Positions 1 to 64,000 of a stretch of DNA of 64,000 nt are shown here, piece by piece. Position 1 is the first letter of the stretch. Each line of letters opens with the position of its first letter. The position numbers were made by a program, and so were the translations under genes. The notes under the pieces are model-generated. The model was not told the origin of the DNA, did not search any database, and worked only from the letters and a program-made list of their open reading frames with translations. This DNA comes from an uncultured Actinomycetes bacterium. GTDB lineage: Bacteria; Actinomycetota; UBA4738; HRBIN12. The stretch spans positions 15,274 to 79,273 of the forward strand of contig CAVTGO010000006.1 in NCBI GenBank assembly GCA_963734275.1, in the 5' to 3' direction.

Positions 1-769
1 GTCCTTCAGCCCCTGGAGGTAGCCGGGGTCGGGAAGGATCACGCCGCAGTTCATCATCGCGGGCTCGACGATCATCCCGGCCACGTTGCCGTCGTGCTCG
101 GCGAGCGCGCGCTCCACCTCGGCGAGGTCGTTGAACGGCACCACCCGGACCAGATCCGCGAACGACTGCGGGATGCCCGGCGCTTGTGGCAGCGTGACGG
201 GGTGTTCGCGCTCGCCGATCAGGTCGGGGTCGGGCGCCACGGAGAACATCAGCGCGTCGTGGTGCCCGTGGTACGTGCCCTCGATCTTGATCAGGATGTC
301 GCGGCCGGTCGTGGCGCGCATCAGGCGCGCGGCCTCGAGCGTCGCCTCGGTCCCCGAGTTGCAGAAGCGCCAGAGCGGCAGACCGAACCGCTCGACGAGG
401 TTCTCGCCCACCGCGTGCAGGTCCTTCGTCGGCTGCGCGAAATGCGTGCCGCGCCGCGACCTGGCGCTCGATCGCCTCGACGATCTTCGGGTGCGCGTGA
501 CCGGCCACCATCGCGCCGTAGCCGAGGTGGAAGTCGAGGTACTCGTTCCCGTCGATGTCCCACAGGCGGTTGCCCTGCCCGCGGTCGATGAAGATCGCGT
601 GCGGCGGGGAGTCCTGCCAGCTGGAGGCCACGCCCCCGGCCACGGTGCGTTCCGCGACCGCGCGGTACTCGATCGAGGCGCGGTGCTTGGGTTCGAGCGT
701 CGCCTCCTCCTGCTCGATCAGGTGGTCGATCCGCTCGAGGTCCAGCTCGGTCGTCTCGTCGACCGCCAT
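1..769 (-). pseudogene. Class-III PLP aminotransferase (glutamate-1-semialdehyde aminomutase-like); 3-prime end lies beyond the window; apparent +1 frameshift near 450-458
   Basis: Manual minus-strand translation from ATG at 769 gives [10 protein letters not shown]...[35 protein letters not shown]. The family motifs [11 protein letters not shown]...[16 protein letters not shown]...[10 protein letters not shown]...VEPAMMNCG continue only in the next frame. Confidence 0.7.
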
Positions 770-921
770 GGCGGTACCGCCTCCTCACGGGGCGCGCGGT
801 GCCGATTGCGGCGCCCGGAACGCTCGTTTGAACGACCGTTCAATGATGCCCGGCGTGACCGCCCGGTCGTCAAGGGCTCGAGGGGGGCGTTGATAGACTC
901 GGCTCCGCTTCCTCGGAGCGT

Positions 922-999
922 GGTGGCCGTAGCTCAAGTGGTTAGAGCGCCAGGTTGTGGTCCTGGAGGCTGGGGGTTCAAGTCCCCTCGGTCACCCCA
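922..999 (+). tRNA. tRNA-His (anticodon GTG) with encoded G-1 and CCA
   Basis: Hand-folded cloverleaf. G-1 at 922; acceptor GTGGCCG/CGGTCAC; TA+GCTC D-arm; anticodon stem CCAGG/CCTGG with loop TTGTGGT; T-arm GGGGG-TTCAAGT-CCCCT; C73 pairs with G-1; CCA at 997-999. Confidence 0.9.
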
Positions 1000-1054
1000 A
1001 AGCACGGCTCGTCCGATCGAACGAGGCGCGCCGCACGCGTTGCTAGACTGCCGC

Positions 1055-1131
1055 GGGCCTCTAGCTCAATCTGGCAGAGCAACGGACTCTTAATCCGCAG
1101 GTTCAGGGTTCGAATCCCTGGGGGCCCACCA
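1055..1131 (+). tRNA. tRNA-Lys (anticodon CTT) with encoded CCA
   Basis: Acceptor GGGCCTC/GGGGCCC; D-arm GCTC..GAGC; anticodon loop CTCTTAA; T-arm CAGGG-TTCGAAT-CCCTG; ACCA at the 3-prime end. Confidence 0.9.
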
Positions 1132-1597
1132 ACGAAACCGCACGTCGGTCGGCCATTTCAGTTCTTGTAGCAGCGGCGGAGTCGTCGCTGTCCCCGTCTC
1201 CGCCCCGTCCCGGTCGGGACCTCGTCAGAACCTACGAATTCCGAATCCGCAGGTTCGTCGATGAGTCGCCGGAGCGGATCAGAAGAACCGCACGTAGATT
1301 CCTCCGTCCGGTGATAGCGCGCGTCCGTGCGCTCACGCATCAGCCCCGTCTCCGACACGCCCTGGTCACGGTGCGGGCCGGCGAGCTGTTTCTACAGATG
1401 ACAACGATCGACCGGGCGCAAATCACGGAGGACCTCGCTCGCAGTTGGTTTCTGTCGAAGATCGGTGTACCCCGCTGGCTGGGATGGCTGGGTCAACCTT
1501 GGTCAACGTGGGAGGTCTTCGAGCAGGGGGCAAGCAAGGGGCCCGCCCCGAGTCCAACCAGCCTCGGGGCACCGCGTAGAAGGTTGTAACTCGCCCG

Positions 1598-2020
1598 TCA
1601 AACGGCCCGCAGCCTCGACAAGACCTCGGCCGAGTCATCGGCATCCCAGCGCTCGACCACGCTTCCCTCCTCGAAGTGCATGATGGTGATCCCCGTCACC
1701 GAGATCTCCCGGCCGGTCGCAGGTATGCCCATCAGCTCGCTCGTGTGCGTTCCAGTGACCGTGTACCTCACCGCAAGCCTCTCTCCGTTACCGAAGGTCT
1801 CGTGAATGTCGAGTCGCAAATCGGAGGTGGCGGCATGGAAACCCTTGTACATGCTCTCGACCGCCTCCTTATCGGGGAAGTCGTAGGTCCCGGCGTGGAG
1901 CTTGATGTTCCCGGCGTAGAGCTCCATGTACGAGTCCACATCGCCGGAGTTCCATGCCTCGACGGCGCGCATCAGGGAGGCCTCGTTCTTCCGCACGTCC
2001 ATGGCAACTCCCGACCTCAT
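1598..2020 (-). CDS. SnoaL-like / ester cyclase (NTF2-fold) protein
   Basis: The translation (NEASLMRAVEAWNSGDVDSYMELYA...TGREISVTGITIMHFEEGSVVERW) is typical of ester-cyclase/SnoaL family. The start may be ATG 2002 (GGGAG 6 nt upstream) rather than 2020. Confidence 0.75.
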   Translation of the reverse strand: MRSGVAMDVRKNEASLMRAVEAWNSGDVDSYMELYAGNIKLHAGTYDFPDKEAVESMYKGFHAATSDLRLDIHETFGNGERLAVRYTVTGTHTSELMGIPATGREISVTGITIMHFEEGSVVERWDADDSAEVLSRLRAV

Positions 2021-2466
2021 CAGTGCCCTTCGGCTTCGAGGAAGCGCATCCCGTGCTTCTCGAAGATCCCGATGATCCGCTCCATGTCGAGCTCGTCCTC
2101 GGCCGGCTCGGGCTGGCTCGTCGGGACGCCGGCCTCACGGAACAGCTCGTCGCGGTTCTGTGGCGAGATCCACAGCCATCTGCCGGAGCTTGTCTCGTCG
2201 AAGGCCAGCGCGTGGGGAACTCCCATCGGCAGGAACGCCAGACTCCCCGGCTCCCCCTTGAAGGTCTCGTCGCCGCATGTGATGGTCACGCTGCCCTCGA
2301 TGTAGTAGTGCACCTCGTCCTCGTTGTCGTGCACGTGGAGGGGGACCTCCCAGCCGGGAGGGTTCTCCAGCTCGTACACGTTGGGGCCCTTGATCGTGCC
2401 TTTCGCGCCGACGGCCCAATATGACTCGCCTTCACCTGGAAGGTTGACGTATCCGTTCGCGGTCAT
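2020..2466 (-). CDS. Cupin domain protein
   Basis: Cupin motifs PLHVHDNEDEVHYYIEGS...GEPGSLAFLPMGVPHA. ATG at 2466 is preceded by AAGGAG. The longer ORF to 2619 has an Arg/Gly-rich, non-protein-like N-terminus. Confidence 0.8.
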   Translation of the reverse strand: MTANGYVNLPGEGESYWAVGAKGTIKGPNVYELENPPGWEVPLHVHDNEDEVHYYIEGSVTITCGDETFKGEPGSLAFLPMGVPHALAFDETSSGRWLWISPQNRDELFREAGVPTSQPEPAEDELDMERIIGIFEKHGMRFLEAEGH

Positions 2467-2693
2467 GACGACTCCTTTCCGGTCGTGCTGCAGCTCGGTA
2501 CTGCGACCTGCGCCCCCGTGATGTGCAGCGTCCCCGATCTGCTCCTCCTTCCTTGGTCGGAGGCCAGGGGCCCGCCGGGTGTCCGCCCTACGCGTCCGTC
2601 CGGCGAGCCCACCGGCCAAAGAGCACGGTAAGACCGAGCTGGGAGAGCGAGCATCGGGGTATGCACGCAGTTGACGTGCTCACGACACGTAGA

Positions 2694-4394
2694 TCAGATC
2701 AGCCCGTGCGTGTGCGCGTAGGCGGTAGCGGCTGCACGAGCGGCCTTCCCGTGCGCGCCGACCTTCGCATAGATGTTCGAGATGTGCCGCTCGACCGTGC
2801 GCACCGAGAGGAACAACGACTGCGCGATCTCCTGGTTCGACAGGCCCTTCGCGATCTCGCGGAGGACCTCGACCTCGCGCTCGGTCAGCACGGTACCACC
2901 CTCGGCCCGAGGGCGGGCCGTCGAGCCGAGCCGCTTCAGCGTCTCTTCGGCCACGGCCGCGTCCGCGGCCGCGCCGAGCTGCGAGAGCGTGGTCAGCGCG
3001 ATCTTCGCTTCGTGCTCGGCCGCGTCTCGCCGGTCGAGTCCTGCAAGCACGCGCGCCAGTTCCAGCCGGGCTCGCCCCGACTCCTGGACCCCTCGCGACC
3101 GCTCGAAGAGGTCGACGGCGTCTTCGAGGCTGCGTCGAGCCGCCTCCGGATCGCCGGCGGTGACCGCGGCGATCCCTTCCACGAAGCTCGCCGTGGCTCG
3201 AACCGCCTCGGTTCCTAGTGCCTCGGCCACCTCCTTCAACTCCACGAGCGCGTCATCCGCCCGTGCGGCATCGCCCTCGCGAAGACGAGCCAGCGCGAAG
3301 GCTGCCAATGCGTCGAGACGCTCCGGCGGGATCTCTCGAGGCACCCGTCGCAGATAGCGCTCGGCCAGATCCGAGGCCCCGGCGTGGTCGCCGCGATCGA
3401 GGGCCACGAACGCGCGCGAGAGAAGGATGTCGGGACCGAATGCGCCTCGGAGCGGCTCGGAGCCGATCTCGTCCAGCAGCGCGAGCGCATCGTCGAACCG
3501 GCCCTGCCGCCGGCGAAGGTCTGCCAATCGAGCCGAGGCCATCGCGCCTATCGACGGCTGAGACCCACCCAGCTCCGACAGCGTCGAGCGCAACTCGCTC
3601 TCGGCCTCCTCCCACTCCCCCTGCCAGATCAGCGTGTTGGCGATCTCGCTGCGGCAGTACGAGAAGGTGGTCCGGTCGGTCCAGTCCCGGCAATAGTCCA
3701 TCGCCTTGCGCGCCCACTGCGCTGCGCGGTCGTAATCCCGCACGCGCTGGCAGGCGGTGATCATGTAGCAGCACGTGTTGGTGATGACGGCCCGGTCGGT
3801 CAGCTCACCGCCGATCGCTGCCGCGACCGCCTCGTCGAGGAGTGGCATGCCCCCCTTCACGTCGCCGGCGAGCACGAGGCAAAGGCCGGCCTGCCCCGTG
3901 GCCATCATCTCGAGATGCACCTCGCCGAGCGTGCGTCCGAGTCTGGCGGCTTCTTCGGAAAGCTCGCGGCCGTTCGCGGCGTCCTTGTCGTAGATCGCGG
4001 CGAGGAACCCTTCGCCTAGGGCGACCCAGCCGTGGATCGGCGTGGGATCGAGGTCCTCGACAAGCCCCTTCGCGCGGCGCAGCCATCCTCGAGCCACAGC
4101 GGGGGCGCCGAGGAACCCGATATGGGTCATGGCGATGCTCATGGCCACCCGCGCCGCATCGAGGCGGTCACCGCGCTCGCGGAACGCCCGGTAAGCGCGC
4201 TCCCGTGCGTTGTCCGACGCCTCGACATCGGCGAGCCAGGAAGCCGCAAGGCCCAGACCCTCGAGCGCTTCCGGTGTCTCCTGGTCGGCGAGCGATGTCT
4301 CGAATAGCTCGCGCGCGTCCTGCCATGACCCGCGCATCAGTGCCTCGCCGGCCCGGGCGAGAGCGTCGGTCGAGCTGGGGTTGGACTCCTGCAA
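2694..4394 (-). CDS. LuxR-family transcriptional regulator with TPR-like helical repeats
   Basis: C-terminal LuxR HTH LTEREVEVLREIAKGLSNQEIAQSLFLSVRTVERHISNIYAKVG. The long Ala/Leu/Arg-rich helical N-terminal region resembles TPR regulators. Confidence 0.85.
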   Translation of the reverse strand: MQESNPSSTDALARAGEALMRGSWQDARELFETSLADQETPEALEGLGLAASWLADVEASDNARERAYRAFRERGDRLDAARVAMSIAMTHIGFLGAPAVARGWLRRAKGLVEDLDPTPIHGWVALGEGFLAAIYDKDAANGRELSEEAARLGRTLGEVHLEMMATGQAGLCLVLAGDVKGGMPLLDEAVAAAIGGELTDRAVITNTCCYMITACQRVRDYDRAAQWARKAMDYCRDWTDRTTFSYCRSEIANTLIWQGEWEEAESELRSTLSELGGSQPSIGAMASARLADLRRRQGRFDDALALLDEIGSEPLRGAFGPDILLSRAFVALDRGDHAGASDLAERYLRRVPREIPPERLDALAAFALARLREGDAARADDALVELKEVAEALGTEAVRATASFVEGIAAVTAGDPEAARRSLEDAVDLFERSRGVQESGRARLELARVLAGLDRRDAAEHEAKIALTTLSQLGAAADAAVAEETLKRLGSTARPRAEGGTVLTEREVEVLREIAKGLSNQEIAQSLFLSVRTVERHISNIYAKVGAHGKAARAAATAYAHTHGLI

Positions 4395-4402
4395 TGGCTC
4401 CC

Positions 4403-5116
4403 TCAGCCCCTGCGCACCGTCCGGTTCAGCTTAGCGACCCGTGTCCCGGCCAGGCGTGATGCCTCGCTCCGGCGGTTCCAAGTCGGCAGGGCCCGCCCCA
4501 ATGAAGCGGGACCAAGGACGCGGATCTGCTCCGCTCGGAGCGCGTCGATCCACTCGATCCTGCCGAGGTGCCACTCGGCGAGTGCTCTGGCGTCCGCCTC
4601 GACGAAGAGATCGACCTCGAACCCCGGATCCTTCCGGCAGATCTCGGAGCGGTCACCGTCGAAGAGCACCCACATCGTCTTCACCTTGCCCGGTAGACCG
4701 GGGAAGTCGAAGCGGACGACGACCCGACGGTCGGGAAGGCGGTCACGTTCCAGGTACCAGTGGACCCAGGCGTGGAGCACGAACCCAGGGTCGAGGTGAT
4801 GGGGCCCGAGCTCGATCCATCGCTCGCCCCAAGCGCCCAGCGCCTTCATCACGATCATCAGGTCGCGTCCGGCCTCGGTCGGATGGTAGAGCGATCCGCG
4901 ACCCGAGGGGCTCGGCGACGTCTCGATCACCCCGGCGCGCTGAAGCTGCCGCAGCCGGGTGGTGAGCAGCGTCCGGGAGAGGCCCGGGGCGCCGTTCGCG
5001 ATCTCCGTGAACGTGCGCGAGCCGTTCAGGACGTTGCGCAGGATAATCGGCGTCCACCGCTCCGCGAAGACCTCCGAGGCCCTCGCGATCGGGCAATACT
5101 GGCCGTAGGTCCGCAC
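4403..5116 (-). CDS. HxlR-family winged-helix regulator with a C-terminal extension domain
   Basis: The N-terminus YCPIARASEVFAERWTPIILRNVLNGSRTFTEI...LSRTLLTTRLRQLQRAGVI is the HxlR signature. Confidence 0.85.
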   Translation of the reverse strand: MRTYGQYCPIARASEVFAERWTPIILRNVLNGSRTFTEIANGAPGLSRTLLTTRLRQLQRAGVIETSPSPSGRGSLYHPTEAGRDLMIVMKALGAWGERWIELGPHHLDPGFVLHAWVHWYLERDRLPDRRVVVRFDFPGLPGKVKTMWVLFDGDRSEICRKDPGFEVDLFVEADARALAEWHLGRIEWIDALRAEQIRVLGPASLGRALPTWNRRSEASRLAGTRVAKLNRTVRRG

Positions 5117-5198
5117 GGAGCGAGTCTCGCACCGGCGGGTCCGGAGCGCCAGTCCACTTCCTGTACCTCGTCGGACTCAAGCGGCGCGCTCCCGGGCG

Positions 5199-6080
5199 TC
5201 AGCCCTCGAGTCCAGCCCTAAGCGCCGCCTCGAACGCCACGGGCTGCTCGACGAACGGCAGGTGCCCCGCATCGTCGATCGGGTACAGCGACCATCCGTA
5301 CGCGGCGCTCGCCCGCTCGGCGTACCGGAACGGCATCACCCGGTCCTGACGCCCCCAGATCATCGCGACCGGCACCCGGATCTTCCGGAGCTGCCCGGCC
5401 GGAACGGGCTTCGTCCCGACTTCGCGCAGCAGCGTGCGGTTCGCGGCGCTCACGCTCGGCTGCCTCGCCCGGTCGATCTGATAGTCCTCGAGGGCCGCCA
5501 GGCGCTCGCCGGCCGCGGCCCTGACGCGATCGGCGTCCCGGAAGATCTGCCGCTGCAACCGCGCGACGCTGGCCCGGTCCGGTTTCCTGATCAGCCGGAT
5601 CAGCGCGAACAGCAGGGTCGGCGGCGGGAGGAACCGACCGAGCGAGCCGGAGTCCACGAGGATCACCCTGCGGAGCTCATCGCTCCGCGCCACCGCCAGG
5701 CGCAGCGCGATGCTGCCGCCCATCGAGGCGCCGAGCATGATCGGCGGCTGGTCACACGTCTTCGCGATCAGCTCGGTAAGCCACTCGGTCACGCGACTTC
5801 CGCTCAGCGTCCCGCTTCTGATCGTGGACCGTCCCATGCCCGGGAGGTCGGGGGCGATCACGCGATACCGGTCAACCGTCATTTGGACGAACGGCGCCAT
5901 GATCTCGGCAAACCCGCCTTGCCCGTGGATGAGCACGATCGGCGGGCCATCGCCGCCCTCGAGCAGCGAGGTCGACACGCCCTCGACGTCGAGTCGCCGG
6001 TGCGTCACCGGCAGGCCTTGAATCAGGCGAGCCGCGAGGCGGTCCGGATCCGTCGTCTCGTTCGAGTCGTTCGGTGCCAT
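5199..6080 (-). CDS. Alpha/beta hydrolase
   Basis: PPIVLIHGQGG and nucleophile elbow GASMGG, with a C-terminal DDAGHLPFVEQP. Start chosen at ATG 6080 (AGGGAGGA 5 nt upstream). The longer ORF to 6227 would run over the tRNA-Lys fragment. Confidence 0.85.
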   Translation of the reverse strand: MAPNDSNETTDPDRLAARLIQGLPVTHRRLDVEGVSTSLLEGGDGPPIVLIHGQGGFAEIMAPFVQMTVDRYRVIAPDLPGMGRSTIRSGTLSGSRVTEWLTELIAKTCDQPPIMLGASMGGSIALRLAVARSDELRRVILVDSGSLGRFLPPPTLLFALIRLIRKPDRASVARLQRQIFRDADRVRAAAGERLAALEDYQIDRARQPSVSAANRTLLREVGTKPVPAGQLRKIRVPVAMIWGRQDRVMPFRYAERASAAYGWSLYPIDDAGHLPFVEQPVAFEAALRAGLEG

Positions 6081-6184
6081 CGGGTCCTCCCTCGTTCCCT
6101 CGATGTCCCCTCGATCTCTCTCGTCCGTCATCTTCCGACCGAATGGCCGGGCGTCGCTAGGACAAGAACTGGACTTCCGCACCA

Positions 6185-6227
6185 GACTCTTCATCCGCAG
6201 GTTCAGGCTCGAATCCCTGGGGCCCAC
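6185..6227 (+). repeat. Degenerate copy of the 3-prime half of tRNA-Lys (att-like scar)
   Basis: gactcttCatccgcaggttcaggCtcgaatccctggggcccac aligns to tRNA-Lys 1085-1129 with 2 substitutions and 2 single-base deletions (hand alignment). Confidence 0.75.
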
Positions 6228-6260
6228 GGCTAAGTGTTTGGTCTCGGCTGGAGGTCGCCC

Positions 6261-7835
6261 TCAACGGGAGGCGATGCGCACCGAGCCGTCAGCGCGAGGG
6301 TCGGTCGCTGCATCCATCTGACCGCCTGCACCCTTGTTGATCAACTGTCCATGACCAACTTCTTCATCAAAGTCTTCCAGCAGGACGACCGGCATGCCCG
6401 TTCGTGCAAGATCCCTCAGCAACGCCTCGCCGGCTCTCCGCTCCACATGCAGAACGTCGGTCGGTTCACCCTCTTCCAAGCCACCCACCACCCATCGAGG
6501 AGCCGCCAGGGCGTCGGCTGCGGACTCGGAGCGAAGCGTTCGCAGGAGCAATTGGAGATGGATCTGTGGCTGTGCCTTTCCTCCCATGGCTCCCTGTATG
6601 CCGACCAACTCGGTGTCTCGACGGATCATGAGCGGCATCAGGGTGTGCAACGGACGCTTACCGGGCATGAGGACGTTCGGGGAGTTGGGGTCCAGATCGA
6701 AGGAGGCGCCGCGATTGTGCAGGAGGATGCCCGTGTCGGGCTCGAGGAGGCCGGAGCCGAACGTGTGGAAGACGCTCTGGATCACGGAGGCGGCGTTGCC
6801 TTCATCGTCCGCGGTAACGACCGCAACCGTGTCACCCTTCGGGATCGCGGCTTCCGTTCCGATATCCGTTCCCGCTTCGAGGAGGGTCCGGGCGCGATCC
6901 AGAAGCTCCGCTCCATAGCGCTCAGACAGGATCTCGGCCAGCGGGACGTCCTCGAATCGAGGATCCGCGAGGTGACGATCACGATCGCGGGAGGCCAAGC
7001 GACAGATCTCGACAAGCATCGGGGCATGCCTTCCAAGCGGATCGGGGACCTCGTCGAGATGTGCGAGCGCGGCCAGGATCTCGAGGAGCACGAAGCCCTG
7101 AGAGTTCGGTCGCGTCGTGATCACTTCGACGTCTCGGTATGCGCCGGCGATCGGAGTGGTGATCTCGGTCTCGTGGTGCTCCAAGTCGTCGAGCGAAAGG
7201 GCACAGCCGAGGGCGTTGAGACCCGCGATCAGTCGTCTGCCGAGCTCACCGCCATACAGCGCGGACGCGCCATCGGCTGCGATGCTTCGAAGCGAACTCG
7301 CCAAGGATGGTTGTCGCAGCAGCTCACCTTCGGTCAGCGGCTGGCCGTTGACCGAGAATGTCGATCCCATGCCCGGATCGGATAGAAGCTCCGACGAGTT
7401 ACGCAATGCACGATCCAGCGATCTGGCGACGGGGACACCTTCAGCAGCGAACTCGATCGCGGGGGCGAGGGCGGCAGCCAGAGGAAGTCGCGCCATCCTC
7501 GCCATCGACCCCCACGCCCCCACCGCTCCAGGTACGGTGATCGGCATCGGCCCTCGCAACGGCATCTGAGGTGAGTGTCGCCGAAGCGTTTCTGGCGAGC
7601 ATGCAAGAGCTGCAGCACCCGACCCGTTGAGTGCCGTCAGCGCACCATCCGGTTGGGCAAGAAGCGCCATGATGTCGCCGCCGATGGAGCATTGGTGCGG
7701 ATAGACAACCGTCAGAGCAGCAGCGGCGGCCAGCGCTGCATCGATGGCGTTCCCCCCGTCGCGGAAGATGGCCTCGCCGGCGTCGGTAGCGAGCCGGTGG
7801 GGTGTCGCGATGGCACAGCGCACGCTCGTGCTCAC
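6261..7835 (-). CDS. ggt: Gamma-glutamyltransferase-family Ntn hydrolase (paralog 1)
   Basis: N-terminal ATPHRLATDAGEAIFRDGGNAIDAALA; catalytic Thr context GDTVAVVTADDEGNAAS...FGSG; PGKRPLHTLMP. The GTG start overlaps the upstream stop (GTGA). Confidence 0.88.
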   Translation of the reverse strand: MSTSVRCAIATPHRLATDAGEAIFRDGGNAIDAALAAAAALTVVYPHQCSIGGDIMALLAQPDGALTALNGSGAAALACSPETLRRHSPQMPLRGPMPITVPGAVGAWGSMARMARLPLAAALAPAIEFAAEGVPVARSLDRALRNSSELLSDPGMGSTFSVNGQPLTEGELLRQPSLASSLRSIAADGASALYGGELGRRLIAGLNALGCALSLDDLEHHETEITTPIAGAYRDVEVITTRPNSQGFVLLEILAALAHLDEVPDPLGRHAPMLVEICRLASRDRDRHLADPRFEDVPLAEILSERYGAELLDRARTLLEAGTDIGTEAAIPKGDTVAVVTADDEGNAASVIQSVFHTFGSGLLEPDTGILLHNRGASFDLDPNSPNVLMPGKRPLHTLMPLMIRRDTELVGIQGAMGGKAQPQIHLQLLLRTLRSESAADALAAPRWVVGGLEEGEPTDVLHVERRAGEALLRDLARTGMPVVLLEDFDEEVGHGQLINKGAGGQMDAATDPRADGSVRIASR

Positions 7836-8827
7836 CCTGGAAGGAAGTGAACTTCTGTGCCCACCCCGGCCGCGCGCGCGAGCTCAACCGCTGCTTGGGC
7901 ACAAACGAGATCCTGGATCGCTACGCCCGACGAGTCGAAGAGCGTGATCTCGGTATCGTCGGATCGCCCTTGCTTGCGGCCCGACAGAAGCTCTCCGAGC
8001 GTCGGCCCGAGATCGTCAACCTTCGCTGCACCGGCTGCAACTGCTTCCGCGAACTTCCCGTCCCCCAGTGACTCGCTCCGCCCGTCCGGAAACACCTTGG
8101 CAACCGCCATGACCTCCGGCGCGATCTCCGAACGGATCCCGAGCGCGTTGATGTGTTGCCCCGGGCGGATGTGTTCCTTCAACAGCACGCGATCGGGAGA
8201 GTTCGTCGCGGTCACGATCACGTCCGCATCCCGGGTGGCCTCCCCTACGCTGGCTACCGGGTAGGCGTCGTAACCCAATCCATCGTGGGCACGGGCTGCG
8301 AAGTCTTCGCGTCGCTGGGGTGAGCGCGAGTACACGGACACGGCTCTCAGAGCCGGACAAGCAACCGCGAAGAAGGCCAGGCTCCACCACGCGAGCACGC
8401 CGCTGCCCACCACCCCGACAGATCTCGCGTCGTCACGAGCTAGGACCTCCGTGGCCAGCGCCGCTCCCGCCGCGGTCTTCAGCGCCGTGATATGGACTCC
8501 ATCCACGATCGCCACGGGGAACCCCGACGTGTCATCGAACAGCACGATGAGTGCTCCGAGGTTCGTGCCCGACGGATTCTCGGGGAAACGGGCGACGATC
8601 TTCGAGCCGAGCGCGCGCGACTCCGGCTCGTAACCAGCAAGGATCTTCAGCCAGCCGCGGGACTCTAGCGGTGGGCGAAGCCAGAGGTTCGGAGAGAGGG
8701 TGGCGCGTTCCTCGGCCAGATCGATGAACACCCGACGCTGTTGCTCCAGAACGGTCGGCACGTCGAGGAGAGAACGCACCTCGTCGTACCCGAGAACGAG
8801 AGTCGAAGGAGCGGTCGGGTTTCCCAT
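7832..8827 (-). CDS. Ornithine cyclodeaminase / mu-crystallin family protein
   Basis: The translation is typical of the OCD family, with a Rossmann stretch VGVVGSGVLAWW. Start taken at ATG 8827 (GGGAGA upstream); the ORF extends to 8857. Confidence 0.8.
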   Translation of the reverse strand: MGNPTAPSTLVLGYDEVRSLLDVPTVLEQQRRVFIDLAEERATLSPNLWLRPPLESRGWLKILAGYEPESRALGSKIVARFPENPSGTNLGALIVLFDDTSGFPVAIVDGVHITALKTAAGAALATEVLARDDARSVGVVGSGVLAWWSLAFFAVACPALRAVSVYSRSPQRREDFAARAHDGLGYDAYPVASVGEATRDADVIVTATNSPDRVLLKEHIRPGQHINALGIRSEIAPEVMAVAKVFPDGRSESLGDGKFAEAVAAGAAKVDDLGPTLGELLSGRKQGRSDDTEITLFDSSGVAIQDLVCAQAAVELARAAGVGTEVHFLPG

Positions 8828-8946
8828 GTTTCTATCTCCCGCAACGAGTTCACGCATGGTCCGAACATGCCTGCCAAAGGGGGACGCAACGTCAAGCGAG
8901 AGCCGATCGTGGGGCGATTAGTATAGCAAGAGCTTTCGAGGCGGGA

Positions 8947-9717
8947 GTGACGACGAGCGGTTACGCGAACGGAAGTCTGGAAGGCAAGTCGGTGATCGTG
9001 ACCGGCGCGAGCTCCGGTATGGGAGCCGAGATCGCCCGTGCTATGGCTCGCGAAGGCGCCAACGTCACCATCGTCGCGCGTGACGCAACCAGGCTGCGCG
9101 ACACGGAACGAGACGTAGCAGCGACAGGTGCGACTGTAACCAGCGTGTTGGTCGACATCGCGACCGACGAGGCACCACGCCAGATCGTCGAGACAGCCGT
9201 CGGATCATTCGGCCGGATCGACGTGCTCGTGCACAGCGCCGGCATCTTCGAGCCCGTTCCCTTCGAGGAAGCGACCCTCGAGAGCTTGGACAGACAGTGG
9301 GCGGTCAATGTCCGCGCCCCGTTCGCGATATCGCAGGCGGCTCTCCCTCATATGGGCGAGGGCTCCTCGATCATCGTCATCACCTCGCTGGCCGGAAAGG
9401 TTGGGTTTCCGCAATCGACCGCATACTGCGCGACCAAAGGTGCCCAAGAACTCTTCGTGCGTTCACTAGCAACAGAGCTGGCATCACGTGGGATCCGCGT
9501 CAATGCGGTCGCTCCCGGCAATGTGCACACGGGCATGAACAACGAGACTTACGACGCCGACCCCGAGTACATGCAACGTCTCATCCAACGTACGCCTGCC
9601 AAGAGGATCGGCGAAGTCTCCGACATCGCTCCCGCAGTCGTGTTCCTCGCTTCCGATGCGGCGCGATTCATCCTCGGAGCGACGTTGGCTGTGGACGGAG
9701 GCTGGACCGCTCAGTGA
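8947..9717 (+). CDS. SDR-family oxidoreductase
   Basis: TGASSGMG cofactor motif and YCATKGA catalytic motif; NAVAPG. Confidence 0.9.
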   Translation: MTTSGYANGSLEGKSVIVTGASSGMGAEIARAMAREGANVTIVARDATRLRDTERDVAATGATVTSVLVDIATDEAPRQIVETAVGSFGRIDVLVHSAGIFEPVPFEEATLESLDRQWAVNVRAPFAISQAALPHMGEGSSIIVITSLAGKVGFPQSTAYCATKGAQELFVRSLATELASRGIRVNAVAPGNVHTGMNNETYDADPEYMQRLIQRTPAKRIGEVSDIAPAVVFLASDAARFILGATLAVDGGWTAQ

Positions 9718-9733
9718 TCCGAAGAAGATGGTC

Positions 9734-10222
9734 TCAGGCCGTTATCTCCACATCGAGCCAGCACTCGAAGCTGTTGTTGCGCGCGAGACTCGTTACGCCG
9801 ATGGTCGCGCGGCCCCCGAGTCCGGCTTCTTCACCGAAGACATCGCGGAACAGGTCCGTGCAACCGCTCGAGACCTTATGGATGTCCGTGAACTCAGGGA
9901 CGCAGACGACGAAATTGAGCGACCGGACGATGGATCTCACCCTGTCCAGCGACCCGACCGCCAACCGGATACCGCCGAGGCAATTCAAAGCGGTCTGACG
10001 CGCGGCCTCATACCCCTGCTCGATCGTGAGATCGGCGCCCAATCTGCCCGTGTGGATGAGGACTCCATCGGGGAGCTCGGGCACGTGCCCACTCAGGGTC
10101 AAGAGATTGCCCAAGATGTGATGCGACTTCATGCTCCCGTACGTCAATCCGAAGTACGGCATCTTCGTGAAATCGGGGATCTCGAGACCCATGTCTTCAG
10201 CACGCTTCTCGAAGTCGGGCAT
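9734..10222 (-). CDS. RidA/YjgF-family (enamine/imine deaminase-like) protein
   Basis: About 160 aa, resembling the long RidA subgroup (LSGHVP...GRLGADLTIEQGYEAARQTALN...RATIGVTSLARNNSFE). Confidence 0.75.
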   Translation of the reverse strand: MPDFEKRAEDMGLEIPDFTKMPYFGLTYGSMKSHHILGNLLTLSGHVPELPDGVLIHTGRLGADLTIEQGYEAARQTALNCLGGIRLAVGSLDRVRSIVRSLNFVVCVPEFTDIHKVSSGCTDLFRDVFGEEAGLGGRATIGVTSLARNNSFECWLDVEITA

Positions 10223-10274
10223 ACCCGGCGTCTCCCTTCGTCGGCTCGCGCCTCAACGGCATCGCGGGCCGGGA

Positions 10275-10284
10275 TTGTATACAC
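10275..10284. promoter_or_regulatory. Candidate GntR-type operator TTGTATACAC
   Basis: A/T-rich palindromic core TGTATACA sits in otherwise GC-rich DNA, about 52 nt upstream of the RidA-like start. A CCGGG run is adjacent. Confidence 0.5.
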
Positions 10285-10428
10285 CATCTCGCCTCCATCA
10301 AACCCGGGCCTCTGACCGGCAGAGCGACGAGTGGCGCCCTCTGGATGCATGCAGCCTCCTGCGGCGCGACGACGGCCTCGATCGGCGACGCCGCGTGAAG
10401 ATTCGAACGGTACGGTCAGCTGCAACCG

Positions 10429-11745
10429 CTAGTCGATCAAAGGACGGAGGCGAGCGTCGGCTTCTTGGGACTTCCGGCGGATCTCAGCATTCGAGATCCG
10501 GGTGAGCTCCCGGTCTCGCACGACCACCTCACCGGCGCAGATCACATGACGAACATCGGAGGGCCGTCCGCACCAGACGATCGTATTGAGGAGGTCCTTG
10601 TCGTTGAGGGGGTCTCTGCGGTATGGCTGTAGGTGCAGACCAGTCATGTCCAGGATCGCGATATCCGCAGGGGCACCGACATCGATCAGCCCCGCCCCGG
10701 TGCCCAGGATCGACCCGGCAACCGCTGTCGCCATCTCGAAAACGTCAGCGGAGCTGAGCGCGGTGGGATCCTGGCGTGTGATGCGTTGCAGCATCGCCGC
10801 TGCGCGCATGGCAGCGAACATGTTCAGCTGGAAACCCGAAAGCATTCCGTCCGTTCCCAGCGCCACCTTGATGCCCGCATCTCGAAGATCGACCGCTCGA
10901 CAGATCCCCGATGCGAACCGCATGTTGCTCGTGGGATTGTGGACGACCGAGGTTGAGCTGGCGGCCAGCAGCTCTATCTGCTCATCGGTCAGCCAGTTGC
11001 AGTGAGCCAACAGGGTCCGTGAGGTCAGAAGCCCCGCCGCCGCGAGGCCTTCGGGTTCCGGGGTCCCCCTCTTCTCTGGGAAGGTTCGTATCTCGTACTC
11101 GCTCTCCGCCATGTGGGTGTGGATCCCCAGATCGTGCTCCCTCGCAACGGCTGCCACCTTCCCCATGCCCTCCAAACTCGTCGTCAAGGGGCTGTCGAAA
11201 CCGCACCACATCTGCACGCGCCCACCCTCTGAGCGATAGGAGGTAACCGACTCGAGGGCGGTGGTCAGGTCATCCAGATCACCTCGCTCGACACCACCAC
11301 CGTCGCCGGCAAGGGGGACGATCCCCGCACGGATCCCGAGGGCCTCTGCAGCCATCGCCGCGCCGGTGAAACGCCTCGTCATCGTGACCGCGCTCGTGAC
11401 TCCCGCAAGCAACAGCTCGCCAAGAGCAACCAGTCCTCCCACGAAGGCGTCGTCCTGCGTCATGTGCCGGGATACGAGATCCACGCGGCGGTGCCAATCG
11501 TGGACGGGCATCCCGTCGCTCAACGCTCGTCCCGGCCGGCAGTGGAGGTGCAGGTTCGCAAGTCCAGGGATCGCTACGCTGTCGGAACAGTCCAGGCGAG
11601 TATCGGCTGCTTGCCGGGAGCTGCGAGACTCGTCTATCTCGGCGATCATCCCGTCGGCCACGTAGAGATCGCAGACCACAGGATCTTCGCGAGCTCCGCG
11701 GAGCAGATGCACGTCCTCGAGGACGACGGATCGCATTCCCGCCAC
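10429..11745 (-). CDS. Metal-dependent amidohydrolase (chlorohydrolase/aminohydrolase-like)
   Basis: IPGLANLHLHC (HxH), HMAESEYE, HCNWL and GTDG motifs of the amidohydrolase superfamily. Confidence 0.85.
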   Translation of the reverse strand: MAGMRSVVLEDVHLLRGAREDPVVCDLYVADGMIAEIDESRSSRQAADTRLDCSDSVAIPGLANLHLHCRPGRALSDGMPVHDWHRRVDLVSRHMTQDDAFVGGLVALGELLLAGVTSAVTMTRRFTGAAMAAEALGIRAGIVPLAGDGGGVERGDLDDLTTALESVTSYRSEGGRVQMWCGFDSPLTTSLEGMGKVAAVAREHDLGIHTHMAESEYEIRTFPEKRGTPEPEGLAAAGLLTSRTLLAHCNWLTDEQIELLAASSTSVVHNPTSNMRFASGICRAVDLRDAGIKVALGTDGMLSGFQLNMFAAMRAAAMLQRITRQDPTALSSADVFEMATAVAGSILGTGAGLIDVGAPADIAILDMTGLHLQPYRRDPLNDKDLLNTIVWCGRPSDVRHVICAGEVVVRDRELTRISNAEIRRKSQEADARLRPLID

Positions 11746-11873
11746 GAGATCAACCCCTCATGTCGACTCGGGTCGGAGGACGATATGCCGACATCGCGAT
11801 CGGTGGCAATTCCCGAGTGGATGGTGCGATCGCCCACCAACCGAGCACCATCGGATCGAGGGCATCTCGGAGT

Positions 11874-13418
11874 TCACATGCCTCTCGCGATGCCGTCCTT
11901 GCGGGGATCGGAGGCTCCTACGAAGCCACCCTCGCTCCGCAGGACCATCTGAGCACCACCGGCTTCGAACCGCTTCAGTTCGGATACCTCGTGGCCCCGC
12001 GTGCCGAGCGCCTCCATGACTCGCTGGTCATAGGCAGGTTCGAAGGCAACCGAGCGCCCTGAAGTAAACCGGAACCTCGGGGCTGTTACGGCGGCGGTAG
12101 GGGACATCCCTCGATCGAAGAGGTTTCGTATCACTTGGAACTGACCCTGCGGTTGCATGAACCCTCCCACGACCCCGAGGCAGCCGAAGAACCCTCTGTC
12201 ATCGCCGAGCATCGCCGGGATGATCGTGTGGTACGGCCGCTTGCCAGGCTCGGGTCGGTTCACGTGATCCTCGTCCATGACGAACCCCGCGCCTCTGTTG
12301 TGCAGAGCGATCCCGGTACCCGGCACGACGACGCCCGAACCGAATCCCTCGTAGAGCGACTGGATCAGTGAGCAAGAGATGTCGGTGTCGGCGGTTGCCA
12401 CGTACACCGTGTCGCTCGGGTTACCGGCGTGAGCCCAACCGGCTCGGATCAGATCCACGTGTCTGCGCCTGTCGGCGAGGTACTCGGCGGATAGGAGGGC
12501 CGTCACGGGAACGTCATGGAACCGCATGTCGGTGACGAACCGATCGGCATCGGCGAACCCCATCTTCAAGGACTCGATGGCGAGGTGATCCTCAGCGATC
12601 ACGTCGGGAGACTCGAACCCTTCGTAGATCCCAAGCGCTTGAAGCGTGACCAGACCCTGCCCTGGTGGGGGCAACTCGTACACGTCGAAACCTCTGTAGC
12701 GCAGCCGAATCGGCTGGTCCCATTCGGGGCCCGACCACGAGGCCATATCGCCTGCCCGCATGGGTCCACCGGCCGCTTCCACCGTCTCTCCGATCGCTTC
12801 CCCGATCTCCCCGCGATAGAAGCAATCAGCCCCTTCGTCTGCGATGCGTCTCAGCACCTCACCGAGCGCGGGATTGGCGAATCGGTCCCCTTCCTTCGGC
12901 GCCGTCGCAGCCGGAAGGAAGGTCCGCGCAGCCTCCTCGCTCCCCTGGAGCTTCCCGACGCAGGCTGCCCACTCCTCGGCGACGAAGTGGGCGACCGGGG
13001 CGCCTTCGCGCGCCGTTCGTATGGCCGGATCGAGGATCGCCGCCAGGTCGAGGTTCCCGTGCGTCCTGACCAAGTCCTCCCAGCCGGCAACGGACCCCGG
13101 CACCGTGATCGTCCACGGTCCCGCGGTAGGCATCTGTTGGAAACCCGCTGCGTGGAGAGCCTCCATGGAGAGGCCGGCGGGTGCCGGACCGGCGGCGCTG
13201 AGGCAGACGGGAGCCCCGGCACCTTCGAGCCATACCTGAGCGAAGAGGTCTCCTCCGATACCCGTCGACCTGGGATCCACTACGGTGAGCATCGCGGCGG
13301 CGGCGACAGCCGCATCGACCGCATTTCCACCTCGCTCCCACGCGCCCAGCGCCGCCGAAGCGGCCAGCGGGTGGCTGGTCGCAACCATCCTCGGTGTCCC
13401 GTGGTTCATGGCCATCAC
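11874..13418 (-). CDS. ggt: Gamma-glutamyltransferase-family Ntn hydrolase (paralog 2)
   Basis: ATSHPLAASAALGAWERGGNAVDAAVA; SDTVYVATADTDISC...FGSG; PGKRPYHTIIP. Confidence 0.88.
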   Translation of the reverse strand: MMAMNHGTPRMVATSHPLAASAALGAWERGGNAVDAAVAAAAMLTVVDPRSTGIGGDLFAQVWLEGAGAPVCLSAAGPAPAGLSMEALHAAGFQQMPTAGPWTITVPGSVAGWEDLVRTHGNLDLAAILDPAIRTAREGAPVAHFVAEEWAACVGKLQGSEEAARTFLPAATAPKEGDRFANPALGEVLRRIADEGADCFYRGEIGEAIGETVEAAGGPMRAGDMASWSGPEWDQPIRLRYRGFDVYELPPPGQGLVTLQALGIYEGFESPDVIAEDHLAIESLKMGFADADRFVTDMRFHDVPVTALLSAEYLADRRRHVDLIRAGWAHAGNPSDTVYVATADTDISCSLIQSLYEGFGSGVVVPGTGIALHNRGAGFVMDEDHVNRPEPGKRPYHTIIPAMLGDDRGFFGCLGVVGGFMQPQGQFQVIRNLFDRGMSPTAAVTAPRFRFTSGRSVAFEPAYDQRVMEALGTRGHEVSELKRFEAGGAQMVLRSEGGFVGASDPRKDGIARGM

Positions 13419-13424
13419 CGGCGG

Positions 13425-14837
13425 CTAATCGGACACGAGCCCGTGGATCGGCGGCCGTGCTTCGTGGAAGTCGGTCAAAGCCTGATAGCGAGCTGCGGCC
13501 GATAGCGCCGTGGATTCGTCGCGAGCCACGAACTGCAATCCCAGTGGCAGGCCCTCTGACGAGAAACCGGATGGCACGCTGACCGAAACAAGGCCACACC
13601 AACCGATCGGTCCGGTAGCTCGCAGGACATCGGGAACCAGCGGTCGCGTGTCCTCGAATGAGAGGCCTGCCGCAGGCTGAGCGGGTGCCGCCCTTCGAGC
13701 CGCTTCTTCGAACGTGGGGGCTGAGCGGATCGCTGTGGGCACCAACACGACGTCGACCTCGTCGAAGAGCCCGAGGAACTGTTCGCCCAGGCCCTGGAGT
13801 TTCCGCCGGGCGAGCACGAGATCCGCTCCCGTGATCGCCTCGCCTTTGCGAAGGAACGCAGCAGTGTCCTCGGAGTATCGGTCTGCACGCTGCGGGAACC
13901 AACCGGCCTCTTGGTGGAGGGCGAGCATATCCGAGACGACCACCATCTTCCTGGGCACATCCCACTCCCTGAATGGTGCGAGCTGAACGTCGTGGGGACG
14001 AGCTCCCTCGGCCTCCAGGACCTGGGCCGCACGGTAGGTGGCTTTTTCAACCTCCGGTTCTACTTCGAGGATCGTCTGCAGAGGATGCAAGATGCCGATG
14101 TCCATCCCCGAGATAGGCAAGCTCGTGCTCACTTCGGCATCGGCGGCGATGACACGCCATACGAGGGCGAGATCCACCGCGCTGCGAGCCATCGGACCGC
14201 ACGTGTCGTGGGTCCACGAGAGAGGGATGATCCCCTCTGTCGGAACAGAGGCGATACGTGGGCGCAACCCACTAACCCCGCAGAACGCGGCCGGCACCCT
14301 GATCGATCCTCCGCTATCGGTGCCGAGCGCGGCTAGACACTCGCCGGCCGCGACGGCTGCGGCGGAGCCGCCGCTCGAACCGCCCGGGATGCGACTGGGA
14401 TCCCAAGGGTTACGCGTCGGGGGAGTCGTGATCCCAGCTGCGAACTCGTGCGTGGTGGTCTTGCCGATGATCAGCGCCCCGGCCTCTCTCAGCCGTTTGA
14501 CGACGGGAGCATCTTCGGGGATCGGCTCATCATCAAGGACGTGTGAACCCGCGCGGGTGGGCATCCCTTCGACATCGATCATGTCCTTGATCCCCATCGG
14601 GATCCCATGCAGCGGGCTCCGGGGGCCGCTTCTCCGGAGTTCCACGCTCAGCGATTCCGCGTCCCGAGAGGCACGTTCCGCGTCGATGAACGCGAATGCC
14701 CTCACCGTCGGCTCTACCTGCGACATCCGTGAGAGGCACGCCTCGAGGAGGTCGTGGGGAGAGAGTGCCCCTTCCCGCATGGCGTTGGCCGCGTCCTCGA
14801 GAAGGAGGTCGGCTGATCGCTGCATGGGATCAGTCAC
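13425..14837 (-). CDS. Amidase-signature family amidase
   Basis: GGSSGGSAAAVAAGE amidase signature and upstream GIPMGIKD. Confidence 0.9.
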   Translation of the reverse strand: MTDPMQRSADLLLEDAANAMREGALSPHDLLEACLSRMSQVEPTVRAFAFIDAERASRDAESLSVELRRSGPRSPLHGIPMGIKDMIDVEGMPTRAGSHVLDDEPIPEDAPVVKRLREAGALIIGKTTTHEFAAGITTPPTRNPWDPSRIPGGSSGGSAAAVAAGECLAALGTDSGGSIRVPAAFCGVSGLRPRIASVPTEGIIPLSWTHDTCGPMARSAVDLALVWRVIAADAEVSTSLPISGMDIGILHPLQTILEVEPEVEKATYRAAQVLEAEGARPHDVQLAPFREWDVPRKMVVVSDMLALHQEAGWFPQRADRYSEDTAAFLRKGEAITGADLVLARRKLQGLGEQFLGLFDEVDVVLVPTAIRSAPTFEEAARRAAPAQPAAGLSFEDTRPLVPDVLRATGPIGWCGLVSVSVPSGFSSEGLPLGLQFVARDESTALSAAARYQALTDFHEARPPIHGLVSD

Positions 14838-14982
14838 AGCACGCTCCCCCGGCCCACAGCCCTCCGCGGCGCGCCTGAAGAAGGAGCTCGGAGCGAGCGC
14901 GATCCATCACCCGCGCTCGCTCCGTCACCCCTGACCCGACGCCGCTGACGACCAATGAGCTGGCTTGGGATGCGACCAGACG

Positions 14983-16116
14983 TCATCCACCCAGCTCGGA
15001 CACGTCCTCAACCGGACCGCCGAGCATCTCGGTGGCCTGCTCTGCTGGGCCCGGGTCCACCAGATCCTCATACGCCAGCGACAGGGCCGATTCCTCCAGG
15101 AGACCCGAGTCGACGAGGACCTGGATGTCCGTCGTGACGATCTCCTCGGCCAAGGCACTCGCGTCGTAGGGCCATACACCGTTCGTTCGACTGAACTCCC
15201 AAACCGCTCTGGTGAGCTCCACATCCGGCTCGAGAGCGCTCATCTCCGTGGCCCACTCCAGATACATATCGAAGTCGCCTGCGAGGGTTCGGGTGGAATG
15301 CAGGACCATGGCGCAGAACGCGGCGGCTCTGGCAGGGTCCTCCTCGATCCACTCGGTCTTCGCGATGAAGACGCTGCCAACCGCACTATCGATGTCCTGG
15401 GCGGTGACGCTCAGCACGTTGACGTCTGCCTCGTCGCCGAGCTGCTTCGTCAGAGCTTCTTGTTCGAAGAGATCCAGTGAGCCGACATTGATGTCACCTG
15501 AGGCAAGCGCGGCAAGCCGCAGACCACCATCCTCGAGGATGATCACGTTCTCGAGATCGTCAACGGTGAGAGGTTCGCCCGCGTCATCGGTAAGGCCTCT
15601 CGCGCGAAACACATGGTTCATCAGATAGTTGATGAGCCCGCCGGGGCTGTCGATGCCAACACGGATATCGGGATCCGTGATGTCGGCTATGTCGCTGATC
15701 CCGACTCCCATCAGATGCTCGAGTGTGTCTACCTCTTCCGGACAGAAGGCCTTCACATCCTGTCCTTGTTCCACCAGCTGCGGAACGACGATGAAGGTCG
15801 CTTCGAGGACGTCGGCTTCCCCCGAGAAGAAGAGCTGAGTAGCCGTTGCGTGCGACTCGACGGCCTGGATATCGCCTTCGTCCTGGTCGGGGAAGCCGAA
15901 ATCAGCACCGAATCTCCAGGCTCCCGCCTGAGGAACTTTGTCTTCGACCCCGCTGCTTGAGAGCACGATCTTGACCTCGCCGTAATTGGCTTCGCCAGCA
16001 ACCGTGTCCCCCGTAGCACTGGGGTCGTCTTCATCGCCGCCGCATGCGGTCGCGATGAGAACCAGCACTGCCGCCACAGCCAGCAGTTTCGGGGCTCGAC
16101 CTCGCTCAGCCATCAT
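14983..16116 (-). CDS. ABC transporter substrate-binding lipoprotein (NitT/TauT, NMT1-like)
   Basis: Lipobox LIATACGG. It sits in an operon with NitT/TauT-type permeases and ATPase. Confidence 0.75.
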   Translation of the reverse strand: MMAERGRAPKLLAVAAVLVLIATACGGDEDDPSATGDTVAGEANYGEVKIVLSSSGVEDKVPQAGAWRFGADFGFPDQDEGDIQAVESHATATQLFFSGEADVLEATFIVVPQLVEQGQDVKAFCPEEVDTLEHLMGVGISDIADITDPDIRVGIDSPGGLINYLMNHVFRARGLTDDAGEPLTVDDLENVIILEDGGLRLAALASGDINVGSLDLFEQEALTKQLGDEADVNVLSVTAQDIDSAVGSVFIAKTEWIEEDPARAAAFCAMVLHSTRTLAGDFDMYLEWATEMSALEPDVELTRAVWEFSRTNGVWPYDASALAEEIVTTDIQVLVDSGLLEESALSLAYEDLVDPGPAEQATEMLGGPVEDVSELGG

Positions 16117-16208
16117 CTCTCCTCCCGCTCCAGAGGGGCCAACTCGCAGGGCACTCCCGAGACTCCATTCCCGCTAACGAGCCCCAGGCCTCATTCCGCT
16201 GACGGCTC

Positions 16209-16967
16209 TCATACCCCCTTCCATCTCAGAAGCCACCATTCAACGGCTCGGGCGATCAACATCGTGCCGGCCGCGACAACGGTGATGAAGAACACGGCGC
16301 CAAGCAGGACTTCCAGGTTGAAGGAGCTTGCAGCATTCACGATGTAGAGACCGAAGTTGTCAGCACGAAGGAACAGGTCGGCCAGGATGGCTCCCTGGAC
16401 GGAGCGCCCCAGCCCCAGCCTCAGCCCTGTGAGGATGTATGGACTCGCCCATGGGAAGATGATCTTCCGGTACATGCCTCCCCGTGTCACCCCGAAGGAC
16501 CGAGCCATCTCCTTGACATCCGAAGGCACTTCTCTGACGCCGGTCGACGTATTGACGATGATCACGAAGATATTCATGAGAACCGTCAGGAGGATCTTTG
16601 CCGTGGTTTCCAGCCCGGCGTAGATCGAGATGATGGGGATGAACATGACGATCGGCACCGCCCAGCCCGCACTCACCAACGGATCCACCACCCACGACCA
16701 TTTCACCGATACCCCGGTGAGGGTTCCGATGGTCACTCCAAGGGTCGCGCCGACGATGAACGCCCCGACCGCCACGCGCAGTGTCCCGAGAGCCGCCGTG
16801 AGGATCTCTCCGTGGAGGATCTCGTCCCACAGGGCCGGCAGGACCGCACTCGGGGGCCTGACGTAGAAGAGCCCACCAACCGTGCCGAGGGCCTGCCAGA
16901 TGAGGAAGAATGCGAGTATGGAAGTGATCCATCGGGCGATCTGCTTCCAATTGATCCGTCGCCTCAT
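16209..16967 (-). CDS. ABC transporter permease (NitT/TauT type)
   Basis: Six-TM permease-like translation with an EAA-like loop (EMARSFGVTRGGMYRKIIFPWASPYILTGLRLGLGR). Confidence 0.85.
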   Translation of the reverse strand: MRRRINWKQIARWITSILAFFLIWQALGTVGGLFYVRPPSAVLPALWDEILHGEILTAALGTLRVAVGAFIVGATLGVTIGTLTGVSVKWSWVVDPLVSAGWAVPIVMFIPIISIYAGLETTAKILLTVLMNIFVIIVNTSTGVREVPSDVKEMARSFGVTRGGMYRKIIFPWASPYILTGLRLGLGRSVQGAILADLFLRADNFGLYIVNAASSFNLEVLLGAVFFITVVAAGTMLIARAVEWWLLRWKGV

Positions 16968-17827
16968 GGTATGAGGCCCTCGGCTTCCTGGGCTTCCATC
17001 CGAGCGTAGGGCCGCAGGCGCCGTTCCAGCGCCTTCAGCGCCTCGTTGCTGCCAACCCCCAACGCAGCGATCATGAGCGCGATCGCGAAATACGTGTCCA
17101 GCATCCGAAGGGAGCCGCTCTCCACGAGTAACCTTCCGGTGCCGGAGACGATCCAGATCTCGGCGATCACGAACCCCTTGAAGGCCATCCCCAGTCCCAG
17201 CCTGGCTCCCGCCACGACGAAGGGAGCAGCAGCAGGCAGGTAGATCTGCGTGAACATCCTCCGTCGTGTCGTGCAGAACGCTTGGGCCGTTTCAACGAAC
17301 TTCTGATCTACGAACCTCACGCCGGCGGCCGTATTCATAACAGGGAAGAAGAAGGCGAACAGGATGACAACGGCAACGCGGTATCCAAGCTGAGTACCGA
17401 AGGCGATGACGAACAACGGGATCAGTGATTCCTTGCTGGTGACGAACAAGGTGTTGACCCATGGCGAGAAGAAGTCATCAACCACGTGGAAGCGACCCAT
17501 GAGAGCTCCCAAAGGGATGGCGACGACGAGCGCCAATAGATACCCGATGATCATCTGCCGAAGGGATTCCAGGAGCGTCCAGTAGTAGCCGTTCGCGAAC
17601 GCGTCGCCTATCCCGAGGGCCGTTGCTTGCAGCGTGGGGGCGTAGAAGGGTCCCTTGACGATCGCGACGATCTGCCACAGGACGAGAGCTCCCCCCCATA
17701 CCAGCAGTCGCAGCATCCACTTCGTCGAGAGGGCGCGCCTCAAGCGAGACTGGCTCGGGACCCGAAGAGCGCGGTTCTGGTTGCCCGCTCGCAGCTTCGC
17801 CTTGGCCTTCGTGAGCGAATCAGCCAA
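16964..17827 (-). CDS. ABC transporter permease (NitT/TauT type); start uncertain
   Basis: EAA-like loop ETAQAFCTTRRRMFTQIYLPAAAPFVVAGARLGLG. TTG 17827 overlaps the ATPase stop. The ORF to 17953 would overlap the ATPase by 130 nt; ATG 17716 is an alternative. Confidence 0.75.
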   Translation of the reverse strand: MADSLTKAKAKLRAGNQNRALRVPSQSRLRRALSTKWMLRLLVWGGALVLWQIVAIVKGPFYAPTLQATALGIGDAFANGYYWTLLESLRQMIIGYLLALVVAIPLGALMGRFHVVDDFFSPWVNTLFVTSKESLIPLFVIAFGTQLGYRVAVVILFAFFFPVMNTAAGVRFVDQKFVETAQAFCTTRRRMFTQIYLPAAAPFVVAGARLGLGMAFKGFVIAEIWIVSGTGRLLVESGSLRMLDTYFAIALMIAALGVGSNEALKALERRLRPYARMEAQEAEGLIP

Positions 17828-18617
17828 GCTGTTGCTCCCCGTTCCTCCCCGCAGCCCCTCCGCTCTTGAGCTCCTCCCACACCGTTTGCTTGAGCCGAGC
17901 GAATTCGGCTTCTCCGCGGAGTGCGTCCGTCCGAGGCCGGCCGAACGGGACATCGAGCATCCGGATGATGCGACCAGGTCTTGGGCTCATGACCACGACA
18001 AGATCCGACAGGAACAGCGCCTCTTCGATGTCATGCGTGACGAAGATGACCGTCCTGTGATCGCGTTCCCAGATCTGAAGAAGTTCCACCTGAAGCAACA
18101 TGCGGGTTTGATCGTCAACCGAGCCGAAAGGCTCGTCCATGAGCAGGATCTCGGGCTCGATGGCAAGCGCGCGAGCGAGACCGACTCGCTGCTGCATACC
18201 CCCAGAGAGCTGGGACGGATAGTAGGTCTTGAAGTCCTCGAGCTCGACCACTTCGAGCCAATGCTGGGAGCGCTTTCGCCGCTCCTCCTTGTCGACGCCG
18301 AGATTCTCCAAGCCGAACTCCACGTTCCCCAGAACGGTCCGCCACGGTAGGAGGTTGAAGTGTTGAAACACGAACCCGCGATCGAGTGACGGGCCTCGCA
18401 CGGGGATATCTCCTATCTTCACCGACCCTGCTTTGGGCGCGATGAGACCATCGATGATCCGAAGCATCGTTGACTTTCCACATCCACTCGGACCCACGAT
18501 GCTGCAGAAGACTCCGGGCTCGAGAGTCAGGCTGACATCGTCGAGGACATGGATGGTGCCGGACCCACTCGTGCTGAAGGACATGTCCAAGCCGTCGATC
18601 TGCACGCTGAGCGTCAT
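17820..18617 (-). CDS. ABC transporter ATP-binding protein (NitT/TauT type)
   Basis: Walker [10 protein letters not shown], signature LSGGMQQR, Walker B ILLMDEP. Confidence 0.92.
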
Positions 18618-18676
18618 GTGTGTTTCTCCCCATTCCCCCGGATGCTCGGGCTTGGTCCATCCACGGTCGGACTCGG

Positions 18677-19765
18677 CTACTGGATGAGCGGGGCGATGGC
18701 GTCGAGGTTGTCAAGGATGGGAGCGCTTCCCGTCTCGCGATCCACGACATGGCGGATGACGGCCAGCGAAACGCCAAGCCGCTGGTATTCGCGGATCCTC
18801 TCTCGCACCTTCTCCGGCGTTCCGACAAAGGCGATCTTGCTCAAGACATCGTCGTCCAAGAGCTTGAGTGCGCCATCAACGTCTCCCTTGAGGTAGGTCT
18901 CACGGATCTGCGTATGACGTTCGCCCAGCCCAGCCTTGGCCATCGTGAACTGGTGGTGCTTCTCACGCACGTAGTAGAGGCAAGCCCGCTGCGCTGCCGC
19001 CCGAACCTTCTCGGGATCGGGGTTGGCGGCCATCACCATGCTGGCTCCCATCTTGATCTCGGTTGGATCGCGACCCACCGACTCGGCTCCCTCGCGGAGG
19101 ACCCCTTTGGCCCACTCGATGTATTCCGGCGTAGAGAGCGAGTTGAATACCACTCCGTCCGCATACGCGCCGGTTACGCGAAGGACCTTGGGGCCCGTCG
19201 CGCCGATATAGATCGGCACGCTCACCTGCTGTGCCATATCGCTGGCAGCCCCCCCGATCCCGTGCGTGGCAGGGATCCAGGCGTTGTCCAGTTTGAAGAA
19301 CTCTCCCTCGTACTTCAGTCGCTTGCCCGCGAGGATCCCGCGGATGATCTCGATGTACTCCTTCATCCTCTCTGCCGGCCTCTCCACCTTGACGCCGTGG
19401 TTGGGCTCGATCTTGAGGCGTCCGCCGGTTCCTAGGCCCAAGAGCCGGAACCGCCCTCCCGTGACCTCGTTCAACGTGATGACGGACATGGCCAGGTCGG
19501 TGGGGGTCCGCGTGTAGATCGGAACGATATTCGTGCCGAGATGGATCCGTTTCGTCTCGTTCGCTATCTGAGCGAGCCCTACGAAGCAGTCCCGCACTGC
19601 CGACTGCCCAAGGACGGCATAGTGGACGCCGGCATCCTCGCCGTGCCGGATGGCCGAGATGATGTCTTCCAGAGGGATATCAAGGAGGCTGTAGAACATG
19701 AAGGCGAATTCAAGAGCACGCTCTTCTGCTCTCGGCACAGTGGCGCTCGGGGCGGCCACACTCAT
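18677..19765 (-). CDS. Luciferase-like (LLM) flavin/F420-dependent oxidoreductase
   Basis: LLM-class translation (GGRFRLLGLGTGG..., TIM-barrel pattern). Confidence 0.8.
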   Translation of the reverse strand: MSVAAPSATVPRAEERALEFAFMFYSLLDIPLEDIISAIRHGEDAGVHYAVLGQSAVRDCFVGLAQIANETKRIHLGTNIVPIYTRTPTDLAMSVITLNEVTGGRFRLLGLGTGGRLKIEPNHGVKVERPAERMKEYIEIIRGILAGKRLKYEGEFFKLDNAWIPATHGIGGAASDMAQQVSVPIYIGATGPKVLRVTGAYADGVVFNSLSTPEYIEWAKGVLREGAESVGRDPTEIKMGASMVMAANPDPEKVRAAAQRACLYYVREKHHQFTMAKAGLGERHTQIRETYLKGDVDGALKLLDDDVLSKIAFVGTPEKVRERIREYQRLGVSLAVIRHVVDRETGSAPILDNLDAIAPLIQ

Positions 19766-19819
19766 GACATACGTGGGCTAGGCAAGCCCACCGATACGTG
19801 CACGAGCCACATGCGCGGA

Positions 19820-19829
19820 TTGTATACAA
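19820..19829. promoter_or_regulatory. Candidate GntR-type operator TTGTATACAA (perfect 10-bp palindrome)
   Basis: Lies in the divergent LLM/LLM intergenic region, about 54 nt upstream of the 19765 start. CCCGGG follows. Confidence 0.55.
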
Positions 19830-19882
19830 CCCGGGTCGTTGCCTGTCAAGCGGAGGAGGCGGGGCGGGCTGGAACCACGAGA

Positions 19883-19892
19883 TTGTATACGA
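19883..19892. promoter_or_regulatory. Candidate GntR-type operator, imperfect (TTGTATACGA)
   Basis: Same intergenic region, 63 bp from the perfect site. Confidence 0.4.
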
Positions 19893-20082
19893 TGCTCGGA
19901 GAATGCTTCGGTCGCAACCGGGTCCCCACAACCGAGGTCGCTGCTTCCTTTGCGCGAGAAACCTGTTCGCTTTCGACGCGCCACCCCGCACACCAACGCT
20001 GGCACTGACCGCCTTCCAGAGCGGAGACGGGCCAGCATGACTGGTCCAACTCGAAGCGCAAGGTTGTGACCATGGAGGGCCT

Positions 20083-21069
20083 ATGTCGAGATCGATAGGG
20101 CTGAGTCTTCCGAACCGCGGTGTGCTGTTTGGGGCGACGACGGTAGAGGAGCTTTATTCGCTGACCGCCCAGGCAGAGGAATCGGGATTCTTCGATTCCG
20201 TATGGGTCGGCGACGGCTTGATCGCGAAGCCTCGCTTGGAAGCGATAGCGACGATGTCTGCACTGGCAGCTCGGACGGTCCGCCTCAAGCTCGGTGTCTG
20301 CTGCATGGCAACGTTCCCCCTTCGGAACCCCGTACTGCTCGCCTGCCAGTGGGCCAGCCTCGATGTGATCTCGGGGGGAAGATCCCTACTGGCCGTGTGT
20401 CTGGGAGCACCTACAGGAAGGGGCGGCGCCAACTTCGCGGCTGAGTTGCAGGCCATGGGCGTGACGGGCAACGAGCGCGTCGGGCGCCTGGAAGAAGGCA
20501 TCGAACTCATCCGGAAGGCGTGGTCGGGACCCACGTCGCACGAAGGTCGGTACTGGCGATTCCCAACCATCGACCTCGAACCCAAGCCCGTCCAGGATCC
20601 GTGTCCGATCTGGATCGCCAGCAATCCGGATCCGTCGAAGCTGAGCGCCGAGCGCTACCAGAGAGCGATCGAACGTGTCGCCAGGATGGCGGATGGATGG
20701 ATGTCGACCGTCGTATCACCGGATGACTTCGGGGCGAGATGGGGAGACATCAGACGGCTGGCGGAGGGCCTGGGACGCGAGAGCGGGTCGCTCTCCTCGG
20801 CCGTCCACCTGATGATCAACATCCAGAACGACGAGACGACCGCGCGCCGCGAAGCTAAGCGGTTCTTGGACGAGTACTACTCCACCGACACGAAGCCGGA
20901 AGTGATGGACGTCTGGGGAGCGTATGGGACCCCCGAGCACATCGCGTCGCGTGTGGAAGAATACCGGACTCGAGGCGTGGACATCCCCATCATCCGCTTC
21001 GCCTCCTTCGATCAGAAGGGGCAGATGGAGCGGGCTTTGGATGAACTCCTGCCGGGTCTTGCGGCGTGA
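20083..21069 (+). CDS. LLM-class F420-dependent oxidoreductase
   Basis: Translation IGLSLPNRG...FDSVWVGDGLIAKPRLEAI...SGGRSLLAVCLG is typical of the F420-dependent LLM subgroup. GGAGGG lies upstream of the ATG. Confidence 0.82.
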   Translation: MSRSIGLSLPNRGVLFGATTVEELYSLTAQAEESGFFDSVWVGDGLIAKPRLEAIATMSALAARTVRLKLGVCCMATFPLRNPVLLACQWASLDVISGGRSLLAVCLGAPTGRGGANFAAELQAMGVTGNERVGRLEEGIELIRKAWSGPTSHEGRYWRFPTIDLEPKPVQDPCPIWIASNPDPSKLSAERYQRAIERVARMADGWMSTVVSPDDFGARWGDIRRLAEGLGRESGSLSSAVHLMINIQNDETTARREAKRFLDEYYSTDTKPEVMDVWGAYGTPEHIASRVEEYRTRGVDIPIIRFASFDQKGQMERALDELLPGLAA

Positions 21070-22229
21070 GCATCGACCGCGCCTGGATGGAGCGTTTCTT
21101 GGTCGATCTGTTGCGCGCAGATACTCAGGTTCCGCTAGGAGAAACGGAGCTGGCCCCCGGCGATGCGAGGATCGTGAAGGCGATCGATGACGTGGTGATG
21201 CCTTCTATCGAGGAACTGCAACCCGATGAGGTTCGGCGTCATGACTTGGGAGACGTGGCTGTTCGCTTCGGTCCCGAGGGTGCCGACGGGCTCCTCATCC
21301 AGACATACATCGTCTCGCAGCATTCCAACCTCATGGACGATCCCAACGTCGGAACCATCGCCGACGGAGAGCTCTACGGTCTCTCCGGACCATGCGGGGT
21401 TGGTCAGGGAGCGACTCAGAACAAGGGTCCGATGGCGAGCGCGATCGCCGCGGTCCGTTCGCTGCCTCGAGATCTCAAGCAGCCCGTGTGGATCGCCGTC
21501 AACGGTGAGGGCAGGAGCTCGCACGATGGATCACGGCGCGTCATCGACGATCTGCGCCTCCGCGCCGCTCACGGGATCGTCGCCTTCGGAACGGATCTGC
21601 GCGTCTCGCTCGGCAACCGAGGGCGCGTTGACATCGAGGTTTCCGTGCGAGGTCGCTCATGCCACTCCAGCCAACCGTGGTTGGGGCTCAATCCGATCGA
21701 GGGCGCCGCGGATGTGGTCCGCGCCCTCCGGTCGGTGTCTCTGCCGGAAGCCCATCCCGAGTTGGGCGGAGTGACGATCACTCCGTACCAGGTGCGTTGT
21801 TTTCCCGTGGCCCCCCACACCATCCCGGAGAGGGTGGATATCGTCATCGATCGTCGTCTCCTCCCCGGGGAGGACCCCTCGACCGTCATCGACGACCTCC
21901 GTTCTCATCTCTCGGATGAGCAGATTGCGGAGGTTGACGTCGAAGGGGGAGCGTCGATGCTGCCGGCGGCGGTTTCCCCCGACTCACGTGTGGTGCGGCA
22001 CTTGCTCGAGGGCCTCACGTCGCAAGGACGGAGGTCGGAGACGTTCTGGAGTCTCAACACGTTCGATGCGGGTTACGCATGTTCCGTCGGCATTCCCACG
22101 CCGATGTTCGGTCCCGGGAAGCGCGACTTCACGGGTGAGGGTCTCGTGGGGACCGACGCGATCTCTGTCGATGACTGTGAAGCCGCTGCGGCCACGATCC
22201 TTCACGCGGCCATGGCGCTCTGTTCGTAG
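21066..22229 (+). CDS. M20-family metallohydrolase (ArgE/DapE/ACY1-like deacylase)
   Basis: M20-like translation. The GTG start overlaps the upstream stop (GTGA). Confidence 0.75.
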   Translation: MSIDRAWMERFLVDLLRADTQVPLGETELAPGDARIVKAIDDVVMPSIEELQPDEVRRHDLGDVAVRFGPEGADGLLIQTYIVSQHSNLMDDPNVGTIADGELYGLSGPCGVGQGATQNKGPMASAIAAVRSLPRDLKQPVWIAVNGEGRSSHDGSRRVIDDLRLRAAHGIVAFGTDLRVSLGNRGRVDIEVSVRGRSCHSSQPWLGLNPIEGAADVVRALRSVSLPEAHPELGGVTITPYQVRCFPVAPHTIPERVDIVIDRRLLPGEDPSTVIDDLRSHLSDEQIAEVDVEGGASMLPAAVSPDSRVVRHLLEGLTSQGRRSETFWSLNTFDAGYACSVGIPTPMFGPGKRDFTGEGLVGTDAISVDDCEAAAATILHAAMALCS

Positions 22230-22260
22230 GGCAGCGAAGAAGAGATCTCGGGGGCGAACC

Positions 22261-23271
22261 GTGCGATTCGGCTTTGCGCAGATCCTCAGCGAGGACTTTC
22301 GAAAGCACGTCGGGCTCGTGAGATTCGCGGAGGAGCTTGGGTTCGATCACGCATGGATCACCGACCAGACGTTCTATCGCGATCCCTACGTGATCCTGGG
22401 GTTGGCCGCTCAGGCCACCGAACGGATCGCGCTTGGGATCGGGGTTACCAACCCCTACACGAGACATCCTGCGATGACCGCGAGAGCGGTCGCGACCTTG
22501 CATGAAGCCGCGCCCGGCCGGATCCACCTCGGGATCGGCGCAGGCAACCGCCGGGAGCTCCTGAGTCCGCTGGGGATCGATGGCTCCCACGATTCCGAGC
22601 GCTGTCGGGAAACCCTCGAGATCGTTCGCCGCCTTCTTACCGGCACGATGACGACCTACGTGGGCGATCATTATGGCGTTCGAGATGTCGAGCTTCGAAC
22701 GGCTGCGGCGCCGGAGGTCCGCTTGTATATCGGGGGCCGTGGCTCGCGCATCCTTCAGGCTGCGGGCGAAGTGGCCGACGGAGTCATCATCGGTGGACTG
22801 TCTACCGCCGCGGGCATGCGCTATGTATGGGATCACGTCGGCGCTGGAGGGAAGCGCGCGAAGCGCGACCTCGGTGAGTTGGAAGTCGTCTGCTGGATCA
22901 GCTGTTACCTCACCGAGCGCCCTGCGGCCAAACGCGAGGCGATCAAACCGTGGATCGCCCACTTCGTCGGTGAGGCACCTCGTGGAGTATTGGAGGCCAT
23001 CGAGGTGTCGGACGGGGTCGTGCAAGCGATCAAGTCGATGTATCTGCAGGGCGGCAGCACCGCGGCCGCCCCGTACGTTACCGAGGAGTGCATCGACGCC
23101 TTCAGCTTGATCACGGAGCCCGACAAGGGGGCAGATCGGATCGATGCTCTGAGCCGGGCGGGGGTGACGCAGTTCTGCATGCTGCTACCGATCGGGTCGG
23201 TCGACGACCACCGAAAGCAGCTAGAGGAGTTCGCCGAAGTCGTCTTCCCCAGATTCGCCGACAAGCGTTAA
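22261..23271 (+). CDS. LLM-class oxidoreductase (methylene-H4MPT-reductase-like)
   Basis: From GTG 22261: VRFGFAQILSE...LGFDHAWITDQTFYRDPY...GIGVTNPYTRHPAMTA. The longer ORF from 21916 overlaps the M20 gene and is Arg-rich. Confidence 0.8.
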   Translation: MRFGFAQILSEDFRKHVGLVRFAEELGFDHAWITDQTFYRDPYVILGLAAQATERIALGIGVTNPYTRHPAMTARAVATLHEAAPGRIHLGIGAGNRRELLSPLGIDGSHDSERCRETLEIVRRLLTGTMTTYVGDHYGVRDVELRTAAAPEVRLYIGGRGSRILQAAGEVADGVIIGGLSTAAGMRYVWDHVGAGGKRAKRDLGELEVVCWISCYLTERPAAKREAIKPWIAHFVGEAPRGVLEAIEVSDGVVQAIKSMYLQGGSTAAAPYVTEECIDAFSLITEPDKGADRIDALSRAGVTQFCMLLPIGSVDDHRKQLEEFAEVVFPRFADKR

Positions 23272-23289
23272 CTGGGCTCCGCGACCAGG

Positions 23290-23505
23290 CTAGGTATGGT
23301 CTTCGCCTCCCGCTTCAGCATCCTTGTCGATGGCCAGGACTCCCCCCGTCGCCCAATCCTCGCGCGGGTAGTCCTGGATCACGACCTGCAGGCTCTCCCG
23401 AGTTATGCCGGCGTGCTCCTCTACCGCGTCGGTGATCGCCCTCGCCAGGTCACGCTTCTGCTCGACGGTCCGCCCTTCCCATAGCATCACGATCACGACC
23501 GCCAT
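23290..23505 (-). CDS. 4-oxalocrotonate tautomerase family protein
   Basis: 71 aa with the typical pattern GRTVEQKRDLARAITDAVEEHAGI...VVIQDYPREDWATGG. Confidence 0.8.
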   Translation of the reverse strand: MAVVIVMLWEGRTVEQKRDLARAITDAVEEHAGITRESLQVVIQDYPREDWATGGVLAIDKDAEAGGEDHT

Positions 23506-23555
23506 GACATCCCTCCTGATCGGACGACACCGTTACTCTACGCATCGAGGGTTGG

Positions 23556-24809
23556 TCATTCCCGATCCCTTTCAAGAGGGTCGGCCCCGGGCGGTACGCC
23601 CTTCATTTCTGCCTGACCTTCAGTCGTTGACGAGGATCGCAGCTCGTGATCCAACCTGCGCAGCGGAGACATCATCGGAGCAAGGGCAACGCCCACAACG
23701 GCCATGACCAGAAAGGCCACTTGCAGGGAGGAAGCGGCGACGCACGCCGCGACTGCGACCGGCGATGACAGCTTGCCAAGGTTCCGAGCCGTTTGACTGA
23801 CGGATACCATGCCAGCGCGCAGGTGCGACCTGGCGGTGTGACTCGCGTACATGTCCGAGAGGACCGCCAGCACCCCATCCCCGACCCCGTAGATAGCAGC
23901 GCCGGCAAGTGCCCACCGCCAGTCTGGGGCAAGAGCGAAGACGACGATGGAGGTCGCGATCCCTAAGAAGCTTCCTAGGACCGCCGCGGACGGGCGAACC
24001 CTTCGGATGATCGCGGGGACTCGCGTAGTCGTCAGAAGGGTGACGACAGCGGCCAGAGATATGACGAGCCCCACCTGCGTCACGGAAGCATCCCGTTCCT
24101 TGACGAGGAGGATGGGAAGGTAGCCAAGCATCACGAACTTGAAGAAGAAGCGGCCGAACTGCGCAAGGAGAGTCGTCGACAGGCTAGGTTCGGTACGCAG
24201 TACGCGAGAGAGGTCTCGAGCGTAGTGCCGTTCTCCACCCAGATACGTGCGCGACTCGTCCATGATCATGAAGGACAGGATGGCGAGCGGGATCGTCACG
24301 GCCTGCATGAAAAGAGGAGCCCTCCATGAGATCCCCACCACCAAAGCACCCACGATGGGCAGAACGACGTCGCCGGCGGCGAGGAAGGAGTTCCTCCCGA
24401 CGAACGCTCGGATCCTCTGGGGCCCGCTGAACTCCGCCCCTAACAGGGTGATCGTCAGCGGCAGTACCGCCGCGAAACAGCTCCCCTGAACGGCTCGCAT
24501 CGCTAGCAGCAGCGGAAAGCTGGTGGTGATCCCCTCGATGATCGCCGCAACACCGGAGGCCGTGAGAGCGACACAGAAGAGAAGGCGTCTCCCGACAAGG
24601 TCCCCCAGGATGCCCAGCGGAACAGCGAGGAAGACGCCCGGAAGTACGTAGGCCGTGGTGACCAACCCGATCCGGCTGTCGCTGAGCCCGAGCTGGCGCT
24701 GCAATTCGGGGAGGGCGGGCGCCACAGCTTGGATCCCAAGGGTCATCCCGACGCCTCCCAACGAGATCACCGCTATGAAGGTCCTCGGGCCGACTCTCCG
24801 GACCGTCAT
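23556..24809 (-). CDS. MFS transporter
   Basis: 12-TM-like hydrophobic profile and the MFS loop motif GDLVGRR. Confidence 0.85.
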   Translation of the reverse strand: MTVRRVGPRTFIAVISLGGVGMTLGIQAVAPALPELQRQLGLSDSRIGLVTTAYVLPGVFLAVPLGILGDLVGRRLLFCVALTASGVAAIIEGITTSFPLLLAMRAVQGSCFAAVLPLTITLLGAEFSGPQRIRAFVGRNSFLAAGDVVLPIVGALVVGISWRAPLFMQAVTIPLAILSFMIMDESRTYLGGERHYARDLSRVLRTEPSLSTTLLAQFGRFFFKFVMLGYLPILLVKERDASVTQVGLVISLAAVVTLLTTTRVPAIIRRVRPSAAVLGSFLGIATSIVVFALAPDWRWALAGAAIYGVGDGVLAVLSDMYASHTARSHLRAGMVSVSQTARNLGKLSSPVAVAACVAASSLQVAFLVMAVVGVALAPMMSPLRRLDHELRSSSTTEGQAEMKGVPPGADPLERDRE

Positions 24810-24923
24810 CGATGGCTCCGCGCCGGCATGAGGAGCGTCCTTCTTGTCGATGCCCTACAGAGTGGCTGACCAGTCGATGGACTCGGGGTGCGGCGAACTC
24901 ACGACGTTCGATCACCTCAAGTT

Positions 24924-25847
24924 CTACGCAACTGCCTGGACGCGGAACGTGTCACCGACAGAGATGCCGAGCTCAGTGGCGAGATCCCCTGCCGGCTCCT
25001 TTTCGCGTCGTTCACCTCGCATGCGTCCGACAAGAACTGCCCCACCATGCGCGGCAACGACTACTCCCTCACCTGAGATGGCGAGCACTTCACCTGGTTC
25101 CCCATGGCCGTCGACCAGCGCGGCATCGAAGATATCCACGCGCTTCCCCTTGATGGTGCCCCACGCTCCGGGCGCGGGGTCGGCCGCACGGATCTTGGCG
25201 AAGACGTCGGCGATCTGTTGATCCCAATCGAGCTCCGCGATCGACTTGTCGTACCAGGACTCGTAGGAACCGGCGTCGAGATCCTGCCCGTGCTTGAGGA
25301 GCACTCCCGCCTTCACCAGGTCGAGGCTCTCCATCATCGCGTCCACACCCATCGGGAAGAGCTTCTTGAAGTAGACGTCTCCGACGGTCTCGCTCGGTCC
25401 GATCTCGCAGGTCTTCTGCAGCAAGATCGGTCCCTCGTCCAAGCCTTCGTTTGGCCAGAAGATGGTGAGCCCCGTCATCGTGTCTCCGACGGAGATCGCC
25501 CAGTTGACCGAGGAGGGCCCTCGGTGCAGCGGGAGCAACGAGGGATGGTATTGGAACGTGCCGAACCTGGGCGCGTTCAGGACCGGCTCAGGCACAGGCA
25601 GCAGGACGTACGCCATCATGCAGATGTCTGCTTCCAGGGACTCCATCAGCTGCAGCGCCTCCGGAGTCTTCCAAGACGTCGGCAGGTACAAGGGCAGGCC
25701 CGCCTCTCTCGCGAGAGCAACGAGCGCGTCTTCTCCGGCTTCGCCTTCCGGTGCAGAACAGACCGCGACGACGTTGTCGCCACGATGCAACAACCTTTCG
25801 AGCACCGCCTTACCGAAGGCCCGCTGGCCGTGAACGACTAGCCGCAT
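24924..25847 (-). CDS. Formyltransferase-family protein (Fmt / 10-formyl-THF-utilising fold, N- and C-terminal domains)
   Basis: FQYHPSLLPLHRGPSSVNWAI and TGLTIFWPNEGLDEGPILLQ match the formyl_trans_N catalytic core (N..H..D pattern). Confidence 0.8.
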   Translation of the reverse strand: MRLVVHGQRAFGKAVLERLLHRGDNVVAVCSAPEGEAGEDALVALAREAGLPLYLPTSWKTPEALQLMESLEADICMMAYVLLPVPEPVLNAPRFGTFQYHPSLLPLHRGPSSVNWAISVGDTMTGLTIFWPNEGLDEGPILLQKTCEIGPSETVGDVYFKKLFPMGVDAMMESLDLVKAGVLLKHGQDLDAGSYESWYDKSIAELDWDQQIADVFAKIRAADPAPGAWGTIKGKRVDIFDAALVDGHGEPGEVLAISGEGVVVAAHGGAVLVGRMRGERREKEPAGDLATELGISVGDTFRVQAVA

Positions 25848-25964
25848 GACATCTCCCTCTCAGGGTGTGCACACTGCTGCTGTGACCAGCCGGATCCGCG
25901 GTTCGCGCTGTGATCCTCCGCGGATGCCGCTCCTGCCCATCGCGCGTCGTGGCGCCTCCCGTGG

Positions 25965-27242
25965 CTACTCGGTCACCATGGGCGGTGGTTCGCCAACAGC
26001 ACCGGATGCCTTGATCTCCTGGAGCTCGCTCTCGGAAACACCGAGCACATCACTGAGGATCTCGTCCGTGTGCTCGCCGAGCAACGGGGCCCGCGCTACT
26101 TCCGTCGAGCTATCTGAGAGCTTGATGGGATTCCCCACAGACACGTACGTACCCCGCTTCGGATGCTCCACCTCGACGATGGTGCCGGTCGCGCGCAAAG
26201 CCTCGTCCTCGGCGAGTTCCTTCATCGAAAGAACCGGCCCGCACGGGATATCGACCGCGCTACATATGTCCATCACCTCGAACTTCGTCTTGGTCTTGGT
26301 CCACCCCTCTATCTCGTCGAATATCTGAGCAAGCTTGTCCAAGCGAGCGGCCGGAGTTGCGTACCCTGGATCGCTGACCCACTCGGGCTTCCCGATCACA
26401 TCGCAGATCTTGTCCCAGACCGGTGCTTGGGTGATGAAGTACACGTAGGCGTTGGGGTCGGTGTCCCATCCCTTGCACTTGAGGATCCATCCAGGCTGGC
26501 CTCCTCCGGAATCGTTCCCTGCCCTCGGTACTGCCTCATCGAATGGGATACGGCGGCCGAATTGGCTGTATTCCCTGAGAGGCCCACGTTCCAGTCGCTG
26601 CTGATCGCGCAGCTTGACCCGGCACAAGTTCAGCACGCCATCCTGCATGGCCGCTTGCACCCTCTGGCCGCGCCCTGTGATCTGGCGTTGGAACAGCGCG
26701 ACAACGATCCCGAGCGCCAGGTTCAGTCCCGTGCCGGAATCAGCGATCTGCGCACCCGAGACCGTGGGTGGTCCATCGAGAAACCCGGTCGTCGACGCGG
26801 CACCGCCCGCGCATTGGGCGATGTTCTCGTACACCTTGTACTCCTGATACGGACCTTGGCCGAATCCCTTCACCGATGCCATGATCATCCGTGGGTTCAG
26901 CTCTTGGATGCGCTCCCAACCGAAACCCATGCGGGCAAGCGCGCCCGGTGCGAAGTTCTCGACCAGCACGTCGCAGTGCTTCACGAGACGTTCCAAGATC
27001 TGCTTACCGGTCTCGTTCTTGGTATCGAGCGTGATGGAGCGCTTGTTGTGATTGAGCATCGTGAAGTAGAGACTGTCCACGTCTGGGATGTCGCGGAGCT
27101 GTGCCCGCGTTGCATCCCCTACCCCGGGTCGTTCGACCTTGATGACGTCTGCCCCGAACCAGGCCAGCAGTTGCGTGCATGCTGGCCCTGACTGGACGTG
27201 GGTAAAGTCGAGGATGCGAACGCCGGTGAGTGCCTTGTCCAT
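25965..27242 (-). CDS. frc: Formyl-CoA:oxalate CoA-transferase
   Basis: Long stretches match my recollection of Oxalobacter Frc: [126 protein letters not shown] 27242 has GGAGGA upstream. Confidence 0.9.
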
Positions 27243-27347
27243 CCTGTCCTCCAGCACATTCTCGTGGTTGTCCCAGTGCGCCCATGATCGGTCGTGATCG
27301 CGACCCTTCGAGTACGCGTCATCGGCGTGAGGGTTGCGCGTGTCCGA

Positions 27348-29093
27348 TCACTTGTACATCGTTTGCGCCTTCGTGCCGGGGGCGTACTCGCGAGGGTCAA
27401 CCCAGATATTCACTACGGCCGACTTGCCGGTCTTGTCGATCTGTTGTCTGGCACGTTGGAGAGCAGGCTGGATCTCAGCAGCCTCGCGCACCTCTTCGCC
27501 GAAACCACCGAGCATCTCCGCGAAACGTGAGAATGGCACGTCGCCGAGCTGGTTGCCGACGCTGCCGCGCTCTTCGCCGTACTTCGAGATCTGTCCATAT
27601 CGGATCTGGTTCATCGCCGAGTTGTTGCCGATGACCGCCAGGAAGGGGGCGTTGAAGCGATTGGCGGTCTCGATGTCGAAGGCCGTCATTCCGAAGGAAC
27701 CGTCTCCGTAATAGCAGAGCACTTCCTTGTGTGGGTGCGCCAGCTTTGCCGCCAGCGCGAATCCGGTCCCAACTCCGAGCGACCCGAGCGCGCCCGGATC
27801 CATCCAGCCGCCAGGCTGGCGTGGGCGAACGGCCTGTGCCGAGATGGTAACGACATCACCACCATCCCCGATATAGATCGTGTCCTCGATCATGAACTCG
27901 TTGAGCTCGTAGGCCACACGATATGGGTGGATCGGTGACGCGTCGGATCTGAGGAGGGGCATGATCCTCTCGAGGGCGAGCGCCTCAGCCTGACGAAGCT
28001 GCTCCATCCACTGCTTGCGTGCGAGGCGCTTGTCCTCATCGATCATCTCGGAGGCCGCCTGGAGTACTGCACCCAGGATCGCACCTGGATCGCCGACGAG
28101 ACCCAATGAGATGTCACGGTTCTTTCCGACGGTTCGATAGTCCCGGTCGATCTGGACCAATATCGCGCCGTCGGAGATGCGCTTGCCGTATCCCATGCGG
28201 AAGTCGAACGGCGTTCCCACGACCACGATCACGTCGGCGTCCTTGAAGGCCATCGAGCGTGTGCGGTCGAAGTGATGCTCGTCTCCGGGAGGGAGCAGAC
28301 CTCGGCTGGCTCCGTTGAAGTAGCCGGGGATGTCGAGACCGCGCAGCAGAGCAACCGCTTGCTCATGGCCGCGCGAGATGAAGACCTGTTGCCCGTAGAG
28401 GGCAGCGGGCCGCTCGGCGTTGACCAGGATCTTGGCCAGTTCCACGATGTCGGCCGGGTCGCCCACAGACTTGACGGAGGCTCGATAGGCCCCCGGCTTC
28501 GGGATGACGGCCTTGTCGATCGGGATCTCACGGTCGAGCACGTCGCGGGGGATCTCCAAGAAGGACGGTCCGAAGGCCCCGCTGAAGCACTCGCGTGCTG
28601 CCATGGAGACCATGTCGGCGATGCGTTCGGTCGAGGGAACGGTGGAGGCGAACTTGGTGATCGGCCTCATCAGGTCTACATGCGGAAGATCCTGCAAGGA
28701 ACCCATCCTGTGCTGAGTGAGCGCTCCCTGGCCGGCGATATGGAGTACGGGACTCTCCGAACGGAAGGCCGTTGCGATCCCAGTGACGGCGTTCGTACAG
28801 CCGGGTCCGGCAGTCGTGACGACGCAGCCCAGGCGGCCCGTCTGGCGTGCGTAACCATCGGCTGCGTGGGCAGCTACTTGCTCGTGGCGGACGTCCACGA
28901 TGCGGATGCCTTCGTCGATGCACCCGTTATAGATGTCGATGATGTGTCCACCGCAGAGCGTGAAGATGGTGTCGACGCCTTCATTCTTCAGCGCCTTAGC
29001 CACCAGCCGACCGCCCGAGACGACGTCACCGCGCGTGCCGTTCCTTGCGAGCGATCCTTCGGTCGTACTCGAAGTGGCCCGCTCCCGTGACAT
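27348..29093 (-). CDS. oxc: ThDP-dependent decarboxylase, probable oxalyl-CoA decarboxylase
   Basis: Acetolactate-synthase-like ThDP fold (RHEQVAAHAADGYAR, TAGPGCTNAVTG, GDGSFG...NNS ThDP motif). It lies immediately upstream of frc in the same operon. The product assignment rests partly on this context. Confidence 0.75.
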   Translation of the reverse strand: MSRERATSSTTEGSLARNGTRGDVVSGGRLVAKALKNEGVDTIFTLCGGHIIDIYNGCIDEGIRIVDVRHEQVAAHAADGYARQTGRLGCVVTTAGPGCTNAVTGIATAFRSESPVLHIAGQGALTQHRMGSLQDLPHVDLMRPITKFASTVPSTERIADMVSMAARECFSGAFGPSFLEIPRDVLDREIPIDKAVIPKPGAYRASVKSVGDPADIVELAKILVNAERPAALYGQQVFISRGHEQAVALLRGLDIPGYFNGASRGLLPPGDEHHFDRTRSMAFKDADVIVVVGTPFDFRMGYGKRISDGAILVQIDRDYRTVGKNRDISLGLVGDPGAILGAVLQAASEMIDEDKRLARKQWMEQLRQAEALALERIMPLLRSDASPIHPYRVAYELNEFMIEDTIYIGDGGDVVTISAQAVRPRQPGGWMDPGALGSLGVGTGFALAAKLAHPHKEVLCYYGDGSFGMTAFDIETANRFNAPFLAVIGNNSAMNQIRYGQISKYGEERGSVGNQLGDVPFSRFAEMLGGFGEEVREAAEIQPALQRARQQIDKTGKSAVVNIWVDPREYAPGTKAQTMYK

Positions 29094-29244
29094 ACGCTCC
29101 CCTCGCCGGTGGGTTCGTGACGACGATTGTGTCAGGGCGCCGCCCAGGTCCGTGACCTGCTCGTGCCCTGGAGGTCGGCCGCAACGGAGAGCTGGCTCGC
29201 GACCCGATCAGGCCCCCACCGCCGCCGACACCACCGGTCCAGAA

Positions 29245-29254
29245 CTGTATACAA
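29245..29254. promoter_or_regulatory. Candidate GntR-type operator CTGTATACAA (site 1 of a tandem pair)
   Basis: About 150 nt upstream of the oxc start, between oxc and the GntR gene. ACCCGG follows. Confidence 0.5.
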
Positions 29255-29268
29255 ACCCGGGGTCAGGA

Positions 29269-29278
29269 CTGTATACAA
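29269..29278. promoter_or_regulatory. Candidate GntR-type operator CTGTATACAA (site 2 of a tandem pair)
   Basis: Identical 10-mer 24 bp from site 1. Confidence 0.5.
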
Positions 29279-29432
29279 CCTGAGTGCCAAACTGTCCAGA
29301 GGTTCCGTTTCAGAGGTCCCCCGAAGCTCCGAGAACCAAGGGCGGTCACTGCGCCCGCCCCGCCCGCCATCTGCTGATAGCGACGATGTGGGTTGCCGAC
29401 GAGACCGCTCAGGGAAAGGTTGCTAGGGCGGT

Positions 29433-30128
29433 CTAGCTCGACGACGTTCCCCGGATCGGGGCAGGTTCACCCGAAACCAGATGCTTCAACAGCATCGCTT
29501 GCGTCGTTCGGCTGTGCATCACCATGAGTTCTCGCGCTCGGTCGGAGTCCCGGCGTCGGAGAGCCTCAAGGATCTTGCGGTGCTCCTTCCAGGATGAGGC
29601 CCTGCGAACGGAGGCCACCTCCTCGAAGTGCCAGCGGACCTTCTTCTCGAGGTCGATGAGCAGCTCGGTGAGGTGGTTGTTGTGAGCGGCGGAAAACAAC
29701 GCTCCGTGGAAGTCAGAGTTGAGCTTCGCCAACTCCTTGGGGAACGGCTCCGATGCCGCCATCTCGTCACCCCGTTCAAGGATCTTGGCCAGCCGGGCGA
29801 GCTCCTCGTCGGTCGAGCGCTCCGCAGCGAGTCCGGCAGCGAGCTCTTCGAGAGCCTCCCGCACCTCGAAGGCCTCGCGAGCTTCTTGGACGGAGAAGTA
29901 CCGCACGTGTGCCCCGGAGTGGGGGTGGAGCTCCACCCAACCCGCCTGAGCCAACATCTTCACCGCTTCACGAACCGGTGTTCTGGATACACCCAGCTGG
30001 GCGGCAAGGGTCTCCTCGATCAGGTGCGTGCCGGGGGGAAGACTCCGGTCGAGGACCGCCGCCTCCAGCCACTCGAAGATCCACTGGGGCAATGGCCCCC
30101 TGTCGTTCCTCGCTCGCTCTTGCGCCAT
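29433..30128 (-). CDS. GntR-family transcriptional regulator, FadR/FCD subfamily
   Basis: From ATG 30128 (GAGAGGAAGAGGG upstream): winged HTH LIEETLAAQLGVSRTPVREAVKMLAQAGWV, followed by an all-helical FCD-like domain. Confidence 0.88.
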   Translation of the reverse strand: MAQERARNDRGPLPQWIFEWLEAAVLDRSLPPGTHLIEETLAAQLGVSRTPVREAVKMLAQAGWVELHPHSGAHVRYFSVQEAREAFEVREALEELAAGLAAERSTDEELARLAKILERGDEMAASEPFPKELAKLNSDFHGALFSAAHNNHLTELLIDLEKKVRWHFEEVASVRRASSWKEHRKILEALRRRDSDRARELMVMHSRTTQAMLLKHLVSGEPAPIRGTSSS

Positions 30129-30323
30129 GGCCCTCTTCCTCTCTCGCGGGCCGTGGGAGGCCGTTCCAGTCAGATCGCCGCGGCGGTTTGGTTGGAGTCT
30201 CGATGTCAGGGGGCTGTCGTTCACACCCCCCGAGAAGATGCCGCCCCTTCCATGCTCCACCTGATCGCATAATCTAGCCTGCTCCGGACCCGATGGCACC
30301 TGATGATGACCACCCGAGCTCCG

Positions 30324-31304
30324 CTAGACCTTGAACAGCTCCGCAGCGTTGGCGCCCAGTACCGCTTCCACGTCGCCTTCGTGGTCGAGGGCTTCAGCAA
30401 CGACACGGCGAGGGTCTGGATCGCGGTTGGCAAAGGGGTAGTCGGAACCGAGGAGGACGCGCTCGCGCCCCGCCGCCTGAACGAGGAATCGCAGCGCCGC
30501 GGCGTCGAACAAGACCGTATCGAAGTAGAGGCGATCGAAGCCTTCGCGGGGGTCTGTCGTGGCGTCGGGCGCGATCTCGTGGGTCCGTCCCAGGCGTCCG
30601 AGGATGTAGGGGATGCTCGCTCCGCCGTGCGCGACGAGGAGCTTGATCCCCTTCAAGCGCGCGAGGGTTCCCGAGAAGAGCAGCCGTGACACCGCGATGG
30701 TGGTATCGACGATCCTGCCAACCGAGTTGGCCAGTCCGAAGACGAAGTCTTCGTTGATCCTCCGGTCTGCCCTGCGGAACATCGGATGCAGGAACACGGG
30801 CATCGAGCATGCGGCCGCCGTCTCCCAGAACGACACGAGTGCGGGGTCGTCCAACTCCCGCTCGCCGACCGACGTCCCGATCGCAACGCCTGCGAATCCC
30901 ATGTCACGAGCCGCCTCGACCTCCTTCGCCGCAAGCTCGCCGTCCTGCAACGGCACCGTGGCCATCGGGATCAGACGAGGTTGATCGCGGTGGAGATCGA
31001 GCATCTGCTCATTGAGGAACCGCGCCCACGATGCTCCCTCCCCAGCAGGGAGCCCATAGCCCACGAAGTCGAGCCATGGCGCGACCACCGCCGATGTGAT
31101 CCCCTGGTTGTCGAGCCGGCCGACGGACGCGTCGATATCGAGCAGGTCGGCCGGCGGCGGAGGCAGCTGGCCCGTCGGGAAGCCGAATGCATATCCCTCA
31201 TCGACCTCGTGCACCGAAACGCCGGGAAACCGCCAACGCCCTCGCCGCCACTCATCAACGACCCCAGGAGGAAGGATGTGCGCGTGAACGTCGACGACCT
31301 TCAG
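30324..31304 (-). CDS. Amidohydrolase_2 (ACMSD-like) family metal hydrolase; probable CTG start
   Basis: The conserved N-terminal LKVVDVHAHILPPGVVDEW (HxH metal ligands) lies upstream of the first GTG/ATG (31214). The frame opens just after a TGA at 31329-31331. The only start-like codon is CTG 31304, with GGGAGGAG 5 nt upstream. Confidence 0.75.
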   Translation of the reverse strand: MKVVDVHAHILPPGVVDEWRRGRWRFPGVSVHEVDEGYAFGFPTGQLPPPPADLLDIDASVGRLDNQGITSAVVAPWLDFVGYGLPAGEGASWARFLNEQMLDLHRDQPRLIPMATVPLQDGELAAKEVEAARDMGFAGVAIGTSVGERELDDPALVSFWETAAACSMPVFLHPMFRRADRRINEDFVFGLANSVGRIVDTTIAVSRLLFSGTLARLKGIKLLVAHGGASIPYILGRLGRTHEIAPDATTDPREGFDRLYFDTVLFDAAALRFLVQAAGRERVLLGSDYPFANRDPDPRRVVAEALDHEGDVEAVLGANAAELFKV

Positions 31305-31399
31305 CGGTTCTCCTCCCGATGCTGCAGCTCAGATAGCAGCTCGAAGCATGGCCGCCACCATACTCTAGCGATAGGCATGGAGAACGGGAGGAAGAGTAG

Positions 31400-32257
31400 A
31401 TGGCGAAGATCGGATTCCTCGGGCTCGGGATGATGGGGTCACCGATGGCGTCGCGCCTGCTCGACGCCGGCAACGACGTAACCGTTTGGAACCGGACCGC
31501 CGAGAGGGCGCGCCAGCTCGTCGACCACGGGGCGTCGCTCGCCGGATCGCCGGCCGAGGCGGCGCTCGGGACCGATTTCGTGATCACGATGCTCGCGAAC
31601 CCGGCGGCGCTCGAGCAGGTGCTCTTCGGGGACGGGGGGCTGGCCGCAGCGCTCCACGCGGGACAGACGTTCATCGACATGTCCACCGTGGGGCCCGATG
31701 CGGTTGCCGGAGTCGCTCGCAGGCTTCCCGAGGGCGTCGGGTTCGCAGACGCGCCGGTTCGCGGCAGCGTGCCGGAGGCGACCGAGGGCCGCCTCCTCAT
31801 CCTCGTCGGCGCCACGGACGCGACGTACCCCCGGGTGGCCGAGCTGCTCGAGCCGCTCGGGTCGATCCGCCACGTCGGCGCACCCGGCACCGGCGCCGCG
31901 ATGAAGCTCGTGGTGAACTCGACGTTGGGAACGGCGATCGCAGGGGTCGGCGAGGCACTGTCTCTCGGCGAGACGCTGGGCCTCGGGCGCGACCAGCTGC
32001 TGGACGTCTTGGAGGAGACGGCGCTGGGTGCCGCCGTCAGGGCGAAGCGCTCGAGCATCGAGTCCGGCTCGTATCCGGCGAGCTTCAAACTGGAGCTCGC
32101 GCGGAAGGACCTGCACCTCGTGACCGACGCGGCAGAGCGACGGGGTCGCGAACTGAAGCTCGGAGCCGCCGCGCGCGACTGGTTCGACCGCGCGGATGAT
32201 GCAGGTGCGGGCGAGCAGGACTATTCGGCGGTCGTAGCGACGATCCTGAACGGCTGA
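31400..32257 (+). CDS. NAD(P)-dependent beta-hydroxyacid dehydrogenase (3-hydroxyisobutyrate / 6-phosphogluconate dehydrogenase-like)
   Basis: IGFLGLGMMGSPMASRL dinucleotide fold; DAPVRGS; family-typical C-terminal helical domain. Confidence 0.88.
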   Translation: MAKIGFLGLGMMGSPMASRLLDAGNDVTVWNRTAERARQLVDHGASLAGSPAEAALGTDFVITMLANPAALEQVLFGDGGLAAALHAGQTFIDMSTVGPDAVAGVARRLPEGVGFADAPVRGSVPEATEGRLLILVGATDATYPRVAELLEPLGSIRHVGAPGTGAAMKLVVNSTLGTAIAGVGEALSLGETLGLGRDQLLDVLEETALGAAVRAKRSSIESGSYPASFKLELARKDLHLVTDAAERRGRELKLGAAARDWFDRADDAGAGEQDYSAVVATILNG

Positions 32258-32299
32258 CCCTCGGAAACAAACGGCGCCGGTCGCGCGCTGGAAGGGTGC

Positions 32300-32741
32300 A
32301 TGGAACGAACGACGCGGGAGACGCTCCTCCGGATCTACGAGGAGACGGCCACGATCGCGGTGGTCGGTGCCTCGACGACGGACGGGAAGCCGGGTCATGA
32401 CATCCCGCAGTACCTCCAGTCTCAGGGCTACCGAATCATCCCGGTGAATCCTCGAGGCGGGGAGATCCTCGGGGAACGCTCGTACCGATCCCTGACTGAT
32501 GTCGACGTGCAGGTCGACGTCGTGGACGTGTTCCGTCCGCCGGAGGAGGCCGAAGGCATCGCGCGCGAAGCGATCGCGATCGGCGCCAGGACGCTGTGGT
32601 TCCAGCCCCGGGACCCAGACCGACGAGGCGGTGTCACTCGCCCGGGGAGCCGGCCTCACCGTCGTAGCCCGAAGGTGCATGGGGGTGACACACGGCTGGC
32701 TCGGCCTGGGTCCGGGACCTCACGTCTCCTCGGTCGCCTGA
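32300..32741 (+). pseudogene. CoA-binding (YccU/YneT-like) protein with a +1 frameshift in a C4 run at 32606-32609
   Basis: Frame 1 reads IAVVGASTTDGKPGHDIPQYL...VDVFRPPEE...ARTLWFQP. The conserved C-terminus GTQTDEAVSLARGAGLTVVARRCMGVTHGWLGLG is in the next frame (ORF 32499..32741). Confidence 0.75.
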
Positions 32742-32798
32742 CTCCTCCTTAACGATCCCGATACATCGCTAGCGCTCGAGTTCAGGCGGCGACGACCG

Positions 32799-33446
32799 CT
32801 AGGCGACACGAGACGCGTCCGGATCCCAGAACGTCGTGCGCATGCGGGCACCGTCCCACCCGAAGCTGAAGTGGATGTGATCCGTGTGGGGGTTCAGCAG
32901 CGCCCGCGAGTCGGGGTCGCGGCAGCCGGCCGGTTTGCGGACACAGTAGACGGACCACTCCCCCGACCACGCACCCCAGATCTCGCGGTTCCAGATCACG
33001 TACGAGATCCCGAAGCGCCGCGCCAACGCGTCCGTGTTGTCGTACCGGTCGGTCGCGAGGAGCCAATCGAGGAGATGCTCCGCGTCCCGGCGCTCGGAAC
33101 GGTCGCTGGCGTCCCGGCTCCAATCGAGCGCTCGCCCTTCGTGATGGTCGGACGTAGCCTCCCCGTCGCACGGTCGACCGATCCCGATCCATCGGGTATC
33201 GGGATACGTCTCGACCAGGAGCTCGCCGAAGGCGACGACCCCCGGCTTGTCCTTCGGCCGGCAGCGCTCCGGGGTCGTGTGGCCCGCGTAATCCTCGATC
33301 ACCGGGCCGAACCGGGGCGTGCGCGGATCGGCAGAGACCTGGCCGGCCGCGACCACGCTGGCCAAGGTCGCGACGATCGTGACAAGAGCGAGCGGTGTCG
33401 TCAGACGTGAGGAACGGGGCATACTTACTCCATCGGTGCGCCGCAC
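32799..33446 (-). CDS. Secreted LAS-type (M15-like) zinc peptidase-fold protein, possible cell-wall hydrolase
   Basis: Signal-like N-terminus; HHEGRALD (H-x5-D) and DHIH (HxH) are arranged as in LAS metallopeptidases. The start could be ATG 33422. Confidence 0.55.
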   Translation of the reverse strand: MRRTDGVSMPRSSRLTTPLALVTIVATLASVVAAGQVSADPRTPRFGPVIEDYAGHTTPERCRPKDKPGVVAFGELLVETYPDTRWIGIGRPCDGEATSDHHEGRALDWSRDASDRSERRDAEHLLDWLLATDRYDNTDALARRFGISYVIWNREIWGAWSGEWSVYCVRKPAGCRDPDSRALLNPHTDHIHFSFGWDGARMRTTFWDPDASRVA

Positions 33447-33703
33447 CCGGCATCTTGAACGGCATCCGGCGGTACTCGGCCGCTCCGTTCAGGCCGGCTC
33501 GGATCCCAGCGAGCTCCCGAGCCTCTCCTCGAGGTTCTGTCGTGCCTCGGCGGCATCCGCGGCCTGACCGATCGTGAGCTAAACAGCCTCACTGCAGGCA
33601 TCCCGCGTCAGCTGACGACTCAGCTCTCTCCATCGGGAGACCGAATGTGCGCGAGCGGCCGATCGGATCACGTCCGTCGCCTCGGCCCGTATCAGAGGTC
33701 GCT

Positions 33704-34198
33704 CTATCGGCCGAGCTCCCCCACCCACTCCCGGAGCCGAGGGAGGTGTTCCGCGTAATGCTCGGGACCGGCCTTGCGGATCCACCGGTCGGCCTCGGGC
33801 GAGCGGTCCGGGAGCGAGAGCCATTCACGGAGCATCTGGTTGCGCGCCGCGATCCCTTGCGCTCGCACATCCGGGAACGCGACATCGCGCATCGCGTCGT
33901 AGAAGACCTCGTTCATGGCGTCGATGTCGATCTCTTCGGGCCGGTACGTGCCGAACCGGATCCGCTCCAGGACGACGCCTGCCTCGGCGAGCCAGCTCCC
34001 GATGTGGCCGACGAGATCCTTCGCGGACCACCCTTCGGCGAAGTACCCCGGCTCCTCGACATTGGCTTCCGGCAGCGAGTCGACGAGGCCGTGGAGCTCC
34101 GTCCAGAGCTGTTGCTCCTCGGCCAGCAGCTCACGGTCCGGACTCGACTGCGACACGGGGGTCAGTATGACTCGAGACTCTGATCCGACGTCGGTCAC
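33704..34198 (-). CDS. DinB/MDMPI-like four-helix-bundle protein
   Basis: WSAKDLVGHIGSW...EHYAEHLPRLREW pattern. The GTG start overlaps the upstream stop (GTGA). Confidence 0.55.
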   Translation of the reverse strand: MTDVGSESRVILTPVSQSSPDRELLAEEQQLWTELHGLVDSLPEANVEEPGYFAEGWSAKDLVGHIGSWLAEAGVVLERIRFGTYRPEEIDIDAMNEVFYDAMRDVAFPDVRAQGIAARNQMLREWLSLPDRSPEADRWIRKAGPEHYAEHLPRLREWVGELGR

Positions 34199-34551
34199 TC
34201 CTCGTCGGCGGGATGAGGATCGTCGTGGTCCGTGGCGCCGGGCACGCTATCCCGCACGGACATCGCCGTCTCTTCGGGCGAGGCGAACTCATCCCGCTCG
34301 ATCACGGCGTCTCCGACAAGCTCGTCCTCGTCGTCGGAAGGCCCCTCGTCGACCACCGAGAGGGCGACGTCGATGTTCGGCCGGTCCGGCCGCTCCTCGG
34401 CCAGGCGCTGGTCGAGGGATTCACCCGCCAACTCCTCCTCGGCGGTCGTCCCGACCGATTCCGCTCCGAAGGCGTGATCGGCCTGCATGATGGCCGCCTC
34501 GAGCTCGTCGTCCTCGTTCGCGTCCCGGGGTTCCTGATCCTCCATGGTCAT
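34195..34551 (-). CDS. Acidic DUF5709-like protein
   Basis: Very Asp/Glu-rich 118 aa with GESLDQRLAEERPD and a C-terminal SPEETAMSVRD, as I recall for DUF5709. Confidence 0.6.
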   Translation of the reverse strand: MTMEDQEPRDANEDDELEAAIMQADHAFGAESVGTTAEEELAGESLDQRLAEERPDRPNIDVALSVVDEGPSDDEDELVGDAVIERDEFASPEETAMSVRDSVPGATDHDDPHPADEE

Positions 34552-34607
34552 CCTCCTGCGCCGATCCCGGCCGCCACGAGCATCGTAACGCCCAGTAGTC
34601 TGGGTCG

Positions 34608-35673
34608 ATGCGGTGGGTCGCGCTCCCCGCGGGCATCCTGGTCCTCCTCTGGACGCTGCTCGATGTGTTCCGGACCCTCGTCATGCCGCGGGCGGCACGC
34701 GGGCGGGTCCGACTGAGTCGGATCCTCTTCCAGCTCATGTGGCGCCCTTGGAGATGGATCGGGTTGCGCCGCAAGACCGTACTGGGCCGAGAGCGGGTCC
34801 TGGCTACGGCGGCGCCCTTCTTCTTCTTCCTCCTCCTGGTGGGCTGGGTATCCCTCGCCCTGCTGGGCTACGGGCTCATCCTCTGGAGTCCCGCGTTCGT
34901 GGACGGGATGGGAGGCGGCGATGGTTCATTCGGGACCGCCGTCTACTTCGGCGGGATCCTCGTTGTTCACGCTCGGCTTCGGCGATGTCGTGGCCACGGG
35001 CTGGACCCGAGCGGTAGTCGTCATCGCAGGGGCGAACGGCCTCGGGCTCTTTGCGGTCGTGATCGCCTACCTCCCGGTGCTGTATCAAGCCTTCAACCGC
35101 CGGGAGGTTGGCGTCCTATTGCTCGACGCGCGGGCCGGTTCTCCGCCCTCGGGTCCCGAGCTGCTCCACCGGATGGGGAGCGCCGGTGTAGCTTCCTCGT
35201 TGCCGGAGCTGTTCGCGGAGTGGGAGTTGTGGGTGGCCGACGTCCTCGAGACCCACATGTCCTATCCCCTCCTGGCCCTATTCAGCTCACCCCATGACAA
35301 CACCTCGTGGGTAACTGCGCTCGGCTCCGTGCTGGATGCGGCCACGCTCCTCATCACCGCGGTGGAGGACGAGCCCGACGAGCACGCAAAGCTCTCGTAT
35401 GGGACGGGGGTCCACGCGGTGGAGGACCTCTTCTACTACTTCGCGCTGACCGAGCGGGAGACGCTGATCCAACGCGAGGAATTCGAGGACGTTCTCGGCG
35501 ACATGAAGGACGACGGCTTCTCGATCCGGTCGGCGGACGATGCGTTCGCTCGTTTCACGGAGAAGCGGGCGAAGTACGCTCAACGGTTGGATGCGATCGC
35601 GGTGCTGCTGGCCGCGCCCCCGGGTCTGTGGATCGGCGACCGGTCCTTCCTCGGGGCGCGTACGGCACACTGA
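34608..35673 (+). pseudogene. Potassium-channel family protein with a +1 frameshift near 34956
   Basis: The N-terminal TM part ends ...FGTAVYFGG in frame 1. The pore/selectivity filter SSLFTLGFGDVVATGW and the rest of the protein continue in ORF 34921..35673. Confidence 0.75.
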
Positions 35674-35720
35674 GCTCAGGCGATACGGACCAGGTCTTCC
35701 CCGAGCGGGAGGGGAACGTG

Positions 35721-36602
35721 ATGGCACCCAGGCGCGTCGAGGTCACGCGTCCCGACAAGCCGCTTTGGCCCGCGCTCGGCATCACCAAACAGGTGTATGT
35801 GGACTACCTCGGTTCCGTGGCCGATCGCATGCTCCCGTGGCTGCGCGACCGACCGCTCACGCTGGTCCGAGCGCCAGATGGCGTGGGCGGCCAGCGCTAT
35901 TACCAGAAGGACACACCCGCGTACGCACCATCGTGGATCCGGACCGTCACGATCCCGGCGCCGAGCGCTAAGCGGGACGTCGCCTACACGGTGTGCAACG
36001 ACGCCGCCACGCTCGCATGGCTGGGGAACCAGGCCGCGCTGGAATTCCATCCGGCGCCGGTCCGCCGGGACCGGCTCGAGCGCCCCGACCTGCTCGTCGT
36101 GGACATCGATCCGCCCGAGGGCGCGTTCGACGCCGCGGTGGAGGTCGCCTACTTGGTGCTCGACGTCCTCGACGACCTGGGGATGACCACCCTTGTTAAG
36201 ACCACGGGCGGCAAGGGGCTCCACATCGTGGTCCCGATCGCTCGGCACGTGTCTCCCGAACAGCTGCGGCACGCCGCCACGCGGCTCACGGCGATCGTCG
36301 CCGACCGCCGCCCCGACCTGGTGACCTCCGAGTTTCGCAAGGCCGGTCGCAAAGGCCGCGTGATGCTCGACCCCTCTCGCAACGGCACGGGCGCCACGAT
36401 CGTGGCCCCCTACTCACCTCGCGCTCGCGCGGAGGCCACGGTCTCGTTCCCCGTCCTTCCCGGCGAGCTCCGGTCGATCGCGCCCGGCGATTACACCGTG
36501 GCGACGGTGCCCCAGCAGCTGGATAGCGCCGGCCCGGCGCGCTGGACCGAGGTGGAGAGCGACAGGCACCAACGCCTGCCCGCGTCGCTCCTGCGCGACT
36601 GA
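35721..36602 (+). CDS. Stand-alone LigD-type NHEJ polymerase/primase domain protein
   Basis: TRPDKPLWP, RAPDGVGGQRYYQKD, LVVDIDPPEG, VKTTGGKGLHIVVP, RKGRVMLDPSRNGTGATIVAPYSPR. GGGAGGGG lies upstream of ATG 35721. Confidence 0.88.
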   Translation: MAPRRVEVTRPDKPLWPALGITKQVYVDYLGSVADRMLPWLRDRPLTLVRAPDGVGGQRYYQKDTPAYAPSWIRTVTIPAPSAKRDVAYTVCNDAATLAWLGNQAALEFHPAPVRRDRLERPDLLVVDIDPPEGAFDAAVEVAYLVLDVLDDLGMTTLVKTTGGKGLHIVVPIARHVSPEQLRHAATRLTAIVADRRPDLVTSEFRKAGRKGRVMLDPSRNGTGATIVAPYSPRARAEATVSFPVLPGELRSIAPGDYTVATVPQQLDSAGPARWTEVESDRHQRLPASLLRD

Positions 36603-36647
36603 GCCGAGACAAGCGTCATTCCGGCCGTCGCGGACAGGGAGAAATGA

Positions 36648-37091
36648 GTCCACTTCATGGCAGATCCCGTCAAAGGACTACGCGAGATGGCGCGCGTGAC
36701 GCGCGAGGACGGCGTCGTAGCGGCATGCGTGCGGGATCACGCCGGCGACCAGGGGCCGCTCAGCCTCTTCTGGAAGGCGGCCCGCCAACTCGATCCCACC
36801 GTCGAGGGTGAGTCGCAGCTCGCGGGTGCGCGCGAGGGCCACCTCGGCCAGATCTTCGAAACCGCCGGGCTGCATGGGACCGAGGAGGACGCGCTCTCCG
36901 TCAGCGTGGAAGATCAGAGGTTCGAGGAGTGGTGGGAGCCGTTCACGCTCGGCGTCGGCCCGGCCGGAGCCTACGCGGCTGGTCTCGATGCGGAGCGGCA
37001 AGCACAGTTGCGCGAACGCTGCCGAGACATGCTGCCGGCACCACCGTTCCTGGTCACGGCCGTGGCCTGGGCGGCACTAGGGCTCGCATAG
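36648..37091 (+). pseudogene. 5-prime-truncated class-I SAM methyltransferase remnant (C-terminal half only)
   Basis: VHFMADPVKGLREMARVTREDGVVAACV.DHAG...FEEWWEPFTLGVGPAGAY matches the post-motif half of a roughly 260-aa actinobacterial methyltransferase family. A TGA sits directly upstream, and no SAM-binding GxGxG part is present. Confidence 0.6.
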
Positions 37092-37300
37092 CGCTAGGGA
37101 TCGGTGGCTCCGACCAGCCATCCGATGCCTGACATGTCCGGATCTCAGAACGTGGCACGCATGTGCCGCCGTCAGCCCGCGGTCGTTCCGTCACCGAGGT
37201 CGGCGGCTTTCCCACAGTAGAAGAGGGGAAGGGGGGTCGATAACTAGCTTGAAGCGCAGGATCCACCGCGCTCAGCCGAACGCCTATCGAAGGGAATTTC

Positions 37301-37831
37301 ATGCGGAAGCGCATCTTGCACGCGACCATCGCCACGGCAACGCTCATCCTCGGTATCGCCCTGCCGGCATCGGCCGCCCCGGGCGAGACCACCGCCACGG
37401 TGACTGTGACGGGTGGATCCCTGTCGATCACCGTGGCGACAACCGCCGGCTCCCTCGGAAGCACGCCCAACAGCGTCGGCGGCGCGACCATCAGCGGGCC
37501 TCTCGGCGAGGTGCAGGTCCTGGACGCGCGGAGCGCCGCCGCGGGCTCCGGCTGGGTCGCGAGCGTCATCTCCACCGCCTTCACCCCGACGGCGGGCCCG
37601 ACGATCGCCGCCAGCGCCGTCGGCTACACCGCCGGGACCATCACGAAGGTGGGAACGGCGACCTACACGGCGAACGATCCAGGCAACCTCACGGGCGTGT
37701 CTGCCGCGGTCACGGCGACGGGGATCACGGGGGACAACTCCGCTACCTGGAACCCGACGATCACGGTGGACGTCCCGGGTGGGATGGCTGCCGGCACCTA
37801 CTCCGCGATCATCACCCACTCCGTTGTTTAG
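37301..37831 (+). CDS. Secreted WxL-domain-like surface protein
   Basis: Signal peptide ending ASA-AP; Thr/Gly/Ala-rich beta-type sequence GGSLSITVA...GPLGEVQVLDARS..GSGW.ASV; C-terminal TWNPTITVDVPGGMAAGTYSAIITHSVV. Confidence 0.65.
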   Translation: MRKRILHATIATATLILGIALPASAAPGETTATVTVTGGSLSITVATTAGSLGSTPNSVGGATISGPLGEVQVLDARSAAAGSGWVASVISTAFTPTAGPTIAASAVGYTAGTITKVGTATYTANDPGNLTGVSAAVTATGITGDNSATWNPTITVDVPGGMAAGTYSAIITHSVV

Positions 37832-37898
37832 AAGCCCCCAAGCGCCACCGCCCGCGCAGCGGGCGGTGGCGGCATCGCCTCGGCGCGCCATCCGGCTG

Positions 37899-38954
37899 AT
37901 GCGACGCGTCCTGGCCGCCTTGGCTGTGACCGCCGCGGTTCTCGCGCCGGGCGGCGCGGCCTCCGCGGTGCCCCGCCCGGCCCTCCGAGCCGCGTCGTCG
38001 GACGGCAGCATCGGGCTGAGGCTCCTCGACATCCCGGCCACGGCACGCGCTGATGCTCGGGCGCAGCTGTACATCGTGGATCACCTCGCGCCGGGTACGG
38101 TGATCGAGCGTCGGATCGAGGTGTCCAACACCGCGGACTCCACCGTGCACGTCGGCCTCTATCCCGGCGCCGCCACTATCGTCGGAGGCTCGTTCCTGGG
38201 CGCCGAGGGTCACACACGCAACGACCTGTCCTCCTGGACGTCCGTCCGCCCGGGTTCGGTCGACGTTCCCTCCGGTGGACGGGTCGCGGCCACCGTGACG
38301 ATTAGCGTCCCGAGCGACGCGGCCCAGGGAGAACAGTACGGCGTCGTCTGGGCCGAGGCGCGCTCGGCTCCCACCGCCGACGGCGTCATCCAGGTCAGCC
38401 GCGTCGGCATCCGGCTCTACGTCTCCGTCGGCCCGGGTGGTGCTCCGGCTGCCGACTTCACGATCGATTCGCTGACCGCCATGCGCTCCTCCGAGGGCAA
38501 GCCGATGGTCCTCGCGACCGTACGCAACACGGGCGGGCGGGCGCTCGACATGAACGGAACCCTGGAACTGTTGGCGGGTCCGGGTGGGCTGAGCGCCGGC
38601 CCGTTCCCCGCTACCCTCGGCGTCACGCTCGGGATCGGCGAGACGGAGCCCGTCACGATCGTCCTGGACGAACGTCTCCCCGCCGGGCCCTGGGATGCGG
38701 AGATCACTCTCCGCAGCGGACTGCTCGATCGCACCGCACGAGCAACCATCACCTTCCCCGCCATCGGGGCGGCGCCCCCGGTGAAGACCGTGTCGGGCGC
38801 ACCCGGATGGCTCTACCCCGCCGCAGGCGGCATCGCTGTCCTGCTGGTGAGCGTGGCTGCTCTGCTCGCCGTGCGCGGGCGCCCGCGGCGCCCCACGATG
38901 GAACGCGGGCGGCGTTCTCCCACCCTGCGAACGCCGTCCTCCACGACCTCGTGA
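37899..38954 (+). CDS. Cell-surface protein, DUF916/DUF3324-like, with a C-terminal TM anchor
   Basis: From ATG 37899: signal peptide, then IGLRLLDIPA...YIVDHLAPGTVIERRIEVSN...GEQYGVVWAE...VGIRLYVSV, a C-terminal hydrophobic helix and an RRP tail. The partner WxL-like gene lies upstream. Confidence 0.65.
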   Translation: MRRVLAALAVTAAVLAPGGAASAVPRPALRAASSDGSIGLRLLDIPATARADARAQLYIVDHLAPGTVIERRIEVSNTADSTVHVGLYPGAATIVGGSFLGAEGHTRNDLSSWTSVRPGSVDVPSGGRVAATVTISVPSDAAQGEQYGVVWAEARSAPTADGVIQVSRVGIRLYVSVGPGGAPAADFTIDSLTAMRSSEGKPMVLATVRNTGGRALDMNGTLELLAGPGGLSAGPFPATLGVTLGIGETEPVTIVLDERLPAGPWDAEITLRSGLLDRTARATITFPAIGAAPPVKTVSGAPGWLYPAAGGIAVLLVSVAALLAVRGRPRRPTMERGRRSPTLRTPSSTTS

Positions 38955-38985
38955 CGGATCCGGCACGAGGTCGGGAACCGCGGCC

Positions 38986-39849
38986 CTAGGCCTCCCCGGA
39001 GGCCACCTCCTCGGACCCGTCCTCGGGATCATCCGGTCCCGCGCCCAACGGCTGGTCGAAGGTCAGCGCGTAGACCTCCTGCCCCTTGGGGTACTCCTTC
39101 GTCGGGCGATACTCGCGCGTCACGGTGACGCCCAACCCCTGGTAGACGCCGTCGCGCTCGTCCCGGAGCCGCTCGCCGAGGAAGACGTTCGCGATGATCT
39201 CTTGGGGCAGCTCGGCCGCCGTCACCATCCGCACTGCTCCGACCACCGGCGAGCCCACCACCGTGAGCTCGCCGGCGATCTGCACGAGGTAGCCCGGGCC
39301 GGCATCGAGACCCATCGAGAGAACGACGCCGTCCGGCAGGTTCCTGGAGTTCCTCCTGAAGTCTTCGAGCACGAGTCGATGGAAGAAGTCGACCAGGGTG
39401 CGAGCCGTGTGCACGACATCGCCGGCCGCCTGGACGAAGTGCTCGTGATACTCGTCGTCGGGACCGGACTGAACGATCCAGTAGGCGAGGAACCCGTCGC
39501 CCGTGAACTTGTCGAACCATCCACCCGAGCGCCGGATCCCCTGCCGGACCGAGGACACGAACTTGTCCATGGTGAAGGCGAAACGCTCGAACCTGATGGC
39601 CTCCTTCATCAGGCTGGTGGAGCTGCGGATGTCGGCGGCCATCACGAACATCTGGATGGGCTCGCCGTCGATGATGGCGTCGAGCAGTTCCTGCTTGCCG
39701 AGGCGCCCTTCCCAGTCGGGAGGCGCGTGGGTCGTCAGGAGGTCGACCAGATGCAACCGCTCGTGGTCGCGCTCCTCGGGTGTCCAGGTGCGCTCCGCCC
39801 CGGCGTCCGATCGAGCAGCCGTGGTCGCCTCGCTCCCGGGACCAGTCAC
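38986..39849 (-). CDS. Class-III nucleotidyl cyclase homology domain protein (orphan); start uncertain
   Basis: FVMAADIRSSTSL (metal Asp region), KFTGDGFLAYW, MGLDAGPGYLV..GELTVVGSPVGAV-type pattern. GTG 39849 was chosen so as not to overlap the upstream hydrolase. Confidence 0.6.
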   Translation of the reverse strand: MTGPGSEATTAARSDAGAERTWTPEERDHERLHLVDLLTTHAPPDWEGRLGKQELLDAIIDGEPIQMFVMAADIRSSTSLMKEAIRFERFAFTMDKFVSSVRQGIRRSGGWFDKFTGDGFLAYWIVQSGPDDEYHEHFVQAAGDVVHTARTLVDFFHRLVLEDFRRNSRNLPDGVVLSMGLDAGPGYLVQIAGELTVVGSPVVGAVRMVTAAELPQEIIANVFLGERLRDERDGVYQGLGVTVTREYRPTKEYPKGQEVYALTFDQPLGAGPDDPEDGSEEVASGEA

Positions 39850-39889
39850 CTTCTCCGAGAGGACCGAGTCAAGCCCATGGAGACGCAGT

Positions 39890-40666
39890 CTAGGGACCGA
39901 AGAAGTCCGCCAGCACCGCGGCGATGACCGCCTGGTCGACGTCGTGGGATTGGCCCTCGAGGGTCCGGCGCTGCCCGTCGGGGAGGGCGTCGGCGAGCGC
40001 CTGCGCAGCCTCGCCCATGAACGGGAAGCTCGCCCCACCGTCGATCACGAGCGTGGGCGCCTTGACGGCGGCGGCACGCTCGGTCGGCACCGAGTAATCG
40101 CCCATGATCGTGGCGTCGTACGGCAGCGTGTGCGCCAGCGCCTCCTGGCCGGCCCAGAACGGCTGGGCGCGCGCGCCGGCGACGAACTCGGGCGGCAGAC
40201 CTACGACCTTCGACATGAAGTACTCCACCGCTTCGCCCCGGCGACCCTCCGCGAGCATCTCGTGGTACCGCTCCACCTGGTCCGCGGGCGGGCGCGCCCG
40301 CTCATCCAAGATGAACGGCGGCTCCCAGAGCGCCAGCTTCATGATGGGGAGTCCGCTCGCCGCCGCCTCGAGGGCAAGGGCCGCGCCGGAGGACGTCCCG
40401 TACACGGACGCCGACCCACCGGCCTCGGTGACCATGGCATCCAGATCCTCGACCTCGCGCTCGACTGCGTACGGCGCGGCGTCTCCGCTATCGCCTCGAC
40501 CACGACGGTCGTAGTTGAACACCGTGAGATGCGGTGCAAGCAGCTGCGCGAGCTGCGCGTTCGCCATCCGGTCGGTCGACCCGCCACACACGAGGATGAC
40601 CGGCGGCCCCGCTCCCAACCGATCGAACGCGATGGTGGTGCCGTCCTTCGATGTGACCTCGTTCAT
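39890..40666 (-). CDS. Alpha/beta hydrolase
   Basis: From ATG 40666 (GGAGGAGAAGG upstream): PPVILVCGG, nucleophile elbow GTSSGA, C-terminal GQSHDV. Confidence 0.85.
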   Translation of the reverse strand: MNEVTSKDGTTIAFDRLGAGPPVILVCGGSTDRMANAQLAQLLAPHLTVFNYDRRGRGDSGDAAPYAVEREVEDLDAMVTEAGGSASVYGTSSGAALALEAAASGLPIMKLALWEPPFILDERARPPADQVERYHEMLAEGRRGEAVEYFMSKVVGLPPEFVAGARAQPFWAGQEALAHTLPYDATIMGDYSVPTERAAAVKAPTLVIDGGASFPFMGEAAQALADALPDGQRRTLEGQSHDVDQAVIAAVLADFFGP

Positions 40667-40694
40667 GGCCTTCTCCTCCTCTGGTCCCCTCGGT

Positions 40695-41432
40695 CTATCC
40701 GAAGGTCCGGGTGAGCCAGGATCCCCAGGCCTCTTGGGTCGTCTCGTCGACGGCGGTGAAGATGTGGTGTCCCACGACGACCGTGTCCTGGAAGCCACGG
40801 ATGAATCGGTACAGGCCGTCCTCGGAGCGCAGACCGAAGATGTTCGGCGAGAGGTAGTCCACGACGCCCTCGATCGGCTCGAGGCCCTCCGGCGTGAGCC
40901 GCACGGTTCCATCGATAGCTTCCGAGCCCGTCAGGCCGAGGGGTTCCCTGAAGACGGTCCAGCCCGGGTCTCGGCCGGCGACGGAGGGTCCGAACGCGTC
41001 GATCGACGTCGCGGTCCGGCCACGGAAGTAGGTGAGGAACTGGCCGAGCTTGAACAGCATCGCCGGGTCGCCTTCCTTCAGCGCGTCGTACTCCGCCTCC
41101 CACTCACCGCCCAGGAAGCCGTTGTGGATCCAGCGAACGTCGGTGGTGCCTTCGCCGCGATCCTCGATCTGCCATTCGAAGGCGTGGAGCGTCCCGTCCT
41201 CACCCTCGTCGGTCCGGTGCGAGAAGCGGTTCGGCGGCTCCCATGCGGTGACGGTCGACTCCATCGTGAAGCCCGGCAGGACCGTCCGAGCCGTGCCGCC
41301 GACGCGGGGCTCCACCTCGTTCCTCCCCATGAACCAGGAATCGACCCCCGGACCGGTGGTGATCGCCTGCCAGACCTCCTCGAGGGTGGCGGCGACCGCG
41401 ATCCGATTGTCGGTCTCGAACGGCTGAGCCAT
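40695..41432 (-). CDS. SRPBCC-superfamily (AHSA1/START-like) protein
   Basis: The N-terminal IAVAATLEEVWQAITTGPGVDSWF pattern is typical of the Aha1/BPI-like SRPBCC domain. Confidence 0.7.
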   Translation of the reverse strand: MAQPFETDNRIAVAATLEEVWQAITTGPGVDSWFMGRNEVEPRVGGTARTVLPGFTMESTVTAWEPPNRFSHRTDEGEDGTLHAFEWQIEDRGEGTTDVRWIHNGFLGGEWEAEYDALKEGDPAMLFKLGQFLTYFRGRTATSIDAFGPSVAGRDPGWTVFREPLGLTGSEAIDGTVRLTPEGLEPIEGVVDYLSPNIFGLRSEDGLYRFIRGFQDTVVVGHHIFTAVDETTQEAWGSWLTRTFG

Positions 41433-41705
41433 CTCAGACCCCTCTCCTCGTCACGGCATCACTCACAGGACCGGTAGGAGCGGTCAAACTCATCGGTTCC
41501 CCCTCCGTGTGCGCGCCTCGTGTCGGTGGCCGCGCTTCGGTCCGGCGACCAGGATCCTCGGTGAGTCTGAGCCATCTCGCGAGGGGCCGGCGGCCGGGCA
41601 TGACGAACGGTCACCCGTCGAGCCCGAAGGGAGGCGGGTGGCAGCCTGGGAGGACCGCGATGGTGCGCCGCGCGCCGACGCGACGCACCACCGCCATCGG
41701 GGTCG

Positions 41706-44700
41706 CTAGGCCCGCTGCCAGGCGACCAGGTTCTCGAAGAGCTGGTACCCCGTGTAGGTGAGCGCGTAGGAGGCGAGCCCGTAGGGGTGGTGGTTCTCCT
41801 CGGACGGGTCGGGCAGCAGCGCCCCGGCGATCCGGATCACGCCGGACCCGAACGGCAGCTCGCCCAGCGAGGTCCCGGTGGAGGTCTCGCTCCCGGCGGA
41901 GATCGTCGAGCGGACCAGCGTCCGCGCCGCCGTCGATCCGCCCGCGGCCTCCCACGCCGCCTGGTCCACGATCCAGTTCGGCGCGTCGCACCGGTCCGAT
42001 TCGCACGCGGCGTTCGCCGACCCCGAGGCGCTCACGTAGTACCCGAGCGGGACGGGCTCGTAGGTCTGGTGCCGGTTGTCGAAGGTCTGGCCGCCGACGA
42101 CGCCGACGCCCTCGGCGGTCCCCTCCTTGTCCACGTCGGCCGCGAGGGGGTGCCGATCGTAGGTCGGACCCTGCCCGTCGTCGAAGTCCATCCACCCGGC
42201 ATAGAAGTAGCCCGAACCCACGTCCTCGGCGGCGATGCCGGTGCCGAGGAACGGCAGCGCGGCCATCGCCCCGTCGGTGAGGACGACGTTGCCACCTCCT
42301 GCCGCGAACCCGGCGATCGCGCCCGCGTACTTGGAGAACTGCTTGGCCGTGTAGCGACTCGCCGGGGTCGGCTTCGGCGCGGGGTCGGCCTGGAACGCGA
42401 TCGTCCCCTGGACCGGCTGGGGCGCGGCGGCGAAGTTCAGGAGCCGGACCCGCCACCTGCCGGGCTCGGGGGCATACACCGTCACGGACTCGCCGTTGTT
42501 CACGAACGCGCACGTGCAGCCCCGGTCCACCCACTGCTGCGTGACGCGGGTCGAGCTGCTCGATGTGCAGGTCGTAGTCGCTCGGGATCGGCCCACGTGG
42601 CCCCCGCAACCATCCGGTCGTTGTCGTAGGTGCCGATCGACGTCGAACTCGTACACCGCCTCGCCGACGGCCGGCACGCCGGCCGTGGCGCCGAACGTGA
42701 AGCTCGCCCCCGGCTGCGGCTGACCGGCCGGTTCGACATCGGCACCCTGCTGGACGAAGCCCGGCATGAAGTCGTTCGCGAGGACCAGCGTGTCGTACCG
42801 GCCCAGGTCTCTCGGCTTCCTGATGACCTGGTCCACCGTCACCGGCTGCAGCTCGCTGCCGGCGGCCGCGTACGCGTTCAGGTCGGTGAAGAAGTCCATC
42901 CGCGAGGCGTCGTACGGCGCCTGCACAGGTTCGGGGTACGCGTCGTTGCGGCTGAAGCTGATGTGGAACCGCGTCGGCAGGATCCGCCCGGCGCTCGACC
43001 GGATCCGGTACGGGCCGGGCTTCGGGTCGTTCAGGTCGATCCGGGCGCCGGCCTGCAGGTACGTCTCGCTCTGGTTGAAGTACCGGGCCACCTCGTGACA
43101 GCCCTCGGGCTCGCCGATGTGCTCCGGCGGCCCGCAGTACTCGAGGACCAGCTCGGCCGCCGCGTTCGGCGAGATCCCGCTCAGGTTGCCGTACGTGGCC
43201 TCGATCGTGAGACCTCCGTTGTACACGCCGTCCTGCGGCCCCTTCACGTCGAACGGGAGCTCCCCGATGCCCGTGGCCTGGGTCTGCTCGATGTCGGCCT
43301 GTGTCGGCAGGTCGCCGAGCCCGCCGGCGGATCCGCCGCCCGGGTGCGTGACCCGGTCGGGGTCCTTGATGTACGCCACCGACCCGGTCGTGCCGAACAC
43401 CGGCTCCTCGGCCTGGAACAGCGCCGTGATCTGCGAGTAGATCAATCCCTTGTTGCCGTCGATGTGCAGCTGCTCCAGATCGGGGTCGAAGACGGTGTTC
43501 GGCGCAAGGTGCGACAACGCCATCTCGTTGTCGATGCCGATCGCATCCAGCCCGAGCGGCGAATCCATCCAGTCGCCGAACGACCCCGTCACCTGGTAGT
43601 TGATCGTGTCCCACACGGTGCCCCACTGGTCCGAGCACATCGGGACGTTGCCGCCCTGCACCGGAACGGGGACGGGGCCGGGGCACGAGTCGGCGGGAGC
43701 GATCATCGGGCTCCACGAGAGTCGCTGCTCGGAGTCGCGGAACGTGAGGATCGACGTCTCCACGCTGAGCGCGTTCTTGCGGTAATCGCGCTGGCCGGCC
43801 CCGAGGAGCGTGAACGAGAAGGACGGCGCCGTGACCATGCCGTGCAGGTCGATCGCGCCGTCGAACTTGCCGGCGGCCGTCTGGCCCCTCACGAAGTCGA
43901 GGTACTCGGTGTACGCGCGGGTCTCGGGCTCGCTGGCCGAGGTGTAGAGCGGCTCCGTGTACCCGATCGTCGGGAAGTCGCGGTTCAGATCCATCCCGTT
44001 GCCGTTGTAGCGCTGGAAGAAGACGCCGCCCTCGGTCACCTCGCCCCTGTGCCACCCGTCCGGGTTGGACAGGACGAAGTACACGACCCCGCCGCGGAGC
44101 ACCTCGCCGGCGGTCGGACCCGAGTCCGAGGGCTCCAGGATCCGCTTCGGGAACGGGCCCTCGCTCGCGCACGCCGGTGCCGCGCCGGCGCCCTGCTCGC
44201 AGGCGGCCCACGTCACGAGGTCCTCGATCGCTCGGATCCCCCCCTCGATGCCAGCGCGCTCGATGCCGTGGATCGACAGCGAGTACGCGAAGTGCATGCG
44301 CTCGGCCTCGGGGACCGGGGAGTCGCGATCGGTCACCTTGATCACGTAGAGCTCCCGCCGGTCGCGGGACAGGTCGGCCTTCGGGAGACCGGCGGACAGC
44401 AGGTCGAGCCCGGCGAACGTTGGGTTGTCGCCGTACTGGGTGCGCAGCTCGATCACCTGCAAGTACCGCGGGAAGCGCTGCTCGAGGAACCGCAGCCCCC
44501 CGATCGCCTCCTCCCACTGGATGAACTGCCCGGCGCAGACGCTCCCCTTCGCGAAGGGGCTCTTCAGCGGCGCCCCTCTGAGGCAGCCGTGGGGATCGGG
44601 GAACACGCGGCCGAAGGCCGTGTACGTGGCGTCGTCGATCGCGACCGGCGTCGCTCGGACGCCACCACCGTCCGCGGCGACGAAGACCGACGCGACGAGC

Positions 44701-44735
44701 AGGCAGACGAGCGAGGGGGCGAGCCATCTACGCAC
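41706..44735 (-). CDS. Secreted M14-family zinc carboxypeptidase-like protein with a large C-terminal extension; locally scrambled frame at about 42540-42640
   Basis: Signal peptide; SIHGIERAGIEG (HxxE), NPDGW, NGMDLNRDFP, AIDLHG. See the finding on three compensating +1 shifts. Confidence 0.8.
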   Translation of the reverse strand: MRRWLAPSLVCLLVASVFVAADGGGVRATPVAIDDATYTAFGRVFPDPHGCLRGAPLKSPFAKGSVCAGQFIQWEEAIGGLRFLEQRFPRYLQVIELRTQYGDNPTFAGLDLLSAGLPKADLSRDRRELYVIKVTDRDSPVPEAERMHFAYSLSIHGIERAGIEGGIRAIEDLVTWAACEQGAGAAPACASEGPFPKRILEPSDSGPTAGEVLRGGVVYFVLSNPDGWHRGEVTEGGVFFQRYNGNGMDLNRDFPTIGYTEPLYTSASEPETRAYTEYLDFVRGQTAAGKFDGAIDLHGMVTAPSFSFTLLGAGQRDYRKNALSVETSILTFRDSEQRLSWSPMIAPADSCPGPVPVPVQGGNVPMCSDQWGTVWDTINYQVTGSFGDWMDSPLGLDAIGIDNEMALSHLAPNTVFDPDLEQLHIDGNKGLIYSQITALFQAEEPVFGTTGSVAYIKDPDRVTHPGGGSAGGLGDLPTQADIEQTQATGIGELPFDVKGPQDGVYNGGLTIEATYGNLSGISPNAAAELVLEYCGPPEHIGEPEGCHEVARYFNQSETYLQAGARIDLNDPKPGPYRIRSSAGRILPTRFHISFSRNDAYPEPVQAPYDASRMDFFTDLNAYAAAGSELQPVTVDQVIRKPRDLGRYDTLVLANDFMPGFVQQGADVEPAGQPQPGASFTFGATAGVPAVGEAVYEFDVDRHLRQRPDGCGGHVGRSRATTTCTSSSSTRVTQQWVDRGCTCAFVNNGESVTVYAPEPGRWRVRLLNFAAAPQPVQGTIAFQADPAPKPTPASRYTAKQFSKYAGAIAGFAAGGGNVVLTDGAMAALPFLGTGIAAEDVGSGYFYAGWMDFDDGQGPTYDRHPLAADVDKEGTAEGVGVVGGQTFDNRHQTYEPVPLGYYVSASGSANAACESDRCDAPNWIVDQAAWEAAGGSTAARTLVRSTISAGSETSTGTSLGELPFGSGVIRIAGALLPDPSEENHHPYGLASYALTYTGYQLFENLVAWQRA

Positions 44736-44826
44736 GGAACCCTCCCATCCAGACGCGGGCCGATGGCCCGTCTGGCCGAGGCGTACCCGCCGTCACGAAC
44801 CGGCGAAACGCCTGATGAGAGGACTC

Positions 44827-45312
44827 TCACCGGCCCGAGCGCCGAGCGCCTCCCCTGCGGCGGATCGTCGTCCCGACCACGAGTGCCGCCGAGATGAGTA
44901 CGAGGTTCTTCACGACGAACTCGCCCTCCACGGTGAGCAGGAGCGGGTTCCCGTGGCGGAACGTGACCTCGGGCAGGACGATGAAGGTCAGGAACGTCCC
45001 GACCATCTGCGCGACGAACAGCAGCAGGGTCAGCCGGAGGGCCCAGCCGAACAGCAGCATCACGCCCACGAACACCTCGAAGAACCCGAGGGCCGTGACG
45101 AACAGCTCGGGGTCGACCCAATACACGGTGTTCGCCACCAGGTCGGCGACCGGCGAGACGTCGAAGATCTTCAGCACACCGAACCACACGAACACGAGAC
45201 CGAGCGACACGCGAAGCATCGGGACCGCGACCTTCCCCAGGAACGGGACCAGCCTCGCGTCGACGCGGTCCACGGCCCGCCAGGCAGAGCGAGTGAGCTT
45301 CGTGCCTGCCAT
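44827..45312 (-). CDS. DoxX/YkgB (DUF417)-like membrane protein
   Basis: Four predicted TM helices; LRVSLGLVFVWFGVLKIF motif. Confidence 0.6.
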   Translation of the reverse strand: MAGTKLTRSAWRAVDRVDARLVPFLGKVAVPMLRVSLGLVFVWFGVLKIFDVSPVADLVANTVYWVDPELFVTALGFFEVFVGVMLLFGWALRLTLLLFVAQMVGTFLTFIVLPEVTFRHGNPLLLTVEGEFVVKNLVLISAALVVGTTIRRRGGARRSGR

Positions 45313-45319
45313 CGGGACC

Positions 45320-46124
45320 CTACGCCTGGATGATCACCGGCGTGCCGAGCGGCACGTCGAGCAGCGACTCCATGTCCTCGTTGTAGACGCGGACGCAGCC
45401 GTGCGACACCGCCTGGCCTCGGTTGCTGGCGTAGGGCGTCCCGTGTACGGCCATGCGCCCCTCCCCCGGCCAGTCTGAGAGCACCGGAGAGAATCCCGAG
45501 AGGCCGAGCGCCATGATCCCGTACGGGTTCGAGGGGTCCTCGTAGGGCACCTTCACCCAGACGTAGAACTCGCCCTTGCCCGTCGGGTACTGCGAGGTGC
45601 CGACGCCGATCTTGAAACGCTCCTCGAGCTCGTCGTCCACGAGGTACTCGAGCGTGCGCTTCGACAGGTCGACCTCGATCCGCTCGTGGCGCTCGCGGAG
45701 CTTGACCTGGTCCGAGCGCACCCAGCCGGTAGCTGCCGTTCGGCCGCAGCGGGAGGTAGACCTCGTACCAGGGGATCCCGTCGCGGCGCGTCGCGCCGGC
45801 GACCAGCATGGGCGGGAGCTCCCCGAACGGGTTCTTCGTGTCGAAGACGTAGTCGGGATCGTCGCCCTTGCCCGGCTCGTCCCACATCGGCTGATAGCGC
45901 TCCGACGGGATCACGACCCAGTCGCCGTCGGCCAGGAGCGGCTCGTTCTCCGGTTCGTTCTCTGGCTCGGGCTGCGAACCGCTTCCTCCGCCCGGCTCGA
46001 AGGTGGTGCTGCCGATCGCCCCGGTGGGCTCATCGATCTCTGCCGGCTCGCCCGAGGACGTGCAGGAACCGAGTGCGATCAGCAGGAGGAGCGCGAGAGA
46101 GGACCTGGCGGTCGGGCGACGCAC
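45320..46124 (-). pseudogene. L,D-transpeptidase (YkuD) lipoprotein with a +1 frameshift near 45722-45730
   Basis: Lipobox LIALGSCTSS and ...WYEVYLPLRPNGS are in one frame. GWVRSDQVKL...and the catalytic HGTP...SHGCVRV are in the next frame (ORF 45320..45721). Confidence 0.75.
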
Positions 46125-46146
46125 CCGACCATGATGCCACGAGCCG

Positions 46147-46734
46147 TCAGCCGGCAGCCGGAACCGTCCCCGGGGTCGGCCCGTCCAGCCGCGACAACGA
46201 CTCGCGGAGCTCGGACAGGGCCGCCACCTGTTGGGCGTCGGGCTGATCCTGGAACTCGAGCGTCTCGCGGAGCTCGTTCAGGGCGCGGAGCTGCTCGGCG
46301 GCCTCGGCCTCCTTGGCGGTCAGCTCCCGCTGCTTGACGAGGGCGTCGCGCATCGGCCCGATCATCAGCACGACCGCCATGAACACGTAGAAGCGCGTGA
46401 TCGCGCTCCAGTAGGTGACCGGGGAGTCGAGGGTGGTGACCTCACGGGCCACCTCGGCGGCGCTCCGCGCCACGGTGGCGACCCCGGCCAGGAACGCCCC
46501 CATCCACCGGCCACGCGTGAAGGTCACGATCGCCACGGGGAAGAGGTAGAACACGGCGACGTCGAAGCTGCCGGTCACGGCGTCCACCAGGCCGATCAGA
46601 GCGAGCAGCAGGAGCCCGGTCAAGATCACGAACCCCGGCGTTCGCCGGCCCAGGACCGCCTCGAGCCGCAGCAGCGAGGAGCGGCCGGGCTCGTGCGTGA
46701 ACGCGGCCTCCTCGGTCTGGTTGCCCTTCATCAC
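46147..46734 (-). CDS. Membrane protein with a C-terminal coiled-coil segment (function unknown)
   Basis: Three or four hydrophobic helices followed by KQRELTAKEAEAAEQLRALNELRETLE. Codon usage is consistent with neighbouring genes. Confidence 0.5.
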   Translation of the reverse strand: MMKGNQTEEAAFTHEPGRSSLLRLEAVLGRRTPGFVILTGLLLLALIGLVDAVTGSFDVAVFYLFPVAIVTFTRGRWMGAFLAGVATVARSAAEVAREVTTLDSPVTYWSAITRFYVFMAVVLMIGPMRDALVKQRELTAKEAEAAEQLRALNELRETLEFQDQPDAQQVAALSELRESLSRLDGPTPGTVPAAG

Positions 46735-46891
46735 TACGGCACCCTCCGTCTCTCGCCCACCATGAACGTCGGACGGAAAGCTACTCAGCTTGAGCGCGGC
46801 CCGCAGCCTCCAGAACGCGATCGAGGCGACCCCGAGAAGAGGTGGCCCGCCAACCCTCCCTCAGCGTTTACGCTGGCCGATGGATCACCGC

Positions 46892-46974
46892 GCGAGAGTG
46901 GCGGAACGGCAGACGCGCCGGACTTAGGATCCGGTGCCCGAAAGGGCGTGGGAGTTCGACTCTCCCCTCTCGCA
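46892..46974 (+). tRNA. tRNA-Leu (anticodon TAG), class II long variable arm, CCA not encoded
   Basis: Acceptor GCGAGAG/CTCTCGC; anticodon stem CCGGA/TCCGG with loop CTTAGGA; variable arm TGCCCGAAAGGGCGT; T-arm GGGAG-TTCGACT-CTCCC. Confidence 0.9.
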
Positions 46975-47097
46975 CCGCCTCTGACGTGCGAATCTTCGTT
47001 CAGAGCGTTCCAGGGAATGAGACCGAGAAGGCCGTCTTGCCCACACTTGCTCACAGACGCGTGAGCAACCCGGTAGGAGGAGCCGGCGCGTCCCTTC

Positions 47098-47520
47098 GTG
47101 TGGCGGGCGTGTCACCCCTTGGGCGCACCCTCCGTCAGTATGACACTGCACTTGTCGGCGTTCGCCCCTGGGGCTGCGTATCAGGTATCTGACCGCCTGG
47201 CCAGCGCAGGCGAGGGGCCGTGGACAGAATGGGATTCGCGGTGGAACAAGACCATCGTGCTGAGAACCATGGAGGCTCTCGTCACGATCGGATCAACAGG
47301 TCCCGCGTTCGTAGATCGCAAGCCGATGGATCACTGGGCGGCGGAAGCTCTCTACGGTGAGTCGATCCCGGACGGAACGCTGTTCGCTACGCGGCTGAAC
47401 GGCCCAAAGCCTCCCGGACTCTCGAACTCGCTCAAGAGGCTCGAGCGAGCCCTAGACCAAGCTACTGCAGCTGGCCACCTCCCAGACAACTATCGCCCAG
47501 GGGCGACTGTGGTGGGCTAG
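47098..47520 (+). CDS. Hypothetical protein (weak call)
   Basis: Only ORF evidence. No family recognised. The sequence looks less GC-rich than its surroundings. The start may be ATG 47140. Confidence 0.3.
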   Translation: MWRACHPLGAPSVSMTLHLSAFAPGAAYQVSDRLASAGEGPWTEWDSRWNKTIVLRTMEALVTIGSTGPAFVDRKPMDHWAAEALYGESIPDGTLFATRLNGPKPPGLSNSLKRLERALDQATAAGHLPDNYRPGATVVG

Positions 47521-47769
47521 CGCTGGCAGGCCTCGCGACGTGCGGCCCTGTGCCTTCGTGCTGGAGTGGCCAGGCCATGTTCGGGGCGAGCGGGATGGGC
47601 GACGGCACGACAACGCGTGACGCGGCCGCGCCCCAAGCACGGTTCAAGTGCTCCTGCACGTAGACGCCGTTCTCGAGCCTGCTATAACAGGCGAAGCCGC
47701 TCCTCGCCTCGTCAACCTGGCGAAGCCGTCCCTCGTTTCGGCGTCACCGCTCTTACCCTGCCTCCGGTC

Positions 47770-48753
47770 CTATGGGAGCGGGATGGTCGAGAGGGTGAAC
47801 GGCAGAAGGGGCGGCAGGCCGCCGAATAGCGCTGCGAACTGAGAGTTCACCACCAGCAGGCGACCGCTCGCCACCGCGATCGTGGTGGGTGTTTGGAACG
47901 AGGGATCGGTTGTCCGCGACAGGACCGTCCCCGTGGAGAGGTCACCCGACAGCGCCACCTTGGCGATCTGACCGGGGCCGGAGAAGGGCTCGGCCGCGTA
48001 CAGGGTCCTGCCCAGGAGCGCGAGCCCGTCGCCGCTCACCGCGTCGCCGCCGAGGTCGATCTTCGTCACCGCGCGGGTTGCGACTTCGATCCGGAAGAGC
48101 TCGCTCGTGAACGACTGCGCGACGACCAGGTACTTCCCCTTCCCGGTGGCGACGATCCCGTTCACGTTGAACTCACCCGGCGCGTAGGCGATCTTGCCCG
48201 TGAGGTCGAGCCAGGCCTCGGCAGGGACCGGCGTCGCCGATGGGACGATCTGGTCGGCGGGGATCCGCCACAGCATCGGCCGGAAGGAGTCGGTCACGAA
48301 GAGGTCGCCGTTCTTCGCCACGGCGATGTCGTTCAGGGCGCCCCCGGCGCCCGTCGTGAACGTCCGGATCGGCGCGCCCGTTGCCGCATCGAAGATGGAC
48401 ACGTCGCCGGTGAAGCCACCCGCCACGGCAAGCCGGCCCGCGTCGTCGACCTTGACGCCGATGGCGGAGAAAGGGGTGCCGCTGCCTGCGATGAACGGGC
48501 TCGCGGTCGGGTCCATCACGTTGCCGCGCAGGATGGAGCCGTCGGTCGTGCTCGACACGAAGAAGTTGCCCGTGCTGGGCTGGTAGGCGACCCCTTCAGG
48601 GAAGACTGCGTTGCCCGGGAGGACGTAGGAGGTCGGTCTCGGCGCTGCGCCGACGCCTGCGGTGGGCACGAGGGCGACGAGCGTGGCCAACATAGCGAAG
48701 CTGAGGAGTGCGAGGAATCTCTTCACGGGTCCTCCTTGGGGGGTGGGCATCAC
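47770..48753 (-). CDS. Secreted beta-propeller protein (SMP-30/gluconolactonase/LRE-like fold)
   Basis: Signal peptide, then repeated blade-like segments (PEGVAY..., GDLFVTDS, NGIVATGKG.YLVVAQS). Confidence 0.6.
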   Translation of the reverse strand: MMPTPQGGPVKRFLALLSFAMLATLVALVPTAGVGAAPRPTSYVLPGNAVFPEGVAYQPSTGNFFVSSTTDGSILRGNVMDPTASPFIAGSGTPFSAIGVKVDDAGRLAVAGGFTGDVSIFDAATGAPIRTFTTGAGGALNDIAVAKNGDLFVTDSFRPMLWRIPADQIVPSATPVPAEAWLDLTGKIAYAPGEFNVNGIVATGKGKYLVVAQSFTSELFRIEVATRAVTKIDLGGDAVSGDGLALLGRTLYAAEPFSGPGQIAKVALSGDLSTGTVLSRTTDPSFQTPTTIAVASGRLLVVNSQFAALFGGLPPLLPFTLSTIPLP

Positions 48754-48825
48754 CGTGTGGAGGACCGACCCTACTACGGGTCGCCGGATGCGCGCTCGTC
48801 GGATCAGGTGCCTGGCAGCAGCAAC

Positions 48826-48879
48826 CTTAAGATCCGGTGCCCGAAAGGGCGTGGGAGTTCGACTCTCCCCTCTCGCACC
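48826..48879 (+). repeat. Copy of the 3-prime half of tRNA-Leu (att-like)
   Basis: cttaAgatccggtgcccgaaagggcgtgggagttcgactctcccctctcgcacc differs from 46923-46976 at a single base. Confidence 0.85.
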
Positions 48880-48894
48880 ACTCCTGATGGGCCC

Positions 48895-50271
48895 TCAGCT
48901 CGTTCGGTCTTCCTCGTCTGCATAGGTCCAGTCCGGCTGCTTCAGATGGTAGAGATCGTCGTAGACGAACGCCCCGTGCTCGTCCACGTCGACGATCTTC
49001 GGCACGGGGATCTCCCGGGGTCGCGGACACGGTCGCCCGTAGTGCTCGACGAACTCCGCCCCGAAGACCTGGATCGCGCTCTGCGCGATGAGCGACTCGC
49101 CCGTCGGAAGCGCGCACCGCTGCGCATCGGTGACGGTGAGCGACCGGGCGAGGATCGTATCCACGTCCACCTCCGAGCCCTCCCCCCGGTCGATCCGCTC
49201 GAGGAGCTCGGTGATGTGCCTGGTCCCGTGCTTGCACGCGGGGCACTGCGCGCAGGACTCGACGTACAGGAATCGAGAGAACGCCAGCGTCGCCCGCACG
49301 ATGCACGCGGAGTCGTCGTACACGACGAACGCGCCGGACCCCAGGGCGCTTCCCACCGCTCTCATCGCGTCGAAAGACATCGGCGTGTCGAACTGCTCCG
49401 GAGATAGGATCGTGCTCGAGGCGCCTGGGAACACGGCCTTGACGGTGCGGCCCTCCGGTGCGCCGCCACCGATGCCGTGGATCAGCTGGCGCAGCGAGAA
49501 CCCCATCGGGAGCTCGTACACGCCCGGAAACCGGACGTCGCCGCTGAGCGTGAGCAACATCGTCCCTGGCGAGTCCTCCGTGCCGATCGATCGGAACCAT
49601 TCCGCGCCTTCCCGCAGGATGTACGGGACGTTCGCGAGCGTCTCTGGGTTGTTCACGACGGTCGGGTTGGGGCTGTCCGGGCGCCGGAAGAGCCCCTCCA
49701 TCCACGGCGGCACGGTCCGGGGCAGCGGCGGGTTGCCCTCGATCACCTCGAGGAGCGCCTTCTCTTCCCCGAAGAGATACTCGTCCGGGCCCGTCACGAG
49801 CTCGACGGGTACGTCACCGATCAGGTCGGCGGCGGCCATCTCCTGCATCGCCTGCCGGACGCGCTCGACCTCCGGGGCGGCCCCCGCCTTGATGCAGATC
49901 CAGGCGCCCTCGGCCCCCACCGCGAGGGCTGCGATGGCGAGCCCTTCGAGAACGGTGTAGGGGTCGTGCCTCAGGAGCCACCGGTCCTTGAACGCGCCCG
50001 GCTCGCCCTCGGCCGCGTTGCACACCACGTACTTCGTGGGGCAAGGATCCTCGCGTACGGTCCGCCACTTGAGCCCGGTCGGGAATCCTGCCCCGCCTCG
50101 GCCCCGAAGCCCCGACACGCGGACCTCCTCGGCGACCCAGTCCGGACCGCGCTCACGCGCGAGCGGGAGGGCGCGCCCGCCGCCGCGGTCCATGTACTCG
50201 TTCACCGAGCTCAGCGGGCGATCCGGCATCAGGATCGAGCTCGGGGTCACCTCAGCCACGTGCGGCATCAT
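48895..50271 (-). CDS. NuoF-like NADH-binding FMN/4Fe-4S flavoprotein (orphan, no NuoE or other complex-I genes here)
   Basis: GLRGRGGAGFPTGLKW, NAAEGEPGAFKDR, ESCAQCPACKHG. Start taken at ATG 50271, downstream of the SBP stop. Confidence 0.8.
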   Translation of the reverse strand: MMPHVAEVTPSSILMPDRPLSSVNEYMDRGGGRALPLARERGPDWVAEEVRVSGLRGRGGAGFPTGLKWRTVREDPCPTKYVVCNAAEGEPGAFKDRWLLRHDPYTVLEGLAIAALAVGAEGAWICIKAGAAPEVERVRQAMQEMAAADLIGDVPVELVTGPDEYLFGEEKALLEVIEGNPPLPRTVPPWMEGLFRRPDSPNPTVVNNPETLANVPYILREGAEWFRSIGTEDSPGTMLLTLSGDVRFPGVYELPMGFSLRQLIHGIGGGAPEGRTVKAVFPGASSTILSPEQFDTPMSFDAMRAVGSALGSGAFVVYDDSACIVRATLAFSRFLYVESCAQCPACKHGTRHITELLERIDRGEGSEVDVDTILARSLTVTDAQRCALPTGESLIAQSAIQVFGAEFVEHYGRPCPRPREIPVPKIVDVDEHGAFVYDDLYHLKQPDWTYADEEDRTS

Positions 50272-50362
50272 ATGGCCCCGGATCGAGGCGGCCGGCGCCA
50301 CGGAGGGGAGAGTGCGGCTGCGGGCCCGTCCCGAGCCCGCAGCCGTCCGCAACAGCCCTTGC

Positions 50363-51640
50363 CTACGCTGCCGGCGGGTACTCCTCGCCGGCGGCCTGCG
50401 CTGCCTGCTCGATGTCCCCGTGCAGCTCGTCGAGCGTGGACTGCACGTCCTCACCGTTCACCATGATCCGCTGGATCGCGGTGTTGATCGCCTCGTCGAC
50501 GTCCGCCCAGTAGGCGACGTTCGGGCGGTACCAACCGTTCTGCAGCGCACCTTGGATCGCGTCGAACGTCTCCTGCTGCTCCTCCGGCACCTGACCCAGC
50601 GCGTCATCGCGCACCGACGGCCACGCGTTCCGGGCGACCAGGACCTCCTGCGCCTCCTGCGACATCAGGTACTGGGCAAGCGCCACCGCGGCTTCACGCT
50701 CCTGCCCCGATACGCCCTTGGGGATGCCAAGCACCTCGCCCCCGATCACGTGTGCCGGCTGGACCGGACCCGCCCAGCCCTCGTAGACGGTGAACTCGCC
50801 CAGGATGCCTTGGTCAGCGAAGGTCGCCGACGTGAAGGGCCAGTTCTGCGCCATCCACGCGGTCTCGCCGCGCAGGTAGTCCACATCGGTGTCGAACTTC
50901 GACTGCAGGCTCTCCTGCGCGAGCAGCTCGTCCCCCCAGAGCTGCTGCAGCGTCGTGAATGCATCCACCGACCCCTGGTCGTTGAGGATCAAGGGGTCGC
51001 CACCGTGGGCCACGATCCACTCCGAGATCGTGACAGCCGCCGCGCCGCTGCTGCCCTCGAGCTGGATCACGACCTTCGGCTGCCCTGCGGTGTCCTTCAG
51101 CTCTTGGGCCGTCGAGACGAACTCGTCCACCGTCGTCGGCGGCGTCGCCCCCGCTTCGTCGAACCGACTCTTGTTCACGTAGACGACCTTCACGTTCGGC
51201 CGGTACGGCAAGAAGTACGGCACGCCGTCGAACCCCTCCGGGATCAGCGCCGGGCTCACACCCTCGGGGATCTCGACGTCGGAGAGGTCTTCGACGAGTC
51301 CGTCGTCGACGAGGACTGCCAACGCCAGGTTGTCTTGCGCGAACAGATGGATCGTGTGGTTCCCCGAGTCCACCTCGACCTGCAGCTTCTGCGGCAGGCT
51401 CGCGGAGTCGACCTGCGTGAACTCCACGTTGGCGCCGCTCTGCTCCTCGAAGTTCGCGACGACCTCCTCGACCGCCGGAACCTCGGTCTCGGCGAGCGAC
51501 GTGCTGAACGTGATCGACACGCCCTCGAAGTCCCCGGTCACCGCGCCGTCCGTCGAGCCATCGCCGCCGTCGTCCCCACCGCAAGCCGGAGCCAGCAGCG
51601 CGAGGCTCGCGACGATCGCCAGCCAGCGTGCGTGTCTCAT
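50363..51640 (-). CDS. Sugar-type ABC transporter substrate-binding lipoprotein (family 1)
   Basis: Lipobox LLAPACGG. The translation is typical of an extracellular solute-binding family 1 protein. Confidence 0.82.
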   Translation of the reverse strand: MRHARWLAIVASLALLAPACGGDDGGDGSTDGAVTGDFEGVSITFSTSLAETEVPAVEEVVANFEEQSGANVEFTQVDSASLPQKLQVEVDSGNHTIHLFAQDNLALAVLVDDGLVEDLSDVEIPEGVSPALIPEGFDGVPYFLPYRPNVKVVYVNKSRFDEAGATPPTTVDEFVSTAQELKDTAGQPKVVIQLEGSSGAAAVTISEWIVAHGGDPLILNDQGSVDAFTTLQQLWGDELLAQESLQSKFDTDVDYLRGETAWMAQNWPFTSATFADQGILGEFTVYEGWAGPVQPAHVIGGEVLGIPKGVSGQEREAAVALAQYLMSQEAQEVLVARNAWPSVRDDALGQVPEEQQETFDAIQGALQNGWYRPNVAYWADVDEAINTAIQRIMVNGEDVQSTLDELHGDIEQAAQAAGEEYPPAA

Positions 51641-51703
51641 GCGCTCACCTCCCTGAAGGGCGCAAGCCCTTCGAACCGAAGGGTGCGGGCCTTTGCCGCC
51701 CCC

Positions 51704-52597
51704 TCATCCCTTGACCGCCCCGCTGAGCGCTCCGGGCCGCAGGTACCGCTGGAGGATGTAGACCACCAGCAGGATCGGCAGCGTGAGCACGGCAGCGACC
51801 GTGGCCATCTGCTGCAGTGTTCCCCGATCGATCGCTTGGAACACCTGAAGAGGCAGTGTGTTCTGGTTCGTCGTCAGCAGCCGTGCGTACAGGAATTCGT
51901 TCCAGGAGTACAGCCAGACGAACAGCGCGGCCACCGCGATCCCGGGGGCGGCGACGGGGAACACGACCCGCAGCAGCGTGGTCAGCCGTGACGCGCCGTC
52001 GATGTGGGCAGCCTCCTCCAGCTCGCGCGGCACGGTCTCGAACGTGCCGACGAGGATCCACGCGATGAACGGGAGCGCACCGATCAGGTGCGCGAGGATC
52101 AATCCGAGGTACGTGTCGATCAGGTCGAACCGCGCGAACCACGTCGCGACCGAGATGCCGATCGTGAACTCCGGGAACATCCTGGTGACGAGCAGCGCGA
52201 TCACGATCGTGTACGCGATCGCCGCGGGCAGCCGCGAGATCACGTACGCGGCTGGAGCCGCGATCGCGATCGCGAGCGCCGTGGAGACCGTGGCCACCGT
52301 CAGGCTCTTGATCAACGGCGCGATCAGATCGCCGCCGCCGATCACCCGATCCCACCACTGGAGCGTGAAGTCCGTGATCACCAACGGTGGACGGTCACCG
52401 AACAGCGCCGAGCCCGGCGCGAACGAGACCATGAAGATCAGATACACGGGGAACAGCACCAGCAGCACGGACCCGACGACCCAGAATGGTAAGGCGACCT
52501 TCAGGATCGGGTCCAGGCGATCGCGGCGGCGCGGCGGCCCGGCGTGACCCTTCCTCGTGGTGCGCGGCTCGGTCTTCGTGGTGCTCGAGACACTCAT
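51704..52597 (-). CDS. Carbohydrate ABC transporter permease (MalG-like)
   Basis: EAA loop LEEAAHIDGASRLTTLLRVVFPVAAPG. Confidence 0.88.
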   Translation of the reverse strand: MSVSSTTKTEPRTTRKGHAGPPRRRDRLDPILKVALPFWVVGSVLLVLFPVYLIFMVSFAPGSALFGDRPPLVITDFTLQWWDRVIGGGDLIAPLIKSLTVATVSTALAIAIAAPAAYVISRLPAAIAYTIVIALLVTRMFPEFTIGISVATWFARFDLIDTYLGLILAHLIGALPFIAWILVGTFETVPRELEEAAHIDGASRLTTLLRVVFPVAAPGIAVAALFVWLYSWNEFLYARLLTTNQNTLPLQVFQAIDRGTLQQMATVAAVLTLPILLVVYILQRYLRPGALSGAVKG

Positions 52598-53529
52598 GTC
52601 TGTACCCGTCCCCGGCTCGCGACGAAGCGCAGGTACAGGATGATGAAGACGATGATGATCCCGAACAGCACGATCGAGGCGGCCGCCGCGGTGTACTCAT
52701 CGCTCGTCGGCGGCAGGTACCGGTCGGCGATGTACGTGCCCAGCACCGGCTCGATCTGTCCCGACAGCACGAGAGCGAGCTCGTAGATCCGGAACGCGTC
52801 GATCGCCCGCAGGATGATCGCCATCGTCAGGTAGGGGATGAGCAGCGGGAACGTGACACGTGTGAACCGCTGCCACTTCGTCGCCCCGTCGACGTCGGCA
52901 GCCTCGTAGATGTCCTCCGGGATCGACTGCAGTCCCGCGAGGAAGATCAGGATCACGATCGGCAGCACTTTCCACATATCGGCGATCGCGACCGTGAACA
53001 GCGTGCGGATCCCCCCCGTGACGGTCCAGCCGATCGGCTGATACTGCCAGTCAACCCCCGGCAGCAGGTTGACGAGGTCCTGGATCAGGAAGATCACGGA
53101 GTTCAGGTAGCCGGAGCGCGCGAAGATCAGCAGCATCACCGCGCCGGCGACGATCGTCGGAACGCCGAGCGGCACGAGGCTGATCGTGCGGACGAACCCG
53201 CGGCCGCGGAAGGGCGCATGCAACGTCAGCGCGATGATCAACCCGAGCCCGAGCTCCAGCACGAGCGAGATCGCCGCAACGATCAGCGTGTTGGTCACGG
53301 CGTCACGGAACACGGGTTGGCCGAGGATCGTCTCGTAGTTCGTGAGCGAGATGCCTCCCTCGTTCGGATCGGTGAAGGAGATCCGGAACGTGTTCACGAT
53401 CGGAGCGACCGTGAGCACGAGCACGTACGCGACCAGTGGGAGCGTCAGCCAGATCTCGAACTGGTGGCGGCGGAACCAGCTCTCCTCGCCTCCGCCGACA
53501 CTCACGTCGACGCGCTCGGCGACCGTCAC
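52594..53529 (-). CDS. Carbohydrate ABC transporter permease (MalF-like)
   Basis: EAA loop [26 protein letters not shown]. It has a 4-nt overlap with its neighbours. Confidence 0.88.
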
Positions 53530-54761
53530 GGGCGTCGTTCCTTGCCCGAGGAACCGTCGAGCGCCAGGCCCGTTTCCGGATCGAAGAAGTGGAGCCGGCT
53601 CGTGTTGACCAGGAGTTCCGCTTTCTGCCGCTCCCGCACGTCCGTGCGGGGGTCGAGCACCGCGACGAAGGTGGAGGTTGCCCCGGCAGCGCTCCGCTGC
53701 AGCGTGTCGAGCGCTTCGACGCCAACGTCGTGCGCGAGTTCCTTGGTGTCCTCCGTCAATACCATCGGTGCGTCGACCGTGAAATGCGCCATCACGGTGG
53801 AGCCGAGCGACTCACGCAGCTCCACGATCGCCGTCAGGTGTCCGTCGCTCGAGGGGAACGAGGCCAGACTCGCGTCCTCGATGTCCTCCGGCCGGATCCC
53901 CACGACGAGATCGCGACCCTCGTACGCCTCGATCTCCGGGCGCTCACGCACCAGCTCGTCGGCGACCCGCAGGCGGTGGCTGCCGAAGCGCAGGAACACG
54001 CCGCCGCCGTCGTCGCGTTCGACCGTCGCCTCGACCATGTTCATCGCGGGCGATCCGATGAACCCGGCCACGAAGAGGTTGACCGGATGGTCGTACAGGG
54101 TCTGGGGAGCGTCCACCTGCTGCAGGTGGCCTTTCTTGATCACGGCGACGCGGTCACCCATCGTCATGGCCTCGACCTGATCGTGCGTGACGTACATCGT
54201 CGTTACGCCGAGCTCGATCTGCAGCTTCGCGATCTGGGCGCGGGTCTGGACGCGCAGCTTCGCGTCGAGGTTGGAGAGTGGCTCGTCCATCAGGAACGCC
54301 TGCGGCTCCCGGACGATGGCGCGACCCATCGCGACGCGCTGGCGCTGTCCGCCGGACAGGGCGCGCGGCCTCCGTTCGAGCAACTCCTCCAGACCGAGCT
54401 TCTGTGCAGCCTCTCGAACACGCCGGTCGATCTCCTGCTTGTCGACCTTCCGGAGCTTGAGGGCGAACGCCATGTTGGCGTACACGGACATGTGCGGATA
54501 CAGGGCGTAGTTCTGGAAGACCATGGCGATGTCGCGGTCCTTCGACGGAACCGTGTTCACGACGCGATCGCCGATCGAGATCGTTCCCTCGGAGATCGCC
54601 TCGAGGCCGGCAACCATGCGCAACGCGGTGGTCTTGCCGCAACCGGACGGGCCGACGAGCACCATGAACTCGCCGTCCCCGATCGAGAGCGTCAGGTCGT
54701 TGATCGCCTGCGTTCCATCGGGATAGACCTTGGTGACGCCGTCGATCCTGATCTCCGCCAC
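53526..54761 (-). CDS. Sugar ABC transporter ATP-binding protein (MalK/UgpC/MsiK-like)
   Basis: [30 protein letters not shown], and a C-terminal regulatory (TOBE-like) domain. Confidence 0.92.
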
Positions 54762-55191
54762 ATCACCTCCGATCCGCAGGGCGCCGATCGGCGCCGTTGG
54801 GATGCGACCCCTTCGATGTGATCCCCCTGCAGGAGTCAGGCCACGTGAGTGACGCGCTGTCGATACTAGGCGCGGGCCCGATCCGTTCGCAAGGCGTGGA
54901 TGGCGAGGCTGCCTCGATGATGGTGGTGAGTGTCCCGAGACGATGTGTGGAAACGGAGATCCGTGCCTAGGCGCAGCAACCTGAGGGATCCGGTGGCCGG
55001 TGCCTTGGGTTCATTCCCCTCTCGTACCGCTGGCCGCTCCCAGACCTATCAGGGATCCTCGACGATCCTCCGGAGCTCTTTCGCCCGGTCGCGAAGGTCC
55101 TTGAAGTACTCCGTGCCGGTGGAGTCCGAAGGTCTCCCCGGATCGATCCAGGAGCCTCGCGATCTACGAGCTCATTAGGAGCCGCGGACCC

Positions 55192-55539
55192 GTGGTGACG
55201 ATCGAGGACGTCCGATCGCTCGCGATGGGGCTGCCGCGCACCACCGAGGCGCTCGTGCGCGACCGCGTGAAGTTCCGCGTGGGGCGGTACGTCTATGTGT
55301 CGTTCTCGCCCGACGAGACTGTCATGGGGTTCGCGTTCCCGAAGGAGGAACGCGACGCGTTGGTGGCCTCGGAGCCGGACACCTTCATGATGCCGAGCCG
55401 ATCCGACCTCCGGTACAACTGGGTGCTCGTCCGGCTGGCAGCTATCGACGCGACGGAGATGCGTGAACTCGTGCTCGACGCCTGGAGGATGGTCGTCCCC
55501 AAGGGAGTGGCTGCCGCGTACGACGAGCACCATCCGTGA
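55192..55539 (+). CDS. MmcQ/YjbR-family protein
   Basis: IEDVRSLAMGLPRTTE...FRVGRYVYVSF...DAWRMVVPK pattern. Confidence 0.7.
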   Translation: MVTIEDVRSLAMGLPRTTEALVRDRVKFRVGRYVYVSFSPDETVMGFAFPKEERDALVASEPDTFMMPSRSDLRYNWVLVRLAAIDATEMRELVLDAWRMVVPKGVAAAYDEHHP

Positions 55540-55646
55540 CGACCGAGCTCCGTCGATGCGGGCGAGTACGAACTGAAGGGCGTCCCCGGCAGCTGGACCT
55601 TTGTTCGTGGTTTCCGGGGTCTAGCGGCAGCCAAAGAGGGTGCCGC

Positions 55647-56033
55647 TCACTCCTTGCTGATGCTCCTCGCAAGATCGCGCATCGAGACCACACCCACCAC
55701 GACATCGGCTTCCACCACCGGGAGGTGCCGGAACCCGCCGGCGAGCATCTGATCCAGCGCCTCGCCCACCGGAGTGTCGGGGGCGACCGTCGCCGGATCC
55801 TGGGTCATCCACTTGGAGACCGACGACACCCTGGCGGCATCCGCCTTGGAGGACTCGGCCATGGCCCGGAGCATGTCCCGCTCGGTGAAGATGCCGATGA
55901 GCGAGCCGTCCTGAAGGACCAGGACCGACCCGGCGTGCCCCGCCGACATCGCTCGCGCGGCCTCCATCAAGGTGATCGAAGGATCGACCGTGACCAACTC
56001 GGTCGTCATGATCTGGCGCACGGTGGTCAACAC
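55647..56033 (-). CDS. CBS-pair domain protein
   Basis: Two CBS repeats (VRQIMTTELVTVDPS... and VSKWMTQDPATVAPD...HLPVVE...VGVVSMRDL). Confidence 0.88.
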   Translation of the reverse strand: MLTTVRQIMTTELVTVDPSITLMEAARAMSAGHAGSVLVLQDGSLIGIFTERDMLRAMAESSKADAARVSSVSKWMTQDPATVAPDTPVGEALDQMLAGGFRHLPVVEADVVVGVVSMRDLARSISKE

Positions 56034-56198
56034 CTGGTCACCATCCCCGGCCCCCTTCCGACCTCGTGCCTTCCTACCTCATCATCCTCGTCAAGCCCCG
56101 TGCCTGACGAGGTGGCTGAACCCTGACGAGGCGAGGCCGCCGACTCGCGCGGAACCCGCGAGGTAGGATCGGGGCTTATCCGTGTCGGGGAGGTCGCC

Positions 56199-56402
56199 GT
56201 GCCGATGGTCTGGGGTCTGTCCAAGTCGGACGCGAACTACCGGCCGGCCACGAAGCCCGAGCTCCGATGCGCCGAGTGCAAGTTCATGTTCCCGCGACTG
56301 GCGGTCGGCGGCTGCAGGTACGTCCGAGGCGTGATCAACGCGGGCGACTTCTGCGACGAGTTCGTTCCCCGCCACGGCCAACGACCAGCGGCGGGCTCCT
56401 AG
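56199..56402 (+). CDS. Small Cys-containing hypothetical protein
   Basis: 67 aa with CAEC...C...C spacing. ORF evidence only. Confidence 0.4.
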   Translation: MPMVWGLSKSDANYRPATKPELRCAECKFMFPRLAVGGCRYVRGVINAGDFCDEFVPRHGQRPAAGS

Positions 56403-56441
56403 CGAAGGAGCTCGACCCGGGGCTCGTACGCTTGTCTCGCC

Positions 56442-56852
56442 ATGAACGAGATGGAGGCTCGTGCGCGCTTCGCGACCGCTCGCGTTGCCCGGCTGGCGAC
56501 GGTCCGCGCCGACGGAGCGCCGCACCTCGTTCCCGTGGTGTTCGTCCTCGAAGGCGACACGGTATGGCTGGTGATCGACGAGAAACCGAAGCGGCATCGT
56601 CGGTTACAGCGTCTCGTCAACATCCGGGCCGAACCACGCGTGAGCCTCCTCGTCGACTCCTACGACGAAGACTGGAGCCATCTCTGGTGGATCCGTGCCG
56701 ACGGTCTCGCTCGGATCATCGACGAAGGCACGGAGCTCGAACGGGCACTGAGTCTGCTCCTCGACAGGTATCCGCAGGAACAGGAGCAGCCACCGGAAGG
56801 GCCGGCCCTGGCGGTGGTGATCGAACGGTGGCGCTCCTGGTCGGCGGGCTGA
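56442..56852 (+). CDS. PPOX-class probable F420-dependent oxidoreductase (Rv0121-like subgroup)
   Basis: ARVARLATVRADGAPHLVPVVFVLEGDTVWLVIDEKPK...LWWIRADG pattern. Confidence 0.8.
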   Translation: MNEMEARARFATARVARLATVRADGAPHLVPVVFVLEGDTVWLVIDEKPKRHRRLQRLVNIRAEPRVSLLVDSYDEDWSHLWWIRADGLARIIDEGTELERALSLLLDRYPQEQEQPPEGPALAVVIERWRSWSAG

Positions 56853-56981
56853 ACGACACCGCCGTCGATGCCGCGCGCCGCAAGCCCGACCGTGCCTTCG
56901 AGCCTGCCCCTTGCCCCCAAGGTCTCCCGAGGGATGTAATCAGCGGGACGAACGGGCCACCGCCAGCGAGGAGGATGCGCC

Positions 56982-57266
56982 GTGCCACCGAAGAAGACCT
57001 CTGCGAAGAAGGGCACGACGAAGAAGGGCATATCCAAGAAGGGCGAGGCCAAGAAGGCCACGCAGACCGCGTCGGGCCGATCGGGCGATCTCATCCTCAT
57101 CGACTCGCCTCAGGTCGGCTCCATGCCTCGCGAGGGCGAGGTCTTGGAAGTCATCCATGGTGAGGTCAGCGTCAGCTACCGGGTCCGGTGGACGGACGGA
57201 CATCAGACCCTGATCACACCGAACAGCGGGTCCGCCCGCATCGTCCGGGCATCGAAGAGAGCCTGA
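56982..57266 (+). CDS. DUF1918-domain protein with a Lys-rich N-terminal tail
   Basis: GDLILIDSPQVGSMPREGEVLEVIHGE...YRVRWTDGHQTLITP core. The N-terminal PPKKTSAKKGTTKKGISKKGEAKKA tail follows a GTG start with GAGGAGGA upstream. Confidence 0.7.
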   Translation: MPPKKTSAKKGTTKKGISKKGEAKKATQTASGRSGDLILIDSPQVGSMPREGEVLEVIHGEVSVSYRVRWTDGHQTLITPNSGSARIVRASKRA

Positions 57267-57308
57267 GCTTCTCCTTCTCGGCGCGTGAATTCGAAGGCAG
57301 ACGCCGGA

Positions 57309-58286
57309 TCAACCCGTCTGCGCCCTCATCGATGCGGCGATGAGCTCAGCGTGGGCATCGATGAAGCGCTCGAGGCCCGGCTTGCGGACGTTGAGACCGA
57401 GGTTGAGCTGATGGAGGCGACGCGCCGCGATGAGCGCAGCGAGGGTCTCGGCATCGCAGTCGGGCCAGGCCCGAACCTCCTCGTAGCCCCCCTGAACGCT
57501 TCGACCAGGAGCTCCGGGTCCTCGTTCCGCTGGAGATCGGCGATCGTGATCGCGACGTCTTGGAGCTCGAAGCCCCAGAACAGGTCCTGGAAATCGATCA
57601 CCGTGAAGACACCCCTCGAGACGATGACGTTGGCAGGAACGAGGTCGCCGTGCAGGAGGTGCGGAGCGTGCGGCGGATGCCGCCACAGGCGATCGATCGC
57701 CCGCTGCGCTCGATCGGCCGCCTCGGAGAACAGCGTCCCGTAAGGCGATACGAGCTCATCGAGTCGAGGCTCGTTGCGCCAGTACAGGACGCGATCCGCG
57801 ACCAGCGCCTTCGGAGCCGCAGCCGGCGCATGTGCGGCCCCGTGCTCGTGCAGGAGAGCGCTCAGCCGCCCCATGGTCCGGACGCGATCGAGGGTCATGC
57901 GCTCGTCCATCGTTGTCCCTGGAACCCACTCGAACGAGACGCACATCCGCGTCTCGGGAACGCCCGGCGAACCGGCTTCCACGACGAGCGCCCCGTCGGT
58001 TGCGGCGATGACTCGCGCAACGCGCACGGTCTCGCTTTCCGCGGAGCGCCTCGAGCCAGTTCGCCTCGGTTCCCTCCGAGCCGACCGCGTGGATACGCTG
58101 GGAAGCTCCCACCCGCAGGGCGACCCTGGAGCCATCCTCGGTATCGATGCGGAAGATCGCGTTGAAGGACTCGGCCACGAGCGAGCAGCTCAGGGCCCTG
58201 TAGCCGTACCGGTCACACGCCTCCAGCGCGAGCGTGCGGAGACGACGGAGCCGGCCGCGAGGGGTTAGCCGATCGAAGGAGCGCAT
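57309..58286 (-). pseudogene. APH/choline-kinase-family phosphotransferase interrupted by two frame changes (about 58045-58055 and a G6/C6 run at 57487-57492)
   Basis: Three collinear pieces. Piece 1: MRSFDRLTPRGRLRRLRTLALEA...EANWLEALR. Piece 2: ESETVRVARV...FEWVPG...LLHGDLVPANVIV...IDFQD. Piece 3: GYEEVRAWPDCDAETLAALIAARRL.... Pieces 1 and 3 share a frame. Confidence 0.75.
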
Positions 58287-58430
58287 CCGCGCCCGGATCC
58301 CGTGGTCACAACCGAAGGATACGTTCGCCCGCTGATCGCCCATCGCCGCCGAACCCAGTCGCCGTCGGCTGGCGCCGGCGAGAGCATCCGCATAGCCTTC
58401 GGGCCGTCACCGAGCAAGGAGGTCCTCGCC

Positions 58431-59288
58431 ATGTCCACGATCCCTGGGATCCGACGATCGCTCGCCGTCGCGGCGGCGCTCGCCCTGTTCGCATCCGGCG
58501 CGCTCACCGCCACGGTGCTCCGCGAGACGGCCTCTGGCGTCGAGCGCGCCCCGGTCGCCCTGCCGCCCTTTTCCGAGGTCGTGAACCTCTCGCACGTGAA
58601 CGACCCGGCGAGGACGCCGATCTTCCCCGGCGATCCGGCGTTCACGATCGAAACCGTGTTCGACGTGGAGAACGACGGCTACTACCTCGAGCTCGTCACG
58701 GAGGGCACCCACACCGGCACGCACTACTCGGCGCCGTGCCACTTCCATGCGGGCGCCCTGTGCATGGACGACCTGTCCCCGTCGGACCTCGTCCTCCCGG
58801 CCGTCGTCCTCGACGTGCGCGACGATGTCGCCGCCGATCCCGACCACATCGTGACCGTCGCCGACCTGAAGGCGTTCGAGGACGAGCACGGGGAGATGCC
58901 CGCCGGCGCGGCCGTGCTGCTGCTGACCGGCTGCGACGCGTACTGGACGGACGGGGACACGGACGGCGAGCCGAACTACTTCAACTGCGGCTCCGGCCGC
59001 TCGGGCGACCACCAGCCCGGGTTCTCGCGCAACGCCGTGCAGTGGCTGATCGAGACCGGCGTGCTCGGACGGTCCGGCGCGCTCGGGACGGACACCTTCG
59101 GCCCCGACCCGTCCTCGGACGGCTACTTCATCCCCACCTGGCTGACGCTCCGCCGGCACCGCGTGACGATCGAGAACCTCACGAACCTTGATGCCCTGCC
59201 GCCGACGGGGGGATGGATCGCGCTCGGGAGCCCGCGCAACGTGAACGGCTCGGGCTCACCGGGCACGGTGTTCGGCTTCGTCCCGTAG
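58431..59288 (+). CDS. Secreted cyclase-family (kynurenine-formamidase-like) protein
   Basis: AAGGAGG upstream of ATG 58431; signal peptide; THTGTHYSAPCHF variant of the HxGTHxDxPxH motif. Confidence 0.78.
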   Translation: MSTIPGIRRSLAVAAALALFASGALTATVLRETASGVERAPVALPPFSEVVNLSHVNDPARTPIFPGDPAFTIETVFDVENDGYYLELVTEGTHTGTHYSAPCHFHAGALCMDDLSPSDLVLPAVVLDVRDDVAADPDHIVTVADLKAFEDEHGEMPAGAAVLLLTGCDAYWTDGDTDGEPNYFNCGSGRSGDHQPGFSRNAVQWLIETGVLGRSGALGTDTFGPDPSSDGYFIPTWLTLRRHRVTIENLTNLDALPPTGGWIALGSPRNVNGSGSPGTVFGFVP

Positions 59289-59298
59289 CCCACTAAGC

Positions 59299-59910
59299 GT
59301 GGTCGCACGAGATCTGTCCCGGCTTGACCGACCGACGGGCGGAGCGTCAAGCTACGGTTCACTTTCGCGCGAGACCGGGGAGGAGATCATCGCGGTCCTG
59401 GGGTTGGTCCTCATCGCGACGGGCGCCTTGGGCGTGCTCGCGCTCGTCGACCTGTTGCTCGAGAGCACGCTCACGGGCGGGTCCGAACTCGTGCTCCTCG
59501 GCGCATCGCTCGCGCGGCCGCCTGCCGAGGACGCCGTGCTGGTCGTCGCGGCGCTCGCGGTGTCGACCACCGTGCTCCTGTTCCTCGGCGTCGCCGCCCT
59601 GCGGGGCCATCGCTCGAAGCGGCTGGAGGAGCGTCGGGAGCAGGTCGCGAGCCTCGACAACGGGAAGCGACTGCTCGAATACAAGGTCGAGATCCTCCTC
59701 GCCCAAGTGAGGGAGCTCGAGGGGCGCAAGGCTGCGCTCTCCGGTGCGTCCCATTCCGGCGTCTTGGCGGACCATGTCGAGCCGATGCAGGGGGAGCGCT
59801 TGGTCGTGCTCCCCGATCTGCCGCCCGACGTCGACGAGGTCGGATCGCCCGAGGACAGGCCGGCGTCGGTGGAGGAGAGCGAGCCGGACCGCCCGAGGCG
59901 TTGGCCCTAG
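59299..59910 (+). CDS. Hypothetical membrane protein with a coiled-coil segment
   Basis: Two or three hydrophobic helices followed by RLEERREQVASLDNGKRLLEYKVEILLAQVRELEGRK. No family recognised. Confidence 0.4.
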   Translation: MVARDLSRLDRPTGGASSYGSLSRETGEEIIAVLGLVLIATGALGVLALVDLLLESTLTGGSELVLLGASLARPPAEDAVLVVAALAVSTTVLLFLGVAALRGHRSKRLEERREQVASLDNGKRLLEYKVEILLAQVRELEGRKAALSGASHSGVLADHVEPMQGERLVVLPDLPPDVDEVGSPEDRPASVEESEPDRPRRWP

Positions 59911-60107
59911 GGCGTTGGGCCTAGGTCGAAAGTCTTCCGACACAGTCGGATGGCCCCTACCGCGCCGTGGCAGGGTCCCCCATCCTTCCTACTGAGGTCT
60001 GTCCGTCTCGATCCATCCGACCGCTGGGCGAGTGACACCCGAAGGCGCCAGGGACACATGGTTGACCCGGGTCGGTGGACCGAGGCGGATGGGCGTCATC
60101 CCCTTCG

Positions 60108-60473
60108 TTACGGCTGTCGCTCGAGGAACTCCTCGATGTAGCGGTCGTCCCGAAGGAGGAAGTGGAAGTCGAGCAGATCGTCGGCCGTGAACGCCGGCCC
60201 GTCGGGTGGTATGTCCATCGGATCGAGCGGCTCGGAGGGAAGGAGCTCCCCCGCGGCCCCGCCGAGGAGAGTCTCCGGCGTGGCGAGGTCGACCCCCGCC
60301 GAGACCAGGAGCGCGACGATCTTCCTGTCGGCCGGCTTCTCGACCGGCGCGAAACAGTCCGGACAGGTGAACTGATAGACGGAGCGACCTTCACGAGGGG
60401 CATGGAGGAGGATCTCCTCGGGCCGCATGTCGACCTCTCCGCAGCGAGGGCATCGGCTCCTGATCGTCGTCAT
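60108..60473 (-). CDS. Zinc-ribbon hypothetical protein
   Basis: CPRCG...CPDC four-Cys arrangement. Compact ORF with normal composition. Confidence 0.5.
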   Translation of the reverse strand: MTTIRSRCPRCGEVDMRPEEILLHAPREGRSVYQFTCPDCFAPVEKPADRKIVALLVSAGVDLATPETLLGGAAGELLPSEPLDPMDIPPDGPAFTADDLLDFHFLLRDDRYIEEFLERQP

Positions 60474-60552
60474 GACACGCGTATCGGGGACCGCGGCCGA
60501 ACGGTTGAGCGGAACCGGCGCGAACGGGACTACCTCGGACGGATGGTTTCTC

Positions 60553-60966
60553 TCACCCCTCGCTCCCCGAGCGTTCCTCCGCGAGTCGCGCGAGGTTCGC
60601 CAGCTGCTTCGCGTCGGCTCGGTTGATCAACATCCTCGAGAGGGGTCGTATCCAGAACCGCAACCAGTAGGGGACGTAATTCACGCGTTGCACGGTCTCG
60701 GTGTAGACGATCCGTGAGCCGGCCCCGTCAGGGTGGATGTCGTACCGATGCGAGAAGTGGACCTCCCACGGCTTGCCCCGCTTGCGATCGAGCCGTGCGT
60801 CCGAGCTCTCCAGGCCGAGGAGCTTGAAGGCGTCATCGCTGGCGCGATCGCCCGACCAGATCAGGTGGGCGCCGAGGTCGGTGATGGTGTCGTAGACCGC
60901 CTCCGGGGGAGCCTCCGACTTCGCCGAGGTCTGCGTGCGGAACACGAACGAACGCTGGGCCGTCAT
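60553..60966 (-). CDS. SRPBCC / polyketide-cyclase-like small protein
   Basis: From ATG 60966 (ATGA overlap with the upstream stop): SFVFRTQTS...PEAVYDTITDLGAHLIWSG pattern. Confidence 0.6.
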   Translation of the reverse strand: MTAQRSFVFRTQTSAKSEAPPEAVYDTITDLGAHLIWSGDRASDDAFKLLGLESSDARLDRKRGKPWEVHFSHRYDIHPDGAGSRIVYTETVQRVNYVPYWLRFWIRPLSRMLINRADAKQLANLARLAEERSGSEG

Positions 60967-61757
60967 CGCAGCATCCGCAGGACGGCGGGGAGCACCGGAT
61001 CCACGGGGGCCGTATCCACGCCCAGGTGATCGGTCATCTCGATCGTGACGAACCTCGCGTTCGGGATCTCGTCGGCCGCGCGGCGTGCCTGTTCGTAGAA
61101 GTCCACGTCGTCCGCCGCGACGCAGATGAGGCATCGGACGTCCCAGGCCCCGAGGTCCTCGCTGACCGCACCCTCGGCCATCGCCGAGCTCCACGCGGCC
61201 CGCATCGCCGCGTCGTCGCTGGCCAGGTACACGGCCCGGACTAGCTCGGGATAGCGGCCGCCGATGGCCTCGAACGCCTCGACCAGGGTCTGGATGCCGT
61301 GCTCTCGGGACGCGGCCATGGCCTGCCCCACCACGCGCGCGAGCGGGCCATCCGGATCGATCGCGTACGGCTGCTGGCCGACGATCACGAGCGATCGCGC
61401 GCGCTCGGGCGCGTGTTCGCCGATCCCGAAGGCTAGCCTGCCGCCCCAGGAGATGCCGATGACGTGCGCTCGCTCGATGCCGAGCTCGTCGAGGACCGCC
61501 ACCACATCGGCCACCCGGAGGGGCATCGCGTACGCCTCCGCGTCGTGGGGCTTGTCGCTCCGTCCGTGACCCCGGTGATCGACGAAGACGAGTCGGAACT
61601 CCTCCGACAGCTCCTGCATCGCTCGGGCGATCGGCGAGCCTCGCGCCAGGTCGACCGTATCGAGGAATCCCCCGAGGAACACGACCGGCGTGCCTTCGCC
61701 GCCGTCGTCCTCGAAGTACACCCGGCTGGCGTCAAGAGCGTTCCTGGCGTGCGGCAC
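60963..61757 (-). CDS. Alpha/beta hydrolase; start uncertain
   Basis: TPVVFLGGF, DHRGHGRS, nucleophile elbow GISWGG. GTG 61757 is tentative. Confidence 0.8.
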   Translation of the reverse strand: MPHARNALDASRVYFEDDGGEGTPVVFLGGFLDTVDLARGSPIARAMQELSEEFRLVFVDHRGHGRSDKPHDAEAYAMPLRVADVVAVLDELGIERAHVIGISWGGRLAFGIGEHAPERARSLVIVGQQPYAIDPDGPLARVVGQAMAASREHGIQTLVEAFEAIGGRYPELVRAVYLASDDAAMRAAWSSAMAEGAVSEDLGAWDVRCLICVAADDVDFYEQARRAADEIPNARFVTIEMTDHLGVDTAPVDPVLPAVLRMLR

Positions 61758-61988
61758 CTCCCGCCCATCATCGCACCCGCGATCCGAGCGGATGATGGGG
61801 TCGATATCTGGCCTGAACCAACCTGACGGCCCGCACCGGGACGACGCTCGCATGACGCCCCGATCCGGACGTTCTTGAACGGACGACCTCCTAGAGCTTG
61901 ATGCTTCTGCGCTTCGCGGCGCGCTCGCACGGCCGTCGTCTCCCTGACTGGAGCCCGGGCGCGAGTGCGCCTGTGAGATGGTTCCGCG

Positions 61989-62792
61989 GTGGCCGGCAAG
62001 GCAACGTCTGCCGAGGACGTGATGCGGGGAGTGGCGGGGGGCGCCATCCTCGGGGTGCCGCTGCTGTACACGCAGGAGACGTGGCTGCACGGGCGGACCG
62101 TCTCGCCGTGGGTGATCCTGGCGGGGGTGGTCGTCGCGTTCGGCGTGAACGTCGCCCTCTCGTACTTCGTGGGGTTCCGGCCGGGGCGGACCCACCGACC
62201 GACGGAGGACGCCTTCGTCGGGATGGGGCTGTCCGTCCTGCTCTCCGCCCTGTTGCTCGTGCTGTTGGCCCGGATCGGGCCCGGTACATCGGCGGAGAAC
62301 GCGCTGGGCGTGACCGTCCTCACCTCGATCCCCGTCAGCATCGGCTTCTCCCTCGGAGTGGCGCTCGCGCCGCGCCGAGGGGGCGAGAAGGCCGAGGAGA
62401 TCCAGGGCGGGGGCGGTGACCTGCTGGTCGCGGCGGCCGGAGCGCTGGTGTTCGCCCTGAACATCGCTCCGACGGCCGAACCGATCCTGCTTGCCGCGGA
62501 ACTTGACGGCGTCCGCCTCGGCCTCCTGGTAGTGGCCTCACTGGTGCTCCCCTACCTCATGGTCTTCTACGCCGAGTTCGGTGGACGCGAGCACCGTGTC
62601 GCGAGCGACGGTGCGACCCAAGGTCCGATCACCGAGACGCTCCTGGCCTACGCCGTGGCGTTCGTCGTCTCCGCGGCGATGCTCGCGATGTTCGGCCGCG
62701 TGGACGCGTTGAACGGCGCCGCTACGGCGCGGGCGGTCACGTTGGCGTTCCCAGCCTCGATCGGGGCGGCTCTCGGGCGGTTGCTCGTATGA
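61989..62792 (+). CDS. Integral membrane protein, TIGR02587-like
   Basis: Multi-TM protein beginning ...MRGVAGGAILGVPLLYTQETW. It is paired with a downstream small protein, as I recall for the TIGR02587/TIGR02588 pair. Confidence 0.6.
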   Translation: MAGKATSAEDVMRGVAGGAILGVPLLYTQETWLHGRTVSPWVILAGVVVAFGVNVALSYFVGFRPGRTHRPTEDAFVGMGLSVLLSALLLVLLARIGPGTSAENALGVTVLTSIPVSIGFSLGVALAPRRGGEKAEEIQGGGGDLLVAAAGALVFALNIAPTAEPILLAAELDGVRLGLLVVASLVLPYLMVFYAEFGGREHRVASDGATQGPITETLLAYAVAFVVSAAMLAMFGRVDALNGAATARAVTLAFPASIGAALGRLLV

Positions 62793-63187
62793 GCGCGAAG
62801 CGCACCCCCGGGAGCCACGGCATCGGTCGAGAGCGGACCCCGTTCGAGTGGGCGCTGCTGGTGGTTTCGCTCGCCGCCACCCTCGCCGTGGTGGCCGGCC
62901 TGGTGGTGAGCGGGCTCGCGGGACCCCGCGGACCGGCCGACCTCCGCGTGACCATCGCCGACGCGGATGAACCGGCCAGCGGCGGGCGGCCCCTGGAGGT
63001 CACCGTCACGAATGTCGGCGGGACCAGCGCGGAGAACGTTCTCGTCGAGATCACCGTGGACGATGTCACTCGCGAGGTGAATCTCGACCTGGTGGCGAAA
63101 GGCGACACGGAATCGGCGACGGTCGTCGTCCCCGCGGACACCGCGGGCCGGCCCCGCGCGGACGTCGTGAGCTACACGAGCCCCTGA
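62789..63187 (+). CDS. Small single-TM protein, TIGR02588-like
   Basis: ATGA overlap with the upstream gene. One TM helix followed by LEVTVTNVGGTSAENVLVEI... (beta-sandwich-like). Confidence 0.55.
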   Translation: MSAKRTPGSHGIGRERTPFEWALLVVSLAATLAVVAGLVVSGLAGPRGPADLRVTIADADEPASGGRPLEVTVTNVGGTSAENVLVEITVDDVTREVNLDLVAKGDTESATVVVPADTAGRPRADVVSYTSP

Positions 63188-63255
63188 AGCCCGGCACCGC
63201 TGCCCCTGGTGAGAGAAGGCGACCCTCTGCCGCTCCCCGACGGCGAGAGCGACGG

Positions 63256-63741
63256 TTAGCGGCTCGAACGGGAGCTACGGATCCGTCGCGACACAGGGAG
63301 CGCGTACCAGAACCACGCATAGGCGAGGATGAGACATCCGGCGACGATCGTGGCGGTGACCGTCCCGAACAAGACGTCGAACACCATGAAGACCGAGCCT
63401 GCCATGGCGAGCGCGAGGAACAAGATGCCGCCCGCGGCCAGATGATCCTGGGTGATGATCATCTCCTTCTTGTCGGACGCCGTCTCTTCCTCCAGTCGCC
63501 GGAAGCGATGTCGGTGGTACGCCGCCGGCCCGATCAACAGCGCCGACGCCAGCGCAGCGCAACCGAGCGCACCCGCATAGACGGCCCGGTCGAGATCGTC
63601 GGTCTCGACGAAACCGCTGTTGAAAGGCAGGATCAGGAGGAAGGCGAAGAGGACCTGCACGCCGGGAATGGCGATGCGCAGCTCGTTCAGGAGCTCGATC
63701 AGCTTCCGATTGAGCCGCTCTTTCTCGTCCTCCTCGCCCAT
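63256..63741 (-). CDS. DUF6328-like membrane protein
   Basis: LNRKLIELLNELRIAIPGVQVLFAFLLILPFNSGF is the family hallmark as I recall it. Start taken at ATG 63741. Confidence 0.65.
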   Translation of the reverse strand: MGEEDEKERLNRKLIELLNELRIAIPGVQVLFAFLLILPFNSGFVETDDLDRAVYAGALGCAALASALLIGPAAYHRHRFRRLEEETASDKKEMIITQDHLAAGGILFLALAMAGSVFMVFDVLFGTVTATIVAGCLILAYAWFWYALPVSRRIRSSRSSR

Positions 63742-63912
63742 CGACGGCACCCTACCCGGGACGACGCACTCCCACACCAGACCCGCTTGCCCGACGCGCG
63801 GATCGGAGCGTGTGGGAGCGAGATGCGCTGAACCGCGACGCTCGACATGTCGACTTCGGACGGACGGTGCCAGCGACGGCCCGGCGTTCCGTCAGCACAG
63901 CCCGCCGTAAGA

Positions 63913-63928
63913 ACCCTGCTGGCAGGGT
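63913..63928 (-). terminator. Possible intrinsic terminator hairpin
   Basis: Inverted repeat ACCCTGC-tg-GCAGGGT lies 9 nt after the stop at 63937-63939. On the minus strand it is followed by TCTTAC. The stem is short and the U-tract weak. Confidence 0.3.
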
Positions 63929-63936
63929 CACAGCGT

Positions 63937-64000
63937 CTAGCGGCGGAACCGCCCCCGGAACCCTCGACGACCGCCCGCTCCGACCGAACCTCGTCTGCCG
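63937..64000 (-). CDS. 3-prime end of a gene encoding an Arg/Gly-rich C-terminal tail; the rest lies outside the window
   Basis: Minus-strand frame reads ...GRRGSVGAGGRRGFRGRFRR-stop. An RGG-like tail of this kind is seen on some RNA-binding proteins and helicases. The identity is unknown. Confidence 0.3.
   Translation of the reverse strand, partial: GRRGSVGAGGRRGFRGRFRR

Follow-up and report, generated by a model that had tools for sequence, protein, structure and literature searches.

A putative GntR/FCD-controlled regulon for catabolism of a nitrogen-rich compound with oxalate disposal in an uncultured actinobacterium

Results

A co-regulated gene block on a low-GC island

Do the C-N hydrolases, LLM oxidoreductases, transporters and oxalate enzymes that crowd one stretch of actinobacterial DNA belong to a single functional unit, and if so, what does it do? 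We analysed the whole stretch of 64,000 nucleotides (the window). Pfam and NCBIfam profile searches found every protein family that an earlier note had named, each where it had been placed. The set to which these genes belong is real and co-regulated, and comprises about 25 genes of an uncultured Acidimicrobiia-like actinobacterium. No named pathway was found that equals this gene combination, and the earlier note could not match it to one either.

The block is carried by a low-GC island that spans about 6.2-31.2 kb of the window (roughly 25 kb). Overlaps of 4 nt occur in three gene pairs, namely OCD/GGT1, the ABC permeases and LLM2/M20. The right edge lies further out than first drawn and includes an Amidohydro_2 gene of the decarboxylase/hydrolase type (30324-31214, minus strand; PF04909, 105 bits), located inside the island and 24 nt upstream of the GntR gene. 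On the P0002 contig, an Amidohydro_2 gene adjoins the amidase gene. A probable outlying member on the right encodes an IRED/beta-hydroxyacid-dehydrogenase-like reductase (31400-32257, plus strand), whose public gene call matches NAD_binding_2 and RedAm-like_C of Pfam and which is 55% identical to the product of an L091 gene adjoining an MFS gene.

A 12-bp palindromic operator with the consensus ATTGTATACAAT precedes the transcription units. The palindrome TGTATACA has four exact sites in the 64 kb (0.01 expected), every one of them in a block promoter, and none of 100 shuffled sequences carried four. The GTATAC hexamer occurs five times in the whole window, always in block intergenic regions. 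Site count, shuffles and placement thus confirm the proposed shared motif. Operator O1 (TGTATACA, 10276-10283) is located 54 nt upstream of the Rid gene, with counterparts before the Rid genes of L003 (1046), L004 (5735) and L091 (123). O2 (19821-19828, exact) and O2' (19884-19891, one mismatch) occupy the divergent promoter region between LLM1 and LLM2, and O3 and O4 (29246-29253 and 29270-29277) lie between the GntR stop and the start of the ThDP gene. The operator likewise precedes the ThDP gene in L092 (20878), and it is kept upstream of homologous units in about five related metagenome contigs (L003, L004, L090, L091, L092, L008). No block operator was found in 80 unrelated frc loci (about 800 kb of frc-fmt loci).

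The GntR/FCD regulator (29433-30128, minus strand), recognized by profile search, is the probable repressor binding ATTGTATACAAT. It is 40-44% identical to the operator-adjacent GntR proteins of L092 and L008, and only 31-33% identical to those of plain oxalate operons.

Several related lineages share the gene set. Contig k141_2447839, from a second lineage, carries 20 of 22 block genes in reshuffled order at 61-84% identity; the 22 comprise the 21 genes read between 6261 and 30128 and the flanking Amidohydro_2 gene. Together with the shared operator, this supports treating the block as a functional unit. Smaller arrangements are also conserved, including the OCD-GGT1 pair (L003, L004, L095 and the P0002 contig), the LLM2-M20 pair (L006-L009, L090 and L092) and the LLM1-ABC gene order (L091 and L092).

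Transporters

The block encodes an ABC importer (14983-18617, minus strand). It consists of a lipoprotein substrate-binding protein (SBP; 14983-16116) with an IATAC lipobox, two BPD_transp_1 permeases (16209-16967 and 16964-17953, the latter with an uncertain start) and an ABC_tran ATPase (17820-18617). The importer itself is as previously described, but its SBP is only distantly NMT1/ThiY-like (NMT1 16.5 bits, below the 20.5 cut-off). The SBP had no sequence match in the PDB; its homologues match NMT1 faintly, with the L008 SBP at 48.8 bits. An MFS transporter (23556-24809, minus strand; profile search) belongs to a small family confined to clusters of this type. It has only 36 homologues at E<=1e-40, three of them on contigs with GGT1 homologues, and it did not match the OxlT model.

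Two HpxW-clade Ntn hydrolases

GGT1 (6261-7835, minus strand; PF01019, 388 bits) and GGT2 (11874-13418, minus strand; 434 bits) are predicted cytoplasmic Ntn amidohydrolases of the HpxW/YwrD clade. Both are about 520 aa, of the HpxW/2nlz type; they are 37% identical to each other and have NRG and HT motifs in common. GGT1, translationally coupled to OCD, keeps the nucleophile (GD|T341) and the oxyanion Gly-Gly, but it has S, F, R, S and H/T where E. coli GGT has R114, N411, Q430, D433 and S462/S463. In both proteins the catalytic Thr is kept but the gamma-glutamyl-binding residues are all missing, and we rejected ordinary gamma-glutamyltransferase as an assignment. With every such residue replaced in GGT1, the gamma-glutamyl amide once considered as substrate finds no support.

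The beta-subunit of GGT1 has HpxW as its best PDB match (5hft_B, 132.6 bits, 41% identity). Overall, GGT1 is 37-41% identical to HpxW and about as far from 2nlz, a structure without known function, which is the best PDB match of GGT2 (402 bits). HpxW is an oxamate amidohydrolase of Klebsiella purine catabolism (hpxWXYZ operon) and resembles the proteins here in being cytoplasmic, in its nucleophile Thr and NRG and HT motifs, and in lacking the gamma-glutamyl-binding residues (PMC5270733). Since the catalytic subunit of GGT1 is closest to HpxW, the idea that an oxamate-type compound yields oxalate gains some support, and oxalate as the HpxW product would suit the neighbouring Frc and Oxc-like enzyme. 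Oxalic acid is also the product released by other GGT homologues, LmbA/Ant6 (PMC5519988). Unlike the Klebsiella hpx system, the block has no other urate, allantoin or oxalurate enzymes and no carbamoyltransferase. In Paraburkholderia, an HpxW homologue has a GntR gene on one side and an oxlT-like gene on the other; the gene contexts of other clade members are heterogeneous.

Other hydrolases

An Amidohydro_1 deaminase (10429-11745, minus strand) was placed by Pfam and NCBIfam in the TRZ/ATZ, guanine-deaminase-like group. Among PDB entries it matched MTA/SAH deaminase 4f0r best (160 bits), and the metal motifs HxH, HxHxxE, H and D are readable in the sequence. The amidase-signature amidase (13425-14837, minus strand; PF01425, 304 bits) has the triad motifs GIKD, GGSSGG and GTDSGGS.

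The supposed M20 deacylase (21066-22229, plus strand) has the M20 fold without the canonical di-metal site, and we withdraw the label. It scores 55 bits with M20_dimer and only 26.9 bits with Peptidase_M20. None of the five metal ligands is left, nor is the general base: residues H66, D99, E133, E134, E162 and H348 of DapE are all replaced, in relatives as well. A PDB sequence search returned no match, and only 83 cluster representatives among 1.84 billion were found at E<=1e-30. The protein could be a pseudo-peptidase or carry out new chemistry. In B. subtilis, yxe/ytmI-type operons combine an LLM monooxygenase and an M20 deacetylase with an ABC system that imports an amino-acid derivative, a pairing similar to that seen here. 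The LLMs of those operons depend on FMN, and the metal sites of their M20 enzymes are intact, in contrast to the protein in the block.

Redox enzymes, Rid protein and tautomerase

LLM1 (18677-19765, minus strand) is the first gene of a long minus-strand operon, and among PDB structures it matches F420-dependent Mer enzymes best (138 bits). LLM2 (20083-21069, plus strand; Pfam, NCBIfam) is an F420-class protein translationally coupled to the M20-like gene. LLM3 (22261-23271, plus strand) matches Mer models at 197-203 bits, below cut-off; its start was taken from the Mer-model match and the longest ORF begins at 21916, while the public gene call is 336 aa. The LLMs match F420-dependent Mer best, but no match reaches its family cut-off, which makes F420 use putative. 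As Mer-like, F420-type proteins, the three LLMs are predicted to be reductive rather than RutA-like. The Rut pathway (RutA-G) resembles the block in that a single operon for nitrogen scavenging encodes an LLM together with hydrolases and a Rid-family protein. However, the LLMs here are not FMN monooxygenases, there is no flavin reductase, the end products differ, and no block protein matched the NCBIfam RutA or RutB models. These results argue against the oxidative ring-opening proposed by analogy with Rut.

The OCD/mu-crystallin-family protein (7832-8857, minus strand; PF02423, 171 bits) is a predicted NAD(P) imine/amine oxidoreductase. Its best NCBIfam matches, all below cut-off, are archaeal alanine dehydrogenase, iminosuccinate reductase and Pyr2C/Pip2C reductase. 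An SDR oxidoreductase gene divergent from OCD (8947-9717, plus strand; adh_short_C2, 220 bits) has relatives of 74-87% identity that adjoin OCD. The protein labelled RidA (9734-10222, minus strand) belongs to the Rid superfamily through PF14588, not to archetypal RidA (PF01042), and is 72-91% identical to its counterparts in L003, L004, L090, L091 and L095. Similarly, the 4-OT tautomerase (23290-23505, minus strand; PF01361, 58 bits) is a family member whose catalytic Pro1 is replaced by Ala. The window and the public assembly L096 both read MAVV, where relatives have MPVV. Both this tautomerase and the M20-like protein may be inactive.

The oxalate module

The formyl-CoA:oxalate CoA-transferase Frc (25965-27257, minus strand) is genuine and passes two equivalog cut-offs (TIGR03253, 706.5 bits, cut-off 504; NF003809, 718 bits, cut-off 442). 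The ThDP enzyme directly upstream (27348-29093, minus strand) is a member of the HACL/OXC family in the Oxc slot. Frc and this Oxc-like gene are indeed part of the block, but the enzyme is not a canonical oxalyl-CoA decarboxylase (Oxc model 218 bits, cut-off 557). The NCBIfam HACL model scores higher (335 bits), also below cut-off. Among PDB chains, the enzyme matches actinobacterial 2-hydroxyacyl-CoA lyase 7pt3 best (255 bits), followed by 8vzk and 8vza, deposited as oxalyl-CoA decarboxylase/HACS (225-233 bits), and by the solved oxalyl-CoA decarboxylases 2c31 of O. formigenes, 2q27 of E. coli and 7ayg (139-184 bits).

Gene context argues that the enzyme is isofunctional with Oxc. It is 78-81% identical to the products of frc- and oxlT-adjacent genes in Phyllobacterium and Caballeronia. 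In widespread GntR-X-frc-fmt-fhs operons, genes of this type hold the slot of canonical Oxc, which scores about 1000 bits there, in otherwise identical surroundings. We infer that it is a non-canonical oxalyl-CoA decarboxylase.

An Fmt-like formyltransferase (24924-25847, minus strand; Formyl_trans_N, Formyl_trans_C) completes the module. In 61 of 80 metagenome loci the Fmt-like gene comes after Frc, and in L018, L038 and L060 a formate-THF ligase gene comes next. By analogy, it may transfer formyl groups between 10-formyl-THF and CoA. LctF of lactacystin biosynthesis, a possible parallel, is an Fmt-like protein that makes formyl-CoA from 10-formyl-THF (PMC11730586). LctF serves PKS loading, whereas the gene here has frc on one side and, in most loci, formate-THF ligase on the other.

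As in O. formigenes frc-oxc and E. coli yfdW-yfdU, an equivalog-grade Frc is paired with a HACL/OXC-family enzyme, and the GntR-(Oxc)-Frc layout is common to many environmental loci. Unlike those systems, the ThDP enzyme is about 25% identical to canonical Oxc, there is no OxlT, the module has an Fmt-like gene, and it is embedded in and co-regulated with a nitrogen-compound regulon.

Discussion

We favor, with a probability of about 0.55, a GntR/FCD-controlled catabolic regulon through which an N-rich compound is imported and dismantled, its oxalate remnant being removed via Frc and the Oxc-like enzyme. The island-borne GntR could instead run independent modules, with the oxalate triad (ThDP-frc-fmt) co-located and co-regulated yet not fed by the pathway, and oxalate/formate a separate nutrient or co-substrate. 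The triad is a self-contained, widely mobile module that stands alone in dozens of metagenome loci, and its 76-81% identity to proteobacterial copies suggests horizontal transfer. Most relatives of the nitrogen block have no triad nearby: it is found in two of about seven related loci, and in other cluster variants its place is taken by a 2-oxoacid dehydrogenase E1 or by a split ThDP decarboxylase. The triad is thus an accessory module of the block. We nevertheless consider an unfed triad unlikely, as the linkage survives rearrangement in k141_2447839, where fmt-frc-ThDP is embedded between block genes, and as the block-specific operator lies upstream of ThDP in both lineages and is absent from free-standing triads.

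Less probable still is that the ThDP enzyme is a 2-hydroxyacyl-CoA lyase, with the CoA-transferase activating a substrate-derived 2-hydroxy acid that is cleaved to formyl-CoA and an aldehyde (alpha-oxidation) and Fmt passing the formyl group to THF. The closest structure, the ranking of the HACL over the Oxc model and the presence of an Fmt-like gene point this way. However, both cut-offs are missed, the partner Frc passes the strict oxalate equivalog model, the enzyme replaces canonical Oxc position-for-position, and in Phyllobacterium its subfamily adjoins oxlT, gcl and a panE-like gene. That the cluster is biosynthetic we regard as very improbable; it might then use a GGT homologue and an F420 LLM, as the synthesis of lincomycin and anthramycin precursors does, to make for example an alkyl-proline-type or opine-type metabolite. 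GGT homologues and F420-type LLMs do co-occur in 4-alkyl-proline biosynthesis, where LmbA/Ant6 release oxalic acid (PMC5519988), and relatives of the block carry EamA, MFS exporter-like, Octopine_DH and IRED genes. The actinobacterial LmbA/Ant6 and LmbY-type LLMs resemble the block in that a GGT-family Ntn hydrolase, which in their case releases oxalic acid, co-occurs with F420-type LLMs (PMC5519988). They differ in being biosynthetic, in cleaving a C-C bond and in a nucleophile Thr (T421/T430) whose distance from the N-terminus exceeds that of Thr341 in GGT1 by about 80-90 residues. The size and HpxW/2nlz type of the GGTs also speak against biosynthesis, as do the ABC importer with its lipoprotein SBP, four intact C-N hydrolases, the GntR/FCD regulator and the oxalate-disposal module. 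The cluster has no NRPS, PKS, dioxygenase or methyltransferase.

In the catabolic regulon that we favor, the NMT1-like ABC importer and the MFS transporter would take up a carboxylated N-rich amide, amidine or heterocycle. The guanine-deaminase-type amidohydrolase would strip an exocyclic or amidine amino group, and the three Mer-like, F420H2-dependent LLMs, OCD, SDR and IRED-like enzyme would reduce or oxidise C=N and C-N bonds. The amidase and the two HpxW-clade Ntn hydrolases may cleave amide bonds beside a carboxylate, with the Rid protein and the tautomerase handling enamine/imine intermediates. At least one hydrolase would free oxalate from an oxamate-like (N-oxalyl) intermediate. Frc would then form oxalyl-CoA, the non-canonical ThDP enzyme would decarboxylate it to formyl-CoA, and the Fmt-like enzyme could connect formyl-CoA with 10-formyl-THF. 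Judged from its sequence, the block most likely serves its host in catabolism, that is, in the import and dismantling of an N-rich compound and the disposal of oxalate.

An operator-marked regulon on a compositional island

Every gene family that an earlier note placed between 6261 and 30128 was found there by ORF listing and profile searches. On the minus strand, an ornithine cyclodeaminase/mu-crystallin family gene (OCD) and GGT1 (6261-7835), which encodes a gamma-glutamyltransferase (GGT)-family Ntn hydrolase, form a unit that runs from 8857 to 6261, the two genes overlapping by 4 nt. An SDR unit lies on the plus strand (8947-9717) beside a minus-strand run (19765 to 9734) that encodes the luciferase-like oxidoreductase LLM1, an ABC ATPase, two permeases, a lipoprotein substrate-binding protein (SBP), an amidase, the second GGT-family Ntn hydrolase GGT2 (11874-13418), Amidohydro_1 and a Rid-like protein. 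LLM2, an M20-like protein and LLM3 are encoded on the plus strand (20083-23271), the first two by genes that overlap by 4 nt. A further minus-strand run (31214 to 23290) encodes Amidohydro_2, a GntR regulator, a ThDP enzyme, Frc, an Fmt-like formyltransferase, an MFS transporter and a tautomerase, and a divergent IRED-like gene follows on the plus strand (31400-32257).

The GC content falls from ~70% in the flanks to 61-65% from ~6.2 kb and is back up at ~31.2 kb, which marks the block as a compositional island. Direct or inverted repeats were sought on either side of the island, with chance-level matches only, and no tRNA gene lies at the island boundary. The nearest, tRNA-His and tRNA-Lys in tandem (923-1131), are 5 kb from the edge, and a tRNA-Leu gene lies at 46892-46976. 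An alpha/beta-hydrolase gene (5199-6227) lies on the same strand as GGT1 and 33 nt downstream of it. With flank-type GC (70%) and no counterpart in the related loci, it probably stands outside the block.

Four sites in the 64-kb window, all intergenic, match the palindrome TGTATACA exactly, against an expectation of 0.01, and two of them are directly downstream of the GntR gene. The hexamer GTATAC has five copies in the window, all five in block promoters: one upstream of the Rid gene, two between LLM1 and LLM2, and two in the gap from the GntR stop to the ThDP start. The extended consensus, ATTGTATACAAT, has a half-site arrangement typical of GntR-type operators. As in GntR/FCD regulons, the palindrome is repeated in the promoters of the regulated units and beside the regulator gene. 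The GntR protein and TGTATACA/ATTGTATACAAT are thus a predicted regulator-operator pair.

The operator recurs in related loci. It lies upstream of Rid, EamA-LLM2, MFS and an aminotransferase in three of them (L003, L004 and L090), upstream of MFS, GGT2 and Rid in L091, and in L008 it separates a GntR gene (44% identical) from an ABC-GGT-OCD operon. On contig k141_2447839 (L092) it precedes ThDP and LLM1, with near-sites before LLM2 and MFS. The motif was absent from ~800 kb of unrelated frc-fmt loci.

Of the 22 block genes, counted as 21 in the span and Amidohydro_2 beside it, contig k141_2447839 carries 20, with identities of 61-84% (GntR 40%), the order changed and the ThDP-Frc-Fmt triad in the middle: GntR / LLM2-M20 / Octopine_DH / LLM3 / MFS-LLM1-ABC-SBP / Fmt-Frc-ThDP / Amidohydro_1-GGT2 / malic enzyme-Asparaginase_2-SDR-Rid-OCD-GGT1 / amidase. 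The P0002 contig, with a GGT1 80% identical to that of the window, has the order LLM-M20-LLM-LLM-ABC-SBP-Rid-SDR-OCD-GGT-amidase. Because the linkage outlasts rearrangement and the units have an operator in common, there is strong evidence that the block, frc and the oxc-like gene included, is a functional unit, as had been proposed earlier.

Genes resembling those beyond the left end of the window, where genes for three class-III aminotransferases and a further LLM are found (window 1-810 and upstream; 16560-21110 in L005), accompany the block in L003, L004, L090 and L091. Elsewhere, the window encodes a protein with a LigD primase-polymerase domain (35307-36602, 270 bits), long overlapping ORFs on both strands without a Pfam match (41611-44897; 1038 aa and 755 aa), and a NuoF-like FMN/Fe-S subunit followed by a second ABC importer with an SBP_bac_8-type binding protein and a MalK-like ATPase (48895-54761), which are unrelated to the block.

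The window derives from a metagenome contig, whose public version (ENA ERZ25039588 contig_18439, 878 kb) matches it at 99.7% identity. The 0.25-0.3% difference includes 7-12 indels (L005, L096), because of which GGT1, the amidase, LLM1 and one permease are split or truncated in the public gene calls. In a genome collection, the M20-like protein had matches at four loci only, all in Actinomycetota metagenome-assembled genomes (MAGs), and the nearest match is an Acidimicrobiia MAG. Exact-sequence look-ups with GGT2 and the ThDP protein gave no match. When the whole block was compared to plasmids by megablast, matches were confined to the ThDP gene and a short ABC segment.

Ntn hydrolases of the HpxW clade

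GGT1 and GGT2 have both retained the Thr nucleophile and the oxyanion Gly-Gly of Ntn hydrolases; in GGT1, GD|T341 aligns with E. coli T391 and GAMGG with G483-G484. Signal peptides are absent, and both score below the 358-bit cut-off of TIGR00066 (296 bits for GGT1, 291 bits for GGT2). A gamma-glutamyl amide had been considered as the substrate, but all residues with which E. coli GGT binds the gamma-glutamyl group (R114, N411, Q430, D433, S462, S463) are replaced in GGT1 (S, F, R, S, H, T), which speaks against that reading.

The two proteins resemble HpxW, 2nlz and 2i3o, with which they have NRG and HT motifs in common. The best PDB match of the GGT1 beta-subunit is HpxW (132.6 bits, 37-41% identity), and the nearest PDB entry of GGT2 is 2nlz. 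HpxW is an oxamate amidohydrolase, a non-GGT member of the family that releases oxalate (PMC5270733), and some homologues 53-64% identical to GGT1 are named 'oxamate amidohydrolase' by JGI. LmbA/Ant6, further non-GGT members of the GGT family, also release oxalate (PMC5519988). A Paraburkholderia locus (AP028202.1, 6990-10993) combines a GntR regulator, a GGT homologue annotated as HpxW and an oxlT-like MFS gene, a gene order that independently ties this clade of hydrolases to predicted oxalate transport. A plasmid search with the GGT1 protein returned matches of at most 40% identity in heterogeneous contexts. In clusters of this kind, an annotation as 'GGT' should not be taken to imply gamma-glutamyl chemistry.

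An oxalate module with a putative non-canonical decarboxylase

The oxalate end earlier ascribed to the block holds up, and it includes Frc (25965-27257, minus strand), which exceeds the equivalog cut-offs of both curated models (TIGR03253, 706.5 bits vs 504.2; NF003809, 718.1 vs 442). The adjacent ThDP enzyme (27348-29093, minus strand), previously called an oxalyl-CoA decarboxylase (Oxc), fails the canonical model NF006721 (217.9 bits vs a 557 cut-off), on which the Oxc proteins of two metagenome loci (L018 and L060) reach ~1000 bits, and TIGR03254 (Oxc) is not among the matches listed for it. By NCBIfam and PDB it is closer to 2-hydroxyacyl-CoA lyases than to Oxc, but it also stays below the actinobacterial lyase model NF058623 (334.9 bits vs 600). 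PGAP names the gene only 'thiamine pyrophosphate-binding protein'.

The genomic context points to the Oxc role: the gene is directly upstream of frc, as oxc is in oxalate loci. The Fmt-like protein (24924-25847, minus strand) retrieved 80 metagenome loci, and in 61 of these Fmt comes directly after Frc. The slot before Frc is held either by canonical Oxc (L018, L060) or by an enzyme of the window type at 75-78% identity (L036, L038-L040, L052, L065), and operons with either enzyme are otherwise identical (GntR-X-Frc-Fmt-formate-THF ligase). Homologues 78-81% identical to the ThDP enzyme lie beside frc on plasmids of Phyllobacterium and Caballeronia (L001, 12000-13730; L002, 11863-13599), where Frc is 74-76% identical. 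The Phyllobacterium gene (80% identical) sits between frc and oxlT, with one small hypothetical gene before oxlT, in a neighborhood that also has gcl and a panE-like gene. These frc neighbors and the shared Oxc slot argue for the ThDP enzyme being a putative non-canonical Oxc. The identities to the plasmid genes are far above cross-phylum expectation and suggest horizontal transfer of the ThDP and Frc genes. Our first lead is thus a hypothetical second, unannotated type of oxalyl-CoA decarboxylase, also present on Phyllobacterium and Caballeronia plasmids.

The formyltransferase is a second lead. It is near-constant in environmental oxc-frc operons, and a formate-THF ligase follows it in all three loci examined. 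The Fmt-like enzyme LctF makes formyl-CoA from 10-formyl-THF (PMC11730586). Given this precedent and the regular occurrence of the gene in oxalate operons, it is a reasonable inference that the window enzyme links formyl-CoA and 10-formyl-THF, and its role may be to prime this formyl-CoA cycle or to drain it.

The triad is accessory to the block. In its place or elsewhere, L090 and L091 encode a 2-oxoacid dehydrogenase E1 with a lipoyl protein, aminotransferases and aldehyde dehydrogenases, and L008 encodes a split ThDP decarboxylase. By gene content, a ThDP-dependent decarboxylation step recurs in all block variants.

Mer-like oxidoreductases, an M20-fold protein and other block proteins

An oxidative scheme modeled on the Rut pathway had been offered as the closest analogy. 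RutA and RutB models are absent from the best 25 NCBIfam matches of each scanned block protein (permeases, ATPase and tautomerase aside), and the RutD model weakly matches the flanking hydrolase alone. The best NCBIfam matches of LLM1, LLM2 and LLM3 are to F420 classes (Mer, TIGR03619), all below cut-off (172/276, 122/167 and 203/276 bits), and their top PDB matches are Mer. With this below-cut-off similarity, the three resemble F420-dependent Mer rather than FMN monooxygenases, and the Rut analogy is not sustained.

The M20-like protein had been read as a deacylase, but the canonical metal site and general base are gone: DapE residues H66, D99, E133, E134, E162 and H348 correspond to Y/I, Q, G, R, F and L. 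The five metal ligands and the general-base Glu are lost in the window protein and in four locus homologues, whereas YgeY and DapE keep them. Relatives at E<=1e-30 amount to only 83 cluster representatives among 1.84 billion, and most share the metal-site loss. A PDB sequence search with the protein found no match. Its gene is always translationally coupled to an F420-type LLM (window 21066-22229; L008, L009, L090 and L092). This M20-fold protein without a metal site, constantly paired with an F420-type LLM, is a third lead.

The catalytic motifs of the amidase and of Amidohydro_1 are intact, and Amidohydro_1 falls in the guanine/8-oxoguanine/MTA deaminase group. OCD is more like imine reductases than cyclodeaminases. 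The supposed RidA matches PF14588 (YjgF_endoribonc, 53 bits) only, not PF01042 or RidA models, and has no NCBIfam match; the Arg in its 'GGRATIGV' motif may be the counterpart of the RidA Arg. The tautomerase (23290-23505) matches the family HMM of the 4-OT assignment (58 bits), but its catalytic Pro1 is replaced by Ala: it starts MAVV in both the window and the independent public assembly L096, and relatives start MPVV. In L008 and L009, the tautomerase domain occurs as a fusion with a glyoxalase/VOC domain.

On the NMT1 model of NitT/TauT importers, the type named earlier, the SBP of the window reaches 16.5 bits (cut-off 20.5 bits), and its close homologues are flagged 'faint' for NMT1. The SBP encoded at the equivalent place in the L008 ABC operon reaches 48.8 bits and shows no tblastn similarity to the window SBP at 1e-10. 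A PDB sequence search with the SBP gave no match.

A possible pathway

The gene content suggests a route in which a carboxylated, nitrogen-rich amide, amidine or heterocycle would be taken up and deaminated, followed by F420/NAD(P)-linked redox steps at C=N/C-N bonds. Amide bonds adjoining a carboxylate would then be hydrolyzed repeatedly, with enamine or imine intermediates handled along the way. In this lineage at least, the route would release oxalate, which Frc and the Oxc-like enzyme would then remove. Additional opine-type and imine reductases in relatives (Octopine_DH, AlaDH/PNT-like, IRED) underline secondary-amine and imine chemistry.

Several known routes were also considered. The purine/allantoin-oxalurate route, atrazine/cyanuric acid degradation, ectoine degradation, the Puu gamma-glutamyl route and the LLM ring-cleavage clusters for pyridine and tetramethylpyrazine were each rejected for lack of their signature enzymes. 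Full-text literature searches for the gene combination returned no relevant description. From the earlier note, one unit with an oxalate end stands; its gamma-glutamyl, Rut-like oxidative and M20-deacylase readings are not supported.

On chemical grounds, a cyclic or N-substituted oxamide would be an attractive, although speculative, substrate. The oxidized pyrazine ring of a pteridine, flavin or quinoxaline-type compound, or oxamide, could be examples. We tentatively propose, at a probability of roughly 0.3, that the block encodes a new F420-linked pathway of uncultured Actinomycetota for the catabolism of a nitrogen-rich heterocycle or amide. In it, the Ntn hydrolases of the HpxW clade would act on a cyclic or N-substituted oxamide and open it, a new Oxc isozyme would remove the oxalate, the Fmt-like enzyme would swap formyl between formyl-CoA and tetrahydrofolate, and the metal-free M20-fold protein would partner an F420 LLM. 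No pathway name fits yet, but a conserved, operator-marked regulon is hereby defined in poorly known environmental actinobacteria.

Follow-up and report, generated by a model that had tools for sequence, protein, structure and literature searches.

The window, i.e. the whole 64-kb stretch of actinobacterial DNA that was analysed, contains five copies of a short palindrome within three intergenic regions, the last pair lying beside a gene for a GntR-type regulator. The predicted sites, the promoter boxes next to them and the candidate target genes are the following:

9734–10222, minus strand: RidA/YjgF-like gene, monocistronic (candidate target 1)
10274–10285, no strand assigned: predicted operator S1, ATTGTATACACC, 52-63 nt upstream of the RidA-like start codon
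10296–10301, minus strand: -35-like box TTGATG of the RidA promoter (promoter scan)
10429–19765, minus strand: LLM-to-amidohydrolase gene string (candidate target 2)
19819–19830, no strand assigned: predicted operator S2, ATTGTATACAAC, 54-65 nt upstream of the minus-strand LLM start codon
19844–19849, minus strand: perfect -35 box TTGACA of the LLM/ABC/amidase/GGT operon
19882–19893, no strand assigned: predicted operator S3, ATTGTATACGAT, in the divergent LLM/LLM intergenic region shared with S2
20083–23271, plus strand: LLM, M20 peptidase, LLM (candidate target 3)
23556–29093, minus strand: Oxc/HACL-family TPP enzyme, formyl-CoA transferase (frc), Fmt-like formyltransferase, MFS transporter (candidate target 4)
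29244–29255, no strand assigned: predicted operator S4, ACTGTATACAAA, 24 bp downstream of S5 in gene direction
29268–29279, no strand assigned: predicted operator S5, ACTGTATACAAC, overlapping the predicted -10 element (TATACA/TACAGT) of the TPP-frc promoter
29293–29298, minus strand: -35-like box TGGACA of the TPP-frc promoter
29433–30128, minus strand: predicted regulator, 231 aa, GntR winged helix-turn-helix (wHTH) and FCD domains, VanR group

Pfam agrees with the gene calls of an earlier note on this DNA for the RidA-like protein, the divergent LLMs, the ABC importer, the amidase, the GGT, the amidohydrolase, frc and the GntR/FCD regulator, and NCBIfam gives no equivalog-level match for the LLM, amidase, amidohydrolase, M20 and RidA genes. 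The second candidate target encodes an F420-type LLM, an ABC ATPase, two permeases, a putative binding protein, an amidase, a GGT-family hydrolase and a TRZ/ATZ-type amidohydrolase, presumably read as one transcript from 19765 down to 10429. Its internal gaps of 92-146 bp contain no motif and only weak terminator-like hairpins, and the terminator scan (11 hairpins vs. 7.9 expected) does not separate operon boundaries. The GGT-family gene as an HpxW-type oxamate amidohydrolase feeding oxalate to frc found no specific support, the best PDB match being 2nlz ('cephalosporin acylase'-type) and the match to HpxW (5hft) being much weaker.

The gene at 25965-27257 encodes a true formyl-CoA transferase (TIGR03253, 706.5 bits vs. 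a cut-off of 504.2). The preceding gene at 27348-29093, called oxc in the earlier note, stays below the cut-off of the Oxc equivalog NF006721/PRK09259 (NCBIfam; 217.9 bits vs. 557), below that of PRK05858 (434.8 vs. 587) and below that of the actinobacterial 2-hydroxyacyl-CoA lyase model (334.9 vs. 600), both of which give it more bits than the Oxc model, and is described here as an Oxc/HACL-family TPP enzyme instead. The locus resembles oxc-frc(-oxlT) oxalate clusters in its true frc but differs from them in this TPP enzyme and in the Fmt-like formyltransferase within the operon. An 81% identical TPP enzyme occurs in Phyllobacterium together with frc and an annotated oxlT, a context that suggests an oxalate-related role. 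An Rfam search of 7-33 kb, including the long TPP leader, gave no matches.

The exact 8-mer TGTATACA is found at 10276, 19821, 29246 and 29270 of the window, and a fifth copy with one mismatch to this core, TGTATACG, at 19884; all five sites are present where the earlier note had placed them, and its start-codon distances and 24-bp tandem spacing are correct. The four copies of the 8-mer compare with 0.01 expected from dinucleotide-preserving shuffles, bearing out the earlier rough estimate of well below one chance match per window, and the hexamer GTATAC occurs five times in the 64 kb vs. 1.19 expected. The GTATAC copies of the window are the five sites alone, with none in coding DNA (P ~1e-5 or less for intergenic placement), and they are confined to three promoter regions, as stated in the earlier note. 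Intergenic DNA makes up 2197 bp (8.8%) of the stretch 6261-31214 and, at 64.7% GC, cannot be called AT-rich; shuffles matched to its composition yield 0.2 GTATAC. In a PWM scan the five sites score 20-24, S2 being the top one, and as the next best match scores 8.2, with random windows reaching 10-16, there are no further weak sites; promoters in the other ~40 kb are free of the motif. Scanning the window for exact and one-mismatch matches adds only TGGATACA at 29984, inside the GntR open reading frame and at chance level. Together the sites give the consensus AYTGTATACAR(T/C), palindromic over 10-12 bp, and the G of TGT is present in 5/5 of them. The five sites exist, are non-random and have a defined placement. 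Of the CCCGG/CCGGG runs reported beside three of them, that at site 1 lies at 10269-10273, not 10270-10274; this flank is nominally unusual (P ~2e-4, by a definition made after the data had been seen), but its variable register and its absence from the orthologue sites examined indicate that the operator probably does not include it.

Read on the gene strand, a -10-like hexamer TACAAT or TACAGT overlaps every site. S1 contains TACAAT on the minus strand, where the promoter scan gives TTGATG-16-TACAAT for the RidA promoter, and the corresponding minus-strand arrangements are TTGACA-17-TATACA at S2 and TGGACA-17-TATACA for the TPP-frc promoter at S5. Good -35 boxes accompany these three sites, whose overlap with the -10 element rests on consensus geometry. 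S3 lies 63 bp, i.e. about 6 helical turns, from S2 and ~190 nt upstream of the plus-strand LLM start at 20083, with no convincing -35 box on either strand examined, and S4 falls at roughly +10 to +20 in the predicted TPP-frc promoter. The last-position T of TANNNT is invariant in the sites and thereby disrupts the palindrome symmetry at +/-3.

The regulator start at 30128 (MAQER...) is backed by orthologue starts, that of the closest orthologue L005 matching. Pfam detects a GntR winged-helix domain (PF00392, E = 3.9e-16) and an FCD domain (PF07729, E = 7.5e-27), and the AF2 model (pLDDT 91.6) shows an H-H-H-beta-beta arrangement for the former and an all-helical fold with helices at 80-218 for the latter. 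The top Foldseek matches of the model are PmiR, 7u5q, Atu1419 (VanR), AlkR (VanR), TM0439 and McbR, with FadR and LldR ranking far lower, and the best PDB sequence matches are VanR-group structures, Atu1419 included. The GntR/FadR label given earlier is upheld by Pfam as GntR plus FCD but not as FadR sensu stricto: the predicted fold places the protein in the VanR group, having a shorter FCD domain lacking the extra FadR helix or domain swap. Residues E38/R49/T50/R53 align to Glu34/Arg45/Thr46/Arg49 of Atu1419 and are invariant in the clade; N137, H141, H183 and H205, invariant in 32 clade members, align to Asn137/His141/His192/His214 of Atu1419 and are predicted to form a metal site. The recognition helix SRTPVREA is common to many GntR proteins, and the DNA-contact residues are too widely conserved in the GntR family to tell paralogues apart.

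The closest precedent for the operator is Atu1419 of Agrobacterium fabrum, a VanR-group GntR/FCD repressor (PDB 6Z74, 6ZA3, 6ZAB) that binds ATGTATACAT palindromes over -10 boxes in two promoter regions, with an essential G in TGT (PMC7797058). The core TGTATACA is identical to the 8-bp core of ATGTATACAT, a local catabolic cluster has several palindromes in two or three of its promoter regions, the operators lie on -10 boxes (reported there, predicted here from consensus geometry for S1, S2 and S5), and both proteins combine a wHTH with an FCD domain, the Glu/Arg/Thr/Arg contacts and the Asn+3His metal site aligning. The two systems differ in that the proteins share only 24-26% identity, Gly66 at the wing tip of Atu1419 is His70 in the regulator here, the outer operator positions are T/C-T...A-A here and A...T there, the spacings are 24 and 63 bp vs. 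190 and 109 bp, and the targets of Atu1419 belong to hydroxycinnamate catabolism, to which the neighbours here are unrelated. In the Atu1419 type of system a tetrameric repressor bridges two palindromes; paired sites that might be used in this way occur here (24 and 63 bp apart) and in L091/L094 (20 bp). With ~25% identity and unrelated neighbouring genes the regulator is not an Atu1419 orthologue. Its best sequence and fold matches are PmiR of P. aeruginosa (PDB 7XP0) and the Brucella GntR protein 7U5Q (E = 2e-21; TM-score 0.74-0.85; identity 28-29%), both carboxylate-sensing FCD proteins; PmiR reportedly recognises quite different DNA and acts by direct effector-DNA competition (PMC9728974). 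The FadR-subfamily operator signature is (N)yGT(N)xAC(N)y (quoted in PMC7797058). The likeness to the Bacillus subtilis GntR/FadR subfamily comprises the short GT...AC palindrome, a dimeric GntR wHTH protein and a repressed local catabolic operon that a metabolite switches on, as proposed here. In B. subtilis, TTGTATACAA is part of the gnt operator. The subfamily differs in its protein clade, the regulator here being VanR-group by fold, and the five sites do not match the FadR consensus TGGTNxACCA.

A PWM based solely on the five sites of the window and scanned over ten orthologue loci gives 18 intergenic vs. 9 coding matches (Fisher P = 7e-13; intergenic-shuffle null 1.2 +/- 1.1), most of them next to the regulator gene. 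In 7/10 loci (L008, L091, L092, L094, L095, L096, L097) the motif is found in the intergenic DNA immediately beside this gene; mid-distance orthologues of 44-52% identity have it there and also in front of adjacent operons, with tandem pairs 20 bp apart in L091/L094 and 11 bp apart in L092, and ribosomal and other promoters of the loci lack it. No site lies near the regulator in the closest orthologues, with 86% (L005) and 69% (L006/L007) identity, nor in L089 (46%). Unlike most orthologue loci, the window lacks a site upstream of the regulator's own gene; it also has none at the OCD-GGT pair 8857-6261, though both families are typical neighbours in orthologue loci. A genome-contig scan with the regulator returned only paralogues of 27-36%, the source lineage not being among the matches, and a metagenome-contig scan with the clade alignment picked up mainly the generic LGVSRTPVR pattern; the relatives from the latter (31-40% identity, mostly low-GC), which served only as outgroup, show upstream enrichment (13 matches vs. 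1.95 expected).

Upstream of TPP-frc the site is present in 4/4 actinobacterial loci (Streptomyces, Nonomuraea; P ~1e-6) and in 0/2 proteobacterial loci. The nearest regulator homologue in Streptomyces and Nonomuraea lies 7-16 kb from this site, and S. fungicidicus has the site with no homologue within 27 kb. The order TPP-frc-Fmt behind a GntR gene also occurs in L104/L105; L104 has the most similar operon, yet its GntR protein is 30% identical and its palindrome different, making it uninformative on this operator. Motif and regulator clade co-occur. In our literature searches, the exact 10-mers turned up only in cloning and primer sequences, and we found no paper tying GntR, oxalate/frc and Streptomyces together.

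We consider it probable that the VanR-group GntR/FCD protein encoded at 29433-30128 is a repressor and has the five sites as its operators. The earlier proposal of one adjacent GntR regulator acting on the RidA unit, the divergent LLM operons and TPP-frc gains support at the sequence level from the motifs in orthologue loci, the four actinobacterial TPP-frc sites, the Atu1419 precedent and the presence of no other GntR gene in the 64-kb window. Alternatively, the sites may be real operators bound by another regulator elsewhere in the genome, e.g. an FCD/GntR paralogue that shares the recognition helix; the neighbouring gene would then be adjacent by coincidence or control something else. The widespread SRTPVREA helix, the lack of nearby sites in L005-L007, the distances in Streptomyces and Nonomuraea and the case of S. 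fungicidicus are all compatible with this, but a motif directly flanking the regulator in seven of ten orthologue loci would be unexpected if the two were unrelated, and neither the other promoters of these loci nor the remaining ~40 kb of the window contain the motif, which together with the lack of a second GntR gene in the window renders this explanation unlikely.

A shared -10 or extended -10 promoter element for a particular sigma factor, instead of a repressor site, would account for the TACAAT or TACAGT (TANNNT) with its invariant last T at each site and for the properly spaced -35 boxes at three of them, and an operator on the -10 element being the classical repressor layout, the two readings overlap. 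We judge it very unlikely, as the half-sites T-GTA/TAC-A are conserved symmetrically, the matches in L091 at 4943 and L008 at 10731 are symmetric yet have no gene-direction TANNNT, S4, which is 24 bp downstream of S5, lacks a separate -35 box, the motif follows the regulator clade and not promoters generally, and the identical core is a proven GntR operator (Atu1419, PMC7797058). Chance, or duplicated or mobile copies with no regulatory role, is extremely improbable: a mononucleotide model allows ~5 GTATAC in 64 kb and S2 and S4 have CCCGGGTT(T)GTATACA in common, but dinucleotide-aware models predict 1.2 copies of the hexamer and 0.01 of the 8-mer, all copies are intergenic and the motif occupies equivalent positions in unrelated genomes. 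An extended duplicated element around the sites was rejected, since the similarity between sites ends after ~15 nt.

For the repressor encoded at 29433-30128, we propose a model according to which a dimer would place one winged-helix domain on each half-site, with the conserved Arg49 reading the G of TGT. With S1, S2 and S5 on the -10 element, S4 just downstream and S3 six helical turns from S2, the bound repressor would occlude RNA polymerase, and the pairs S4-S5 (24 bp) and S2-S3 (63 bp) would probably allow cooperative or dimer-of-dimers binding. A small-molecule effector, our guess being a carboxylate such as oxalate, may bind the metal-containing FCD domain (Asn137/His141/His183/His205), resulting in release of the repressor and co-induction of the uptake and amide-hydrolysis/F420-LLM set, the RidA-like gene and the TPP-frc-formyltransferase-MFS operon, the latter putatively handling oxalyl/formyl-CoA. 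Binding, repression, effector identity, operon extents and transcription start sites we infer.

Operator and regulator follow a textbook logic, and a structural precedent exists for the TGTATACA core; sites and regulator are most likely an ordinary, well-supported example of a known bacterial gene switch. A wider reading, which is conceivable though doubtful, is that the regulon represents an undescribed catabolic route on a lower-GC, possibly acquired island, in which an imported nitrogenous amide-type compound would be converted by F420-type LLM oxidoreductases, amidase, GGT-fold hydrolase, TRZ/ATZ amidohydrolase and RidA to oxalate or 2-hydroxyacyl/oxalyl-CoA and by the TPP-frc-formyltransferase operon to formyl-CoA, switched by one carboxylate-sensing VanR-type GntR protein. 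On this wider reading, TGTATACA upstream of TPP-frc would be conserved throughout Actinomycetota as part of oxalate/formyl-CoA metabolism. The tie between the F420-LLM/amidase/GGT/ABC set and an oxalyl/formyl-CoA operon hints at a metabolic connection of the two. If the operator assignment is true, a regulator clade that is almost only metagenomic and otherwise lacks annotation gains a concrete regulon that can be tested, and the assignment predicts that this operator type also controls the TPP-frc operons of culturable Streptomyces and Nonomuraea.

All five palindromic sites located by the earlier note in three promoter regions were confirmed at the positions given there. We treat them as candidate operators:

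S1, 10274..10285
S2, 19819..19830
S3, 19882..19893
S4, 29244..29255
S5, 29268..29279

Three intergenic regions hold all of them, and the intergenic DNA of 6261-31214 amounts to 2197 bp (8.8%) with 64.7% GC, which on shuffling yields 0.2 GTATAC. This hexamer occurs five times in 64 kb compared to 1.19 expected, each copy being one of the reported sites, and TGTATACA is present in four copies compared to 0.01 expected from dinucleotide-preserving shuffles of the window. With a 16-nt position weight matrix (PWM) the five sites score 20-24 and the next best window position 8.2 (random Markov windows 10-16), and this gap shows the site class to be discrete, with exactly five members; a match with one mismatch at 29984, inside the GntR open reading frame, is at background level. 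The extended consensus is A-(T/C)-TGTATAC-(A/G)-A-(C/T), and the CCCGG flank noted earlier lies outside the conserved motif. The symmetry has one clear break, at +/-3, the left A being invariant and the right T present in only one of the five sites. The site statistics, together with the absence of longer stretches of similarity among the sites, rule out chance or duplication as origin.

Most of the earlier gene calls were confirmed by Pfam and NCBIfam (the regulator gene by Pfam), resulting in the following arrangement:

9734-10222, minus strand, RidA/YjgF-like gene
10429-11745, minus strand, TRZ/ATZ-type amidohydrolase, end of the minus-strand string
18677-19765, minus strand, F420-type luciferase-like oxidoreductase (LLM), head of the minus-strand string
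20083-23271, plus strand, divergent LLM-M20-LLM unit
29093-23556, minus strand, TPP enzyme, formyl-CoA transferase (frc), Fmt-like formyltransferase and MFS transporter
29433-30128, minus strand, GntR+FCD gene (the regulator) directly upstream of the TPP-frc unit

Following the LLM gene, the minus-strand string encodes an ABC ATPase, two permeases, a 377-aa protein, an amidase, a GGT-family hydrolase and then the amidohydrolase; the 377-aa protein, without Pfam matches, is probably the binding protein. The extent of this long string as a single operon is an assumption. The regulator starts at M58 of a long open reading frame, in agreement with the called start of its 86% identical orthologue. 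In the third LLM gene (21916-23271, plus strand), the longest open reading frame overlaps the M20 gene by ~310 nt and the Pfam domain begins at residue 126, the true start probably lying near 22229-22290.

In every site we identified a TANNNT hexamer (TACAAT or TACAGT) on the gene (minus) strand, and the symmetry break at +/-3 coincides with the final T of this hexamer, suggesting that the candidate operators are superimposed on -10 elements, as it appears from consensus matches. This is the classical layout of a repressor. At S1 the consensus promoter scan shows TTGATG-16-TACAAT; S2 has a perfect TTGACA 17 nt upstream of TATACA, and S5 has TGGACA 17 nt upstream of TATACA. S4 is placed 24 bp downstream of S5, at roughly +10 to +20, and S3, with a -35 box on neither strand, is separated from S2 by 63 bp or six helical turns. 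The predicted TPP leader (29094-29243) is unusually long with about 145-170 nt, similar to two other TPP-frc loci, L098 and L099 (~215-227 bp), and no known RNA family was found in it with Rfam. A weak hairpin resembling a terminator, GGGCGCAGTGACCGCCC, with a T-poor tail (29340-29356, minus strand) lies between S5 and the stop codon of the GntR gene and would set the transcript of the regulator apart from the TPP promoter.

The regulator is composed of the Pfam domains PF00392 and PF07729, and its best solved sequence relatives are PmiR (7xp0), 3c7j, 7u5q and Atu1419 (6z74, E = 1e-12). Its AlphaFold model (pLDDT 91.6) is matched best by VanR-group structures, including the Atu1419-DNA complex 6za3, and FadR-group structures rank well below, placing the regulator in the VanR group and not, as assumed earlier, in FadR proper. 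In Agrobacterium fabrum, Atu1419 recognises three identical copies of the palindrome ATGTATACAT, distributed over two promoter regions and overlapping the -10 boxes; it requires the G at position 3 of the operator and can bridge two sites as a tetramer (PMC7797058). Its operator has the same 8-bp core as the window sites. The DNA-contact residues Glu34, Arg45, Thr46 and Arg49 of Atu1419 align to E38, R49, T50 and R53 of the regulator, both proteins have an identical SRTPVREA helix, and N137/H141/H183/H205 aligns to the Asn+3His metal site. None of the DNA-contact and metal-site residues varies among 32 clade members. In the searched literature we found no paper on this regulator clade or on a GntR-controlled TPP-frc operon in actinobacteria.

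Close relatives of the regulator are few (86%, 69% and 52% identity, then a series at 44-49%) and nearly all metagenomic. In ten orthologue loci, the PWM built from the five window sites only gives 18 matches in 13 kb of intergenic DNA versus 9 in 124 kb of coding DNA (19-fold, Fisher P = 7e-13), composition-matched shuffles of the intergenic DNA giving 1.2 +/- 1.1 matches with a maximum of 7. Seven loci have sites in the intergenic DNA directly flanking the regulator gene:

Sites flanking the regulator gene in orthologue loci
L008, sites upstream and downstream
L091 and L094, pair with 20-bp spacing in the OCD/GntR divergent region
L092, site pair downstream
L095, sites upstream and downstream
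L096, weak site upstream
L097, site at the 5' edge of the called gene

Additional sites precede genes for NMT1-type ABC importers, GGT, OCD and TauE, gene families overlapping those of the window cluster. Among 80 distant relatives (31-40% identity), 13 matches fall within the 330 bp preceding the regulator gene, with 1.95 expected (P = 1.6e-7). No site adjoins the regulator gene in L089 and in the loci of the 86% and 69% orthologues (L005-L007), the latter showing a GntR-GGT operon with an IS remnant upstream in L006. In L091 (5824-11099) and L094 (6222-10899) the orthologues adjoin a Rut-like set of two alpha/beta hydrolases, isochorismatase, FMN reductase and LLM monooxygenase, joined there by GTP cyclohydrolase II/DHBP synthase and a regulator of the IclR family.

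The TPP enzyme is highly conserved, with 78-83% identity to alpha- and betaproteobacterial proteins and 63-66% to proteins from Streptomyces and Nonomuraea. A PWM match precedes the TPP gene by <=300 bp in all four actinobacterial TPP-frc loci of the plasmid collection (chance about 1e-6) and in neither of the two proteobacterial loci:

Matches upstream of actinobacterial TPP genes
Streptomyces sp. BHT-5-2, ACTGTATACAGT, sole GTATAC in 34 kb, inside a 20-bp perfect palindrome
S. fungicidicus, ACTGTATGCAAT, separated from the start codon by 50 bp
S. rimosus, ATCGCATACAGT
Nonomuraea, CCCGTATACAGT

On three of these actinobacterial replicons the record's best regulator homologue (about 37% identity) is encoded 7-16 kb from the TPP-frc site, and ACTGTAGACGAT precedes it in two Streptomyces replicons (L099 7458-9185; L103 ~6638). 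The homologue of BHT-5-2 (L099) is divergent from an fdhD/narQ-family gene, which suggests the regulator clade being linked to formate metabolism. Two Streptomyces TPP-frc promoters (L099 24690-24730, minus strand; L102 17900-17935) share the block cctggaca...gagggataac...ttCATACAGTATtcgtcgACTGTAT(A/G)CA(G/A)T with a second, inverted-order ATAC..GTAT element adjoining the palindrome. Among long contigs, L104 carries the TPP homologue closest to that of the window (83%), with the gene order GntR-TPP-frc-Fmt as in the window; its GntR is only 30% identical to the regulator and a different palindrome occupies the promoter region, so that the operon is common to both and the regulator lineage differs. 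This 7-3-7 palindrome, TGGCATAttgTATGCCA, in the sucC/GntR divergent region (8838-8857) probably serves the unrelated GntR as operator.

The earlier note had proposed one GntR regulator tying together the RidA, LLM and TPP-frc units. We consider it probable that this is an ordinary local regulon, in which the adjacent VanR-type GntR/FCD repressor acts on TGTATACA-core palindromes at three to four promoters. According to this model the repressor would bind 10-12 bp palindromes on the -10 regions and a metabolite effector would lift repression. The main alternative, rather improbable, is that the sites are in fact bound by a paralogous regulator encoded outside the window. The DNA-contact and metal residues, being widespread in the family, are compatible with the Atu1419 precedent but not specific for this operator. 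The window shows no sign of autoregulation. A second GntR gene is absent from it, its only other regulators being the LuxR/TPR and HxlR-like proteins at 2.7-5.1 kb. The motif acting purely as a promoter element is unlikely, because both half-sites are kept symmetrically and the motif tracks the regulator clade.

The value of the local regulon lies in specific predictions rather than in a new principle: one switch would be common to the F420-LLM/amidase/GGT/ABC cluster and the oxalyl/formyl-CoA operon, and a conserved operator would precede actinobacterial TPP-frc genes, testable in culturable Streptomyces.

Concerning the enzymes of this operon, frc encodes a genuine formyl-CoA transferase (706 bits, cut-off 504). 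The gene called oxc in the earlier note misses the Oxc equivalog of oxalyl-CoA decarboxylase (218 bits, cut-off 557); PRK05858 and actinobacterial 2-hydroxyacyl-CoA lyase models outscore Oxc, both still below cut-off, and the product is an Oxc/HACL-family TPP enzyme. An 81% identical TPP protein of Phyllobacterium adjoins frc and an annotated oxlT, supporting an oxalate-related role. The Fmt-like formyltransferase (24924-25847, minus strand; PF00551 and PF02911, below all equivalog cut-offs) comes immediately after frc both in the window and in L104-L106 (L104: 13210-14136), beside a pair handling formyl-CoA; one possibility is that it passes the formyl group to another acceptor.

Left of the cluster, the LuxR-family regulator with a MalT-like TPR region and the HxlR-like regulator (2694-5116, minus strand), and right of it a LigD primase-polymerase domain protein (35307-36602, plus strand), are without motif association. 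On the minus strand, another gene of the GGT family (6261-7835) and an OCD/mu-crystallin gene (7832-8857) overlap and apparently form an operon, with an SDR gene running divergently. OCD and GGT genes typically neighbour the orthologous regulator genes under control of the motif, yet the 89-bp promoter region of this pair is without a site. The ~6000-30000 block holding the whole putative regulon has a G+C of 0.61-0.64 versus 0.67-0.70 in the flanks and a third-codon-position GC of 0.72-0.80 versus 0.84-0.95 further right, its TPP, frc and Fmt proteins most resemble alphaproteobacterial-type proteins (83/80/65% in L104), and it may be a horizontally acquired island.
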